The notes below the pieces were generated by a model that did no database searches, was not told where the DNA came from, and saw only the letters and a program-made list of their open reading frames with translations. This document shows positions 1 through 64,000 of a stretch of 64,000 nt of DNA, piece after piece. How positions within the stretch are numbered: position 1 is the first letter of the stretch; every line of letters begins with the position of its first letter. The stretch spans positions 17,908,213 through 17,972,212 of the forward strand of contig OZ234493.1 in NCBI GenBank assembly GCA_965153455.1, in the 5' to 3' direction. Origin of the DNA: Sphagnum compactum (taxonomy: Eukaryota). A program made the position numbers and the translations under genes.

Positions 1-1499
1 CTACAATGACACAAAAATCGCTCAATTTGGTTAATAGATGAGAAGAATATTTGAAAATGTTCGATGATAGGGTCATGTTTGATGATAGATGAATTTACCC
101 CTACACATTTGAGTTTTACTTTTGAATTTGCAATTCACCTTGGAAGGGGTCGAGTGGCCAAGATAAACTAGCACCCGCCATCATACTTGCAATACAAAAA
201 AGACTATGGATGACCTTCCAAAAGCCATCCATTGTCCTTCCTTATAGACCTACCCTTTGATAGGGTCTTTGTCTATCATCCTTACTTTTTAGCTAGCCTA
301 TTAGGTTGGCGATCTTTTTTTGAATTTCTGCATAAGTATGTTTTTTTATAATTATTTCATACTAGCCTCTTAGGTTTTTTTCTCTTTTTAAAGAAGATAA
401 ATAACATATTTTACTTTTTCTTTCTTTTTAATCTATAAGTAATTTGATAGGAGCTAGGCCAAATTGGTGCATTGAATAATACATGAACTTGTATGAGATG
501 AGAATAAACTAATGATAACAAAGCAATTTAAATATTGGATTTAGTGTCACAAAAGACTATGACTTCAAGATTTTTAAAACTTCAAATGAAGCAAAGTATT
601 CAATTATTATAAACTTGGTCTTTTTTCAAACATATCATTTTGCATTCACAAATGACTCTCACAATTCAAAGGATGAAAATAAAGCTTTAATTTAGGAACA
701 TTTTGATGGCTTTGAGTTTAGGACAATATAACATCACTAGATTCACATTGTTTTAGGACACCTTGCAAGGAATTGGTGATAGGTATGTTATCACTTTTGT
801 GCTCACTAAATATTCCCTTAATTCTAGCAAAACTTACCCAAGTGGCACAAGTGTGTATCTATGTCATGCACTTGTGTCAAGTATACCTTTTCACATGGAA
901 GGTTCCACCCTTAAAACAATCCTTTACCCATGTGATTTTTTTTTCATTTGTGTCTTTTTATTACATCAAGTATAAAATTGAACACAAGAGGTGCGTGCCA
1001 ATTGTGCCAATTCCTACCTCAATGACACAAATGTGCATCTATGTTAGGTAGACACATCAAGTATAACTATCCTCATTGAATGCCTCACCCATTATGGCAA
1101 TGGTTTAGCCAAATGACACAATTACACAACTATGTCAAGTATGTGTCTTTGGTATAACATTAAAGTCTAACAATATCATCTTTGATGGATTCTTATACAT
1201 GACATGGTATCCTACCATGTTTTGAATCATTCAAGTTGGTTTATGAGGTATACCTTACATGGTGCTTTGTTTTGTCTTGAAAAAAAACTTGTTGGATTTT
1301 GTTTATAAATGATGCAACGACATGACTTGTTCTTGGGGAACATGTTCATCACTAATTCTAAAATTATAATTTCACATTTTACATAATTCTAAAGTGGCTT
1401 TGTGTGACTTCATATTAATTTTGGGTGTAATTTGAAAGCAATTGTTTTTGAAGTAAATATTGAATCTTGGTTACAGCAAACATTGATTAACCTTTTTCT

Positions 1500-1790
1500 T
1501 ATTGGAAAAATGTCACAAAGAAGTGAAATTGAAACTTAAAAATTCAAAATTTAAGTGATTTTGGAGGCTTTCAATCATCAAAAGCAAAGAAAAAATAGTA
1601 AAATTTTCTAGATTTTTATATTTGAGTTTCAACAGGTAGTCAAAAATATGGAAGGATGTTTAAAGATTTGTATTTCATATTTCTATAACCATATTTGGCT
1701 AAATTTTTCTAGGGATGATAGCCAATTTTTTACATTTTTCTATGGATGATCACCATTTTGGCTATAAACAAAATTTTCTAGAAGACACTA
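1500..1790. repeat. Dispersed AT-rich MITE-like repeat family (core ...ggatgatc-ccactttggcta...); related copies near 9690-9900, 14630-14880, 32250-32450, 33470-33680, 48600-48860, 51020-51280
   Basis: Recurring motifs such as tagccaaaaatatagaaggatg, ttggctaaat and ggatgatc..cac.ttggcta in several places and both orientations; boundaries approximate. Confidence 0.6.
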
Positions 1791-2039
1791 GCATTGATAA
1801 AGGCCCAAATAAGGATTATAAGAGAGATGCTCTCAATGGATTGATTTATGGAAACTTGAAAGTTTATTTCCAAGCTTTAATAATATGAAACCTCCTTCAA
1901 TAAAATGAACCCTAAACCTTACATTATATGATCAAATCACAATGGCAAATCATTTCGTAGATATCAATGTATAGATGATGCACTTCATTAATAATCATAC
2001 ATTATATTTTCAACGAGGGTTTATCTTATGTTGATATGA

Positions 2040-3380
2040 ATAATGTTATGTTATAGTTATCCTTTAAAAATCATTAGGAACATTGCCATAGCTTTTGAAG
2101 AAAGTGGTGAATTAGTGTTAAAACTTAGAGGTGGTGTTTGGTATCCAATTTTACAAAATGAGCACATTCAACGATTAATGGAGCATCCTAAGGCACATTC
2201 CAATACCACATTGGAATCTTTCCATCATTAGTTGAACGAAGTTTATCAATTCTCACACCCTAAGTCTATGTGAACTCCATTTCAAAAGTCATTAGAAATC
2301 AAGCATCTTATATTTTTGAAGTTGATGCACTTTGAGCCAAATGATTATGACATTGAGAAATGTATTAAAGAACTTATCGAGTGGGTGTCAAAGTTTATTA
2401 AAGCTAGGTGAAAATATGGTTGATGTAAAATACATGAAGAAGGTTGGTTTTAATTCTGGTGACGAGTAATCAAAATTGGTATATGGGGGATTTTTTGGAA
2501 TCCTTCGTAGGGTCTTCCATGGACCATTCCAAAGACAATTTCAAAAATAACTATCTCATTTTCAAGCCTAATTATTTCATTTCTTTTTTTTAATAATTGC
2601 TTCCTTTTTTAATGAACTTTCTTAAAAACTATCTCCCACCTTACCTAATAAATACTTCCATTTTATAACTACCTCACTCTTTTCCCCTATTGCCCAACAC
2701 GAATATGAAAGAAATACATTAACATATGTTGTTTCATGTCCATGAAATGTATATTAATTTAAATTAAATTTGACATTCACATAAATAATGAGAAATTATT
2801 GAAAATTATATGAAAACGTAAGAAAAAGTAAAATAGCTGATGTAATGTGCAACAACACGGAGCTCAAATTTATATTTGACATGTTTTGAAAGGGCTTGTC
2901 AAGGATGAAAGTGCTAATGAATTTGTCCTATTGAAGGTCAAATTTTATCTTTGGTGGTTGTGGCTGGTTGTGAAAAAGTTATTACACCTGATGTCAAACT
3001 CGATGCTTCTAATGTTGATAAGTTTTTAGAATTTATTCAAACCAAGGTCATTCCCTATCTTGATATACAATGATTCATTCTTTTGGACAATGTCCCATTT
3101 CACAAATCTTGTGAGGTACAAGGAGCTTTTGAAGAAGTGGGTCACATTTGCTTTCATTTGCTATCATATAATCCATTCCTAAATGTTGCAGAAGGAGTTT
3201 TTGCACACATCAAAAGCCAAGTTGTATGAAATGATCTCCAAGACCATGGAACATTGTTAAGTCATATTAGTCATGGTGCATAATATATTATTTCAAATAT
3301 GGTTCAAGGTTGGATAAAAGAGCTAAATTGAAATTTTGGTAATGCTAGTCATGGAGAACAATTAAGAGAATTTTAGACAT
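2040..3380 (+). mobile_element. Degenerate Tc1/IS630-type (DD34E) transposase relic
   Basis: From 3074: FILLDNVPFHKSCEVQGAFEEVGHICFHLLSYNPFLNVAE, with D (3086) and E (3191) separated by 34 residues, resembling the DDE_3 DNA..H / PYSP.LNPIE motifs. The 2043-2231 ORF resembles the N-terminal HTH/RGG region. In-frame stops present. Confidence 0.75.
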
Positions 3381-4193
3381 GATTTTTTTTTTTCATGAAA
3401 TTGGCTTTGTGGAGTTGTGAATATGGGTGTCAAATTGGGAAATTGGTCACTAAATCTAGTGAAATTGGTTTGAATTATTGCTAAAATAGTTGATAAAACC
3501 ATGAAATTGATTTTGCACTTTTGTGAAGTCATCTCACAAAAGGAATATAAGGAAAAAAATTTGGTCTACTCACACAATTATTGTTTCTTTTATGCATTAA
3601 ATCTCATTTGGTGGTCTAATAAAATTTCTTCAATGGTCAAAGCACATGGGAGAAAATTCATGGGTTTCCCATAGTTGTTTTCCAATGTGGACCATATTAA
3701 AATCAACGCATGGCTTCAAATCAAAAGATTTTGTTTACGGATTTTAATTTCCTCTTACTAAAGAATACATGGATCAAATGAGGAAGTGTAATTCATAGAT
3801 AATTAAGAACAAATCAAAACATTTCAACTAATTTCTTTTTTGGGAATCATGTGTTTTAAAAAGGTGAAATCCCAAGTAACAAGATCAAATGGCCAAGACT
3901 ATGGAACCAATTTTTTAAAACAAATCTAAATGATGTGACTAATTTACAACACCCACATATTATATTTAAATTTACTATATAAGATTATTTAGATATAAAT
4001 AGTTACATAAATCATTCTTATGAAAATATCACGTAATAGAATATTTGGAATAGTAAAGCCATTTTAAGACATTTTGAGAAAAGGTCTTCTACCATTTTAA
4101 AACAATTTTGCATCATGTTAACATGGTTTCACCAAAATCAACCCTTCACACCAACCAAACATTTGAAGCAATGGTAAAAACAATACAATATGG

Positions 4194-4215
4194 AATATAT
4201 ATATATATATATATA
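4194..4215. repeat. (TA)n microsatellite
   Basis: atatatatat... run read directly. Confidence 0.9.
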
Positions 4216-6056
4216 ATTTATCTTCCAAGAGTCAAAATGCTTGGAAACTAGTTTGAAAATCACCTTAAAACCAGCCTCCATTCTAATAATCACCCAACAT
4301 GGGTTAAGAAAAATGATTAAAAGTTCCAAATTTGGAGTGTTAAACCAAGTTTCACATTCTTGTGACTCGGATTCAAATTGGCACACCCTTTGATGAAATC
4401 GGCACAAGAATTGAATTACGCAACTCACTTTTTGTTAGAATTGAAACCATGAAAGCAAATTCTTGAGCACAAGTTCAAGCTCTTTAAGTAACCATGTTGA
4501 AATCTTTCAAAGATGTAAACCAAGTAAGCCAAACTGTATAGGTAATCAATTTTAATTTGTTGTGAAACTTCATAGCTATACAAGTTATACAATCTTTGGG
4601 AGTGTGTATTGTGTACATGGAATTGCATTCGAGTTTTGAATTGGGTTCAAAGGTTCTTAAATTTGAAAAAAAAAAAAAACAAAGCAAGACAAAATCAAAA
4701 TCACAAGTTTAAAAATTTGAAAAACTGGACCTAAACTCACACCTAGAAAACCTACCAAAACTACTTTTGTGTCAAAATTAGGATTGGATGCTTTCAAAAA
4801 AGGAAAAATCGCCAACAATGGCTAAGATTAGTGTTGATAGATTCTTGAATTTTAGTAGGTTCAAATCGTGTTATAAGGTCAGGTTCTCTAAGGTCTTCAA
4901 ACCAAAGGTTTCAAGTATCCTTGAAATCATCATTGGAACCTAACCAAAGAACCAGCTTATTTCCTAAATTGAATTAGAACTTCAATCAAAGGTGTTGGCT
5001 AACTTTTAAAGGTTCAGATTTTCTAAATACATAAGTACAATTTTATTTTTTAAAATTTAAACTTGGTCCTATATTTTAGACAAATTATTACATTTGATTT
5101 TTTTATAAAAAAATTAGTTGTGTGTAATGGAGATGGAAGCGAGCCTTGTCTTAAATCAGACCAGCCTTAATTCTTTGTGAAAATGAAAAAAAAATTAAAA
5201 TTTTCCAAAATCCAAAGAACCAATCTCAAGACCGGGTTGGAGATTCCATCAAAAACAAAAAAAAGGATTGAAGGTTCCTTTTGAAATCAAGAACTAAACC
5301 CTAAACCCTAAACACTAATTAGGACTAACTCATTCAAGGCAACTTGATGGAGTAACATTGATTCTCCATACTACGCTATGATCCCTGAACAGGTTTGGCA
5401 ATAATAAAAATTATTTTCAAAACTATCAATTCTTGAAACTTTCAATAAACAAAGTGCCAAAAATTAGTAAAATTTAATCGATATATTGGGGCCAATGGGT
5501 TCAAGTACTTAAATGAAAACTTGCTAAAACACACTGAGACAGTACTGGCACACTTGTTACAAAGAGGCTTGTCTTGTTAACAATATTATTTACGCTGAAA
5601 CGTTCAAGGTCAAGAATCTAGTGCTGAAGCTAAATTTTTGAAAAATATATTAATCATTCCACATATGTTTGCCAAATTTATTCCGGACTATGGTACCTCA
5701 TGCACCTATATTACACTATAGGGTTCAATATATGTAAAGGAAATTTCCTAATTGATTATGGAGGGCTTCCATGCAAAGATGGCCCACAAGAAGTGTAGGG
5801 TACTGCCTTCAGAGTGAGTCATTCCAAAAATAAACAAGTGCTAGAGCCAAGGGCCACTTATTGAGAGACAACCCCCCCCCCAAACCCCAAAGGGCATTAC
5901 CTTGCATAAAGTGTCGGCAAAAAAAAGAAAAAAACCATTTTCTCTTGTGATACCTGGTGGATACCCATGATATTTGCCAGGTATCACAAGAAACAAATGA
6001 AAAAAGAGGTGAGGCATTTCGAGAGACAAAATGCCCCCCTTCAAGCACACCGTCCA

Positions 6057-6210
6057 TTTTTTGAAATGCCTTACGGTCTTTGCAAGACAGATTTGGATCG
6101 AGATTCCAATTTTTGAAATGCCTTGTGGTCTTTGCAAGGCAGGTTCCAATCAATGTTGCATTTTTCCCAATGCCTTGGCACGGTTTTTGCAAGACAGATT
6201 CAGATCGGTA
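6057..6210 (+). repeat. Three degenerate 52-bp tandem units (mirror copy ~44620-44780)
   Basis: aatgcctt..ggt(c/t)tttgcaag.cag recurs with the T of aatg at 6067, 6119 and 6171. Confidence 0.8.
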
Positions 6211-6649
6211 ATGTGACCGAGTCTTGATACATCCAAAAAAAAAAGCATGTGTTTACACGTTTTGAACAAGAGTTCCCAACTTCTCTCTTGCACATGAGGC
6301 CAATTGGATTCAAGTCTTCTGCTTATTACACTCAAATGTAGAACAAGACTTGGTCACCAGATTTAAGCCTTTTCCCCATGTACTATATATTTCATGGTGG
6401 AAAATAGCCTTTACCTAAATGTTGGACATCGGTAAAGGTTTGTAAGTTAGTTATATATGTGGAAACTTAAAAATCAGTGTGAGTTGTTTCACAAGTTAAA
6501 ACATTTCAGGAAATATCTTGTTGTCGGGCACTTGCCCTGTAGCAACATCAAGCCCCTTGCAACATGTAATTCATTAAACAAGACCCAATGTACCCAATGT
6601 ACAGTAGGTAGGTATGTGCTTTGGTGGTCAAAAATTGTGGGTTTTAGTT

Positions 6650-7200
6650 TTGGTCAACCATGGGCCAAAGCATGAAACAATGTTTTCATTTGAACAATTT
6701 TTTGACTCCCTTCATGTATAGGTGTGGTTATTTTGACCAAAACCAAGCGAGGACCATACTAAGTATACAACCACATTTTTTCAAGTGTGCACAATCTTTT
6801 GCAATGTATCCTCACCTTTTTTCACTCCAAACCTTACCATATCATGCACAACAATATAATTTGGATGTTTTGTTAAAATATCTCTTTTACAACCAACAAC
6901 CTTGTCCTTGTTTGTAATTAAAAAATAGACCTTGCATTTCATGGTGTGGATAAACCCAACTTCTAACACACAACCCTTTGCCCACAACAATTTTGTTATT
7001 AATCCAACTTGAAACTTTCTAGTTGCATCATAATACTTTTTTGGCTTCTTCTCATCCAAGTCCTTTTTTGCCTCTTCAAAGTAAGGTCAAATCATAAGCC
7101 AAACAACTCTACCACATCCTCAAGGTTTATTGAATTAGGAAGGACTTCATGCATATCAAACTTGGAAGCATTTATGTTGTTTGCTACATTTTCAAACTCA
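6650..7200 (-). mobile_element. N-terminal (zinc-finger region) fragment of a degenerate hAT transposase
   Basis: ORF 6781-7059 minus: YDATRKFQ...W...KCKV...KDKVVGCKRDILTKH. Its mirror copy runs into the hAT core at 36105-37157. Confidence 0.55.
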
Positions 7201-9919
7201 AGTGAACAACTTATAGAATTATGAGAAGGAGGCTATCTTCTATGAAGAGGTGACTTGGGCCCACTAAAAGAACTAAATGACCTTGGAAATATGGAGGAAT
7301 GAGACACAAGGCCCAAAGGCATGGTGGGCTTTGGGTTTTCGAACGAATTGAAATATTGAAAATTTTGAATAAAACATGATGGAGTGCCCAAGCTATGAAC
7401 AATGATAAAACCTCATAAAGAATATATCACCTTCAAAGAGCAAATTCAAAACTAGAAAACTCACAAAGACCATATTGGACTTCAGAAAACACTACAAAAA
7501 TTATAAATTCTGAAAACTGAAAACTTAAAAAATGCATACTTTGTGACTCTAGAATAATTTTTTTCTCTTTTGCATCTCTTCAAAGTTAAAGCCACCTATT
7601 CCATTAAATTTGCACAAATCCATTTATTAAAAAATTCGACAAGCAACTTCATACTTGGAACAGCATGAGCAACAAATCTTGTAAAAAATCCAGCAAGTAA
7701 AACTTGAATTGGGAATGGCCATTTCAACTTTCAAAAACAACAAGCAAGATGTTTTTTGAACTTGCAAATGTTACAACTAACTAGTCACTTAGAATTGGAT
7801 TCCAGCAATCTACACAACATCATGGTACACCTATTTGGTGAAAAACTTGCAGATCAACTAATAGCAAAGGAAACAATGGTGTGAGTGCAAAATGGCACCC
7901 ATAATGTTTTTTGTAATTGCTCGTGGGGATGGTGGTTAGGGTTTGAGGAGCAATGAGGCAAGGGGTTGTATCTCATGTTCGTTATACCTCACTTCATCCT
8001 AGTGAAGAGTATGGATGCCTTGGATGTGTTTTGGCAACTAACAACCTCATCCAAGACAATATGTGATGAAATAGAATGGATTTCTTTTCTTTGCCTCCCC
8101 CAATGAAGGATGAAATTTTGCCCTAGTTCACCCTAGTGATGCTAGAGAAGAAGACTCAACATTGGATAGCTACCGTAGTAGTACCTTTACCAATTCGGTT
8201 GTCAATATTTGAACCACAGATCAACCGCAGATCTTCCATGACAATGACTTAGAACTGAAACAGTCTAGACACACTAGCTTGTTCCATAACATTAATAAGA
8301 TTCTATTTATTATTTTATATAATCATTACCTACCAAAAATTTCAGAATTAAAAAACCAGGTGCTGAGGTGCTGAAGTTAAGATTTTAAATTTAAATAATT
8401 ATTCGACAGTTCATTGCCAAAATGATAAAGGTACTACGACAACCCCTTTATTATTCTCACAAGTCTCAAAATTAACTTGAGATTTTCATGGGTTCCACAA
8501 GTGTGAAAATTAGCCTGAAATTTGGATTCGCAGGTTCCAAGAAAGAATGAACCACTCAGTATTTGAACTAGTGCAAAAAGTAGCCTGGAATTTTCTATTG
8601 GGTTTGAAGCAAAACTTATGTTATGGTTTGGATGAGTATCAAATGTGAAAATTGGGGTGAATTTACCTTTTTCGGATTTCAAGAATAAATAGTGCACTTT
8701 ATTGTTCACTATAAGTGTCAAGCCCCTGAGATAGCCTGAAATTTCGATTTGGGTTTGGAGGAACAGTGACCTGCCATTGTTCTTCACACGGGAGTGCCAA
8801 ATGTGACTTTTTTCTTAGAGCACACTTGACTGACAAATTGGTGGTATAGGATAAGGGTCTATCTTTCCGCTGTACAGAACTGAGGTACTTCTTTACCGAT
8901 TGAAGTTTTTTTTGAGGTTGTAAAGTGATTGCACGAAACTCACTCCCACCACCACAAGGAAAGGCTGGCACCTTTAAAATTGTCACAATTCCATAAAGTA
9001 AAAGAGATGCAAGAAATAAAAGAGAATCTTTTTGGCTAGAAAGACAAATTTCAAAATCGGTATAGTCGAAATTTCGTCGGTACAAATGCCATCTTCCAGC
9101 TGAATTGGTGCCCCAGCTCTTAGAAGGGGGTATTAAAGAACAATTTTGGAAAGAAAAATTTCATGCAGTCAATGGGAAGGCTTAGCATGCAGTGGCAAAA
9201 GATGCAGTTTTTTTCTTTAGGGGAGAGGAATTTTTTTTCCCCTACTTTGTTCCCAAAATGTTCTCTTTATGTTCACACAGGGTTCCCAAATAATTCCCAA
9301 AGTGTTCTGAAATACTTTCCCCAAGATGTTCCAAATAGCACCTTGGTTTTATCCCATATGGTTTTGCCCAAGTTCAACTTCCTGTATATAAACTGAAAAG
9401 GTGAAAACTTGAGGAGCATGTTTGTTTTCATTTTGCAACTGGGGGTTCAGAGAGGTGCTTCTACTGGGCCATGGCTCCTTTAAAAGAAAGAAATAAAGTT
9501 GTGAGCACACCTGTGAACTAAATAATATGAATCGCAAATACATAACCATCCTAAATCTACACTACAAAATACACAGCAGTTCTTTTATGCAATACGACAA
9601 GTTTGAACCCCCAGACTTTTGTGGTACCATGCTGAGCCATCACCCCTGACCAGCCTTTTTCCTGCTGGCTAAATATAGCTAAAATCAAATATAAAAAATT
9701 AAAACTGTTAAAATCATGTGGTTTTTTTAGCTTTTCAACCATGTTATATCTATACATGGTTCAAGTAAGTAGCCAGAAATATAAAAGGATGTTTTAAGAA
9801 ATTTACTTTCATATTTGGCTTGTAGCCTAATCTGGCAAAATCTTCCTGTGGATCATTGCCACTTTGGCTGTAACACAAAAATTGCCAAAAGAAAAAAAAA
9901 AAAAACACTGCCCTGACGC

Positions 9920-10480
9920 GTATTGTGAAATTTTGATTTGGCTTCCAAGCAAGGATGTACGTAAAGTCAATTAAGCAAATTTTTTGGCCTGCCTGAAAGA
10001 CAATTGCAAAGCTTTTTTTTTCGAAGATATTTGTAAATATTTCATAGCTCAGTTCATCATCATGCATAGTCAATAAAATATTTTTCAACATGATCAATGG
10101 GCACACACACACCTGCTTTTTTTTCTTTGTTAAGCTTGCTACACTCTTTGGCTTTGCATTTGATTTTAGGAAGCCACATCCCCCACCTCATTGTTCACAC
10201 AAAGTGTCAAAACTAGCCTGGTATTTTGATTTAGCTTAGGAGGAAGAATGACCAACCTCAATTGTTTTGGGACACAAGTACTAAAACTAGCATATGAAAT
10301 TTTGATTTGGGCTTCAAGCAAAGTATCACCCCACCCTTAGTACTTTACCAACATTGTTTACATAGTTGTAAAAACCAACTTGCCTATGAAATGTTGATTG
10401 GGGTTTCAAAAGCAAGGATGGACATCCTCAATACTTTATTCACAAGAGCTAAAATTAGCCTGAAATTTTGATTTGGGTAT
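9920..10480 (+). repeat. Degenerate ~75-bp repeat (aaactagcctgaaattttgatttgg...), also at 8460-8760 and mirrored in the right arm
   Basis: Motif recurs near 9925, 10208, 10282, 10372 and 10448, and near 8505, 8575 and 8730. Confidence 0.6.
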
Positions 10481-10794
10481 ACATTATGGAACCAACTACC
10501 AAGAAAGAGTAACCCAGGCTTATTAATAGGCAATAGTACCACAAGTCAAAGAGCCTAAATTGCAAACCAAAAAAAAAAAAAAACAATAAAAGCCATAGCC
10601 CCAAAATTTTGAACTACTGAGACTACGGAAGCCATCGGTAAAGACTAAAGACTACCTACACACATGAACTTGTTAAACCTAAGAATGATTCTCATAGGAA
10701 ACCCTTCCTCACTTCTTCCTCCGACACAAACACAGCATCAAACACATGTTATCCATGGCAGCTGCACTACTTCAACACAACAACAACAGAACTC

Positions 10795-10855
10795 TTGCTT
10801 GCATCACACGCCTCATGACTTCCCCCATCTGCTTATAAATCTGAAGATGCAGTTG
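10795..10855 (+). promoter_or_regulatory. Putative promoter block shared by AAA paralogs 1 and 3
   Basis: cttgcttg(c/a)atcacacgcctcatg...ccatctgcttataaa(a)tctg(a/c)agatgcag occurs here and at ~45614-45705 upstream of paralog 3; contains a TATA-like TATAAA. Confidence 0.5.
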
Positions 10856-11677
10856 GAAGACCCAGTATGAAGATGCAGTAGCTGCTTTACAATTTTCTTC
10901 CACTGTTCTTTGTTTGTTTGCTTGTTGCATTTCAGCTTCAAAGGTTTCCTTTTTCTCTTAAAATCAGTGTTTGTTCTATTGTTGTTGACATTTTATTTTT
11001 AAAAAAATTTCCAGTGTTCAAATTGATTTTTTCTGCTGTTTGCCTGTTCTTTTTGTTGTTGCTGTTGCAAATCAGCTTCAGAGGTTTTGTTTTTCTCTCT
11101 GTTTGTGGGGGAGCTGCTCACAGCTGCTTCATTTGTTGTAGTTGCCTTTCATCACAATGCAGCTGCACCTTGATCCAATTAATTCTATGTTTGTTTGTTA
11201 GTTTTGTTGCTGCTGCATTATCAATCTTCATTTTGTTTGTTTGTTTGTTTGCTTTTTATGTTGCTGCTGACTTCCTCAAACTTTACAAACAAACAAACAT
11301 CTTGGAGGTGATCATTTTGTTTTCACAACTTTGAAGATAATGCAACAGCTGCTTGATGCAAATTGAGCATTTGTTTGTACAAGCGGCTGCAAATTGAGTG
11401 TTTGTGTGTTCCGTCTCATCATCAGAGTTTGTGTTTTTGTTGGTTTGTTTGTCTGAGGTGATCATTCTGCTGCAGTAGCTTTGTTCAACAGTTTCTTTCC
11501 TTCTCTCCTTCTCAGAGGTGGTCATTTTGTTGCAGAAGCTTTGATCGAGTAGTTGTGGTGAGGAGGAGGACATTGTGAAGAAGTTGTGGGTACCTCGTTC
11601 AGGCTTTGTCTGTCAAGGGGCTTGTAGACAGACAGCAGTGGGCTTAAGAAGTAGCTTGCGGTTTCTTTGCTGGGAAG

Positions 11678-14038
11678 ATGGGTCCTCCTTCTCTTAAAGT
11701 TGCTGCGTTGGTTGCAGCAGGATTAGTGTTGGTTGTTGCCTTGGTTGTTGCCTTGCCTGTTGCTTTAGCTTTCAAGATGGTCAAATCAAGAAAGAAAAAA
11801 CAGGAGGGGAACGACAAGAACAAGTCCAAGACGAAGCCTACCGATGCAAACTGGGAATGGCCAATCTTCGATGAGTGGTATTCTCGTAATACATGGAGCT
11901 ATGAGCGGAAGCAAAGAGGAGGTGCAGAAGGTGACGATGAGAAGGACAGCAGCCCTTTTGAAGTGACATACAGGAGGCAGAAGGAGTTTCCTGACAAGAT
12001 GACGGTCACTCTCTTCTCCTCGCACCTTATTGCAGTCCTTGCCAAATGCTTGCCCAAGAACAACAAGGCGATGACCGACACGAACCCAAAGATTTCCGGA
12101 CAACAGCTTTTCTTGGCCATGGACACAATCCGTAACTACAAGATAGAAGAAGAATCTGAGAAAGACGCCGTCGCCACTGCAAAGAAGCTCGAGGAATCCG
12201 AGAACTCCACCACCACTACAAAGAAGCTCGCGGAATCCGAGAACTCAGCTTCCACTGCAAAGAAGAAGGTGGAGAAATCCAAGAAGTCTGCCGCCACTGC
12301 AAAGAAGCTTGAGAAATCTGAGAATGATGCCACCACTGCAAAGAAGCTCGAGGAATCTGAGAACTCTGTCGCCACTGCAAAGCTCCATGTAGGTCACTTG
12401 TTGCGGTTTCTGGAGAAGGAATATAAAGATACGCAAACGCAGTACGAGCGCATGACGAAGGAAGGCACTACTTCATGGGCGATGTTGTGGGCATTTCTAC
12501 CGCCGGGTGAGAAAGTGTACTATCATTGCAAATTCTCCGGCCAACAAGTGTGTGGCGTTGTTCGTTTGCGGCATTACTACAAGGACTACCAAACTGGTAC
12601 CAAGAGACTGTACGTGGAGCTCGACGTGATGGACTACAATGGTCAAAGCTACCGTGCTTGCAATGTTACCCGAGAAATTCTAGAGTTCCAAAACGAGCGT
12701 TCCTTTACTAATCTCAGCGTGTGTCCCTTGCGTTTCGCCAAACAAAGCGAGCAAATGGAAGCTGCATTTCTTGCCAATGGTAAGCGTTTCTACAAGTTGT
12801 CTGTGAAGGCGAATAGCTTCATGCAGTTCAAAGGACCACTTGTTCGTCTCGAGTACATCCCTGGCACCAATTGCAGTCACGTTGTCAAGCACAAGGCTGA
12901 TGGTAGAGTCATGATCGACCTCTGGAGCTTCGCTAGGATGAATCCCGGTTACGGTATGGAAAATGCCACTCCGCCAACTGCTTGTGATCTCATGTGTGGC
13001 TTGGAAGACTCCGACAATATGCCGGATGATGAAAGCTTGAAGCTTGCTCCTGCAATCGTCTATGGCTTCGCTTTCAGCATCAAGCAATGGGGATGCTTCC
13101 CAGTCACTGGTTTCAGTGAAATCTCGTTTGATGATCATGCTTTTGATCATCACCTAGTGATGAATGACAATGTTCAGAAAAAAATGCTGCTTGGCCTTGT
13201 CTCGCAGTATCTCCACGACCCACCAGAAGCTGAAAACAACAACAATGTCGCTGAAGTTGATGTTGTGCCATCCGTTGATCCCATTTCCAACAAGGGTGAA
13301 GGTTGCATCTTCCTGTGCTACGGGCCACCAGGAACTGGTAAGACTCTCACTGCCGAGTCTGTTGCCGAGAAGCTGCATCGTCCTCTTTGGGCTGTAAGTG
13401 CTTCGGAGCTGAGTTTCGAGGTCGACAAACTGGAACAAAAGCTAGCCCAAATCTTGGACATTGCATCCTCTTGGCGTGCGGTTCTTTTGCTAGATGAAGC
13501 AGACATCTACTTAGAGAAGCGCACTTCGGCCATCGATCCCAAACGCAACGCCATGACTGGCGTCTTCCTTCGTCTTCTAGAGTACTACAAAGGCGTCCTC
13601 TTCCTCACTACAAACCGCGTCACCACTTTCGACGACGCCTTCTGCTCACGAATCTCCATGTTCCTCCGCTACCATCGCCTGACGGATTCTCAAAGGGCCA
13701 AGATATGGGAGACCTTACTCTCGCGCGTTGGCCTCACTGATGTCAACTTGGAGATGTTCGCAACTCATGAGCTGAACGGCCGTGAGATCCGCAACACCAT
13801 CCGCACTGCTCACACATGGGCCACCAGTTGCAATCAGCCTCTAACCACACAGCATGTACTAAGCGTGGTCAAGATGCTGCACGACTTCCGCGAGGATTTG
13901 CAGGATGCCGCACTGGAGGAATCACAAGTCGACAATACCTTCTCATCGGTGCTAGCCACACTCCAGCAGCAACCACCTGCAATCCTCAACAACAACAAGA
14001 ACCTTTACTCAAATGGAGACATGAGTTTCAAACCCTAA
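11678..14038 (+). CDS. Membrane-anchored AAA+ ATPase, fungal-like DUF7025/AAA family, paralog 1 (786 aa, intronless)
   Basis: Long uninterrupted ORF. N-terminal hydrophobic segment (VAALVAAGLVLVVALVVALPVALAF). Walker A GPPGTGKT (13322-13345), Walker B VLLLDEAD, sensor-1 LTTNR, Arg-finger region DDAFCSRI, lid LNGREIRN. Confidence 0.92.
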   Translation: MGPPSLKVAALVAAGLVLVVALVVALPVALAFKMVKSRKKKQEGNDKNKSKTKPTDANWEWPIFDEWYSRNTWSYERKQRGGAEGDDEKDSSPFEVTYRRQKEFPDKMTVTLFSSHLIAVLAKCLPKNNKAMTDTNPKISGQQLFLAMDTIRNYKIEEESEKDAVATAKKLEESENSTTTTKKLAESENSASTAKKKVEKSKKSAATAKKLEKSENDATTAKKLEESENSVATAKLHVGHLLRFLEKEYKDTQTQYERMTKEGTTSWAMLWAFLPPGEKVYYHCKFSGQQVCGVVRLRHYYKDYQTGTKRLYVELDVMDYNGQSYRACNVTREILEFQNERSFTNLSVCPLRFAKQSEQMEAAFLANGKRFYKLSVKANSFMQFKGPLVRLEYIPGTNCSHVVKHKADGRVMIDLWSFARMNPGYGMENATPPTACDLMCGLEDSDNMPDDESLKLAPAIVYGFAFSIKQWGCFPVTGFSEISFDDHAFDHHLVMNDNVQKKMLLGLVSQYLHDPPEAENNNNVAEVDVVPSVDPISNKGEGCIFLCYGPPGTGKTLTAESVAEKLHRPLWAVSASELSFEVDKLEQKLAQILDIASSWRAVLLLDEADIYLEKRTSAIDPKRNAMTGVFLRLLEYYKGVLFLTTNRVTTFDDAFCSRISMFLRYHRLTDSQRAKIWETLLSRVGLTDVNLEMFATHELNGREIRNTIRTAHTWATSCNQPLTTQHVLSVVKMLHDFREDLQDAALEESQVDNTFSSVLATLQQQPPAILNNNKNLYSNGDMSFKP
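12173..12385 (+). repeat. Coding minisatellite: five 39-42 nt units encoding ATAKKLEESENSx
   Basis: Units start at 12173, 12212, 12251, 12293, 12332, with a partial unit at 12371. Confidence 0.9.
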
Positions 14039-14120
14039 AAGGGATCATGAGCTCCAAAGCCTAAAACTGATCTTGAGCTCCGAACCCTAAATTTGCATGC
14101 ACTCTAAACCCTAATTTTGT
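14020..14120 (+). repeat. Four degenerate ~25-nt units (atgagctccaaaccctaa-like) spanning the stop codon of paralog 1
   Basis: atgagtttcaaaccctaa / atgagctccaaagcctaa / ttgagctccgaaccctaa / atgcactctaaaccctaa. Confidence 0.75.
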
Positions 14121-17100
14121 AGCCTTAAAGGCAAGTTGCTTAATTAGACCTTAAACTTACACAACTCTAGTTAACTTGTTAAGTACACTTAATCTTGGAT
14201 TAGTGGCTTCTTATTAAAAATCACTGAATGCCAGGTATAAATTACCTTGGCAGCTTGGACCCTAATTATATTATTTTCAGAAATGCGGAAATTTGGAAAA
14301 CATTTTTTTTGTAAATGGCAATAGAGAATCTTTTTAGATATTTTGCTAATTTCCTAATTTTTGACATGGAATCTTTAAAATAAAATAATTATTCAAAATT
14401 GAAATATTGAATTTCCCTTCGTACTTATTACTAGAGGAGGTACTAAATAGGGCACTGGAATAAGCTTTAGCTCCAAACCCTAATTCTTTTAAGCTCATGA
14501 AAATGAGGATATTAATCTGAACAGGAGTTGACCCAACACTAGTTAAGTACACTTAATGCTAGTTAACCCCTAAAGGTCGGACAGGCCCAATATGGAGGAT
14601 TGCTTTTCAGTGTAAATTGGCACTGGCATGACATGTTTTCTTTTAAGGATTTTGTGATGTAGTCAAAGTGGCAATCATTCAGAAAATAATTTAGCCAAAT
14701 TTGGCGACATAATAGATAGAAAAAAAATGATAGAATTAACTTTTATATAGCTACATAATTGAATCCTTCCATATTCTTGTCCATATTCTTGGAACCTTTC
14801 TGGAACTTATCATAAGAATCCAGCAATTTGGAATTTTTTCTTAAAAAATCAAAATCTGGCAAATTTGGGCCATTTTTCACCAGATTAATGGCTTATCAGA
14901 AGTCATTAAAGAGTAGTACACCAGCAAATGTAATAGATTAACTGACCCAAAGCAGCCTTTTTCTCTACTGTTGAAACTTTGCTAAAAGCAAAATTCAAAA
15001 CTAAAATGCAAAAATGAGTTGATTTTTAGTGTAATCAAACACTAAAATTGGAAGAAAAATTAATGATAATGGCTAAATTCCTATATGTGGTTCTAGGTAG
15101 CCAGAAATATAGAAGGACATGTATTTTCATCCATTTAAAGTTACCTGCAAAGTACAACTATGGGTTTCCTTAAAATTGTGGACCTCAATCAAAATGCAAG
15201 AGCACGCAGCTCAAGGAAAATAAGCCAGCAGAAAACTCAATTTTTTTCCTCAACTCAATTTGATTTGAGTTTTTTTCTGTTTTCTGTGTTTTGTCCATGG
15301 CTACATATCTATTGAGGGACTTATTTTATGTTATGAGATATTTAAGGAAGACTTAGGGGATTACATAAAGTGTACCAATGGAATTAGGTAGGGATTTGCA
15401 GTTGAGATCTTAAAGATGATGGCTGCCAGGTCTTGCTGCTCTCACAGGCTCTTTGGAGCCTGAGTGGCGATGGTAGTGCTGGTACCAGCTTGGCTATTAG
15501 TATTGTCATTGTTTCTCTGTGCCCAGTAGTTCGCGCCATGTGAGAAGAGGAGAGAGAAAGTCAGGCAAAGAAAGATGAAGAGAAATAATTTGTACTTGGG
15601 GCACTCAAGGAAAAGGAAAGAGGGGTTCGAGGATTCATGTTCGATTTTAACTTTCGTTAGAAGCAGACTAGTTGTAAGTTTAGTTGTGGTTCAAATAGGA
15701 TTGGTTGTAAGTTTCATTTTTAGATTTTGGGGGCACGACGGAACATATAAGAAAAACCACTTTTCGAGACAAAGAAGGAAAATGATGATGACAACAACGT
15801 TAACAAGCAACCAAACAACAAAGGTGAAAAGGCAAAGGGAGGGTGGGGTTTGTTTAGTTTTTTTGTTTCTTTGGGTTTTGTTTCATGGTAGGTTCTTATT
15901 TTTCTCTTTATGCTTCTATCAAGCCTAGAAAGTTCTTTTATCACCAAGAATCTAGCTATTACTTACAAATTAAGCACAATAGAAGGTTTCTACCACAAAG
16001 TGAGCAATTTTGCCACGGGCTTGATTTTTCTTAATTTTTGTCATAGTTTTTAAAATATAACAAAGGAAAAAATAGAAATAAAAATTAAAAAATGTGTTGT
16101 AGCTGTGAGCATGTGAATACATAATGGCTAGTTATTGATCAATCGTATTTTTTTAAGGTTTTTTTTTTAGCAAAAGATTGAGTCAAGGGTGTTTTTCTAT
16201 TATTGAAGTTGAATGTTACTTTAATTGGGTAGTCCAAAAAATGAAAAAAGAAGTTTTTGAACCCCTAATCTTTGTACAATTGTTTTCAAAAGTGTATAGG
16301 TTGTGTTAAACACAATAAAGTAAAAATGATGGTGTCCAAAATTATGGCAAAGTTAGAATTCAACTATCTTTTGAAATAGAACTTGCTTATTTATGATGGT
16401 TTTTTTCTATTTTTTCTTTTAATGTGCTTAGTTTTGTGTGGTTGGTCTTGTAGGTTTAAGATTGCCAAGTTGAAATAAACATTTTTTAAAAAGTATGTCT
16501 TATTTGCAATTGTGCTTGTAATACCTTTTTCCTCATGGGCACAAAATGTCCCATGTCCCCAATTTATCATGTCTCATTGAACTTCGTAATTCACATCGCT
16601 CATTGTCTTTTCACACACCACCACAACCCCACTTTACACTACCTTTCCTATGTAAACCACGCACCACACACCAACCTCCCATACCATTTTAACAAACCAC
16701 CCACCACCCACTAGTTCCCCCTACCAACCCCTAGCCTTTGTGTAAATATGGAGCCCCAACACAACACTTTCACAATCCCCCTAAATAATGCACATGTAGG
16801 ACCTTCCCTTCCATTTTGTTAACCCCTGTAATTGTCCATGATTAGACCCCCAACCTACACCCACCCTCCCAACATGTTTACAACCTCCACCTAAAGATTT
16901 TTGTGCCACTTGTGAGCATCAATTTACTCTTTAAGGGTTAAGCCATCACCAACATTTTTGTCAAGCATCCAATCCATCTAATCTAAACCTACATGACCAT
17001 CCTGGCCCAATACCCTCCTTTACTCTCAACCCGCTTATATCAACATGGGCTTGGGTTTTGACATTAAATGTCTTTGGGGTCTTTCCATCTTGACTTTCAT

Positions 17101-17879
17101 CATATTCAACTATACAACTACATTCTGATTGCTTTATAATGTGATGTATAAGTGGCATTTTGTTTTTCACTTAATAAGTTGGCACATGTCCCCTATGATG
17201 TGACAGCTTGCCATTTGTTCTTTTTATTACCCTAGTGGTGTCTTATTTTGCCCCCTCGAAAGGAGGCCATTTGGCATAGGGAAATGAGGACTTGATTCAA
17301 ACATTTTCTAATAAACGATTAAGAAATCCTACAAGAGAAATTCTTTTTACAAGCCCAAACTTTAGGAGCAAGTTCGAGCTAAATGCCTCTTGCCCAACAT
17401 GATCTTCTAATTCATAAATGTTTTTTTCACAATTTAATTTTTGGATGTGCAAGAGAATACTCTCAAACAACACGCGTTTTGGCACCATTTTCTCTTGCAC
17501 CCACATCATGTAACATCACCTCAACTTTCATCAGTTTACATCCTAAATCAAATGGCTTTTTCCCGCTTTTTTTGGAAGATTACGAACTAGACCAAGACTT
17601 CGAACTTTCATATCATCCTTTCAAGCTAACATTCCAACGCATGTCAAATTTCTCTTCTTTAATTTAGTTATTTATTTAGTTCTTTCTTTCTTTCTTTATT
17701 TTCCCCAATTGGGTTTTTGCTTCTTATGTATGTCCTTTGGGTATTGATTATTTTTTGTTGGGCTATAACCCCCCGAACGGAATATCCCTATCATCATCTT
17801 AGGTTGAAAATAATCACAAACAATTCTCGAAACAAAAAATTTGCTCAGTCAATTGGGGAGTTTTTCTTTTGGGCAGACA

Positions 17880-18720
17880 AGGGTTTGTTGTTCCCATGAA
17901 GTTCCCAATGTCTTTTTCAAGATGTTTCCAATAGCATCACATTTTCATCCCATATGCTTTGCCCAAAATTTTCCCTTTTCACTTATATAATTGGGCCAAA
18001 TGGAAGGCACTATGTATATAGAATCTTCTATTGTGTGAGCTTCCAAAGTTCCAATTTTATTTTTATTTTTTTGTGATAGGTCAATGAAAATTATTCAACA
18101 CAACGGAAAAAAAAAAACTTGGGAAGCACCATCCATTCAATCAATTCAAAGATGAATATACGCCCATACTCCCATGTAGCCAATGGAAAGACTCAACATA
18201 GTGAGAAGAAGCTCTAGTTTTTTTCTTTTCAGTTGGGGGGGGGAGGGATTTTTTTTCATTTTTTTAACATTCCTAATGTGGTCCCCTAAAGTTCCCAATG
18301 TGTTGCCCACATGTTCCCAATAGCACCACACCCTATCCCCTATGCTCTACCCAAATTCTCCCCATTCTCACCTATATTGGTGGGCCAAGGGGGAGGCACT
18401 CCATTGTCCAATAGAAACTTATATTTTGGAGAGTCTTTAAGCATGTGTGTTCCCATAAGGTTCCCAAAGGCTTCCCAATAGCACCTCACTTTTATCCCAT
18501 AATGGTTTGCCCAAAGTTCAACTCTCATGTGTATAAACTGAAAAGGTGGGCCATAATGAGTGCATTTGTTTCTATTTTGCAACTGGTGGTCCAAAAAGGT
18601 GCTTTTATTGGGGAGTGCACAATGTTCCAAAGAAACTGGTGATGGGCCAATCAATACGGCCCCTTCAAAAAGAAATAAAATATGCAAGGGCACCCACGAA
18701 GTAATTAATAATATAAAGGG
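17880..18720. repeat. Cluster of 'gttcccaa...tagcacc..ttttatcccata' dispersed repeat copies (also 9150-9520 and 33850-34230)
   Basis: The same motif set recurs about three times locally and elsewhere in the window. Confidence 0.6.
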
Positions 18721-19284
18721 CCAAAAAGGGGTGTGTACAAGTACATGAAAAATCAGTTACACATAAAATATACGAAGGTGACAAATTAAAAAATTCAAGC
18801 TCCAAGCCAATCAGAGCTGAGACCGACAATGTCATGCTCCCCTTCAGAACTGGGGAGACCCCTCCTTGATAAAGGTCGCTGGAACCCTCTACACCAACCT
18901 GAAATCTTGTGATGGATGTAAACTTGAACAAAGTTCATTGCAAGAAAGTGCAACAAGAAGGAAGAACCAAATGGCTCGTTTCACAAAATGGAAGGATGGA
19001 AGTATGGCTCCTTTTGTTAGGAGTGAGCTGATGGTTTGTAGTTAGTACCCTCCACCCATTGTTTCTTTTAGCCCCCTCTTAACCTGCTTCATCACCAAGA
19101 AAATTGATTTCACTAGCCTACCATGATGGAATATGGATTTTCCTCTGACAGTATTTGTGTGTGATAATCATTGTGTTTAGCCTAGTTTGACACTAGGCTA
19201 ATGAAGAATATGTGCCACATTAGAGTATCATAAGCCATATGATCCAGAAATATATTTTGTTATAGTGTTTGATTTTAGGTCTAA

Positions 19285-19653
19285 AAGCATCTCTAATGGT
19301 GCTCAATATGTGACTCCAGAGAGTAAAATTTATTGTGAAAATGTCAAAATGTGCCGGTTTAGCTCAGGAAATTGGTTTTTCTGCACCAAATTCGTGAATC
19401 TGGCATGACTGGCGAAACGCGCAACACAGTTGTGCACCTCCAAAAAAGAGTGTAACAAATTGCACCTAACTGCAGCTCAGTATTTCTGATTGGTCGATCA
19501 TAATGATTGGTCAGGTGGTTTGCTATTAGTAGTCTCCATATATATGCAGTTACAGTTTTATTGGTAGGGTTGCCCAAAAACAAAAAGCTAAACTTAGACA
19601 TTTAATTTTATTATCCGAGTGACATACTGAGCACCGCACCGGTGGAGATGCTC
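19285..19653. mobile_element. PIF/Harbinger (Tourist-like) MITE, 369 bp
   Basis: Imperfect TIRs aagcatctct..ggtgctcaatatgtgactc / gagtgacatactgagcacc..ggagatgctc, flanked by TAA at 19282-19284 and 19654-19656. Confidence 0.8.
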
Positions 19654-20287
19654 TAAGGAGATTATTCCATAACCTTACTATTTACCACAACTGTTCAAAA
19701 TTGGTCTGAAATTTTTTATTTGGGTTGAAGGAAAAAGAAGTCTACTATCCTTAGATGCACAATAAAGAAGGTGCTTGATTAGAGAATCTGATTGCAAAAT
19801 GCAATTGATTAAAATAAAACCTACCCAGTGCAACCAGGTCTCCAGCTCTAATTCATAAATTGGTTCTCAGTTGAGGCCAAAATTGTCTCCCCCTATCCTA
19901 CACCAATGGGAAGTCTCTTGAGTGGAAATTTGCTAAACTTTACACTCCAAAAAAGCACTACGACACACACACACAACAAATGGAAGTGGAGCTAGTGAGG
20001 ACTTATTATTAAGGCTCATATGAATGAATGACTAGGAATTGGATGATTAATAAAGAAAGATCATTTGAAGAAACCAAATTTGAGTATCATATCAAAAGTG
20101 GGGAAGGGAAAGAAAAATTTCAACTACCGACGACAAATGAGAGATCAGAAATGGAAGAAGAGGACAGAATGGGAGATTGGAGGAGAAAGGACCATTAGAA
20201 GAGGAAAAAAACGCCAAATTTGAGTCACATATCAAAAACTTGGGGATGGGAGCCTAGCAAAATTCAACTACCGACGACCAATAAGAG

Positions 20288-20420
20288 ATCAGAAATGGAA
20301 GAAGATGTCAGAGTAGGAGTGGGTCCATAAGGACTGACATCAGAAATGGCAGAAGATGTCAGAGTTGGAGTGGGTCCGTAAGGACTGACATCAGAAATGG
20401 AAGAAGAGGTCAGAGTTAGA
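20288..20420. repeat. 51-bp tandem repeat (~2.6 copies) in a purine-rich tract
   Basis: atcagaaatgg.agaaga.gtcagagt starts at 20288, 20339 and 20390; the minus strand reads TLTSSSISDVSPYGPTP repeats. Confidence 0.85.
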
Positions 20421-21316
20421 GGAAAGGCATCAGAAGTGGGGATTGGAGGTGGGTCCATAACGGCTGGAAGTCAAGAGGTAAGAAGTGGGGATTGGAGCAG
20501 GTCCCTAAAAGGAAGGTAGAAGTCAAGACCTTCACCACAAGCCCAATAGACAAACGCCACCAAAAGATCCTCTAAATCTTATGAGGTTATTAAGCACAGC
20601 ATGGCTTGCTCATGTTCAACACTAATTTATTCTCAAGAGCAGTTTAATTCTGGAGAGGAATTAATTCTCAAGAGCACCGGTCTAAATTTTTTAAAAACTA
20701 AGAGCAATTTATCGAAATCTTAGAAAATCAAACCCAACTCAAAACACAAGATAACTTAGAAACTTACTAATGGACTTATCATACTTGAAAGACTATTGCT
20801 GAAATTCTGAAATGTTCAGATTGGGTCTGCCAGATCTCTTTTGTCAAAAAAAGTAAATTTTGCAACAAGATTTGCCATCTGATTCAACAGTCTGTTGTAC
20901 ATAAGTGTTTTTTTTCAATTATTTTTGCTGCTGCTGCATCATAAAAGTCAGGCACCCCAAAAATAATCTATCATTTCTTGGGGAAGGAGTTTGCTGCACT
21001 ACTTAAATTTACAAAATCACAGCAGCTTTGAAAATCACAGAAGATGATTGATCGATTAGTGCAATTTTTAACTGTTTTGTTTGCTGTTGTAGTATCATCA
21101 CAGTTTGTTTCATTTGTTGGGTCATCTTTCCTTTTCTTCTTTTGGGAGCCTTAGAGGTGATGGAACATTTTGTTTTGTTGTTGCAGTAGTTTTGATGGGA
21201 AGAGGAGTTGTGACGAAGCTGTTCTCTGAGTGAATCTTCGGTTGTGGTTTGTGGACAGTGTTGGGTTGAAGCTTGGGTGTTTTTTCTTCTCTTTTCTTTT
21301 TTTGGGTTGGGGTGAT

Positions 21317-23668
21317 ATGGGTCCTTTTGTAGTTCCAGGTTTGCTTGTGGTGGTCGTTGCTGGTTCAGCTTTCAAGTTAATAGCTAGGAAGGGGACAGGG
21401 GAGAAGCTCGAGGAGTTCAAGTCTGAGGCACAAGAGTCCCAGTCAAAATCCAAGGACAAGTCTCAGTCTCAGTCTGAATCCAAGCACAAGTCTCATTCTA
21501 AGTTCAAGTTCAATCACAAGCTCAAGTCCTCCAAGGATGCTGATGAAGAAGACTGGGAGTGCAAGCTCAAGTCCAAGGCTGTTGATGAAGAAGACTGGGA
21601 ATGGCCGATCTTCGATGAATGGTTTTCTTACGAGACTCACAGCACACAGCGCAAGCGCAGAATTGCACAAGTTGACGAGGATCTGAACCCGGAGAATCCT
21701 TTTGAAGTCGTCTATGTGAAGCAAGAAGAGGATTGGCCTGCTGAGATGTCGGTGACTCTCTTTTCCACCCACCTTGTTGATATCTTGAGCAAATGCTTGC
21801 TCCAGGCGAGGGGCCTGCACCTTGCTGAACAAAAGGAGGGCAAATTCTGCGCACCCCAGGATTTCAGGGAATTTCAGAGGCTGGCAGACCAAACCAACCC
21901 AAGGATTTCAGGGAATCAGCTTTTCTTAGCAATGAACACCATCCGTAACTACAAGGTAGAGGAGGAATCCGAGAGTGCTGCAGCTGCAGCTGCTGTGGTT
22001 GCCACTGCGAAGCTCCATTTCCGCCATTTTTTGCGTTTTCTGGAGAAGGAGTTCAAAGATACTCAAAAGCAGTACGCTCGCATGAAGCAGGAAGGAACTA
22101 CTTCGTGGCTGATGTTGTGGACATTTCTACCGCCGGGTGAGAAAGTGTGCTATCATTGCCAAATCTCCGGGGAACTATGTTATGGCATTGTTCATGGGTG
22201 CGATTACAACAGAGATCAGAGGGTCCTGAAGGTGGTGCTCGAAGTAATGGACTACAATGGTCAGAGCTACCGTGCTTGCACTGTGAGCTCTCGAATCCCA
22301 GAATTTGAAGATGAGCTTTCCTTCAATTCTCTGAATGTGTGTCCCATGAGCTTCGTCAAGCAACGCAAGCAAATGGAGGATGCGTTTCTTGCCAACGGTA
22401 AGCGCTTCTTTGAATTGTCTGTAAAGCAAAACAATTGTTTCATGCGTTTTGAAGGCCCTCTTTTGCGTTACGAGATGTTGCCTGAAACTGGATTCATGCA
22501 ATTGATCAAGCACAAGGCCGATGGAAGAGTCATGATCGACCTTTGGAGCTTCGTCAAGATGAATCCCGGTTATCAAATGGGAAATGCAAGTCCACCAAAT
22601 TCTCGTTATCGTAAGTCTGGCTTGCAGACTAACAACTATAACTGCAAGCTCCCAGACGATGAAAGCTTGCGTCTTGCGCCTGCAATTGTCTATGGCTTTT
22701 CTTTCAGCCTCAAGAAATGGGGTTGTTTCCCAATCAATGGATTTAGCGAAATCTCGTTTGATGATCATGCTTTTGATCGTCATCTCGTGATAAGCAATGA
22801 GGTTCAAAAAAAAATGATGCTTGGCCTCGTCTCACAGCATCTCCATGACCCATCTCAACCTAAAGATGAGAGAAACAACAATGTCGCTAACGTTATCCCA
22901 GCAATTGATCCCATTTCCAATAAGGGCGAAGGTTGCATCTTCTTGTGCTATGGGCCTCCAGGAACTGGTAAGACTCTCACTGCTGAGTCTGTTGCCGAGA
23001 AGCTGCATCGCCCGCTCTGGTCTATCAGTGCTTCGGAGTTGACCCTCAAGGTTGAGAAAATGGAAGAAAATTTCACAAAGATCTTGGACATCGCATCCTC
23101 TTGGCGTGCGGTCCTCTTGTTGGATGAAGCAGATGTCTACTTGGAGAAGCGCACTTCCACCGGTAATCCCAAACGCAATGCCATGACTGGCGTCTTCCTC
23201 CGTCTTCTAGAGTACTACAAAGGCGTCCTCTTCCTCACCACAAACCGCGTCACCACTTTTGACGATGCCTTCTGCTCAAGAATCTCCATGTTCGTCCGCT
23301 ACCATCGCCTAACACGCTTCAACAGGGCCAAGGTATGGGAGACCTTACTATCCCGTGTTGGTCTCATGGACATCAACTTGGACATGTTTGCAGCTCATGA
23401 GCTGAACGGCCGCGAGATTCGCAACTCCATCCGGATTGCTCACACATGGGCCACCAATTGCAAGGAGTCACTAACCACTAAGCATGTACTCGAGGTGGTG
23501 AAGATGTTGGAAGACTTTCGCAGCGATCTGCAAGATGCTGTACTAGATGAATCACAGAACGATCATCTGTTCTCCTCTGCCTTGGCCACACTACAGCAAC
23601 AACACCAACCTACACTTCTTAGCAGCGACAATACTACCTCAAATGGGGCCATGAGCTCCAAACCCTAA
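21317..23668 (+). CDS. Membrane-anchored AAA+ ATPase, paralog 2 (783 aa from the ATG at 21317, intronless)
   Basis: The ATG at 21317 (MGPFVVPGLLVVVVAGSAFK) aligns with MGP/MDP starts of the paralogs; the ORF-track start at 21230 is a non-ATG codon. Walker A at 22952-22975, Walker B VLLLDEAD, LTTNR, SRI. Confidence 0.9.
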   Translation: MGPFVVPGLLVVVVAGSAFKLIARKGTGEKLEEFKSEAQESQSKSKDKSQSQSESKHKSHSKFKFNHKLKSSKDADEEDWECKLKSKAVDEEDWEWPIFDEWFSYETHSTQRKRRIAQVDEDLNPENPFEVVYVKQEEDWPAEMSVTLFSTHLVDILSKCLLQARGLHLAEQKEGKFCAPQDFREFQRLADQTNPRISGNQLFLAMNTIRNYKVEEESESAAAAAAVVATAKLHFRHFLRFLEKEFKDTQKQYARMKQEGTTSWLMLWTFLPPGEKVCYHCQISGELCYGIVHGCDYNRDQRVLKVVLEVMDYNGQSYRACTVSSRIPEFEDELSFNSLNVCPMSFVKQRKQMEDAFLANGKRFFELSVKQNNCFMRFEGPLLRYEMLPETGFMQLIKHKADGRVMIDLWSFVKMNPGYQMGNASPPNSRYRKSGLQTNNYNCKLPDDESLRLAPAIVYGFSFSLKKWGCFPINGFSEISFDDHAFDRHLVISNEVQKKMMLGLVSQHLHDPSQPKDERNNNVANVIPAIDPISNKGEGCIFLCYGPPGTGKTLTAESVAEKLHRPLWSISASELTLKVEKMEENFTKILDIASSWRAVLLLDEADVYLEKRTSTGNPKRNAMTGVFLRLLEYYKGVLFLTTNRVTTFDDAFCSRISMFVRYHRLTRFNRAKVWETLLSRVGLMDINLDMFAAHELNGREIRNSIRIAHTWATNCKESLTTKHVLEVVKMLEDFRSDLQDAVLDESQNDHLFSSALATLQQQHQPTLLSSDNTTSNGAMSSKP

Positions 23669-24623
23669 ATTTTGTAACCCTAAAAGGAAGGTAATATAAC
23701 TAGACCAAACGTTTACCCAACTCAAGTTCATAAGTTTTAAATACACTTATTCTTGGATTAGTGGCTCATTAGAACACACTAAGTAGTAATACACAAGAAT
23801 AAGTTATATCTCAACCAGACCTTAGAGTGGTCTACCTCAAGTAAAAAGCGTCTAATGGTGTGGGGTTCCCAAATTTCATGAGCACCTTCATGGTCATGCT
23901 CACAGCAATACTTCTCAGTATTGAAGTACTCAATATTGCTCTTTGGATTTGCTAAAATAGGCATCCAAGCGTGTCTCTTTCCATTTCAAGTTGAAAGTGC
24001 ATAGATTGGAACTTTTGAAACATGAGGTGGTAATGCTCGAATTGTCTCCTTGTTGCACTGAGATCATCAAGAACTAGGGTTTTAAGATCCATGAAGACAG
24101 ATCATAGCTAAATTTTGCTCTGAACAGCCTCAAACACCAAGCTGCCCATTCCCAACCAATTCAACTTGATACCCATAATGCCAAACAATCTGAACCTAAT
24201 TAAGAGTTTGATTAACTTTGTTATCTTCTGCAACCAAAACACCATCGCACAAATGTTTTCCTTTGCTATGTTTACCTGGTTGTCTCGGGGTGTAGTTTTA
24301 TCCGATGAAACTCTAGGAGAAGTGGTACAACAATTGTCAATGTGGTTCCTTCACCAAGTTCATTTCCAATGGTAGTGTCCTGCCCTAACAAACCCTTGCA
24401 TTTTGTCAACTCTAACCCTCTTCCACATGCATCCCTTTCTTCTTGGTCGTGGATCTTGTGATGCCAATGTTCAACAAGGGGTGTGTCACACTGTGACCTT
24501 GCCATTTACATTAAAACGTATCTTAAGGAAGAAAGTACAATTATGGAAACTCAAATATTTCACCATGCAAAAATATAATCTTCAAAAAATCCTCTAAAAA
24601 AAACCCAAGTCCTGAAACATATT

Positions 24624-25015
24624 AGAGTTATCCGTAAAGTAACTCTGTCTTCACCCTGTCTTTCGGCCTCTTTTCACCCCCTATCCCCTCTTTCGGTGGT
24701 ATCTGCAAAGTAAGGACATTTTATTAAATCTCAGGATCAAATGCTGCAACTCAACATTTAATGCACAAGGTTCGAGACTAATCATAGTAGCTATACAAGT
24801 AAGAGCAGTGAAAATATATGTAGCAGCAGTGGAGGCGCTCAGGAAAAAGGAAAGACAGGATGAAACTCGGTTTACCACCAAAATTGATGGTTTTCTGAGT
24901 TTCATCCCCCCTTAAATGCTAACGTACTTTTTTGCAGGGTTTTTTTAATCTCACCCTGTGTATGACCAAACTCAGGGTTCCGGTGCTGTGTTTGTCTTAC
25001 TTTACGGACAACTCT
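24624..25015. mobile_element. MITE, 392 bp, with 19-bp TIR and 3-bp TSD
   Basis: agagttatccgtaaagtaa ... ttactttacggacaactct (1 mismatch), ATT at 24621-24623 and 25016-25018. Confidence 0.8.
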
Positions 25016-25604
25016 ATTATAACTCTATAACTAAGCTCAAGTTTCAACACAAGCCAAAATATCATCTTTCAAAAATTCTCATATAAAAATAGACCTATTA
25101 CCTAGGGGCCAAAATCCATTAAGCTACTATACTCTATAATGAATCTGAACTCAATATCCTTTTTAAGTGAATGTTAGCTTAACATAAAATGTTCATGGTA
25201 AGTAGACATAAGTCCTAAATGACTAGCATGGTGTGGGACTCAACACTAGAGTCCCCAACATCAAGTGTGAATGCACTTTAAGTATCACATACTATATATG
25301 AACCTACATGGGAGTCCTCCATCTCTATAGACATGCACAAAATAGGCCAAAAAAAATCACATGCCCACATAAATGACCAAAAATAAACTAAACTCCAAAA
25401 TTTGAAATTGGTAGACCTTAATATACAATTATGATGTATATAAGAATGATGAATTAGACATAATAGATGTTAATGCCAAGGGGTGGGCATGGTTTGGCCG
25501 CTTCTAATTCCTAGCTTGCAAGTAGTTTCACCTTATCAAGCTCAGCCACAACTTGCTAAGAGCTAGAATTAGCCCAATCATGTTTGCTCCTTACAATGTA
25601 ACGA

Positions 25605-25962
25605 AAAATGTTAAATCGGCCTAAGATCGTAAATGCAGTTAGAACAAAAGTAGTGGTATGATTTTTTCCCCCAGTCTGCCCTTCGCCCCATTCATATTTT
25701 TGAAAAAAAATTAGGTGATACCCAAGCACATTTTTCATTCATAATCTTTCATTGTTATGAATGTTCCAAAAGGCACATAACATGCCCAACGACATGTTAC
25801 ATACCCATAATACCCATATCATGTTCAAAGCATACATAACATGGACTCAAAATGTGTTTAGGTATCACAAGGTAAAAAAAACAGGGCAAAGGGCAGACTG
25901 AGCAAAAAAATTAAGTAATTTTTGTATTGTATGCATTTACAATCATAGGCCAATTTGACATC
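25605..25962. mobile_element. Fold-back MITE-like element with long imperfect inverted arms
   Basis: Nested inverted matches: atgttaaatcggcctaagatcgtaaatgca vs tgcatttacaatcataggccaatttgacat; cagtctgcccttcgccc vs gggcaaagggcagactg; gtgatacccaagcacatttt vs aaaatgtgtttaggtatcac. Confidence 0.7.
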
Positions 25963-28900
25963 TTCTTTACCTAACCCGCACCCGCCCTCCCCCAAATTGA
26001 AGTATGTGAGTGCAATATGGCAATTTCTAAATGGTTTTGTGACCTATGCAGTTCATGTTCTACATGATGAACACACACATGTTAAATTGATTGTGCATGT
26101 TATATTCCTAGACTTCAAACAATTAGATAAATGGCTAGGAGACTATCATTAACTTAGTTTCAACTAATTGGACTAAAATGTGTTAATTTTATTTTGACCT
26201 TTTTTTCCATCAACGTTGAACCAAAATCTTGTGTCAAAACCATGTAGCGTGTTGCAATAACATTTGCAAATTTTGATGGGTGCATTTTAACATTATACCT
26301 TAAGAGACATGGTTGAAAACACAATCTTCCAAGAAGGGGTGTCATGAGCACAAAAATTGGCTCAACCAATTTTTTTCCAAAATCTATAAAAACTAAGACA
26401 AACTAGAACAAGAACAAGTCTTAACCCAAGTCTAACCATGAATCACATTAATAATAAAGCAAGGTTACAAACTACGTAAAAAGACACTCATACAAAGTTA
26501 TATTCAAACCATGGAAAAATTGGAACATAAAATAAAAAACAAGGCTATAAGGTCATACCTCATACTATTGTTGAACATATCAAATGTAATGAGGGTTGGA
26601 ATTAAATATATTTACACCCATTTGAGGACTTGGTTCAAAGAAATTTTGATGCAATTTTCATATGGCTCACCATCCAAGGTACCAACTTGAGGAACATTTT
26701 AAATCATAATGAAAAGAGGACAATGATGAATGAAATTCATCCATGAGTTATGTTAGCAACGATGATGAATGAACTTCAATTGACCATTAAATGTCATTTG
26801 TGCTTATAGGTTGATGATAAAGTACAAATTGTTGGTTTTGTTTTAAAGGTTAAATTTGAATGATTCCATGTGTAGTTCTAGGTTCACTAAAGCCTAAAAT
26901 CTAGTTCTGGATTTGATTCTTCAAAAAATAAAATCTTAATTCTAATTCTAGTCCAATTTAAAAATCAGACACAATTCCAAAAAATTGAATATTTAGTTCC
27001 TAAGTTGAATTTGTTGGTGCTAAGTGAAAGGAAGTTGTAAATATTAATTGGATTATCAACTATTAAATATAATTAACAAGTTAAATAAGTAAGTATTATT
27101 TTTTAGTATAATTATTCAATAGACATATTAAAACTAACAATAGAAAACAAATTCCCCCGAATGAAAGCAAACTAAATTATGAAATAGTTATAAAATTATC
27201 AAGTGTACATAATGAAATTACATACTAGGAACTACATTAATATTCGAATGAAAATATCAATTAAAAATTTCAATGCAAAATGCCTCTCACTTGCATTAAA
27301 TTAATAAGTAGGAACAAATAATAATGTAATTTAAAGATGGAAAATTAGATAAAATTCATTCTATGCTAAGTGAGGTTTAAGTGATTCAAATAATAATAAT
27401 AATAATTGAAATTTTAAATGAAAGGGCCAAAAAAAAAAATTTACAAAACATTTCAAAGCTCAAGATGCAAGCCAGATAAGGACCTATAGAGCACCGATTG
27501 GTTGCTTCCACAACCCTAAAATTTTGACCCCATATCTTGTTTCTTTGGATATCATCCTTCACTTTAAACTTTTGGAAGAATCTCATCTCACATACCTCCA
27601 TCCTCCATTCCTAAATGTAAGCCTTCACAAATAATATCCTTGGTACATTTAAAATGATTACTCCCAAGTCCTTGATAGTGGACTTCCAGATTTCATGAAT
27701 CTCCTTTTCAAATTGCAAAGATTTAGTTTATTATTAGTTTTTAATTATCCCACACTAACAAGCTCAATGAACATTCGATAGTTTAATCATACTTGAAACC
27801 AAAATGTTACCATGTGCAACCATTTGTCAAAGGTGGCATTTGAGAATCTAAACATGGGGAACTTCTACACCTCCTAAAGAACTATAGAATAGAGTTACTT
27901 GATCTTTTGCTCATTGTTCATGCATGTTACAATTAGCATTTGGAGCTTCTAAATGAACATTTTCAGCTTTAAGTTCATGTTCTAATGTAAATGGATTTGA
28001 AGCATGAACCTAGAGCCAAATGTTGGGTCACAAATAGGAAGGGGCTTCTAGAAGTTTGAATATTGTTCCTTCTACAAATTGTTTAACAACCTTCACCATC
28101 AAACTCTTGCATGGTTGAAATTAACCTCATCATAGCAAGGTTCAACACTTCCTCATAGTATAACTTGACTACAACATTTATGGTTGTGGATAATTCACAT
28201 TGCAACATGCATTTCTATTAATTTCCATTAAAGTTAAAAAAATTCAATCAAATTAGTTGATATTACAAATTTCACAAGAATACCCATTGATTCCCAAAAA
28301 CTATTTGGATTTTTGTTTTCGCCATATACATGTAATAAAAAATGCCTCATGAATCAAATTGTACCACATCTTCCTTATCTTAATCTCACATGTTTTATAC
28401 TACTCTTCAAAAATGGCAATCTTGAATTACTTCGAGCATATCTTGCTTGTGCTCTAAATGCAAATGAAATCATGTATCAAGCTAGGCTTGACATTATCCA
28501 ATTCGATAGACCTACAACATGATTGTCAAAACTTCATGAGTTTAAAAAACAAGAACTTGATTTCAACCAATGATAAAACATGAAAAACAAAGTCTTAGTT
28601 GTTGATGTCTATCATTGCCATGATGAGCTTTACAATTCCTACTATGAAATCCAATATTATTGAATCCATCGTGACATGCTAAGATTCTTTCACTAGGTGC
28701 ACCCTAGCAATGTATGGTCACCATGCCTATAGCTTGTGATTATCATCCCACATAAAAAACATCTTCTTATATAACTAGGCCATGTTTGCATCCTAGTAGA
28801 ACTCCTTTGAACTCATTGTTCTTCCTCTTCCACATTTTGCTCAAGAACTATGGTATTCTTCAATTATCTCCTCTACACCTTATAGTTTGTTGGGGAGATG

Positions 28901-31900
28901 TAAAATATCTTGTTTTTCTTTTCAATATCCCACGTGGAATGTTTGTTTCATCTTTAAGATGTTTACTTTAAAGCATAGGACACACAATTGACATGGGTAT
29001 CACCCTATATAATGGAATAACTATTTTAAAGCCTTATGCTTGGGGACCATTTGAATTTATCCAAGAGCTTGTTGGTTTTAACTTTATGTTAAACTTGCAT
29101 AACTTCAATAGTCTTGTCATAGGAAAAAAGATCCTCCATGTTTTCTATCATTGGAAGCAATCATTTTAACATGTATCAATATTATAAAAACAAGTTTGAC
29201 CCTAAACAAGTCTCACCATGTCAATTTAGATTAATCAATTTGGACCTTCCATTGTGATAGGGCTGGTTTTTTTGTTGCCCACACAACATGCAACAAAGGT
29301 CTACAACAAACATTACTAGAGATGCATCAATTTGGCAATCCACATTGGGAAAATGACATGGTGCACAATTACACATGTTTGACCATCCTAGTCCTCCAAC
29401 AACAACATTCCAAAAATTAGAACTCCCACACACATAAAATAACATGCCTTGGAATCATATATAATATAATCAAAGATGTTTCTTGTAAGTACACATAATC
29501 TCACAACTTGAATCTACAAATTTGAAGTTAATAACCACCTCTTTTAGTAGTGGAATAATATAAAGTATTCCAATGTTAAACAATCGTTTGATTCTCCATA
29601 AACATCGACATTACACATTGAAACAAAACTATTTGCTATTCACATGCCTGAAAGCACATGTTTGGATCATCCAAATTAATTATTGCAACGTTAAGTTAAG
29701 GTTAATAATTCCGGGTCCATGACCAAACAATATAAAATATGGTGAAAATGATGGAAGAGAAAATTTTTTATTGAATTTCTATCCCATTGCTAACAATAGT
29801 AACTATGAGTCCCAATTTTTTAGTATGGCCCATTTGGAGCCCATATGTTCACAAACCTCACTTCATTATTTACACCATTCATTTAGCTAACTTGTTTGCC
29901 TTGGATGGTTTTGTGAAGTTGTGTGATGATTAATTAGTGTTTTCTCATATGAAGCTTGGAACTCCCCACAAAATTTCATATTTCGTGAGTACCAATTGGC
30001 GCTCCAAACCTATAAATACCTTACCTAGAAATGCATATGTAGCACCTTCATTGTTATGGTCATGTAGGTTTAGATTAGATCGATGGATGTTTGACAAGAA
30101 CGTTGGTGATGGGTTAACCGTTGGTGGAGAATAAATTGATGCCCACAAGTGGCACAAAAGTCTTTAGGTGGAGGTTGTAAGCATGTTGGGAGGGTGGGCG
30201 TAGGTTGGGGGGTCTAATCATGGGCAATTATAAGGGTTAACAGAATGGAAAGGGAAAAGGTCCTAAATGTGCATTATTTACGGGGATTGAGAAAGTGTTG
30301 TGTTGGGGCTCCATATTTACACAAAAGGCTGGGGGGTTGGTAAGGGGAACTAGTGGGTGGTGGGTGGTTTGTTAAAATGATATGGGGGGGTTGGTGGGTG
30401 GTGGGTGATTTGCATAGGAAAGGTAATGGAAAGTGAGGTTGTGATGGTGTGTGAAAAAACAATGGGCAATGTGAATTACGAGGTTCAATGAGACATGATA
30501 AACTAGGAGACATGGGACGTTTTGTGCCCATGAGGAAAGAAGTTTATTATCAACACAATTGCATAAAAGCCGAACTTTCTAAAAATTGTTTATTTCAACT
30601 TGGCAATCCTAAACCTATAGAGCCAACCACACAAAATTAAGCAGATCAAAAGGAAAAATAAAAAAAACCATCACAAACAAGCAAGTTCTATTTCAAAGGA
30701 TAGTTGAACCTTAACTTTGCCATAATTTTGGACACCATCATTTTTACTTTATTATGTTTAACACAACTTATACACTTTTGAAAACGATTGTGCAAAGATT
30801 AGGGATTCAAAAACTTCTAATTTTTCATTCTTTGGACTACCAAATTAAAGTAACACTTAGCTTCAATAATAGAAAAACACCCTTGACTCAATCTTTCGCT
30901 CAAAAGAAAACCCTAAAAAACATATGATTGGTCAATAACTAGCCATTATGTATTCACATGTTCACACCTACAACACATTCTTTGATTTTTATTTCTTTTT
31001 ATTTCTTTGCTATTTCTTTAAAACTATGACAAAAATTAAGAAAAACCAAGCCCGTGACAAATCATTCACTTTGTGGTAAAAACCTTTTATTGTGCTTAAT
31101 TTGTAGGTAATAGCTAGATTCTTGGTGAAAATTTTTTTTGGGGCTTGATAGAAACATAAAGGGAAAAAAAAGAACCTACCACAAAACAAAACTCAAAGAA
31201 AAACATAAATTACATAAACCCCACCCTCCCTTGGCCTTTTCACCTTTGTTGTTTGGTTGCTTGTTGATGTTGTTGTCATCATCATCCTCCTTCTTTGTCT
31301 CCAAAAGTGGCTGTTCTCAAATGTCCTGCCATGCCTTCAAAATCTTAAAACTAAACTTACAACCAATCTTCAAACCACAACTACACTTACTACTAGTCCG
31401 CTTTTGACAAAAATTAAAATCAAACATGAATCCTAAAACCCCTCTTTCCTTTTCCTTTATTGCCCCACTACAAATTATTTTTCTTTATCTTTCTTTGCCT
31501 GACTTTCTCTCCGCTCTTTTCACATGGCGCTAACTACTGGGCACAGAGAAAAAACGACAATACTAATAGCCAAGCTGTTACCAGCAATACCATCGCCACT
31601 CAGGCTCCAAAGACCTATGAGCAGCAAAACCTGGCAGCCATTACCTTTAAGATCTCAACTGCAAATCCCCACCTAATTCCATTGGTAAACTTTATGTAAT
31701 CCCCTAAGTCGTCCTTAAATATCTTATAACATAAAATAAGTCCCTCAATAGATATGTAGACATGGGCAAAACACAGAAAACAGAAAAAAACTCAAATCAT
31801 CTTGAGTTGAGGAAAAAAATTGAGTTTTCTGCTGGCTTATTTTCCTTGAGCTGAGTCTGCTCTTGCATTTTGATCGAGGTCCACAGTTTTAAGGAAACCC

Positions 31901-34900
31901 GTAGTTGTACTCTGGGTTTTATTGTCTTTGCAGGTAACTTTAAATAGATGAAAATATAAACATTTACATGTCCTTCTATATTTCTGGCTACCTAGAACCA
32001 CATATAGGAATCTAACCATTATCATTAATTTTTCTTCCAATTCTAGTCATTGATTACACCAATCGCCCTGGGAACCCTAAACCCTAAACCCAATTTTTGC
32101 ATTTTAGTTTTGAATTTTGCTTTTGGCAAAGTTTCAATAGTAGAGAAAAAGGCTGCTTTGGGTCAGTTAAATCTATTGCTTTTGTTGGTGAACTCTTTAA
32201 TGACTTCTGATAAGCCATTAATCTGGTGAAAAATGGCCCAAATTTGCCAGATTTTGAATTTTTAAAAAAATTCCAAATCGTTGGATTCTTATAATAAGTT
32301 CCAGAAAGATATCCAGGAATATAGAAGGATTCAATTATGTAGCTATATTACAGGTGATTCTATTTTTAAAAAGGTCTATCTATTATGTAGCCAAATTTGG
32401 CTAAATTATTTTCTGAATGATTGCCACTTTGACTACATCACAAAATCCTTAAAAGAAACCATGTCATGCCAGAAAAACTTTGAAGCTGATTTGCAACAGC
32501 AACAAACAAAACAAACAGCAGAAAAAATAAATTTAAACTGTGGAAATTTTCAAAAAAACAAAATGTCAACAACAACAAAACAATCACTGACTTTAAGAGA
32601 AAAAGGAAAACTTTGAACCTGAAATGCAACAAGCAAACAAACAAAGAACAGTCGAAGGAAATTGCAAAGCAGCTACTGCATCTTCATACTGGGTTTTCCA
32701 ACTGCATCTTCAGATTTATAAGAAGATGGAGGAAGTCATGAGGCGTGTGATGCAAGCAAGAGCTCTGTTGTTGTTGTGTTGAAGTAGTGCAGCTGCCATG
32801 GATAACCGACCAAGGCTGTGTTTGTCGTCAGAGGAAGAAGTGAGGAAGGGTTTCCTTTGAGAATCATTGTTAGGTTTAATAAGGTCACGTGTGTAGGTAG
32901 TCTTTAGACTTTACCGATGGCCTCCGTGGTCTCAACAGTTGAAAATTTTGGGGCTATGGCTTTTATTGTTTTGTTTTGTTTTGGTTTGCAATTTAGGCTC
33001 TATGACTTGTGGTACTAGTGCCTGTTAATAAACGTGGGTTATTCTTTCTTGGTAGTTGGTCCCATAGTATATACCTTACTTCCTTACTTACAATTTAGCG
33101 TCATTAAGTGGGCAAAATTTCAGGCTAATTTTGGCTCTTGTGAATAAAGTATTGAGGATGTTCATCCTTGCTTTTGAAACCCCAATCAACATTTCATAGG
33201 CAAGTAGGTTTTTGCAACTATGTGAACAATGTGGGTAAAGTACTAAGGGTGGGGTCATACTTTGCTTGAAGCCCAAATCAAAATTTCATAGGCTAGTTTT
33301 AGTACTTGTGTGCAAAAACAATTGAGGTTGGTCATTCTTCCTCCCAAGCTAAATCAAAATACCAGGCTAGTTTTGACACTTTGTGTGAAAATGAGGTGGG
33401 TCATCCTTGCTTGGAAGCCAAATCAAAATTTCACCATATGTGTCAGGGGCAATGTTTTTATTTTCTTGGCAATTTTTTTGTTATAGCCAAAGTAGCAATG
33501 ATCCACAGGAAGATTTAGCCAGATTTGGCTACAAGCCAAATATGAAAGTAAATTTCTTAAAACATCCTTTCATATATCTGGCTACTTACTTGAACCATGT
33601 ATAGATATAAAAAGGTTGAAAATCTCAAAAAAGCACATGATTTTAACAGTTTTAATTTTTAAATTTGATTTTAGCTATATTTAGCCAGCGAAGAAAAGGC
33701 TTGTCAGGGGTGATGGCTCAGCATGGTACCACAAAAGTCTGGGGTTCAAACTTGTCGTATTGCATAAAACACCTGCTGTATTTTTTGTAGTGTAAATTTA
33801 GGATGGTTTTCAGCTGGGTAACATATTTGCAATTCATATTATTTCATTCACGGGTGCGCTCACAAATTTTTTTCTTTCTTTTAAAGGAGCCATGGCCCAA
33901 TAGAAGCACCTCTCTGAACCCCCAGTTGCAAAATGGAAATAAATGTGCTCCTCAAGTTTTCACCTTTTCAGTTTATATACAGCAAGTTGAACTTGGGCAA
34001 AACCATATGGGATAAAACCAAGGTGCTATTTGGAACATCTTGGGGAAAGTATTTGAGAACACTTTGGGAATTATTTGGGAACCCTGTGTGAACATAAAGA
34101 GAACACTTTGGGAACAAAGTGGGAAAAAAAATTTCCCTCCCCCCCTCCCCCTCCCCCAAGAAAAATAACTGCACTTTTTTCCACTGCATGCTAAGCCTTC
34201 TCATTGACTGCATGAAATTTTTCTTTCCAAAATTGTTCTTTAATACCCCCTTCCAAGAGCCGGGGCACCAATTCAGCTGGAAGATGGCATTCGTAATGAC
34301 GGAATTTGTACGATACCGATTTTGAAATTTGTCTTTCTAGCCCAAAAAAACCTCTTTTACTTCTTGCATTTCTTTTACTTTATGGAAATGTGACAATTTT
34401 AAAGGTGCCAGCCTTTCCTTTCGGTGGTGGAGTGAGTTTCGTGCAATCACTTTACAACCTCAGAAAAAAAACTTCAATCGGTAAAGAAGTACCTCAGTTC
34501 TTTACAGCGAGAAGATAGACCCTTCTCCTATACCAACAATTTGTCGGTCAAGTTCACATTTGGCACTTGTGTGAAGAACAATGGCAGGTCACTCTTTCTC
34601 CAAACCCAAATGGAAATTTCAGGCTAACTTCGGGGCTTGACACTTTCGTGAATGATAAAGTGCACTATTTGTTCTTGAAATCCGAAAAAGGTAAATTCAC
34701 CCTAATGTTGACATTTGATACTAATCCTCACCATAACATAATTTTTGCTCGAAACCCAATAGAAAATTCCAGGCTACTTTTGGCACTAGTTCAAATACTG
34801 AGTGGTTCATTCTTTCTTGGAACCTGCGAATCCAAATTTCAGGCTAATTTTCACACTTGTGGAAACCATGAAAATCTCAAGTTAATTTTGAGACTTGTGA

Positions 34901-36104
34901 GAATAATAAGGGGGTTGTCATAGTACCTTTATCATTTTGGCAATGAACTGCCAAATAATTATTTCAATTTAAAATCTTACCTTCAGCACTTCAGCACCTG
35001 GTTTTTTAATATTCTGAAATTTTTGGTAGGTAATAATTATATAAAATAATAAATAGAATTTTATTAATGTTATGGAACAAGCTCGTGTATCTAGACTGTT
35101 TCAGTTCAACAGACAGTTGAACTTTTTAAGTTTATTAAAATTTCTACACAAATAATGAATAATTTTTCAAAAATTCGACAAAACAAAAAATAACTTAATT
35201 TATACCGAAATGGTAAAGTTACTACGATAGCTGTCCAATGTTGAGTCTTCTTCCCTAGCATCACTAGGGCAAACTAGGGCAAATTTTCATCCTTCATAGG
35301 GGGAGGCAAAGAAAAGAAATTCATTCTATTTCATCACATATTGTCTTGGATGAGGTTGTTAGTTGCCAAAACGCATCCAAGTCACTCATCCTCTTCGCTA
35401 GGATGAAGTGAGGTATAATGAACATGAGATCCATACCCTTGCCTCATTGCTCCTCAAACCCTACCCACCATCCCCACCAACAATTACAAAAAACATTATT
35501 GGTGCCATTTTGCACTCACACCATTGTTTCATTTGTCGACAGCTGATCTGCAAGTTTTTCACCAAATAGGTGTACCATGATGTTGTGTAGATTGCTAAAA
35601 TCCAATTCTAGGTGACTAGTTAGTTGTAACATTTGCAAGTTCAAGAAACAACATCCTACTTGTTGTTCTTGAAAGTTGAAATGGCCACTCCCAATTCAAG
35701 CTTTACTTGCTCGATTTATGACAAGATTTGTTACTCCCGCTCTTCCAAGTATGAAGTTGCTTGTCGAATTTTTTAATAAATGGATTTGTGCAAATTTAAT
35801 GGAATAGGTGTTTTTAATTTTGAAGAGATGCAAAGGAGAGAATTTTTATTCTAGAAACACAAAGTATGCATTTTTTAAGTTTTTAGTTTTCAGAATTTAT
35901 AGTTTTGTAGTGTTTTCTGAAGTTCAATATGGTCTTTGTGAGTTTTCTAGTTTTTAATTTGCTCTTTTAAGGTGATATGTTCTTTATGAGGTTTTATCAT
36001 TATTCATAGCTTGGGCATTCCATCATGTTTTCTTCAAATTTTTCAACATTTCAATTCGTTCAGAAACCCAAAGCCTTTGCACACAACCTTTGCACACAAC
36101 AATT

Positions 36105-39100
36105 GTTGGGTTTATCCACATCATGAAATGCAAGGTCTATTCTTTAATTACAAACAAGGACAAGGTTGTTCATTGTAAATGGGATATTTAAACAAAAACA
36201 TCCAATTTATATTGTTGTGCATGATATATTAAGGTTTGGAGTGAAAAAAGGTGGGGATACATTGCAAAAGATTGTGCACCCTTTAAAAATATGTGCTTGT
36301 ATACTTATTATGGTCCTCATTTGGTTTTGGTCAAAATAACCAAACTTATAAATGAATGAATTGTTCAAATGAAGACATTGTTTCATGTTTTGGCCCATGG
36401 TTGACCAATGTTGGAATATGAAACCATGTATCAACTATTTGTTAGTTTAGGGGTCTTAAACAATCTAACAATCCACTGATTTGATTTTGTTATTGGATCC
36501 TTGTTGAAGATATGTACATCGAAGTCTATAATGCTACTATTAAGGCTATACAATCTACTCAATTTATAGCTTGTTCATATGACAAAGTTGCAACAATCAA
36601 CAATCGATGTTGGATTGTGTCCATGCATATGTGGTTGAATCTTGGACCATGGTAGTTATCTTGGTGTGTGTTGAAAAGGTTGTGTACAAATTAGGCTTAA
36701 ATAACTTCATTAAAATGATTATGAATGCATTTATGAATTGTGGGGGGATGATTAGGGAGGATCTATCTAATAAGCTTTTGTGTTTTGGTGTAGATGGTGT
36801 TTTGATAGTTCAAAGGGGAAAAATAAGAGTCACGTAAAAAATAATAAAAAAATCATGGGCACCATTTTTTATGGGCGTTCATTTTGTTGTTCAGAGTAAC
36901 TTGACAATTCAATCCTTGTCTGGCATAAAGATTGAGTCTTCATGATGAACTTGTATGGTGATTTCAACCTTTCACTCAAAAAACATTTGGAGTTTGAATA
37001 CTAGCTCAAATTTTGGAAATCAATGACAATTTTTTTTAAAAGAATGTTAAAACAAGGTGGATGTCGATGTTGGAGTCATTAAAGAAAATCATGACATAAT
37101 ATCGTCCATTGCTTGCAATGATGTAAATTAATTACAATTCAACCCTAAGTGGCCAAGGTGAAACATAACTTAATTGGTTTTTGTCAATTTATTTGAAGTT
37201 GTTTGTGATGTGACAAATTTGGAAACTTGAATAAATAAGCTCAAAATCTTTGAATTGTGTGGGAAATAACAAAGGCAAAGGTTGAATGACTTTTAAATAT
37301 TTCTGGTGAGTCATTTGTGATGTGGCAAATTTGGAAAGTTGAATGTATACTATTCAAAATATTTGAATGGCTTTGTAAATGGCAAAGGCATATCTTGAAT
37401 GATTTTTATAAAAAATGGTGATTGGTTTGTGATGTGGAAAATTTGGAAAGTTGAATGCAAAATGTTGAAAATATTTGATTTGGTTGGTAAATGGCAAAAA
37501 TGAAGTTGAATGGTTCTTCTAAAAAATTGTGAATGGTTTGTGATGTGTTAGACTTGGAAAGTTGAATGCAAAATGTTGAAATTTTTTGCTTTGTTTAGTA
37601 AGTGGTAGAGGCATATTTTGTATTTGTTTTTAAAAAAAATTGTGAGTGGTTTGTGATGTGGTAGATTTGGAAAGTTAAATACAAAATATTGAAAATATTT
37701 GATATGATTGGTAAATGGTAGAGGTGAATCTTGAATGTGTTTTTAAAAGAAATTTTGAATTGTTTGTGATGTGGTATATTTCGAAAGTTGGATGGACAAT
37801 GCCCAAACATTATGAGAAATTATGTCCATGACAACTTCACTATTTGCAACTAGAGCTTTGAAAATTTACTTTGGAATTACATTGTAACTTTCCCATGAAA
37901 ATATGAGGAACTAAAAAATAAAATGTCATGTCAAAATTCATGGAGTTCTATTGTAACTACATATTAGTCACAAGATGGACCCCTATATGGATGAATGTAT
38001 GTATTGTATATATAGTTTTGATAATTATGTTTGACTTTGTTAACAAGTTGCATTAAAGTCATATATGATGATTATAATACAATTGGAATAAATGAAATAG
38101 TTTTTTTGCAACTACTTTACAACTACTACCTACAATAATAATATAAATATTATTTACTTATTATAAATATTAAATATTAAATATCATTATTATACATTAG
38201 TATCTAGATTCTAAATTAATTGTTAATATACTTAGTAGATAAACTATGTTAATGTAGAACCATCTACCACCCATTGTTGGTCGATGATTGAACGATTTTG
38301 GATTTTTATTGTTTTTTATCTATTTTATGTGATGCAAAGCATTATGGGAATGTTAAAATAAAACTTTACATTATATGTTCAAACTCTAAGGGCAAATAAA
38401 CAACATAGAAAAACACAAAACATGTCAATAAACATAGTGTGTTTTTAAAGAAAATGACTGTTTATTTCGAAATCTCGTATTTTCCTTGTTTCTTACCCAT
38501 TTTTAACAATTTAAAGTGTTATGGGTGTGTCAAGTTAAGATCTAAATATTATTTGAATTCCAAAAATGAAAAGAAACACAAAAGAGCCATGAAGAAATGA
38601 ATGTGCTGAATTTCAAAGTGTGAATTATGTTAGTGACCAATCCTTGACCCTACTTACTTTTGACAACCATATCTTTTTCATTTTATTTTGTTTTTGAGTT
38701 ATTTAACCAATTGTAAGTGCACTAAATTAAGGTCTAAAATAACCTTTTGCATTTGAAAGGCAAGGGACAATGTATTAGGATCCAAAGCTCTCTAAGAGCT
38801 TAAATGTTGGCTCATTGGCATGTTTTATAATAATTGTAAATGAGTTGCAACTAGGATGCAATTAATTTTTTTATCCCATATTATTTGTCCTACCTTTCAA
38901 GTTTGTAAAATATATATAATTAAGTGCATTAGGAGTATTAAAAAACAAATGACACCTGGTATAAGCCAATAACAAAAGGTTTGGCCTTAAAAGGTAAACC
39001 CAAAATAAAATATGATTATCCCAAATGACCAATCTACCTAACCTAAAAATTGTAAGTAGTGATGCCTACCTATTTTAAGACTACATATTTTATTGGCCCT

Positions 39101-41400
39101 AAGTTGAATGACATACATTAAATTATTAAAGATATTAAATATCAAAATAAATTTAGAATTCTCACATGTCCATTGATGATTTGTGAATAGATCATTGTCA
39201 CATCAACACATTGTTGCCTATGTAGTTACAACATAATGACATGATAGTTGTAATGCAACAACATATTATTACAACATAGTGATAAAGTAGTTGTAACATA
39301 GTGGTATAATAGTTGCAATGATGTAGTTGCAACATAATTGCATGAGTTGCATATGTATAATTTCATAGATGATGAATTGTGCTATTGCAACTTTTACAAC
39401 ACATCTGATGGCACTCAAGCTATAGAAATATGTTGAATTGCAAATGGTTGTGGCATGCAAATGGTTATTGTAAACTAAAATTACAACTAAAACCCAATTA
39501 CAAGCCTAGTTGCAAAACACCTATTTTTTCATAATGAAAATCTTTCATTTGTTTGGTAAATGGCAAAGGCATATATTGAATGGTTTTTAAAAGAACATTG
39601 TAGGTGGTTTATGATATGGAAAATTTGGAAACTTGAATGTGAATGTTCAAAATATTTGATTTGTTTAGTAAATGACAAAGGCATATATTGAAATTTAAAA
39701 AAAAACCTTATGGGTGGTTTGTGATGCAACAAATTTGAAAAGTTAAATGCAAAAGTTCAAAATATTTGATTTTTTTGGCAAATGGCAAATGAAAATCTTG
39801 GATGGTTTGAGATGTTTGTGATGTGGCATATTTGAAAAGTTCAATGCAAAATGTAATAAAATGAAATTCATGGTTTTGGGTTTTGTTCTTTTAAAAGTTG
39901 AAATCAATGAGTGTGCACACGATGATGACATTTTCCTATGCTTAAAGTTCATGATTTTTTTTCACGTTATAGAATGCTACAAAGAGTGGGCCCCTACTTG
40001 TCATATATTTATTAGTAATTACTTTGTTGGTTACATAAAGTCTTAACAATGTGGAGTCTAGATTAATTTTCAAAACCTCTCCTCTTCATTGCTACTAATA
40101 TGTAATGGTTTCAAGTTGTTACCACATTTGTATGTGTTTCTTTTGTTATGACCCCCTTCTGTGCATTTCCCATAGTGTCAACTTGGCATTCTATTTCACA
40201 ATTATAATACATGATGATTAATAATGAATAGTGAAATTGGTAGTAGCCACTTGATGATGAGAACATTACAACACTTTATTGCTTAATTTTATTTTTCTTT
40301 GAATGGTTTGTGAAATGGTAGTTATAAAAATTTGAATTTAGGATTATCAAAATCTTTGATTTGTTTAGTAAATGGTAGACACAAATTTTGAATGATTTCT
40401 AGTAAGTTTTTGTGAATGGTTTGTGATGTGGTAGATTTGGAAATTTAAATGTAAAGTGCATAAGTTTTTTAGATGTTTTGGTCCATGGTATAGGCAAAAT
40501 TGAAATCATTTTAATTCAACTATTATGAGTTGTTTGTGATGTGATGTGACAAATTTGGACATTGTAATGTAAAATCGGTCAGTTCTTTGAATTGTGTTGT
40601 CCACGGCACATTTAGAACTTGAAACCATTTAATTAATTTATTTTGGGTTATGATGTGGCAACTATAGAAATTGTAATGTAAAGGGGATTAATTGTTTAAA
40701 TAATTGTTGGAGGCCATGGCAAAAGGCCCATAAAAAGCTGGATACATTTGTGAATTTGGTTTGATTTGTTTATGATATGGTAGATGTAGGAATTTGAATG
40801 CAAAACCAACATCATGCTTGAATTATTTTTTTTATGGAAAATGTAAAAATTGTAATGTTTCTGTTGATTTTTTTCAAGTTTTTTGCTCAAGGGTAGAGGC
40901 AAATGCTCAAGATGATTTTATATTTTCTACTATATTTTTTTGGTTTGTTGTGATGTATCATTTTATTGGTAAGCTATTTGTGACATTCACTTGTTAATGG
41001 GGCTTGCATGTGTGTTGCCATTAGTGGAGACCATGCAATTTCTCTTGAAATTTGTTAAGAAGAGGGATACTTTCATTTGCAAGTTCATAGTCACAATGAA
41101 GGTCTACCAAGGTCAATTGTATACATTGTATTGTGACACCACCTTTTCCTTCCAAGGTGATGAATTCATGTCCTTTCATGGGTTGTCACAATAGGACCAT
41201 CAATAAATCCATAGGATGTGAATGATTGACTACAACACCATTTCCATTCAACATCTTGCATTTTTTTTAAATGATGAAGAAACATGGGTTCATTGGGGTG
41301 CAATTTACCTTAAAACAAGTACAATATGCTTCTTGTCACAAAAGCATCATTTGCACTCATCGTGGAGTTAATGAAATTTAAATGCAAATGTAAGTTCCTA
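36105..41400 (+). mobile_element. Degenerate hAT (ZNF862-like) transposase, split by a satellite-filled interval
   Basis: Fragments FHVLAHG*PMLEYETMYQLF (~36381), CVHAYVV..NNFIKMIMNAFMNCGG..KLLCFGVDG (36607-36837), KNVKTRWMSMLE (~37040) and CDIHLLMGLACVLPLVETMQFLLKF..RDTFIC (~40980-41190); multiple stops and frameshifts. Confidence 0.7.
37200..37800 (+). repeat. ~112-bp satellite, 6 units; further degenerate blocks at ~39540-39860 and ~40290-40960
   Basis: tttgtgatgtg anchor at 37202, 37314, 37426, 37537, 37650 and 37763. Confidence 0.85.
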
Positions 41401-42979
41401 ACCCCCTTAGAATTATATCATTTGTATTGTTTACAAATAAAATATAATGTTCATATGTTTGTGCTTGGATTATGACAAATCTCTTTACATGGTTTGAATG
41501 AATTTATTTTGTGTTGTTTTTTATTATGATGTGACATATTTCCCTTTGTTTTTCATTTTTTTAATCAAATTTGCCACATTGCAATAATGGAAAATTTTCT
41601 TCAAGTTATTATATCAAATGTTGTTATGTTTGTTGAATGGCAAAAGTAATGAACTTACAATTGCAAGATTAGATGTTATATCGCATCAAAGGTGTTACAT
41701 TGCAACAATGCAGCAACAATGATGCAAGGTGTTACATTGCAAGATTAGATGTGATATTATTAATAATTGTAAACTAATGAATTGGATTATCTCCTTTAAT
41801 GATCCAAACCTATCTACCAAATGGTGATTAGAGCAAATGTCTAACCAAATATGAGACACCAATAGCAATAAATTGGGTAATATGTATTGTATTTTTGATG
41901 AAATACAATTGTTTTATGTCTATGAAAGCTAGTAACATCAATAAATGTGCACAAGATGCAATGCTTGTGAAAAGCATTATAGGCCAAAATGATGATTTTT
42001 GATTGGTCAATTACAATCATTGTCTCGTATGGTTACATTTTAAAAGGTCTCTCATCTTATATTGTAGTAGCTTACCTTGACAACTTTGACACATGTTTGT
42101 CAAACAATTAATTAATTTTGAAATTTTCATTTGACAAATGATATATCCTCAAATATTTCATCAAATTCTTTATTTCCTTTAGAATTTGTTTTCCTGATTT
42201 TTTTGAAAATTTCAGCATTTTTGAAAATAATTTAATTAGTTTCAAATTGGCTTAGATACTAATTATTATCTCATTTTTCATGTTTATGAGTGAAGAATAA
42301 GAAAAAATTGACACACTACCTTAGATGTGATAAATAGTGTTGGAGGCCCAAATAGGGGTATGGGTAGAGTTGGTTAGGATCATTCTTTTTTTTTCAAATT
42401 TTGTAACATAATCACAATGAGAGCATTTCGAAACAAATATCAACGCCATTGGTGAGCTTTTTGTACATGACCATTAAAACAATATCCAATAAACATAACC
42501 ATGGCAACACTTTGCCCCAAAGAAGTTTTTGCAATTATGTTATGAAAAAAAAGAAAATTGTCCAAACTTTGGAATGAGTGTCACCTTTTGACAATTTTGC
42601 ATTAAGAAAACAAATGAATTTTGTATCTTGGAGTCGACATTCTATCAATTTATTTTTATCAAGTTATTTTTATCTAACATGTTTCTACTTAATGCACTTG
42701 ACTTTTTTGAACTGCGAGATACTTGAATGAAAGTTCGTTAAGTATTTCATCACACACAATGTTCACCCTAATTAGGTGAAAATAATATTTGCATGTGAGA
42801 TGTTCGCCTCCTGTCAAGAGTAATCGTAAAGTTTGTAACCATTGGTGTGATCTTAAGGTTGCGTGAAGAGTATGTTTTTATTCATCTTTATCCTTTCATT
42901 CTTCCATTGTCAATTTTCAACACACTAGACTTAGAGAAAGATAAATGTTAGTTTGAACATCATCGAAAATTTAAAAAAA

Positions 42980-43400
42980 GATTGATGGTTGGAACCATCA
43001 TAGGGGAGACAAAAGGAAAGGCCAAAAGACGCACAACCCACATGAACCAAAACAAAGGGAGAGAGCTAATCCCTCTTGTGGTAGGAAACTATCTCACCCA
43101 CGGCCCCTTTAATGTCGCCTGCATGCAAATCATAAGCTCTAATAGTAATGAGAGGTCTAAAACAAGCATAATTTGCCAACGCAATCTTCCTCTCTATGGC
43201 AAAGGTTAAAGCACGATGAAAAACAATATTAACATGTTATCTAAAAAATTGAATGCAAAAAGACAAGGATAAATGATCTCCCAATTGTTTGAACACCATC
43301 TCCTTCCTCAAGAAGCCAAAGCAAAACATAAGGCTACTTTACTTGTGACACTTCTAAGAGTCATAACCAATTACTCTTCATCAACCAATCACATTTTCAA
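42980..43400 (-). mobile_element. Degenerate 3' fragment of a probable retroelement ORF
   Basis: The minus strand reads AIERKIALANYACFRPLITIRAYDLHAGDIKGAVGEIVSYHKRD*, which resembles (from memory) a high-copy moss retroelement end; unverified. Confidence 0.35.
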
Positions 43401-46014
43401 GTGACTACAAAAACACACAATTGGTGTATTTTTATTTAAAGGGCAAGATTTTACCATCAATTGAGAAAAAGTTTGTAGAGAGCTGGCTAAACTGTTAGAA
43501 ACTACCCCAAAACTAAAAGGCCAGTTGAAATGTGGTGAGATTTTCCCCTAATTTGTTTCGCCGAGAATTCGGCAAAATTTTTCAGGGAATTTTGGAAACA
43601 TGTTTTTACAAAAAATTATAAGAGAAAAATTCTGCCAAAAAAAAGAAACAGTGATCAGGATCAGTGTTGGGTGGTCCTTTTACTTTCACGAAAAACCAAC
43701 CTTTGGTTCTGGTTTTGAAGATCAGATTCAGGTTAACCTCAGGTTAACCGTGGTTCTAGTCACTTTTTTGGGCCCTGCCGGAGGGACTATCACATTGGAT
43801 CCAACTTTTGGAAGTATTACCTTATTAAAATCAATTTCACATTAGGTGAACCAGTTTCTTTGGTGAAAGTGTTTACACTGTATAGATTGGAATGGATTTT
43901 TTTGGAGTGGACACAGTAGGTAGATGTACAACATCTTATCTATTGGCAGAGCCAGCGTGTTTGTGATGCCTTTTTTGTTTTCAAAAAACATGTATCTTGA
44001 TCCTAGGTTTTGGTTGCAGTTCCACATGTAAATCAAACTCTCAACTGAGTTTGTAGGTCCAATTCTTTAAAAAAAATTGATTAAAGTTTCAGCTCCAAAT
44101 ATCAGACTCAGTTCCGATTCAGTTCTTACTTGCCAAAACTAAAACCGACAATTCTTGACCACCAAAGCACATACCTACCCAACATTGGGTCTTTGTGTAA
44201 TGAATTACAATTCTTGACCACCAAAGCACATACCTACTTCCCGTAGGTTGGGTCTTGTTTAATGAATTACATGTTGCAAGGGGCTTGATGCCGCTACAGG
44301 GCAAGTGCCCGACAACAAGATATTTCCTGAAATGTTTTAACTTGTGAATCAACTCACACTGATTTTTAATTTTCCACATATATAACTAACTTACAAACCT
44401 TTACCGATGTCCAACATTTAGGTAAAGGCTATTTTCCACCATGAAATATATCGTACACAGGAAAAGGCTTAAATCTGGTGACCAAGTCTTGTTCTACATT
44501 TCAGTGTAATAAGCAGAAGACTTGAATCCAATTGGCCTCATGTGCAAGAGAGAAGTTGGGAACTCTTGTTCAAACGTGTAAACACATGCATTTATTTTTT
44601 ATGTATCAAGACTCGGTCATATTACCGATCGGAATCTGTCTTGCAAAAACCATGCCAAGGCATTGGGAAAAATGCAACATTGATTGGAACCTGCCTTGCA
44701 AAGACCACAAGGCATTTCAAAAATTGGAATCTCGATCCAAATGTGTCTTGCAAAAACCGTAAGGCAATTCAAAAAATGGACGGTGTGCTTGAAGGGGCAT
44801 TTTGTCTCTCGAAATGCCTCACCTCTTTTTTCATTTGTTTCTCGTGATACCTGGCAAATATCATGGGTATCCACCAGGTATCACAAGAGAAAATGGTTTT
44901 TTTTTTTTTTTGGTCGACACTTTATGCACAGTAATGCCCTTTGGGGTTTGGCGGGGGGGGGGGGGGGGTGTGTCTCTCAATAAGTGGCCCTTGGCTCTAG
45001 CACTTGTTTATTTTTGGAATCACTCACTCTGAAGGCATTTACCCTACACTTCTTGTGGGCGATCTTTGCATGGAAGCCCTCCATAATCAATTAGGAAATT
45101 TCCTTTACATATATTGAACCCTATAGTGTAATATAGGTGCATGAGGTACCATAGTCCCCCAATAGATTTGGCAAACATATGTGGAATGATTAATATATTT
45201 TTCAAAAATTTAGCTTCAGCACTAGATTCTTGACCTTGAACATTTCAGCATAAATAATATTATTAACAAGACAAACCTCTTTGTAACAAGTGTGCTGGTA
45301 CTGTCTCAGTGTGTTTAGACCGAGTTTTCATTTCAGTACTTGAACCCATTGGCCCCAATATATAGATTAAATTTTACTAATTTTTGGCACTTTGTTTAAT
45401 TAAAGTTTCAAGAATTGATAATTTTGAAAATGATTTTTTTGATTGCCAAACCTGTTCAGGGATCATACCGTAGTATGGAGAATCAATATTACTCCATCAA
45501 GTTGCCTTGAACGAGTTAGTCCTAATCACTGTTGTGTAGTTCTTGATTTCAAAAGGAACCTTCCATCCTTCAGTTTTTCAATGGCACTTATTTGTAATCT
45601 CAGACAACAGCAGCTTGCTTGAATCACACGCCTCATGTGACTTCCATTTATAGCTAAGCTGGTAGTGTGTGTTCCTCCATCTGCTTATAAAATCTGCAGA
45701 TGCAGTAGCTGCTGCAGCTTCATGAGTTTCCTTCAGTAGTGTTTTGTTCAACTGTTTGTTGTTGCTGTTACAATCAACTAAGTTTGTTTGTTTTTTTTTT
45801 TTTGTTGTTGATGCTTTTAATTCTGCAATCAGTTTCCAAGTTTTGGTTTTTGATTTTTTCCAGAATTTGGTCGTTTGGTTGTTGTGGCAATCAGCTTCAA
45901 AGATTTCAGGTTCTGTTTTTTGAGAGCTGTCCAATATAGGCCTAGTTGGAACTTGGGGGGGATTTTGTAGACAAGCAGCATACTAGCTTGGTTTCAGCTT
46001 GAGTTTTTGCTGGG

Positions 46015-48474
46015 ATGGATCCTCAGCTTGCGGTTGCAGCTTTGGTTGCAGCGTTGGTTGCAATCGTGTTGAACGTTGCTGTGTTGTTTGCTGCTCTAGC
46101 TTTGAAGACGATTCTATCTAGTAGGAAAACAACAGCTGTGGAGAAGAAGCTTGAGTCTGACGAACCCAAGCCGACTGAGTCCGAGCCCAGGCCGTCTGAA
46201 TCCGAGCCCAAGCCGACTGAGGACAAGCCCAAGCCCAAGTCGACTGACGCAGACTGGGAATGGCCAATCTTCGATGAGTACCAATCTCGTGTAACGTGGG
46301 GGTTTGAGCGCAAGCAAAGAGGTGCAGAAGATGAGAATCAGAAGAACAAGGACAACCCATTTGAAGTAACCTACAGGAGGCAGAAGAATTGGCCTGAAGA
46401 GATGTTCGTCACTCTGTTTTCCTCGCACCTTGTTGAAATCATCACCAAATGTTTGCCCAACAATAAGCACATGACTGAATCTACCCCACGGATTTCAGGA
46501 AAAGAGCTTTTCTTGGCCATGGACACAATCCGCAACTACAAGATAGAGGAGAAATCCGAGACTGCGGTGGCCACTGCAAAGCTCGAAGAATCCGAGAAAA
46601 ATGCCACTGCCACCGGCGCAGAGAAGCTCGAGGAATCCGAGAAGTCCGCTACCACTGCAACGAAGCTCGAGGAATCCGAGAACTCTGCTGCCACTGCAAA
46701 GAAGCTCGAGGAGCCAGAGAACTCCGCCACCATTGCAAAGCTCTATGTAGACCACTTGTTGCGGTTTCTGGAGAAGGAATTTAAAGACACAAAAGTCCAG
46801 TACGAGCGCATGAAGCAAGAAGGCAACACCTCGTGGGCGATGTTGTGGGCATTTCTACCGCCGGGCGAGAAAGTGTACTATCATTGCCAATTATCTGGTC
46901 AACAATTGTGTGGGATTGTTCATTTCCGGCATTACGCCCAATTGCCAGACGGCAAGGCACTCTTGCTGGAGCTCGACGTGATGGACTACAACGGCCGGAG
47001 CTACCGTGCTTGCAAGGTCATGCGACAAATTGGAGAGTTCCAAGTTGAGCGCTCCTTTGATTCTCTCGGCGTTTGTCCCTTGCGTTTTGCGAAGCAACGT
47101 GAGCGAATGGAAGCTGCATTTCTTGCAAATGGTAAGCGCTTCTACGAGTTGTCTGTGAAGGCGAATAACTTCATGCATTATGAAGGGCCAGTCCTTCGTC
47201 TTGAGTTCATCCCTGGCACCAGTTGCCGTCGCGTTGCCAAGCACAACGCTGATGGCAGAGTCATGATCGACATATGGAGCTTTGCTCGGATGAATCCCGA
47301 TTACGAAATGGGAAATGCCAATCCGCCAACTGCTTGTGATCTCATGTGTGACTTGCAAGACTCCGACAGTCTGCCGGATTACGAAATGGGAATTCCCAAT
47401 TCGCCAACTGCTTGTGATCTCATGTGTGACTTGCAAGTCTCCGACAATCTGCCGGATGACGAAAGCTTAATGCTTGCTCCTGCAATCGTCTATGGCTTCG
47501 CTTTCAGCATCAAGCAATGGGGATGCTTTGCAGTCACGGGTTTCAGTGAAATCTCGTTTGATGATCATGCTTTTGATCGCCACCTAGTGATGAGTGACGA
47601 GGTCCAGAAAAAAATGCTGCTTTGCCTTGTCTCGCAGTATCTCCACGACCCACCAGAAGCTGAAAACGTGGGGAGAAACAACAACGCAAAGGCTGTCGTT
47701 GTGCCATCGATCGATCCCATTTCCAACAAGGGCGAGGGCTGCATCTTCTTGTGCTACGGCCCCCCAGGAACCGGTAAGACTCTTACTGCCGAGTCTGTTG
47801 CCGAGAAGCTGCATCGCCCTCTTTGGGCTGTAAGTGCTTCGGAGCTGAGCTTCGAGGTCGACCAACTGGAACAAAAGCTAGTCCAAATCTTGGAAATTGC
47901 ATCTTCTTGGCGTGCGGTTCTCTTGTTGGATGAAGCAGACATCTACTTAGAGAAGCGCGCTTCGGCCGGTGATCCGAAACGCAACGCCATGACTGGCATC
48001 TTCCTTCGTCTTCTGGAATACTACAAAGGCGTCCTCTTCCTCACCACAAACCGTGTCGACACTTTTGATGACGCCTTCTGCTCAAGAATCTCCATGTTCA
48101 TCCGCTACCATCGCCTAACACATTCCCACAGGGCCAAGATATGGGAGACCTTACTATCTCGTGTTGGTGTCACTGATGTCAATTTGGACATGTTCGCAGT
48201 TCATGAGCTGAACGGCCGCGAGATCCGCAACACCATCCGCACTGCTCATACATGGGCCACCAGTTCCAAGCAGCCATTAACCGCACAGCATATACTAAGC
48301 GTGGTGAAGATGCTCCACGACTTCCGCGAGGATCTGCAAGACGCTGTACTAGAAGAATCACAAGTCGACCATCCCTTCTCGTCGGAGCCAGCCACACTCC
48401 AGCAACAGCAACCTGCAATCCTCAGCAACGGCAACAACCCTGCCTCAAATGGGGACATGAGCTCCAAACCCTAA
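46015..48474 (+). CDS. Membrane-anchored AAA+ ATPase, paralog 3 (819 aa, intronless)
   Basis: Long ORF. Hydrophobic N-terminus (LAVAALVAALVAIVLNVAVLFAALAL), Walker A at 47758-47781, Walker B VLLLDEAD, LTTNR, SRI. Closest to paralog 1. Confidence 0.92.
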   Translation: MDPQLAVAALVAALVAIVLNVAVLFAALALKTILSSRKTTAVEKKLESDEPKPTESEPRPSESEPKPTEDKPKPKSTDADWEWPIFDEYQSRVTWGFERKQRGAEDENQKNKDNPFEVTYRRQKNWPEEMFVTLFSSHLVEIITKCLPNNKHMTESTPRISGKELFLAMDTIRNYKIEEKSETAVATAKLEESEKNATATGAEKLEESEKSATTATKLEESENSAATAKKLEEPENSATIAKLYVDHLLRFLEKEFKDTKVQYERMKQEGNTSWAMLWAFLPPGEKVYYHCQLSGQQLCGIVHFRHYAQLPDGKALLLELDVMDYNGRSYRACKVMRQIGEFQVERSFDSLGVCPLRFAKQRERMEAAFLANGKRFYELSVKANNFMHYEGPVLRLEFIPGTSCRRVAKHNADGRVMIDIWSFARMNPDYEMGNANPPTACDLMCDLQDSDSLPDYEMGIPNSPTACDLMCDLQVSDNLPDDESLMLAPAIVYGFAFSIKQWGCFAVTGFSEISFDDHAFDRHLVMSDEVQKKMLLCLVSQYLHDPPEAENVGRNNNAKAVVVPSIDPISNKGEGCIFLCYGPPGTGKTLTAESVAEKLHRPLWAVSASELSFEVDQLEQKLVQILEIASSWRAVLLLDEADIYLEKRASAGDPKRNAMTGIFLRLLEYYKGVLFLTTNRVDTFDDAFCSRISMFIRYHRLTHSHRAKIWETLLSRVGVTDVNLDMFAVHELNGREIRNTIRTAHTWATSSKQPLTAQHILSVVKMLHDFREDLQDAVLEESQVDHPFSSEPATLQQQQPAILSNGNNPASNGDMSSKP

Positions 48475-51400
48475 ATTTTCATGAACCCTAATTTCGTAGC
48501 CTCCAGAGCAAGCTGTTAATTAGACCATTGAGTTTACTCAACTCTAGTTAACTTGTAAAGGACACTTATTCCTGGATTAGTGGCTTATTACTACAGGGGG
48601 TGTTTTTTTTCCCCTCAATTTTGTGATGTGGCATTATTGGCAATCATCTGTAAGACAAGAAAGCCAAATTCTGGCTACAAAAAAAATATGAAAGTAAGAA
48701 AAATTATTCATCCTTTATATTGTTGGCTACTTCTTAGATCCTGATATGCAATCTAGTATTTTTTAAAAAACATTTAAATTTAAAAAAAAGAATCGATGAT
48801 TGAACATCCCAAAAAATTCATTTTTTGCATTTCTGAAAAAAAAATGTCAAGTAGTGAAACTTGCCCTCAAAACAACAGTGATTACAAGAAGTCAGTGAAT
48901 ACCATAAGAGGAGGAAATAAATATATATTACATAGCTCCAAACTCCAAGCCCTAATTCTTAAAGCTTGTCAAAACAAAGTTACGAATCCAACTAGATGTT
49001 TACCCTCAACTCTAGTTAAGGACACTTTAGGTATGTACACATAATTCTCGGATTAGTGGTTTGTTAGAAATCACTGGAATTGTACACTGGCAAATGCTAT
49101 ACATATTGGTTGTAACTAATGAGCTTCACCTCGAGTCTAAGCTTTTCTCTAGGGTTGAGCAAACCCTAAACCCATATGCATTGACATCAATTTGTTTGAT
49201 TTATTAACAAACATTGGAAGATGAGTAGGGTTGTCTGCCCTATGACCGAACATCACTTATGACTGAATATTTTATTAATATCTTCCTCATCACTTCTTCA
49301 TTTTGAGTGATTTAAAATGTTATGGGAGCACTAACTTGAGCTTTTCAATTTGTCAAAGGAGTAATTATAGAAGAGCAAGAAGAGAAATAAGCTTTTCCAA
49401 GTTATAAAATACGTTTTTTCCTTTTTTTTTTCTTCTTCCCCACTCTTCTACCCTTCTTATTTTCAATGCTCATAACTTTCTCATTTCTTGATCAATTTAA
49501 GCGATTTAAAGTGCTATAAGAGCGCAACCTACAAATCAAATTTCAACCATAAAGGAAACAGAGCGACTTTTAAAGACTTGTTTGGGAGTTTGATAATAGT
49601 CTTCGAAGTGTGCAATGTGGTTTTTCGTTTCCACCATTTGAACCCCACCCCCCACCCCCCCCCCCCCCACCTTCCTTACTTTGAAGGGTCACACATCTGA
49701 CTCATTTCTTCATCTTTTTCAACGATTCAACATTCCGTGGGTGCACAAATAGTTCCTCTGTGGGCATGAAATTCAAAGGAGCACTCTCCAAAAATTCGTA
49801 GACCTCTGAGACACGAAGTGTTAGGTGACCGGCCTGGCTATCCTACCAAATTTTTTTTTCCACAATTGGACAAAAAGGTTCCAATATAATGTTAATAATA
49901 GTACACATCCACCTTGCTATCTATCTCCGATTTTTTCCCTACACCTGTTACATGGTTCTCAAACCATTCCTGATCTTTTTCTCTACACTTGTTATGTGGT
50001 TCTTAAACCACGATCCTTTGGAGGTTATTCAACCACGTTATGTTATCAACGTGTAAGTCCTTCTTCATTAGTCACATAAATGAGCATTTTACTTTAGTTT
50101 TTTCTATTTTTTTAGGCTGTTATTTTCTATTTTTTGCACTTTCCCTTTGGATATTTCTTTCGGTCTTCTGGAACCATTTCTGTGTAGTAGTAGTACCAGA
50201 TTCAATCTTAATATTGAATGCCCATTTTTTCACATATAATAATATCAGATACAAAATGTAAGGAAATGTAGTTCTAAAAGTGGGACCAAAACTATTTAAG
50301 AACTGAGGGCGGACAAGGGCATATAATGCCATGACAGTTGGGCCTTCCCCAGTGTAACAACCGAGCACCAACCGCTGAGATGCAGTGATTGCATGGAAGT
50401 GAATGGTTCACATTGCCTTCCAACAAATAGCACTTCCAAGAAATCTCCCACTCTGAAGATGATCCCTTTTGGAAGTGCACCACTCTAAAAGGTCATTCCG
50501 CAGAGGGAGTATGCCCACAATTACTGTAAGCACCTTGCCAGCTCCAACACTAATATATTATTTATAAAACTGTTTGAAATTTCCTGAAAAATCATTTTTT
50601 TCACAGAAAATGTTTTTTTTGGGAAAGAAAATAAGCATTCTTTAAGAATACTCGCAAATATTCCTCAGCATGGAAGTTTCAAAACTAATTAACATGGAAT
50701 ATTCAAAAGTAATTAACTATTTGACAAGCATGTGTTGAAGCTGCCCTTGCACTATAGTATAATAGAGGGTGCCAAAGTGCCAACAAGTTCGTTTTTAGGC
50801 CCAATAGGTAATTTGATTCTGGGTTCTCTTCCCCCAAGTGTTTCAAAACTAAATTTTGTTTATTTATTTGAGTTCTTATGAAAGGGTTCAAAGTTCAAAA
50901 CATATACCCATTTTTTAAAATTTGTGTTCTCACAAGTGTTTGAAAACTAACCCAACTTTTTTTGATTTGGGTTTGAGGAAGGAAAATCTGGTTTCAAAAT
51001 TTCTGATTCTTACTAGTAGTGTGTGTTATTTTCCAGGCGAATTTTCACCAAATCGTGGAATTTATTTCAAAATGGTGAACAATACGTGTTTTTGGGGGTC
51101 TTTTAGTCACCAAATTTTGAAGAAACCTATTTTTAAAAATCGCCATATTCTATATTAAGAAGTTCTAGTACATAGCCAAAAATATAGAAGATTATTTAAG
51201 TTTTTTCTTTCTTTTGTATTTTTATAACCAAATCTAACTAAATTGTCTTATGGATGATCATCACACTTTGACTACATCATAACCATTAAAATGATAATAA
51301 TAATAATAAATTTCCTAGTATATTTTTAAATATTAAAAAGAAAAATATACATGTTGAAACATAGGGGAAAAAAATCCAAAACCTATTACTAATAATCAAT

Positions 51401-53102
51401 ATATTTTGTGGAAATATTTCTATTTTCCATAAATATGGGTTTGACAACCCCAATCCAAACATTCCAAATATTCAAGTATTATGTTAAATTACTTATAGTC
51501 AATAAGCAGTAGTGAACCTCATAAAAAAGAACAAATAACCTCAAATTTTTGGATCTCATTTTCATGGTGGAAACGGTGGAGCTTCTTTGGCATAACCTAA
51601 GCTCAAAAAAATTTCATGGGTGGGATGGGTCTTCTTGTCTTTCCAAGTTTGCTTACAAGTTTTGTTTGCACTTCAACTTTCAAATTGATATCCAACAAAA
51701 TAACAATGAAGTTGCCTTAAACTCAACTTGAATCCTAGCAATCCCAAACCAATTTTGAGTTTGAGTTGTTGTGACCCAAGTTGAAATTGCATTGTGATTG
51801 GAGATTGTGGAGACTTGTGCAAGTGGTTCTTGTTATTGCTAGAGTGTGGCCAATGTCAAGGAGGACAAATGATCTTCCTCTTATTATTCTTTCAATACAA
51901 CATCTTATAAATTTATTGTAAATTGTGGTAAAAATTTTGAAGCATTTTTAACACCTTTAGTATATGCTTAATGGTGAAAGGTTCCTTGTAATTGGTGCGT
52001 GAGCAATTAAAACGGAGTTATGGCTTTTGTGATTGTTTAGCTCATGAGTTGCAAACATGTCCAAGTTCTTGGCATTGTGAACTTCAACTCTACACAAACA
52101 AGGTCCCCCAGACATTGGCCATGTGGGAATGTAATAAGTGATGGTAATGGACGAACATGGAGATTCTTGAATGGTTACATAGGTAGTTCCTAGTAACCTA
52201 GGTAATGCGCAAGGGAGAAGGAAGAGGGTTTACAAGATTAAGTGAAAATCTAGGTGGCATCTTAGGTGGCACCCAATGTTAAATGGGCGATTATTTAATA
52301 TTAAGTGAATGTTAAACTTAACATAAAATCTTTGTGGTAAATAGGTTTAGGTTCTAAATGACTAGCTTGATGTTAGGGGAACTTAATACTGGAGTCCTTA
52401 ACACCAAGTGTGAATGCACCTATAGAGAGTATTAATTAGGTATAGTAGAGTTATAGCTAGGTCTTCAGCTGTCAGCTACAAATTGGTTCTCAGTTCAAGT
52501 TGTATACCAAAATATCTTGGTTCTGGGCAGAGCAATAAAAGACCGATTTCAAATGTTAGGCTATAAAACTTAAGTATGAGCTTTTTGGTTTGGCATCACC
52601 ACTTTCTCTCTTGTTAGGGGAGAATCAATGGACAACTTTTGAACTGTAACAATGTGGCAAGATGGGTCTTTGTCTTCATCCCAAAGAAAGAAAAGCATTT
52701 TCATTCAAATCATGAGGTAAACACCCCAATATGAGCTTTTAATAATAGGTATCTTTTCATTTGGATCTTGATGTTTATTGGGGGGTGTTGAGTTGTGGCT
52801 TATTGGTTGCTTCAAGTCAGTTAATTTTCTTTCCACATCCCTGTAATGTGTTCCCAAAAATGAAGTTCAGCAAGTTCACAATCCACAATAACAATGGAAA
52901 AAACAATAATGCCAAAATTGAAAACATGAATTCCAAACCCCAATTGTAAATTATTAGTTGAATTATGAATTCATCAACCAAGTCTAATTAATTATACTTA
53001 TTTTCAAGTTACACATTTAAATTCTAAATTCTAAATTTAAATAAACTTTATTATCTCATTCGTCCAAACTGGATGGTTTAAGATGGTTCCACGCAAATGA
53101 AT

Positions 53103-53985
53103 TGTCGCAACCTTAGCCTTGGGCTCGCGATCAAAGCAAAGGCTTACAAGGTGGCATGCCAAGAGAGGAAGCCCGGGAGTGAAAGAAAATGTGAAGGAAT
53201 GAACCCTCACACTTTTAAGGGAGCTTCCACTTTGGGGAGTTGGAGTCTCGAATCTTCAAAGGGCGATTGCAGGGGTCAAAACTCCATGGATTGAGGAGTT
53301 CCTTATATCATTGGAAAGCTCTCGAAATGTAGATGTCTAAAATGGCTTGCATGACTTAGTTGGATATTTCAAACACAAGTTATGGCTAAAAGAAGGGTCG
53401 GGAGTCAAATTGACAATTTGACTCCCGACCACTAAAAGTCAAGAATCGACCCAATTTACTTGCATGAAGGTAGCGTGCTACATACCGTTGGAAAGCTCTA
53501 GACAAAGGCTACAACTTTGCTTTAGACCTCATCTCAATCAGAGGTTTTCACGCAAAGTCATGGGGCCCCAAAGCCGCGGGAGTCCCAACTTTGGCAATTT
53601 CGGGACTCTCATTTGGGATCCCGGGACAAAATGCCATTTGAATGTGGGCTTCATGGAGAGGCACAGAGTATACTATAAGGGGAAAGGTGGTGGCTTCCCC
53701 CAAGTCCAGGCCGTGGTGAGTCTTGTGAGTCTGAGTTTGCCCGTAGTTCGTCCTAGCACCAAAAGTGCTTCAACTATGCACTAACCAACTTGTTGTTTGG
53801 TTTTGTGCAGATCCGTGTGAGTGATTAAGTGCTTGTCATTCTTCTTAATCCCATCCCGGAGCTCCAGCACGCCCCTCTACCCCCAAAGTGCTGCAAGCCA
53901 AGGAACGTGCCCTGACTCCTTGTTCTTTCATTGTTTTCAGTTTAAATTCACATTTGAGTCTATTAAGGAGCTTGTGGGTGCGTCA
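53103..53985 (+). mobile_element. Solo LTR, 883 bp
   Basis: Starts TGTCGCAACC and ends GCGTCA (TG...CA). Perfect 5-bp TSD TGAAT at 53098-53102 and 53986-53990. GC-richer than the flanks. Confidence 0.85.
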
Positions 53986-54369
53986 TGAATTGTAGTTTGT
54001 AACACGACATAATGTGAAATTTTCAAAAAAAAAAATTGAATTTAGGTAGGTAGGTAGTAGGTAGGTAGATTGATTTATTTATTAATTTTGAATTTATCTT
54101 TTAAATCAAAAAATTTAATCGATTCATCCTAAATAACATTTTATTTTTAATGTTGTTTGTGTGTTTTCAATGTTTCAAAAGCAGCTCCTTGATTATATAG
54201 TTTACAAGATTGAAATGAAGGAAAAACATAAGATATATTTTACAATCACAACCCAATCACAAACTAAATTATAACTAAGTTGCAACTTTAAAAAATCCCA
54301 TCATTTTTTTTTCCTCAATGTTGTAAACTATATAATTAGGTGTGCACAATAAACTTTTTAATCCCAAAT

Positions 54370-55150
54370 TAAAATAAAATCCTTTTAAACTAACTACCTA
54401 CCTACCTATTTTAAACCTATTTTACTAACTATCTACCTATTTAGTTAACTTATGTATATATTCAAGCTACCCACCTAACCTATTGAATTATTTCATAACA
54501 TAACAACCTAATTAACATATACACATATATAATTATCCTAATTAATTTAAAGTACTACCTACCAACTAGTGATTAGCCTAACCTATTGTTTATTAACCTA
54601 ATTTACTACCTATTAATTAGCCTAGCTTCCTAATTAAAGTAATATACATCACATTTTGATTAAGTCCACATGGCATTTATGTTTAAACAAAATTGCCACA
54701 TGGGACTTAGGTTAAACCTTGGTTAAACTATTATTTGGCTAAACATTGGTTTTAAATTTTTTAATTAAACCTTAGTTAATTTTTTATTAAATTAAAAAAA
54801 ACTTAATTCAACTTGGTCAAAATTTGGCAAAACTAGAAGTTGATGAAACCTTGGCTAAACAAAAACTTGATTAAAGACTAGTTTAAAACTTAGTTAAACT
54901 TGGCAAAATTAAGATTTGGTGAAACTTTGGCTAAACAAAAACTTGATTAAATTAAGAATTTGACTAAGCCTTGGCTAAACCTTGGCTAAACTAAATCTTC
55001 ATTAAATGTTTTCTAAAACTTGGTTAAATTTTAGTTAAATTAAAACTTGGCTAAGTTACATTAAAATTTTGCTAATGTTAGGTAATGGTTAATCTTTGGT
55101 TAAATCTTGGTTAAAGTTTGGTTAATATTTGACCCCTTTGGTTTAGCCAT
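54370..55150. repeat. Low-complexity motif arrays (tacctac.., then ttgg(c/t)taaa), probably transposon subterminal repeats
   Basis: Many ttggctaaac / ttggttaaa motifs at 54710-55130; tacc/taacc motifs at 54390-54620. Confidence 0.6.
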
Positions 55151-57906
55151 GACTATAAAATTTAATGCAAGTTTCATATACATGGATCATTTTTAATACA
55201 ATAGTAATAACCTTAATGTACCCTTAATGAATCTACAAAACTTTAATATACTTTATTACCTTAATATAACTTTAATAATATATCTTTAAAATATCCTAAA
55301 TCCTATTCATAATATATATTAATGGGTGCAAACGAAATACAATGAGCCAACATGATTATGTTATCAATGGATTACATGTATTTTTGCCTTAAAATATTTT
55401 TTCCTTTGAATGAATTTTGGAATAATGTTTTTGGCAATTTGTTATAATATATGTTTATAGTTGTCCTAGTACATGACGTTTTTTTGTGTATGATTTTTGA
55501 ATAAATATGAATCTTTGAAAGTGTGCGGATTCTTTGTAAATTCAATGTTTTGTTTTTTCAAATGATAATAATTTCAAATCATAACCAAAAATTCATTTTT
55601 TACATTATTATGTTTATTTTATGATAAGCTACAACTTCTCTTCACACATCATGTAAATTATACCCCATTTAGATGTGATAAAATACTTTCAAAGTTGTAA
55701 AATTCTAGATCAATTTTGAAATTTTTTTTGAATTTTTAAAGTTTTTGAATTCCATGTATTTTAGAATATGATTTTTTTTTAATGTGGTTAATAGGTCTTT
55801 ATCCTCTTAATTTTTTTCCATCAAAATGTCTTTTATTATATGTCCTTTTGTTGGTCCTTTGCAAAATAAATGTTCACTTTCAAAGGTCCTAAATCAAAAC
55901 TTAAATTTAAACTTTCATCAAATGAATTTTTTGGTTTGAATTCCTTGACATTCATATGAATGAAAAAAAAACTTGTCATGATTTCCATGGTTTGAAATGG
56001 TAAAACATATATATTTTTTCTAATTTGACCATTTTTTTTTGTGGTCCGACACCCTTCTTGGCTCATTGGATTGTGATTACACACTAATATATATGAAATT
56101 TAGCTTTATTACACCCCTAGAAATGTACCCTTAATATAATCCTAATACAACTATGTCAAATTATTTGCAATTAATTTTTAGTTTGTAATGCAACTAGTGC
56201 CATTTACTATTTTATTATAAGATGAAAATACACATAACAATTATCCACATGGAAGGATGAAACTTCCAATAGTCATAATTTAGTCACAAAATAGTTGCAA
56301 AATTTTCAAAGATAGTTAATAGTTGCAAGATTAGCCACAAATGACATGTAGTCACATGTAGTCGCAAAATTGAAGGTTGCAAATACAAGATTTTAACAAT
56401 GTTACAAAAAAATTTAAACTCAAACTTGCTATTAAATGCATGTTAAATCATTGTTAAAAAATACAAAGTTTGGTCACCAATTCAATTGCTACATAACATT
56501 AAAACTTAGGTGTCATCTAATACATAACATAAATAATACTATGTATTATCTTGGTGGTAAGATAGTGGTAGGTTAGTGGTATGCTACCACCAAAATTTCA
56601 AAAATCCTAAATTTTGGATTAAAAGGCTAGTGTTTTGTAGCACCCCATGAATTGGTGTTTTAACAATGTTTACTACCTCCCACTTAATGTTCCTTATGTG
56701 AGGTTCTTGATTATGCATTCCAGCATGTTTTTGCCAAGTTCCCTAGTATTCTAATTTTTTTTCAACTATACTATGGTCATCGTCGATTCTTATGTCCATG
56801 GATTCCACCTCACACCCTGCCTCACACTTCATAGTTTCAACTTTATAAACCTTGCCATTTCCATTTGATTTTAATTCCATCATTTCAAGCTTTGAATGCA
56901 ACATAATCTCCAATTTCAATATTGTTGTAATTACTATTTGTTTTCATTATGGACATCTTCAACATATCTTGCTGCAAGGACATGGAATAAGATTTGGAGT
57001 GCTCAAAAATTATAAAAATTTCATGAACATGCATTCAAGGTCACAAGCCTACATTTTTACACATAATCAAGTCCAATGTCAAGTGATTGTTTCAATAGTC
57101 ACATAAAACAAATTCAACTTCATTACACACAAATTCTTGAAGTTCTAAACATTCAATTTAATTACACCCAAATTATTACCAGATTCCTAGAAAGAAGAAT
57201 CATACTTGGAATTCTCTTTGCATATCACATAAGCAAGTTCATTTTTTGTGCATATAGGTGCTTGAAATTTTGCAAAGTTAATGTCAATATAAGTTTAAAC
57301 TAATTTTTCTCGAAATTTTTCATGTAGAAAAAATAATCATGCATGATTTTCTCTTTGCAAATCACACACAACCCAATGAAGAAACATTTGATCCACCAAG
57401 AAAGAAATTCGAAGTTGGTAAGATGCAAATAATCATCCAAAATTCTAAATCTAGTGTAGAGGTATAGTTTAGGAACCCCCACCAACCCAAGTGGGAGCAT
57501 GGTGAGATCTTAACTTTAATGAGAATCAAGAGATGAACATCTCATAGACATTGAGCAAGTGGATGGTCAAGACCAATTTGAAACCATAATGAACAAGTGG
57601 AAGAATATTTCAATAGTTCTCATGAATGTGAGATGTTTAATTTAACATTTCAAAAATGGTGTAGCACAAAAGGATAAATGATATTCCATAGCAAATGAAT
57701 TAGAAAAGATATACAATTACATGGCATGCACATGACACAATCAAGAATACTAAACCATGAGCATTCAAAGAAAGAATCAATGTCTATTTTCTTTGTAACT
57801 TTGAATGGGGGTTGATGATAATGATTCAATAAGGAAGCACATTTTGTTTGATTCATTGACTCTCACTCCCTTATTATCAATCAACTTCTGACCTTCACCA
57901 ACCTTT

Positions 57907-58123
57907 TTCTGATACCATGTTAGATTTACTCATGCCTAAAGACAATGAATAGAAAGAGGGATGCTATATTGAATAAAACAAGGTCTAGTCTAAGCAGTAT
58001 GAAAAACCTTTTTATATAACTCTTCACAGACATCCGAAGAGATTGGATATCATAAGGTTTCGTTTCTATACACTAAAGCACTACATATTGTATTCATGTG
58101 AATCTACATACAGTATTGTTACA
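57907..58123 (-). mobile_element. Short LTR with adjacent tRNA-Met-type primer binding site (truncated LTR retrotransposon)
   Basis: The minus strand reads TGTAAC...TCTAACA (58123-57918), immediately followed by TGGTATCAGA. Confidence 0.5.
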
Positions 58124-58542
58124 CAAAATCTCAAGGTAGAAGTGACAACTAACCATGACACCCTTTTGAAATAGTGCAATGCAACAAGCTCAAGGAAATG
58201 CCAACTTGGTTCATGTCCCCTTGAGAACCCCAAGGAAAGCATGCAAAACTTGAGAAGAAAACCCTAAGTATGGAGAGCTAGACAAATCCCGGTATCAAGT
58301 TATGGATGCAACAAGAAAAGACATCCCTAGATATCAAACCCTGCATCTTGCTGATAATGTACAAAACCATTTCCAACCGGTTCATTAGCATTATTTAATG
58401 AACTGCAATTCCATACTCTAACCATCAACCAATGTTGTTGAACTACATCTATCATATAATGCACAATAGGAGGTATCATTTTGACTCAGTTTGTCATATT
58501 ACAAACAAGAAAAGTACATCTATCAGCGCAAGTTAACACAAA

Positions 58543-58830
58543 CTACAATTGAGGCCAAGGAACATCACCTGAGGAAGAATTTCCTTGGCCAATTTGTTGT
58601 ACCATGTTGTTGTGGTGTCCAGATTGCATGAGCAAGAGTTCCCTTTGTTGCAACATGTTTCTTTTGTTCGAAAAAAACTCTTCCTTCTTGCACAATTGTG
58701 TCTTTTCTGCCTCGGGCATCTTCTTTACATCTTCTTGCAACTGCATCCCCAGCTCTTCCAACATCCCTTCCACTTTGCATATCTCATCCTGCACTTTTGC
58801 AATGTTGTCATTTTTGCGCGTGCATAGGTA
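58543..58830 (-). other. Possible exon or pseudogene fragment encoding a coiled-coil segment
   Basis: IAKVQDEICKVEGMLEELGMQLQEDVKKMPEAEKTQLCKKEEFFSNKRNMLQQRELLLMQ is protein-like and heptad-rich; possible donor TCAG|gtgatg near 58568; no full gene model found. Confidence 0.35.
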
Positions 58831-59350
58831 TGACAATAAGAGATCAAAATTGATAAAAAATCGCATATTGCTAACAAAATAGAAAACATGACATCGCCAC
58901 AACACTCGTAGATAAAACGACAACATACATTTTGTCTTCGTTTACAACCAAACTGATGATGGTAGAGAGATACATTCACTCACCTTGTGGAATTCCAAGA
59001 ACGATGTGACAACTTTTCCTACTCAAATTCTTGGTGCTAGAACAAAGCACACCAGGTCTAACACAGAAGAAAGAAATGTCTGCCAAACTCCCACTGAGAT
59101 CTTTGTAGGAAAAGAGCAATCCGATGATACTTGCAAACCAAACACAACAAAGGACAATCTGACAATCTTAAAGGTGGGTTTGTCAGTGTCTGGGCGGGCA
59201 AAAATTCTGGCTCCAGAGGAGAGGCGACTCTACAACTAAACCCCACTTCACAAACTCTTGGCCTTTTCAATTAAAAGGGCAGTTTCGAATTTCAATTACA
59301 GTACGTCTTGAAGCATTTGCCTTCAAGAAGAAGGAAAAAAAAATCTGAAC

Positions 59351-59636
59351 TTTGCTCTAGCAAATGTATATAGATGATCAAGTCCCAAATCATCTAAGAC
59401 AAGTTTGGTATGCTTACCAAACTTTGCTCTTGCAAATACATGCAAATGATCAAATCCCAAATCGTCCAAGATGAGTTTGATACCCTTAATCAAACTTTGC
59501 TCTAGCAAATACATGCAGATGATCAAGTCCCAAATCATCCAAGATGAGTTTGATAGTCTTTGACGCCTTTGCTCTAGCAAAATGTATACAGATGATCAAG
59601 TCCCAAATCATGTGTGCATGAGTTTGACATGCTTAC
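59351..59636. repeat. 72-73 bp minisatellite, 4 copies
   Basis: tttgctct(a/t)gcaaa...gatcaa(g/a)tcccaaatc starts at 59351, 59423, 59496 and 59568. Confidence 0.9.
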
Positions 59637-60566
59637 TGGACAAGGACAATGACATGGAAAAACAAACCACTGACATCCATATTTTGAGGAACTTTGCACA
59701 TGATGATGTTAGTGGAAGGCAAGCATATATAGGTTAAAGGCAAGTAGATAGACTTGTCTTCCAAATTGTACAAATACATTAACATAAATGCATCATGTCA
59801 ACAAGAGAGTTACTTTGCAACATACATGTCTCACACTACCAACCAAAAAAAACTGGTAATATTTCCATATGATCAACAAGTTGTGTAGTCCAAATTTCCC
59901 CTAAATGCTAACACAATCGATATATGTAAATCATTGTCTTTTCAACTCTGTTTCAATCACATCTTTTATTATACATGGAAGAAATTGGCACATAAGTAAA
60001 ATCCTGACTAACCCTAAACCATTGTTACAACCAGCAATCATGCCAACAAAAAATTAGCACAGTTTTGGATCCTTCCTCTGGTGCTTAATTAGGGAGCTTA
60101 GTTAAGGTGTTTAATTAAGGTGCCTGAGGAACCTGGGTCACATCTATCTCTAATTACAAAAAATCATAACAGAAAAGATTGCAGCATAAGGAAGGATGGC
60201 AAATTTTATGTATACACACAGGTACCAAAGAATCAAACATGATTTGTACATGAAAGGAGGATCTCCACACCACCCACAATGACAAAATACAGTATCTAAG
60301 ATTGTCAGTTCTTCGATATATTAGAGGAACATTCACAATAAATCCTGCAAGCTAGAGACTCCGATTCAAACACTTGAAACACTCTGTGGAGGATTTGGAA
60401 ACCTGACACCAACCATGAACAAAGTATTGAAAGAAAGTCTCAACAAACATGCGTTTCAAAAAACAAGAAAATAAGACAGAATTGTATACCTGCTCTAATA
60501 GCTATCTCACCAGGTTTGCTTATATAATTTTTCTTAATGGCTCAGGTCACTCTTCTCTTAAATGGT

Positions 60567-63312
60567 TTATGCCACCAGGCGGGCCAAGGGCAATTCAATA
60601 ACAGGTTTAGATTGCTCGCTTGACTTGGCCTCAGGCAACTCAATAATGGGTTTAGATTGCTTGCTCAACTTGGCCCAAGGAATGCGAGGGCAGGGTGCCT
60701 GGCACACCCCAATCTTGCAACATACTGCTTTTGAGTCTAACATTTCATCCAGGTTTTCCAGGACAAATGGACCATATTGTTCCACAATTCCCTTGCACTG
60801 CATGCCACCCAAAAAAACCCAGAGTCCAAAATCAATCATCATGGTAGCATCAAAATCCTTCATCTATATGGCATTTCCTAGTACCAGAAACAATCACAGG
60901 CCTATCACAAAGGAAAAGGATTTTGATAAAAAGTTCCAGTCATGTCTAGAATGAAAAACCCAAGCTTCAAAACCACCTGTACATCAACCATTCTAAGTGA
61001 AATTGACATATGTAATAAGGCAACCATTGAGAGTTTTTGGCAGGGATGGTCAGAATTCACAAATCCTTCCTAGCCACCCTATGACATCTTGTTTTGGGTT
61101 AGCTCCAGGGGTTTTGTAATTATGGAAGTACCCAAGAACAGCAGAACCACTTGGATGAACCAACTCCTTGAACAAAACTCTCATGGCACTAAATTGAGAT
61201 CCTTTTGAGTCACATTTCAACTTTGAGATGCTTTTACTGATGAGTTGCAAGTAACATTTCTTGAGAGCTTTTGACAACACTGAAACTGAACATCTGCTAA
61301 TGAAGTGTGTTGACAATTCTACCAAAACTTGAGAACTCATATGTTGAGGGCAAGAGAGTGGAAAGTGCTGAACTAACCTCTTCAACATGGTTAATGACTC
61401 TGTTGCACCCTTTAAGGAGCACATCAAGCACCCTTGCCTGCAAAACAATTGACACAGAAATTTCAGGGTGTGATTTACAGTACACAACAAGCAACTGTTT
61501 TGCATAAGCGTGAAAAGGATGCACAGTAATTGATTACCAGATGAAAGCCACAAGCAATGAATCTATTAGTCTAAAAGGGGGTTTACAGATTTGTCAAGAA
61601 CACAGACCTGTAGTTTGGGATCCTGAAGTTTGAGCTTGACTTCTAGGACAACAAACTGGCAAGTTGCGCAGTCGTTACGTTTCCATGACAACTGTGGCGG
61701 TTTGCAGAGTTTGGTCAGCTCACAAAATTCCTGGGGTGTGAGGTTGTCCAGCTCTTGGATCAACTGTGGGGTATAAAGGTCCACAAGGAGGTCGCACTGC
61801 ATCCAATCCCCAAAACTCAGTCATTGAGAGTTCATGTGCATGATCTGCTTCAAATCATCATAAATTCCCTATCCTATATCTCATAAAATGGGAACTAGAA
61901 AGGAAAAAATTCTCATGCAAATTGAGAAATCCAAAGTAGTAACACACCTGCTTGCTGAGATCTTGAAGGCGAGAGCATGCAAGATGAAGAGCAATGATAA
62001 TCTCCTCACGTGTTTTATTCTTCTCCAAGAAGGTCAGTGCATCTTGTGCAAAATGTTGGCATACTTTACAAGCTCTTTTATTGGCCAGAGCAGCTTCCAC
62101 AGCATTGGCAGTGCAAAGGCCTGATTGAAAGCAAAGATTGTCGGGTCCCAATTCTGTCTCTAGCTCCAAGAATATTTCAGGCACATAGGCCTCAATAAAT
62201 TTCTCACACTGCAATGACACAAGAGACCAAAAGACAAAAAAACTGCTGAGGACCCAAGTCTTCATGCAAAGACACTAACAAGAACACATAACACAATGAG
62301 TGCAGATCCTTTCTCCCTTTCAAAGGCATGGGCTGGGTGGTGAAAAACTAGTTGGCGCTTACTTTGGTCTTCAGGCCTGGTTGAAGGATGCTACAGAAAT
62401 GCTCCTCAATCACCCTGATTGTCTCCTTTACTGTGTCAGGGTTGCCCAGTAACAACTCTGCCTTCTGTGAGATGCGCATGCATGTATCACATACATAGTT
62501 CTTCACACGACGTTTGGTTGCAAAACCAAATCCATTGCCCTTGGATCCCCTCAAGCTAGATACTATGCCTTGAAAAAAACAAACCCAAAACAAAATGAAA
62601 CTAAAAGTCAGTGATCGTCCTCCCCAAGCTTCCAAAATCAACGTATACTCCAACTCTCAAACCCTGGCTCAACCCCTCTTCCATCCACAAAGCTATCAAA
62701 GTTCGCCAAAGCAAAACACACGCGCACACACACACACAACCAAAACAAAACTTGACTAGAAACAAAAAGAAAACAACAAGCCACACAACACAAAAGCATA
62801 CTCAACTATTTCCCCTTGCGATCAACAATCCATCAACAAAACAATCACCTAAAAAAAAACCCACAAATCACTCATCAAAACCCATCACAAAAAAAACATT
62901 CCACAAATTCCTCACCAAAACCCATCACAAAAAACAAACCCACAAAATCCTTCACCAAAACCCATCACCCCCAAAAGAACCACCCCCCTATAAATCCTTC
63001 GCCTAAACCCATCACAAAAAACCAACCCACAAGAAAAACCTAAGCAATAGATCCCCAGAAAACCCTCCCCGAAAACCCAACAGAACACTGAGAAGATCAA
63101 ACCCACAAAAATAAAAATGAAAATGAAATGAAAACAAAAGTGAGGAGAGAAAAACAGACGAAGGAGAAGAAGACGAGGAGGTTTTCCATACCGGCTGGTT
63201 TCACCTCGAAGCCTTGAACCGAAACAAACAAGAGCAACAGAAAGGAGAGAAACAGCAGCAAGCCCATAGGCCTCCACACCCGCTGCTGTTGCTGCTCATT
63301 CCTCAAACCCAT
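60567..63312 (-). CDS. Prosaposin-like protein with signal peptide and three saposin-B domains (~355 aa). Exons 63312-63192, 62568-62363, 62208-61948, 61796-61608, 61437-61378, 60797-60567.
   Basis: All introns are GT-AG and the reading frame is consistent. Signal-like LLLFLSFLLLLFVSVQG. Three CxxC...C...C..(YxP)...C...LC patterns beginning VCDTC, ACKVC and DCATC. Confidence 0.9.
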
Positions 63313-63667
63313 GTTTGGAAATCTCTCGTGAAAGAGAGAAAAAACAAAAAAAAGATCCAGAAATTGCTGAAACTCTCGAACACCCAAAACTCCTCCTCGG
63401 TGTATGTATATGAATGAATTTATATTTCTCCCAAAAGAGACATGTTATCGACTACGACTGCAAAACGTCTCTGGAAGGGAAGAAGAATGGTGACGATGAT
63501 GAAGATGGTAATGAATATAGCACGCAACCACAAACGCCGAGTGCGGTGCACAGCCTTTACTTCCTTCTCCGCAACAGCAAAACCATCCAGAGATTCTGCA
63601 TCTATTATTAAACTAGTGCCCACTTTTGAGGGTTTGATTCTGAGAGAGAAAGAGCCAAAATTCTCTC

Positions 63668-63725
63668 TGAGAGAGAGAGGGAGAGAGAGAGAGAGAGAGG
63701 GAGAGAGAGAGAGAGAGAGAGAGAA
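63668..63725. repeat. (GA)n microsatellite upstream of the saposin gene
   Basis: Imperfect gagaga run read directly. Confidence 0.9.
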
Positions 63726-64000
63726 AGAAAGAGCCAATTTTTGCATCCTAAAAAATGGGAATGGAACTGCAGTTATGAAGGAACAAAATGGATGATGCAA
63801 TGATGATGGAAATTCTTCCTCTTCGAAAATCCATGTTTTGTTTTTGGATTCGTAAAAGATAGTATAGCAGCAGATGATGATGATGATGATGACAATCTCT
63901 GCTTCTTCATGGCTCATGAAGGCCATGCCCAGAAAAAGTACCCCAATCTTTGCTTCCTAAAAAAGTGGGGATGGAACTGCAGTTATGAATGAGCAAAATG

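Follow-up and report, generated by a model that had tools for sequence, protein, structure and literature searches.

The analyzed window, i.e., the whole stretch of 64,000 nucleotides of Sphagnum compactum contig OZ234493.1 (positions 17,908,213 to 17,972,212), contains exactly three ORFs of at least 250 aa (ATG starts, standard code), all located on the plus strand. Gene 1 (11678..14038) encodes a protein of 786 aa, gene 2 (21317..23668) a protein of 783 aa, and gene 3 (46015..48474) a protein of 819 aa. The original prediction, made from the sequence alone, had described three intact plus-strand paralogs of 783–819 aa, and the ORF scan reproduced their coordinates and lengths exactly. The gene 1 protein shares 65% aa identity with that of gene 2 and 77% with that of gene 3, which is its closest paralog (dS 0.43). 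The motifs quoted in the prediction were found in the proteins, with small departures in gene 2 (LEVMDYNG, HFLRFLEKE). The genes are also GC-richer than their flanks, as had been stated: 0.48–0.51 in the three coding sequences vs. 0.36 in the window, with 0.41 in an exon of a neighboring saposin-like gene. As a sign of foreign origin this value is uninformative, because coding sequence is usually GC-richer.

Transcription of genes 1 and 2, for which an RNA-seq check had been proposed, was confirmed with raw stranded polyA reads. Their coverage is continuous over both genes and close to zero in the flanks; 1377 of the 1488 reads are at least 99% alike, and the read orientation is almost solely that expected for plus-strand RNA. 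The reads come from a moss RNA run, and the host is a Sphagnum-like moss, as suggested earlier. Gene 1 is covered at a depth of 15–47, with read ends at 10948 and a depth of 2 by 14319, giving an approximate unspliced polyA+ transcript (10948..14320, plus strand) with a 5′UTR of ~730 nt and a 3′UTR of ~280 nt. The depth for gene 2 is 6–32 across ~20.9–23.95 kb. No splice joint was listed within ~10.9–14.3 kb or 20.9–23.95 kb, and genes 1 and 2 are transcribed without splicing. The claim that all three genes are intronless is thus established by unspliced reads for two of them; as for gene 3, its reading frame is unbroken and colinear with that of gene 1.

According to the structure model and Pfam analysis, the gene 1 protein consists of a transmembrane (TM) helix (aa 6–33), a basic tether, an N-domain (aa 61–176), a repeat linker, DUF7025 with beta domains (aa 256–475), and an AAA module plus lid (aa 540–765). 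The AlphaFold model (pLDDT 85.8, pTM 0.80) presents residues 6–33 as a helix and places a helical lid at aa 670–763. Kyte-Doolittle analysis agrees with the hydrophobic N-anchor proposed earlier, the top 19-residue means being 3.09, 2.27, and 2.89 for genes 1, 2, and 3, respectively (residues 4–8). Gene 2 has the architecture of gene 1, with a weaker and shorter hydrophobic anchor. A combination of DUF7025, AAA, and lid domains had been expected. The first two exceed the Pfam cut-offs in all three proteins: DUF7025 (PF22942) scores 72.9, 58.0, and 60.7 bits for genes 1, 2, and 3 (cut-off 27), and AAA (PF00004), located C-terminal to it, 66.5–72.8 bits (cut-off 21.2). The fungal lid AAA_lid_13 (PF23232) gives only a partial profile match of 20.0–24.5 bits in each protein, below the cut-off of 27.

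The linker of gene 1 is encoded by a 39-bp (13-aa) tandem repeat of 5.3 copies (12174..12382, plus strand; TRF program) and is predicted to be disordered, with pLDDT below 50 at aa 180–215. A 39-bp repeat of 3.2 copies is also present in gene 3 (46618–46740, plus strand), whereas TRF found none in gene 2. In addition, the middle region of gene 3 carries a loop duplication (47299..47464, plus strand), an in-frame 78-bp tandem of 2.1 copies with 93% matches that is visible as an insertion in the alignment. In Foldseek, proteasomal Rpt subunits, Msp1/ATAD1, and Ycf2-FtsHi motor chains ranked highest (E ~1e-12). For the N-domain and DUF7025, Foldseek returned no match at or below 1e-3 and the best VIA-align Z-score was 5.8; this last match is with Tudor/SH3-like small barrels (aa ~262–355) and is too weak for naming the fold.

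Residues K555, D606, E607, N646, R658, and R702 are common to all three genes, confirming that the catalytic motifs are intact. From the alignment position with VAT/Cdc48 and general knowledge, we take R658 to be the arginine finger and R702 to be sensor-2; the classical-clade set of hydrolysis residues (Walker A/B, sensor-1, arginine finger, sensor-2) is then complete in the three proteins. Among 118 aligned family members, the Walker A Lys is conserved in 118, the Walker B Asp and Glu in 116 each, the sensor-1 Asn in 116, Arg 658 in 116, and the sensor-2 Arg in 114. With all catalytic residues kept, the AAA+ module should, judging from sequence, hydrolyze ATP. As for pore loop 1, the alignment with VAT (KYYG/KWVG) shows SFEV in genes 1 and 3 and TLKV in gene 2, so that the aromatic-hydrophobic-glycine motif is absent from all three proteins; the corresponding column of the 118 family rows contains T in 60, V in 16, I in 8, S in 6, and F in 5. 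Substrate handling is therefore probably not canonical threading.

We infer the topology, oligomeric state, and substrate handling as follows. The single N-terminal signal-anchor helix, together with the Lys/Arg-rich tether, would hold the protein at the membrane and leave most of it in the cytosol, the cytosolic orientation of the AAA module being suggested because a basic stretch follows the hydrophobic helix. A compact N-domain and a small beta-barrel (DUF7025) module would precede a single classical-clade AAA+ module, which, by analogy with its class, should form a ring that remodels or extracts partner proteins at the membrane. A functional analogy exists with Msp1/ATAD1, the N-anchored extractors of mislocalized membrane proteins, which have a single N-terminal TM helix and one classical-clade AAA module facing the cytosol, an arrangement predicted here as well. 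The structural match with Msp1/ATAD1 has E ~5e-12, and the sequence match limited to the AAA module has E 9e-8 to 4e-7. However, the likeness is limited to the generic AAA module: only aa 542–709 align and no similarity was found beyond them, Msp1 has neither DUF7025 nor the N-domain, and in a full-length search VAT/Cdc48/p97 chains outscore Msp1/ATAD1. In addition, the Sphagnum proteins lack the aromatic motif in pore loop 1 that Msp1 requires. Msp1/ATAD1 is thus a functional analog only, and no membership is implied.

It is also conceivable, though rather unlikely, that the proteins are nucleotide-dependent switches or scaffolds (e.g., in stress or immune signaling) rather than threading extractors, with the variable N-terminus as the output module. 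The lack of the pore-loop-1 aromatic residue in most members, the swapping of N-termini among lineages (TM helix, kinase, long extensions), and the tandem birth-and-death pattern described below are compatible with such a role, and weak AAA-level PADLOC matches to the defense ATPases IetA (1e-11) and TRIP13 (3e-9) point the same way. However, these matches do not extend beyond the generic AAA module and stay well below what membership would require, and every hydrolysis residue is conserved as in working motors. A defense or recognition role is speculative.

The three paralogs are under purifying selection. Pairwise dN/dS, for which a check had also been proposed, is 0.31–0.34 for whole genes and 0.26–0.29 for the core, i.e., not near 1. 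The paralogs are not recent: dS among them is 0.43–0.79, and each has a 95–98% identical counterpart among other Sphagnum-type records.

Self-blastn analysis of the window revealed a large inverted duplication. Its left arm (5263..17000) holds gene 1, and segments 5263–6638, 6650–6960, 7327–11088, and 14623–17000 match the inverted right arm (30056..45570) at 87–93%; a 7.8-kb insert containing a 113-bp satellite breaks the right arm. The 3534-bp segment bearing gene 1 (11089–14622) is exactly missing from the right arm at the junction 32472/32473, where only ~2 bp of microhomology and neither a target-site duplication nor polyA are seen. Origin of gene 1 as a retrogene or transposon was rejected, there being no target-site duplication beyond the ~2 bp and no polyA tail, and the transcript starting ~140 bp outside the 3534-bp segment. 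An insertion later than the duplication would require a source copy diverged by less than ~12%, which the window does not contain, and deletion is the simpler reading of the gene-less duplicate site. A relic of a fourth copy lies on the minus strand (51916..52170); it comprises the lid region only (aa ~654–742; 30–35% aa identity, tblastn E 5e-7) and matches genes 2 and 3 in blastn at 67–69%. Besides the three intact genes, the locus thus comprises a relic fragment and a duplicate site from which the gene is exactly absent. Such a birth-and-death cluster is in keeping with the local expansion originally proposed and provides a small, readable example of this process.

Pfam analysis of 30 other ORFs of the window identified only two pieces of the saposin-like neighbor (60567..62274, minus strand), which is considered here as context only, and Rfam and tRNA scans of the window found nothing. 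The SapB matches (SapB_2 at 5.6e-10; SapB_1 and SapB_2) are located on two minus-strand ORFs, 60567–60863 and 61858–62274, more than 1 kb apart, which fits a split gene.

Named homologs were found on chromosome-scale contigs (14–207 Mb) in Sphagnum, Ceratodon, liverworts (Marchantia, Riccia, Calypogeia), a lycophyte, and ferns; those of Sphagnum lie on 17–22 Mb contigs. The polyA transcripts, the host-type flanks duplicated within the window, and these homologs on large contigs show host integration, not contamination. Cluster look-ups were made for 30 proteins in three rounds, and 19 of the 30 had an organism name. Eight named entries fall in the plant clade (Ceratodon, two species of Riccia, Calypogeia, two species of Adiantum), all six named entries of its sister clade belong to Glomeromycotina, and the five named outer entries are Blastocladiella, Phenoliferia, Atractiella, Wilcoxina, and Fusarium. 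A second search, in which a liverwort member without its AAA part served as the query, extended the plant range to Marchantia polymorpha, M. paleacea, and Ceratopteris. Among the 120 matches listed, the first 54 bear plant names or none, Glomeromycotina names appear from the 55th, and Thermoascus is the only other organism named. Names of seed plants, hornworts, or algae do not occur among these 120 listed matches or the 30 look-ups, many of which are nameless. A word-index search with an alignment of 19 sequences returned 30 proteins, mostly known, with no new plant groups and one new named organism, Scutellospora (Glomeromycotina). Ascomycota, Basidiomycota, and Blastocladiomycota contribute many members to the wider family, which also takes in two EukProt transcriptome proteins.

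The uncharacterized fungal proteins with DUF7025, AAA, and AAA_lid_13 have the same domain order and catalytic residues as those of Sphagnum, and the motifs ADGRVMID, YGF.F..K.WG, DEAD-aromatic-LE.R, and RNAM.G.F are common to both. The three Sphagnum proteins differ from the fungal members in the additional N-terminal TM helix and repeat linker and in the lid match below the Pfam cut-off. The branch of plants and Glomeromycotina is distinguished from other fungal members by its own N-domain starting with WxWP. At this position, the motif occurs in 19 of the 21 plant rows bearing names, in 5 of the 7 sister-clade rows (Glomeromycotina), and in none of 6 other fungi. A TM anchor is present in 6 of the 21 plant rows and none of the 7 sister-clade rows; membrane tethering is therefore a feature of a lineage rather than of the family. 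The N-termini vary by lineage: a Ceratodon member of 1213 aa contains a protein kinase, and in 7 of 8 long forms scanned, N-terminal extensions of ~500–700 aa have no Pfam match.

The family is not strictly fungal. Protein V1VFAS_022 (593 aa) of the Rhizobium phage V1VFA-S has the same architecture, with a weak DUF7025 match (4e-4), AAA, a weak AAA_lid_13, and the same motifs, and shows 43–44% identity with a Fusarium member over the C-terminal 300 aa of the latter. PHROG 29662, which includes g083 of Bacillus phage AR9, matches gene 1 at 3e-30. The phage proteins have neither the TM anchor nor the WxWP N-domain, and in the tree they branch separately from the fungal and plant groups.

A careful maximum-likelihood tree (60 rows and 602 columns, LG+C20 PMSF, unrooted) united the plant sequences with support of 100/99 and a Glomeromycotina-only sister clade with 100/100; the two are joined at 100/100 on a stem of 0.63. 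A quick tree of the first 58-row data set agreed with it. The plant clade of the first tree comprised 58 rows, 41 of them without an organism name. A second set of Glomeromycotina paralogs branches elsewhere in the careful tree, and forcing both sets together costs 109 lnL (AU p 6e-53, for a group named post hoc). In a rooted quick tree of 40 rows with two phage relatives, the pair of plants and Glomeromycotina falls inside other fungal groups (SH-aLRT 98 and 96); its root is a single very long phage branch (5.37), and the other phage protein lies inside a nameless group. The plant sequences thus form one strongly supported clade nested in fungal diversity, the nesting resting on the quick tree with its long outgroup branch. 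Within the plant clade, the branching order departs from that of the species: Sphagnum is joined by the lycophyte gene, and a post hoc test rejects a monophyletic moss group (AU p 0.006), so that hidden paralogy or further transfers must exist. The phylogeny proposed as a check in the original prediction thus bears out its fungal affinity and the fungal nature of the closest non-plant relatives, and speaks against a recent or moss-specific acquisition, since named members from liverworts, a lycophyte, and ferns belong to the single plant clade. Beyond that prediction, the search for the donor narrows to the lineage of Glomeromycotina. None of the outcomes named there as speaking against it was found outright; for streptophyte algae, this applies to the relatives bearing an organism name.

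The position of the closest non-plant relatives in arbuscular mycorrhizal fungi suggests that early land plants and their fungal partners exchanged genes very long ago. From these data, we infer the direction and date of transfer. A single entry into the land-plant stem, most probably from a fungus on the Glomeromycotina lineage, would have placed the plant branch there before mosses, liverworts, lycophytes, and ferns diverged; duplication, loss, and N-terminal re-tailoring (TM anchor, kinase fusion, long extensions) would have followed. Birth-and-death of DUF7025-AAA paralogs, fungus-to-plant origin, and an anchored-remodeler mechanism together make up the explanation that we regard as reasonably probable. 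A more specific version is put forward tentatively, as somewhat less probable than its opposite: one gene of the Glomeromycotina line entered the land-plant stem ~450–500 million years ago as a trace of the founding plant–mycorrhiza association, persisted in spore-bearing plants (mosses, liverworts, lycophytes, and ferns) as a multigene family with rapid turnover and remodeled N-termini, disappeared from seed plants, and encodes a new type of membrane-associated AAA+ remodeler with a non-threading pore.

Plants and Glomeromycotina stand as reciprocal sister clades, with no nesting of either in the other. This relationship also fits the opposite, plant-to-fungus direction, in which the family would have arisen or arrived in early land plants and an ancestor of Glomeromycotina would have taken the gene from its plant host. 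The separate, more typical fungal set of paralogs in Glomeromycotina is in line with this, and plant-to-Rhizophagus transfers have been reported for other genes (PMC5982333). We consider this direction improbable, however, given the abundance of the wider family in Ascomycota, Basidiomycota, and Blastocladiomycota and the phage outgroups that place the pair among fungi; with such nesting, a prior fungal donor is needed, i.e., two transfers vs. one. The main text of PMC5982333 does not list the DUF7025-AAA family and mentions only an unrelated bacterial-type ATPase.

Still less credible is vertical descent of an ancient eukaryotic paralog that survived only in Glomeromycotina and in land plants other than seed plants. 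The unrooted tree permits a root on the stem of the pair, and the many nameless relatives and the two EukProt proteins leave some room for this history, but the outgroup rooting puts the root elsewhere, and losses would be required in all other fungi, in animals, and in those algae and seed plants that appear by name in public proteomes. In addition, the organism names among the 120 matches listed are those of non-seed plants, Glomeromycotina, and one ascomycete, and plants are 40–44% identical to the sister fungi vs. 29–37% to other fungi. A recent moss-specific acquisition or a contaminant or chimeric assembly, which intronless genes GC-richer than their surroundings might have brought to mind, is hardly credible in view of the liverwort, lycophyte, and fern homologs within the one plant clade, the paralog dS of 0.43–0.79, the transcripts of at least 99% identity from moss RNA, the Sphagnum homologs on 17–22 Mb contigs, and the flanks repeated as an inverted duplicate in the window.

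The fungus-to-plant origin proposed here has parallels. The bryophyte macro2 gene, derived from Mucoromycota (PMC7181705), and an FB-lectin gene (PMC12513842) have been reported as ancient fungus-to-land-plant transfers; like DUF7025-AAA, they are fungal-type bryophyte genes whose nearest relatives are in fungi allied to early plant symbionts. DUF7025-AAA differs from them as a protein family, reaches further among plants (to a lycophyte and ferns), has a sister clade of Glomeromycotina only, and shows multigene birth-and-death. Searches with DUF7025, PF22942, PF23232, IPR054289, IPR056599, PTHR46411, AAA_lid_13, and Marchantia gene identifiers found no literature. The main texts of PMC3493653, PMC12448838, PMC12890914, PMC12513842, and PMC13069868 mention no ATPase or AAA protein relevant to DUF7025-AAA, and their supplements may list the family.

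Should the tree stand once all taxa are labeled, the family would be a clean multigene case of exchange linking early land plants with the lineage to which their oldest fungal symbionts belong, retained under selection in four major groups of non-seed plants and apparently missing from seed plants. To our knowledge, mosses are not mycorrhizal; the retained function is therefore probably general cell biology or defense rather than symbiosis itself. This abundant, wholly uncharacterized AAA+ family spans fungi, plants, and phages, and two genes of Marchantia polymorpha are plant members suited to genetics.

Exactly three ORFs of at least 250 aa (ATG starts, standard code) were found in the 64-kb window, all on the + strand: gene 1 at 11678–14038 (786 aa), gene 2 at 21317–23668 (783 aa), and gene 3 at 46015–48474 (819 aa). 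They are paralogues, genes 2 and 3 sharing 65% and 77% amino acid identity with gene 1, respectively. Each protein contains DUF7025 (PF22942; 58–73 bits, cut-off 27) and, on its C-terminal side, an AAA domain (PF00004; 66–73 bits, cut-off 21.2). AAA_lid_13 (PF23232, "fungal AAA+ lid") is matched only in part, at 20–24.5 bits, under the cut-off of 27. The N-termini are strongly hydrophobic: over 19 residues, the Kyte-Doolittle maximum, reached at residues 4–8, is 3.09, 2.27, and 2.89 for genes 1, 2, and 3, respectively. The GC content of the three coding sequences is 48–51% versus 36% in the window (41% in a saposin exon near the cluster), an excess that is normal for coding sequence. The original prediction of three + strand paralogous ORFs with these domains, hydrophobic N-termini, and GC content above the surroundings was thereby confirmed in detail.

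Expression was assessed with stranded polyA RNA-seq raw reads over region 9000–25000, which covers genes 1 and 2; 1377 of the 1488 placed reads were at least 99% identical to the region. Read cover was unbroken over gene 1 (depth 15–47, from ~10.95 to 14.3 kb) and reached a depth of 6–32 over gene 2 (~20.9 to 23.95 kb), with near-zero depth in the flanks. Almost all reads were oriented as + strand RNA by the usual stranded-library convention, and no splice joints within either gene were found in this run; therefore, genes 1 and 2 are transcribed as unspliced mRNAs. Three metatranscriptome runs additionally yielded partial contigs at 95–99% identity. The three genes are old duplicates under purifying selection: dN/dS (Nei-Gojobori) was 0.31–0.34 in all three pairs and 0.26–0.29 over the conserved core, and dS was 0.43 for genes 1 and 3 and 0.72 and 0.79 for the other two pairs. 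In other Sphagnum-type records, each of the three genes has a separate counterpart of 95–98% identity.

Across 1.84 billion representatives, an exhaustive profile-free scan found 22,970 matches at E ≤ 1e-3, of which 2,581 reached E ≤ 1e-30. A FastTree analysis of 170 rows recovered a clade of 65 rows (support 100, stem 0.57); 58 of them, the window genes included, form one group and the remaining 7 another. Cluster look-ups of 30 proteins returned organism names for 19. Those in the 58-row group (n = 8) belong to Ceratodon purpureus, Riccia fluitans, R. sorocarpa, Calypogeia fissa, Adiantum capillus-veneris, and A. nelumboides; those in the 7-row group (n = 6) are all Glomeromycotina, namely Rhizophagus, Gigaspora (two), Cetraspora, Funneliformis, and Racocetra; those further out (n = 5) are Blastocladiella, the Pucciniomycotina Phenoliferia and Atractiella, Wilcoxina, and Fusarium. 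Further named plant homologues occur in Sphagnum balticum, S. jensenii, S. magellanicum, Ceratodon, and Diphasiastrum complanatum. With a Riccia member stripped of its AAA part as the query, 193 of 2436 candidates matched at E ≤ 1e-10. Among the best 120 of these 193, the plants newly named are Marchantia polymorpha (two genes), M. paleacea, and Ceratopteris richardii; rows 1–54 carry plant names or no name. The first Glomeromycotina name stands at row 55, and the fungi named in this group comprise, among others, G. rosea, R. clarus, R. diaphanus, Dentiscutata, and Glomus cerebriforme; beyond plants and Glomeromycotina, Thermoascus alone is named. Of these best 120 matches, many of which have no organism label, none is named as a seed plant, hornwort, alga, or Physcomitrium. 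Some family members lie close together by locus tag in R. fluitans (002403/002405, 016536/016545), R. sorocarpa (008294/008297, 005481/005488/005531), and Ceratodon (5G107300/5G107500); four consecutive family accessions share one contig in Gigaspora margarita, as do three family genes in Glomus cerebriforme.

Phylogenetic analysis in IQ-TREE (LG+C20+F+G4 PMSF, 60 rows × 602 columns) recovered a plant clade of 25 rows (support 100/99) and a Glomeromycotina clade of 9 rows (100/100), which together formed a fully supported group (100/100, stem 0.63). Four more Glomeromycotina paralogues were placed elsewhere in this tree; forcing both Glomeromycotina sets together, a grouping defined post hoc, cost 109 log-likelihood units (AU p 6e-53). 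A quick tree of 40 rows was rooted on a Bacillus phage protein; given the very long branch of this outgroup (5.37), the root is tentative. The first branch of this tree is a group with a Rhizobium phage protein, followed by the second Glomeromycotina set; Blastocladiella, Basidiomycota, and Ascomycota are sister (SH-aLRT 98) to the pair of plants and Glomeromycotina (100). The tree is consistent with a simple shared character, the motif WxWP at the start of the N-domain, which is present in 19/21 named plant rows, 5/7 rows of the sister fungal clade, and 0/6 other fungi.

The original prediction suggested horizontal acquisition, and one transfer from the Glomeromycotina lineage to the land-plant stem is the most economical reading of these trees. 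The reverse direction, from plants to Glomeromycotina, is possible, as is deep differential loss without transfer. Contamination as the source of the plant homologues is ruled out by contigs of 14–207 Mb. The plant part of the tree is at odds with the species tree and contains at least three old lineages. A protein of the lycophyte Diphasiastrum complanatum (P0015, on a 75.6-Mb contig) groups with the Sphagnum genes (100/98) and not outside the mosses, and moss monophyly was rejected (AU p 0.006, post hoc), which suggests old (hidden) paralogy or later plant-to-plant transfer.

The so-called fungal family has phage members as well, since phage AAA ATPases carry its architecture and motifs. Relatives were identified in Rhizobium phage V1VFA-S (locus L001, 628–2406) and the jumbo phage Bacillus phage AR9 (locus L002, 643–2286); the former shows a weak DUF7025 match, AAA, a weak lid match, and the family motifs. 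Phage membership also fits an Atlas cluster in which 60% of the members are viral. Ancient fungus-to-plant transfer is an already known kind of event, and the protein has a known but uncharacterised Pfam architecture. In a full-text literature search, DUF7025, its identifiers in Pfam, InterPro, and PANTHER, and the Marchantia genes were not named in any paper. The family is unmentioned in the main texts searched of papers on plant or fungal horizontal transfer and gene families, and supplementary tables may list it.

The full-length model of the gene 1 protein is confident (pLDDT 85.8, pTM 0.80). It comprises a helix (aa 6–33), a disordered Lys/Arg-rich tether to ~aa 60, a compact beta-rich N-domain (aa 61–176), a disordered repeat linker (aa 177–216), a long helix (aa 217–262), compact beta domains of DUF7025 and beyond (aa 279–475), and AAA alpha/beta and lid domains (aa 540–765). 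According to Foldseek, the AAA part resembles proteasomal Rpt subunits, Msp1/ATAD1, and the Ycf2-FtsHi motor (E ~1e-12). Sequence search of the PDB matched the generic AAA module only (VAT, Cdc48/p97, Msp1, Vps4), with no solved structure of a family member among the matches. A separate model of aa 55–501 (pLDDT 90) matched only small Tudor/SH3-like barrels (Z ≤ 5.8) and had no Foldseek match at E ≤ 1e-3, and therefore no fold is named for it. The ATPase motifs are intact, and their catalytic residues hardly vary across 118 aligned members: Walker A Lys in 118, Walker B Asp and Glu in 116 each, sensor-1 Asn and Arg 658 in 116 each, and sensor-2 Arg in 114. A transmembrane anchor was found in 6/21 named plant rows (Sphagnum, one Ceratodon gene, one Calypogeia gene), 0/7 sister-clade rows, and one basidiomycete, and is a lineage feature. 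In a Ceratodon purpureus member of 1213 aa (P0035), a protein kinase domain is fused at the N-terminus, and 7/8 long forms scanned (P0038, P0040, P0041, P0046, P0054, P0061, and P0066; 1134–1311 aa) have N-terminal extensions of 500–700 aa without a Pfam match, some with hydrophobic segments.

By the positive-inside rule, the N-terminal helix, followed by its basic stretch, would act as a signal anchor, with the motor on the cytosolic side. In the cytosol, as classical AAA+ proteins generally do, the protein may assemble into a ring and use ATP to remodel or extract partners, which the N-domain/DUF7025 module would recognise. In this proposed role it would be functionally similar to Msp1/ATAD1, although the window proteins are not members of that family. 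Pore loop 1, KYYG/KWVG in VAT, aligns with SFEV or TLKV in the Sphagnum proteins (the family column is mostly Thr), and canonical threading is doubtful because this loop is degenerate. A serious rival is a switch or scaffold role in which the variable N-terminus is the output. A defence label is not warranted by the PADLOC (IetA, 1e-11; TRIP13, 3e-9) and PHROG (3e-30) matches, which are confined to the AAA module.

Self-comparison of the window revealed a large inverted duplication with arms at 5263–17000 and 30056–45570 and gene 2 between them. At 87–93% identity, segments 5263–6638, 6650–6960, 7327–11088, and 14623–17000 recur inverted at 45570–44207, 36408–36105, 36075–32473, and 32472–30056, respectively. 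The inverted arm lacks precisely the gene 1 segment 11089–14622 (3534 bp); at the resulting junction, 32472/32473, there is only ~2 bp of microhomology. Loss of the duplicated gene 1 copy seems simpler than late insertion because the arms are ~7–13% apart versus a dS of 0.43 between genes 1 and 3. Retroposition of gene 1 is argued against by the lack of a target-site duplication or polyA at the junction and by polyA reads placing the transcript start ~140 bp outside the segment. The right arm is broken by a 7.8-kb insert; an AT-rich satellite of ~110–113 bp units lies in it at 37201–37801, 39537–39808, and ~40294–40682. A fourth AAA copy survives only as a degraded lid-region fragment at 51916–52170 on the − strand (30–35% aa identity, tblastn E 5e-7). 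The disordered linker is built from a repeated 39-bp unit: gene 1 carries 5.3 copies and gene 3 carries 3.2, whereas gene 2 has none. Gene 3 also has an in-frame 78-bp duplication. Together, the inverted duplication, the gene-less site, the relic fragment, and these repeat and duplication differences identify the region as a birth-and-death cluster.

Region 24470–25000 reached a depth of 300–400 in three metatranscriptome runs, with many loose ends, and the raw reads show a 143-bp skip; it is either an expressed repeat or a spliced gene, and the only ORF scanned there, 24643–24915 (+), has no Pfam match. In the saposin-like gene at 60567–62274 (−), two or more separate ORF pieces carry SapB domains.
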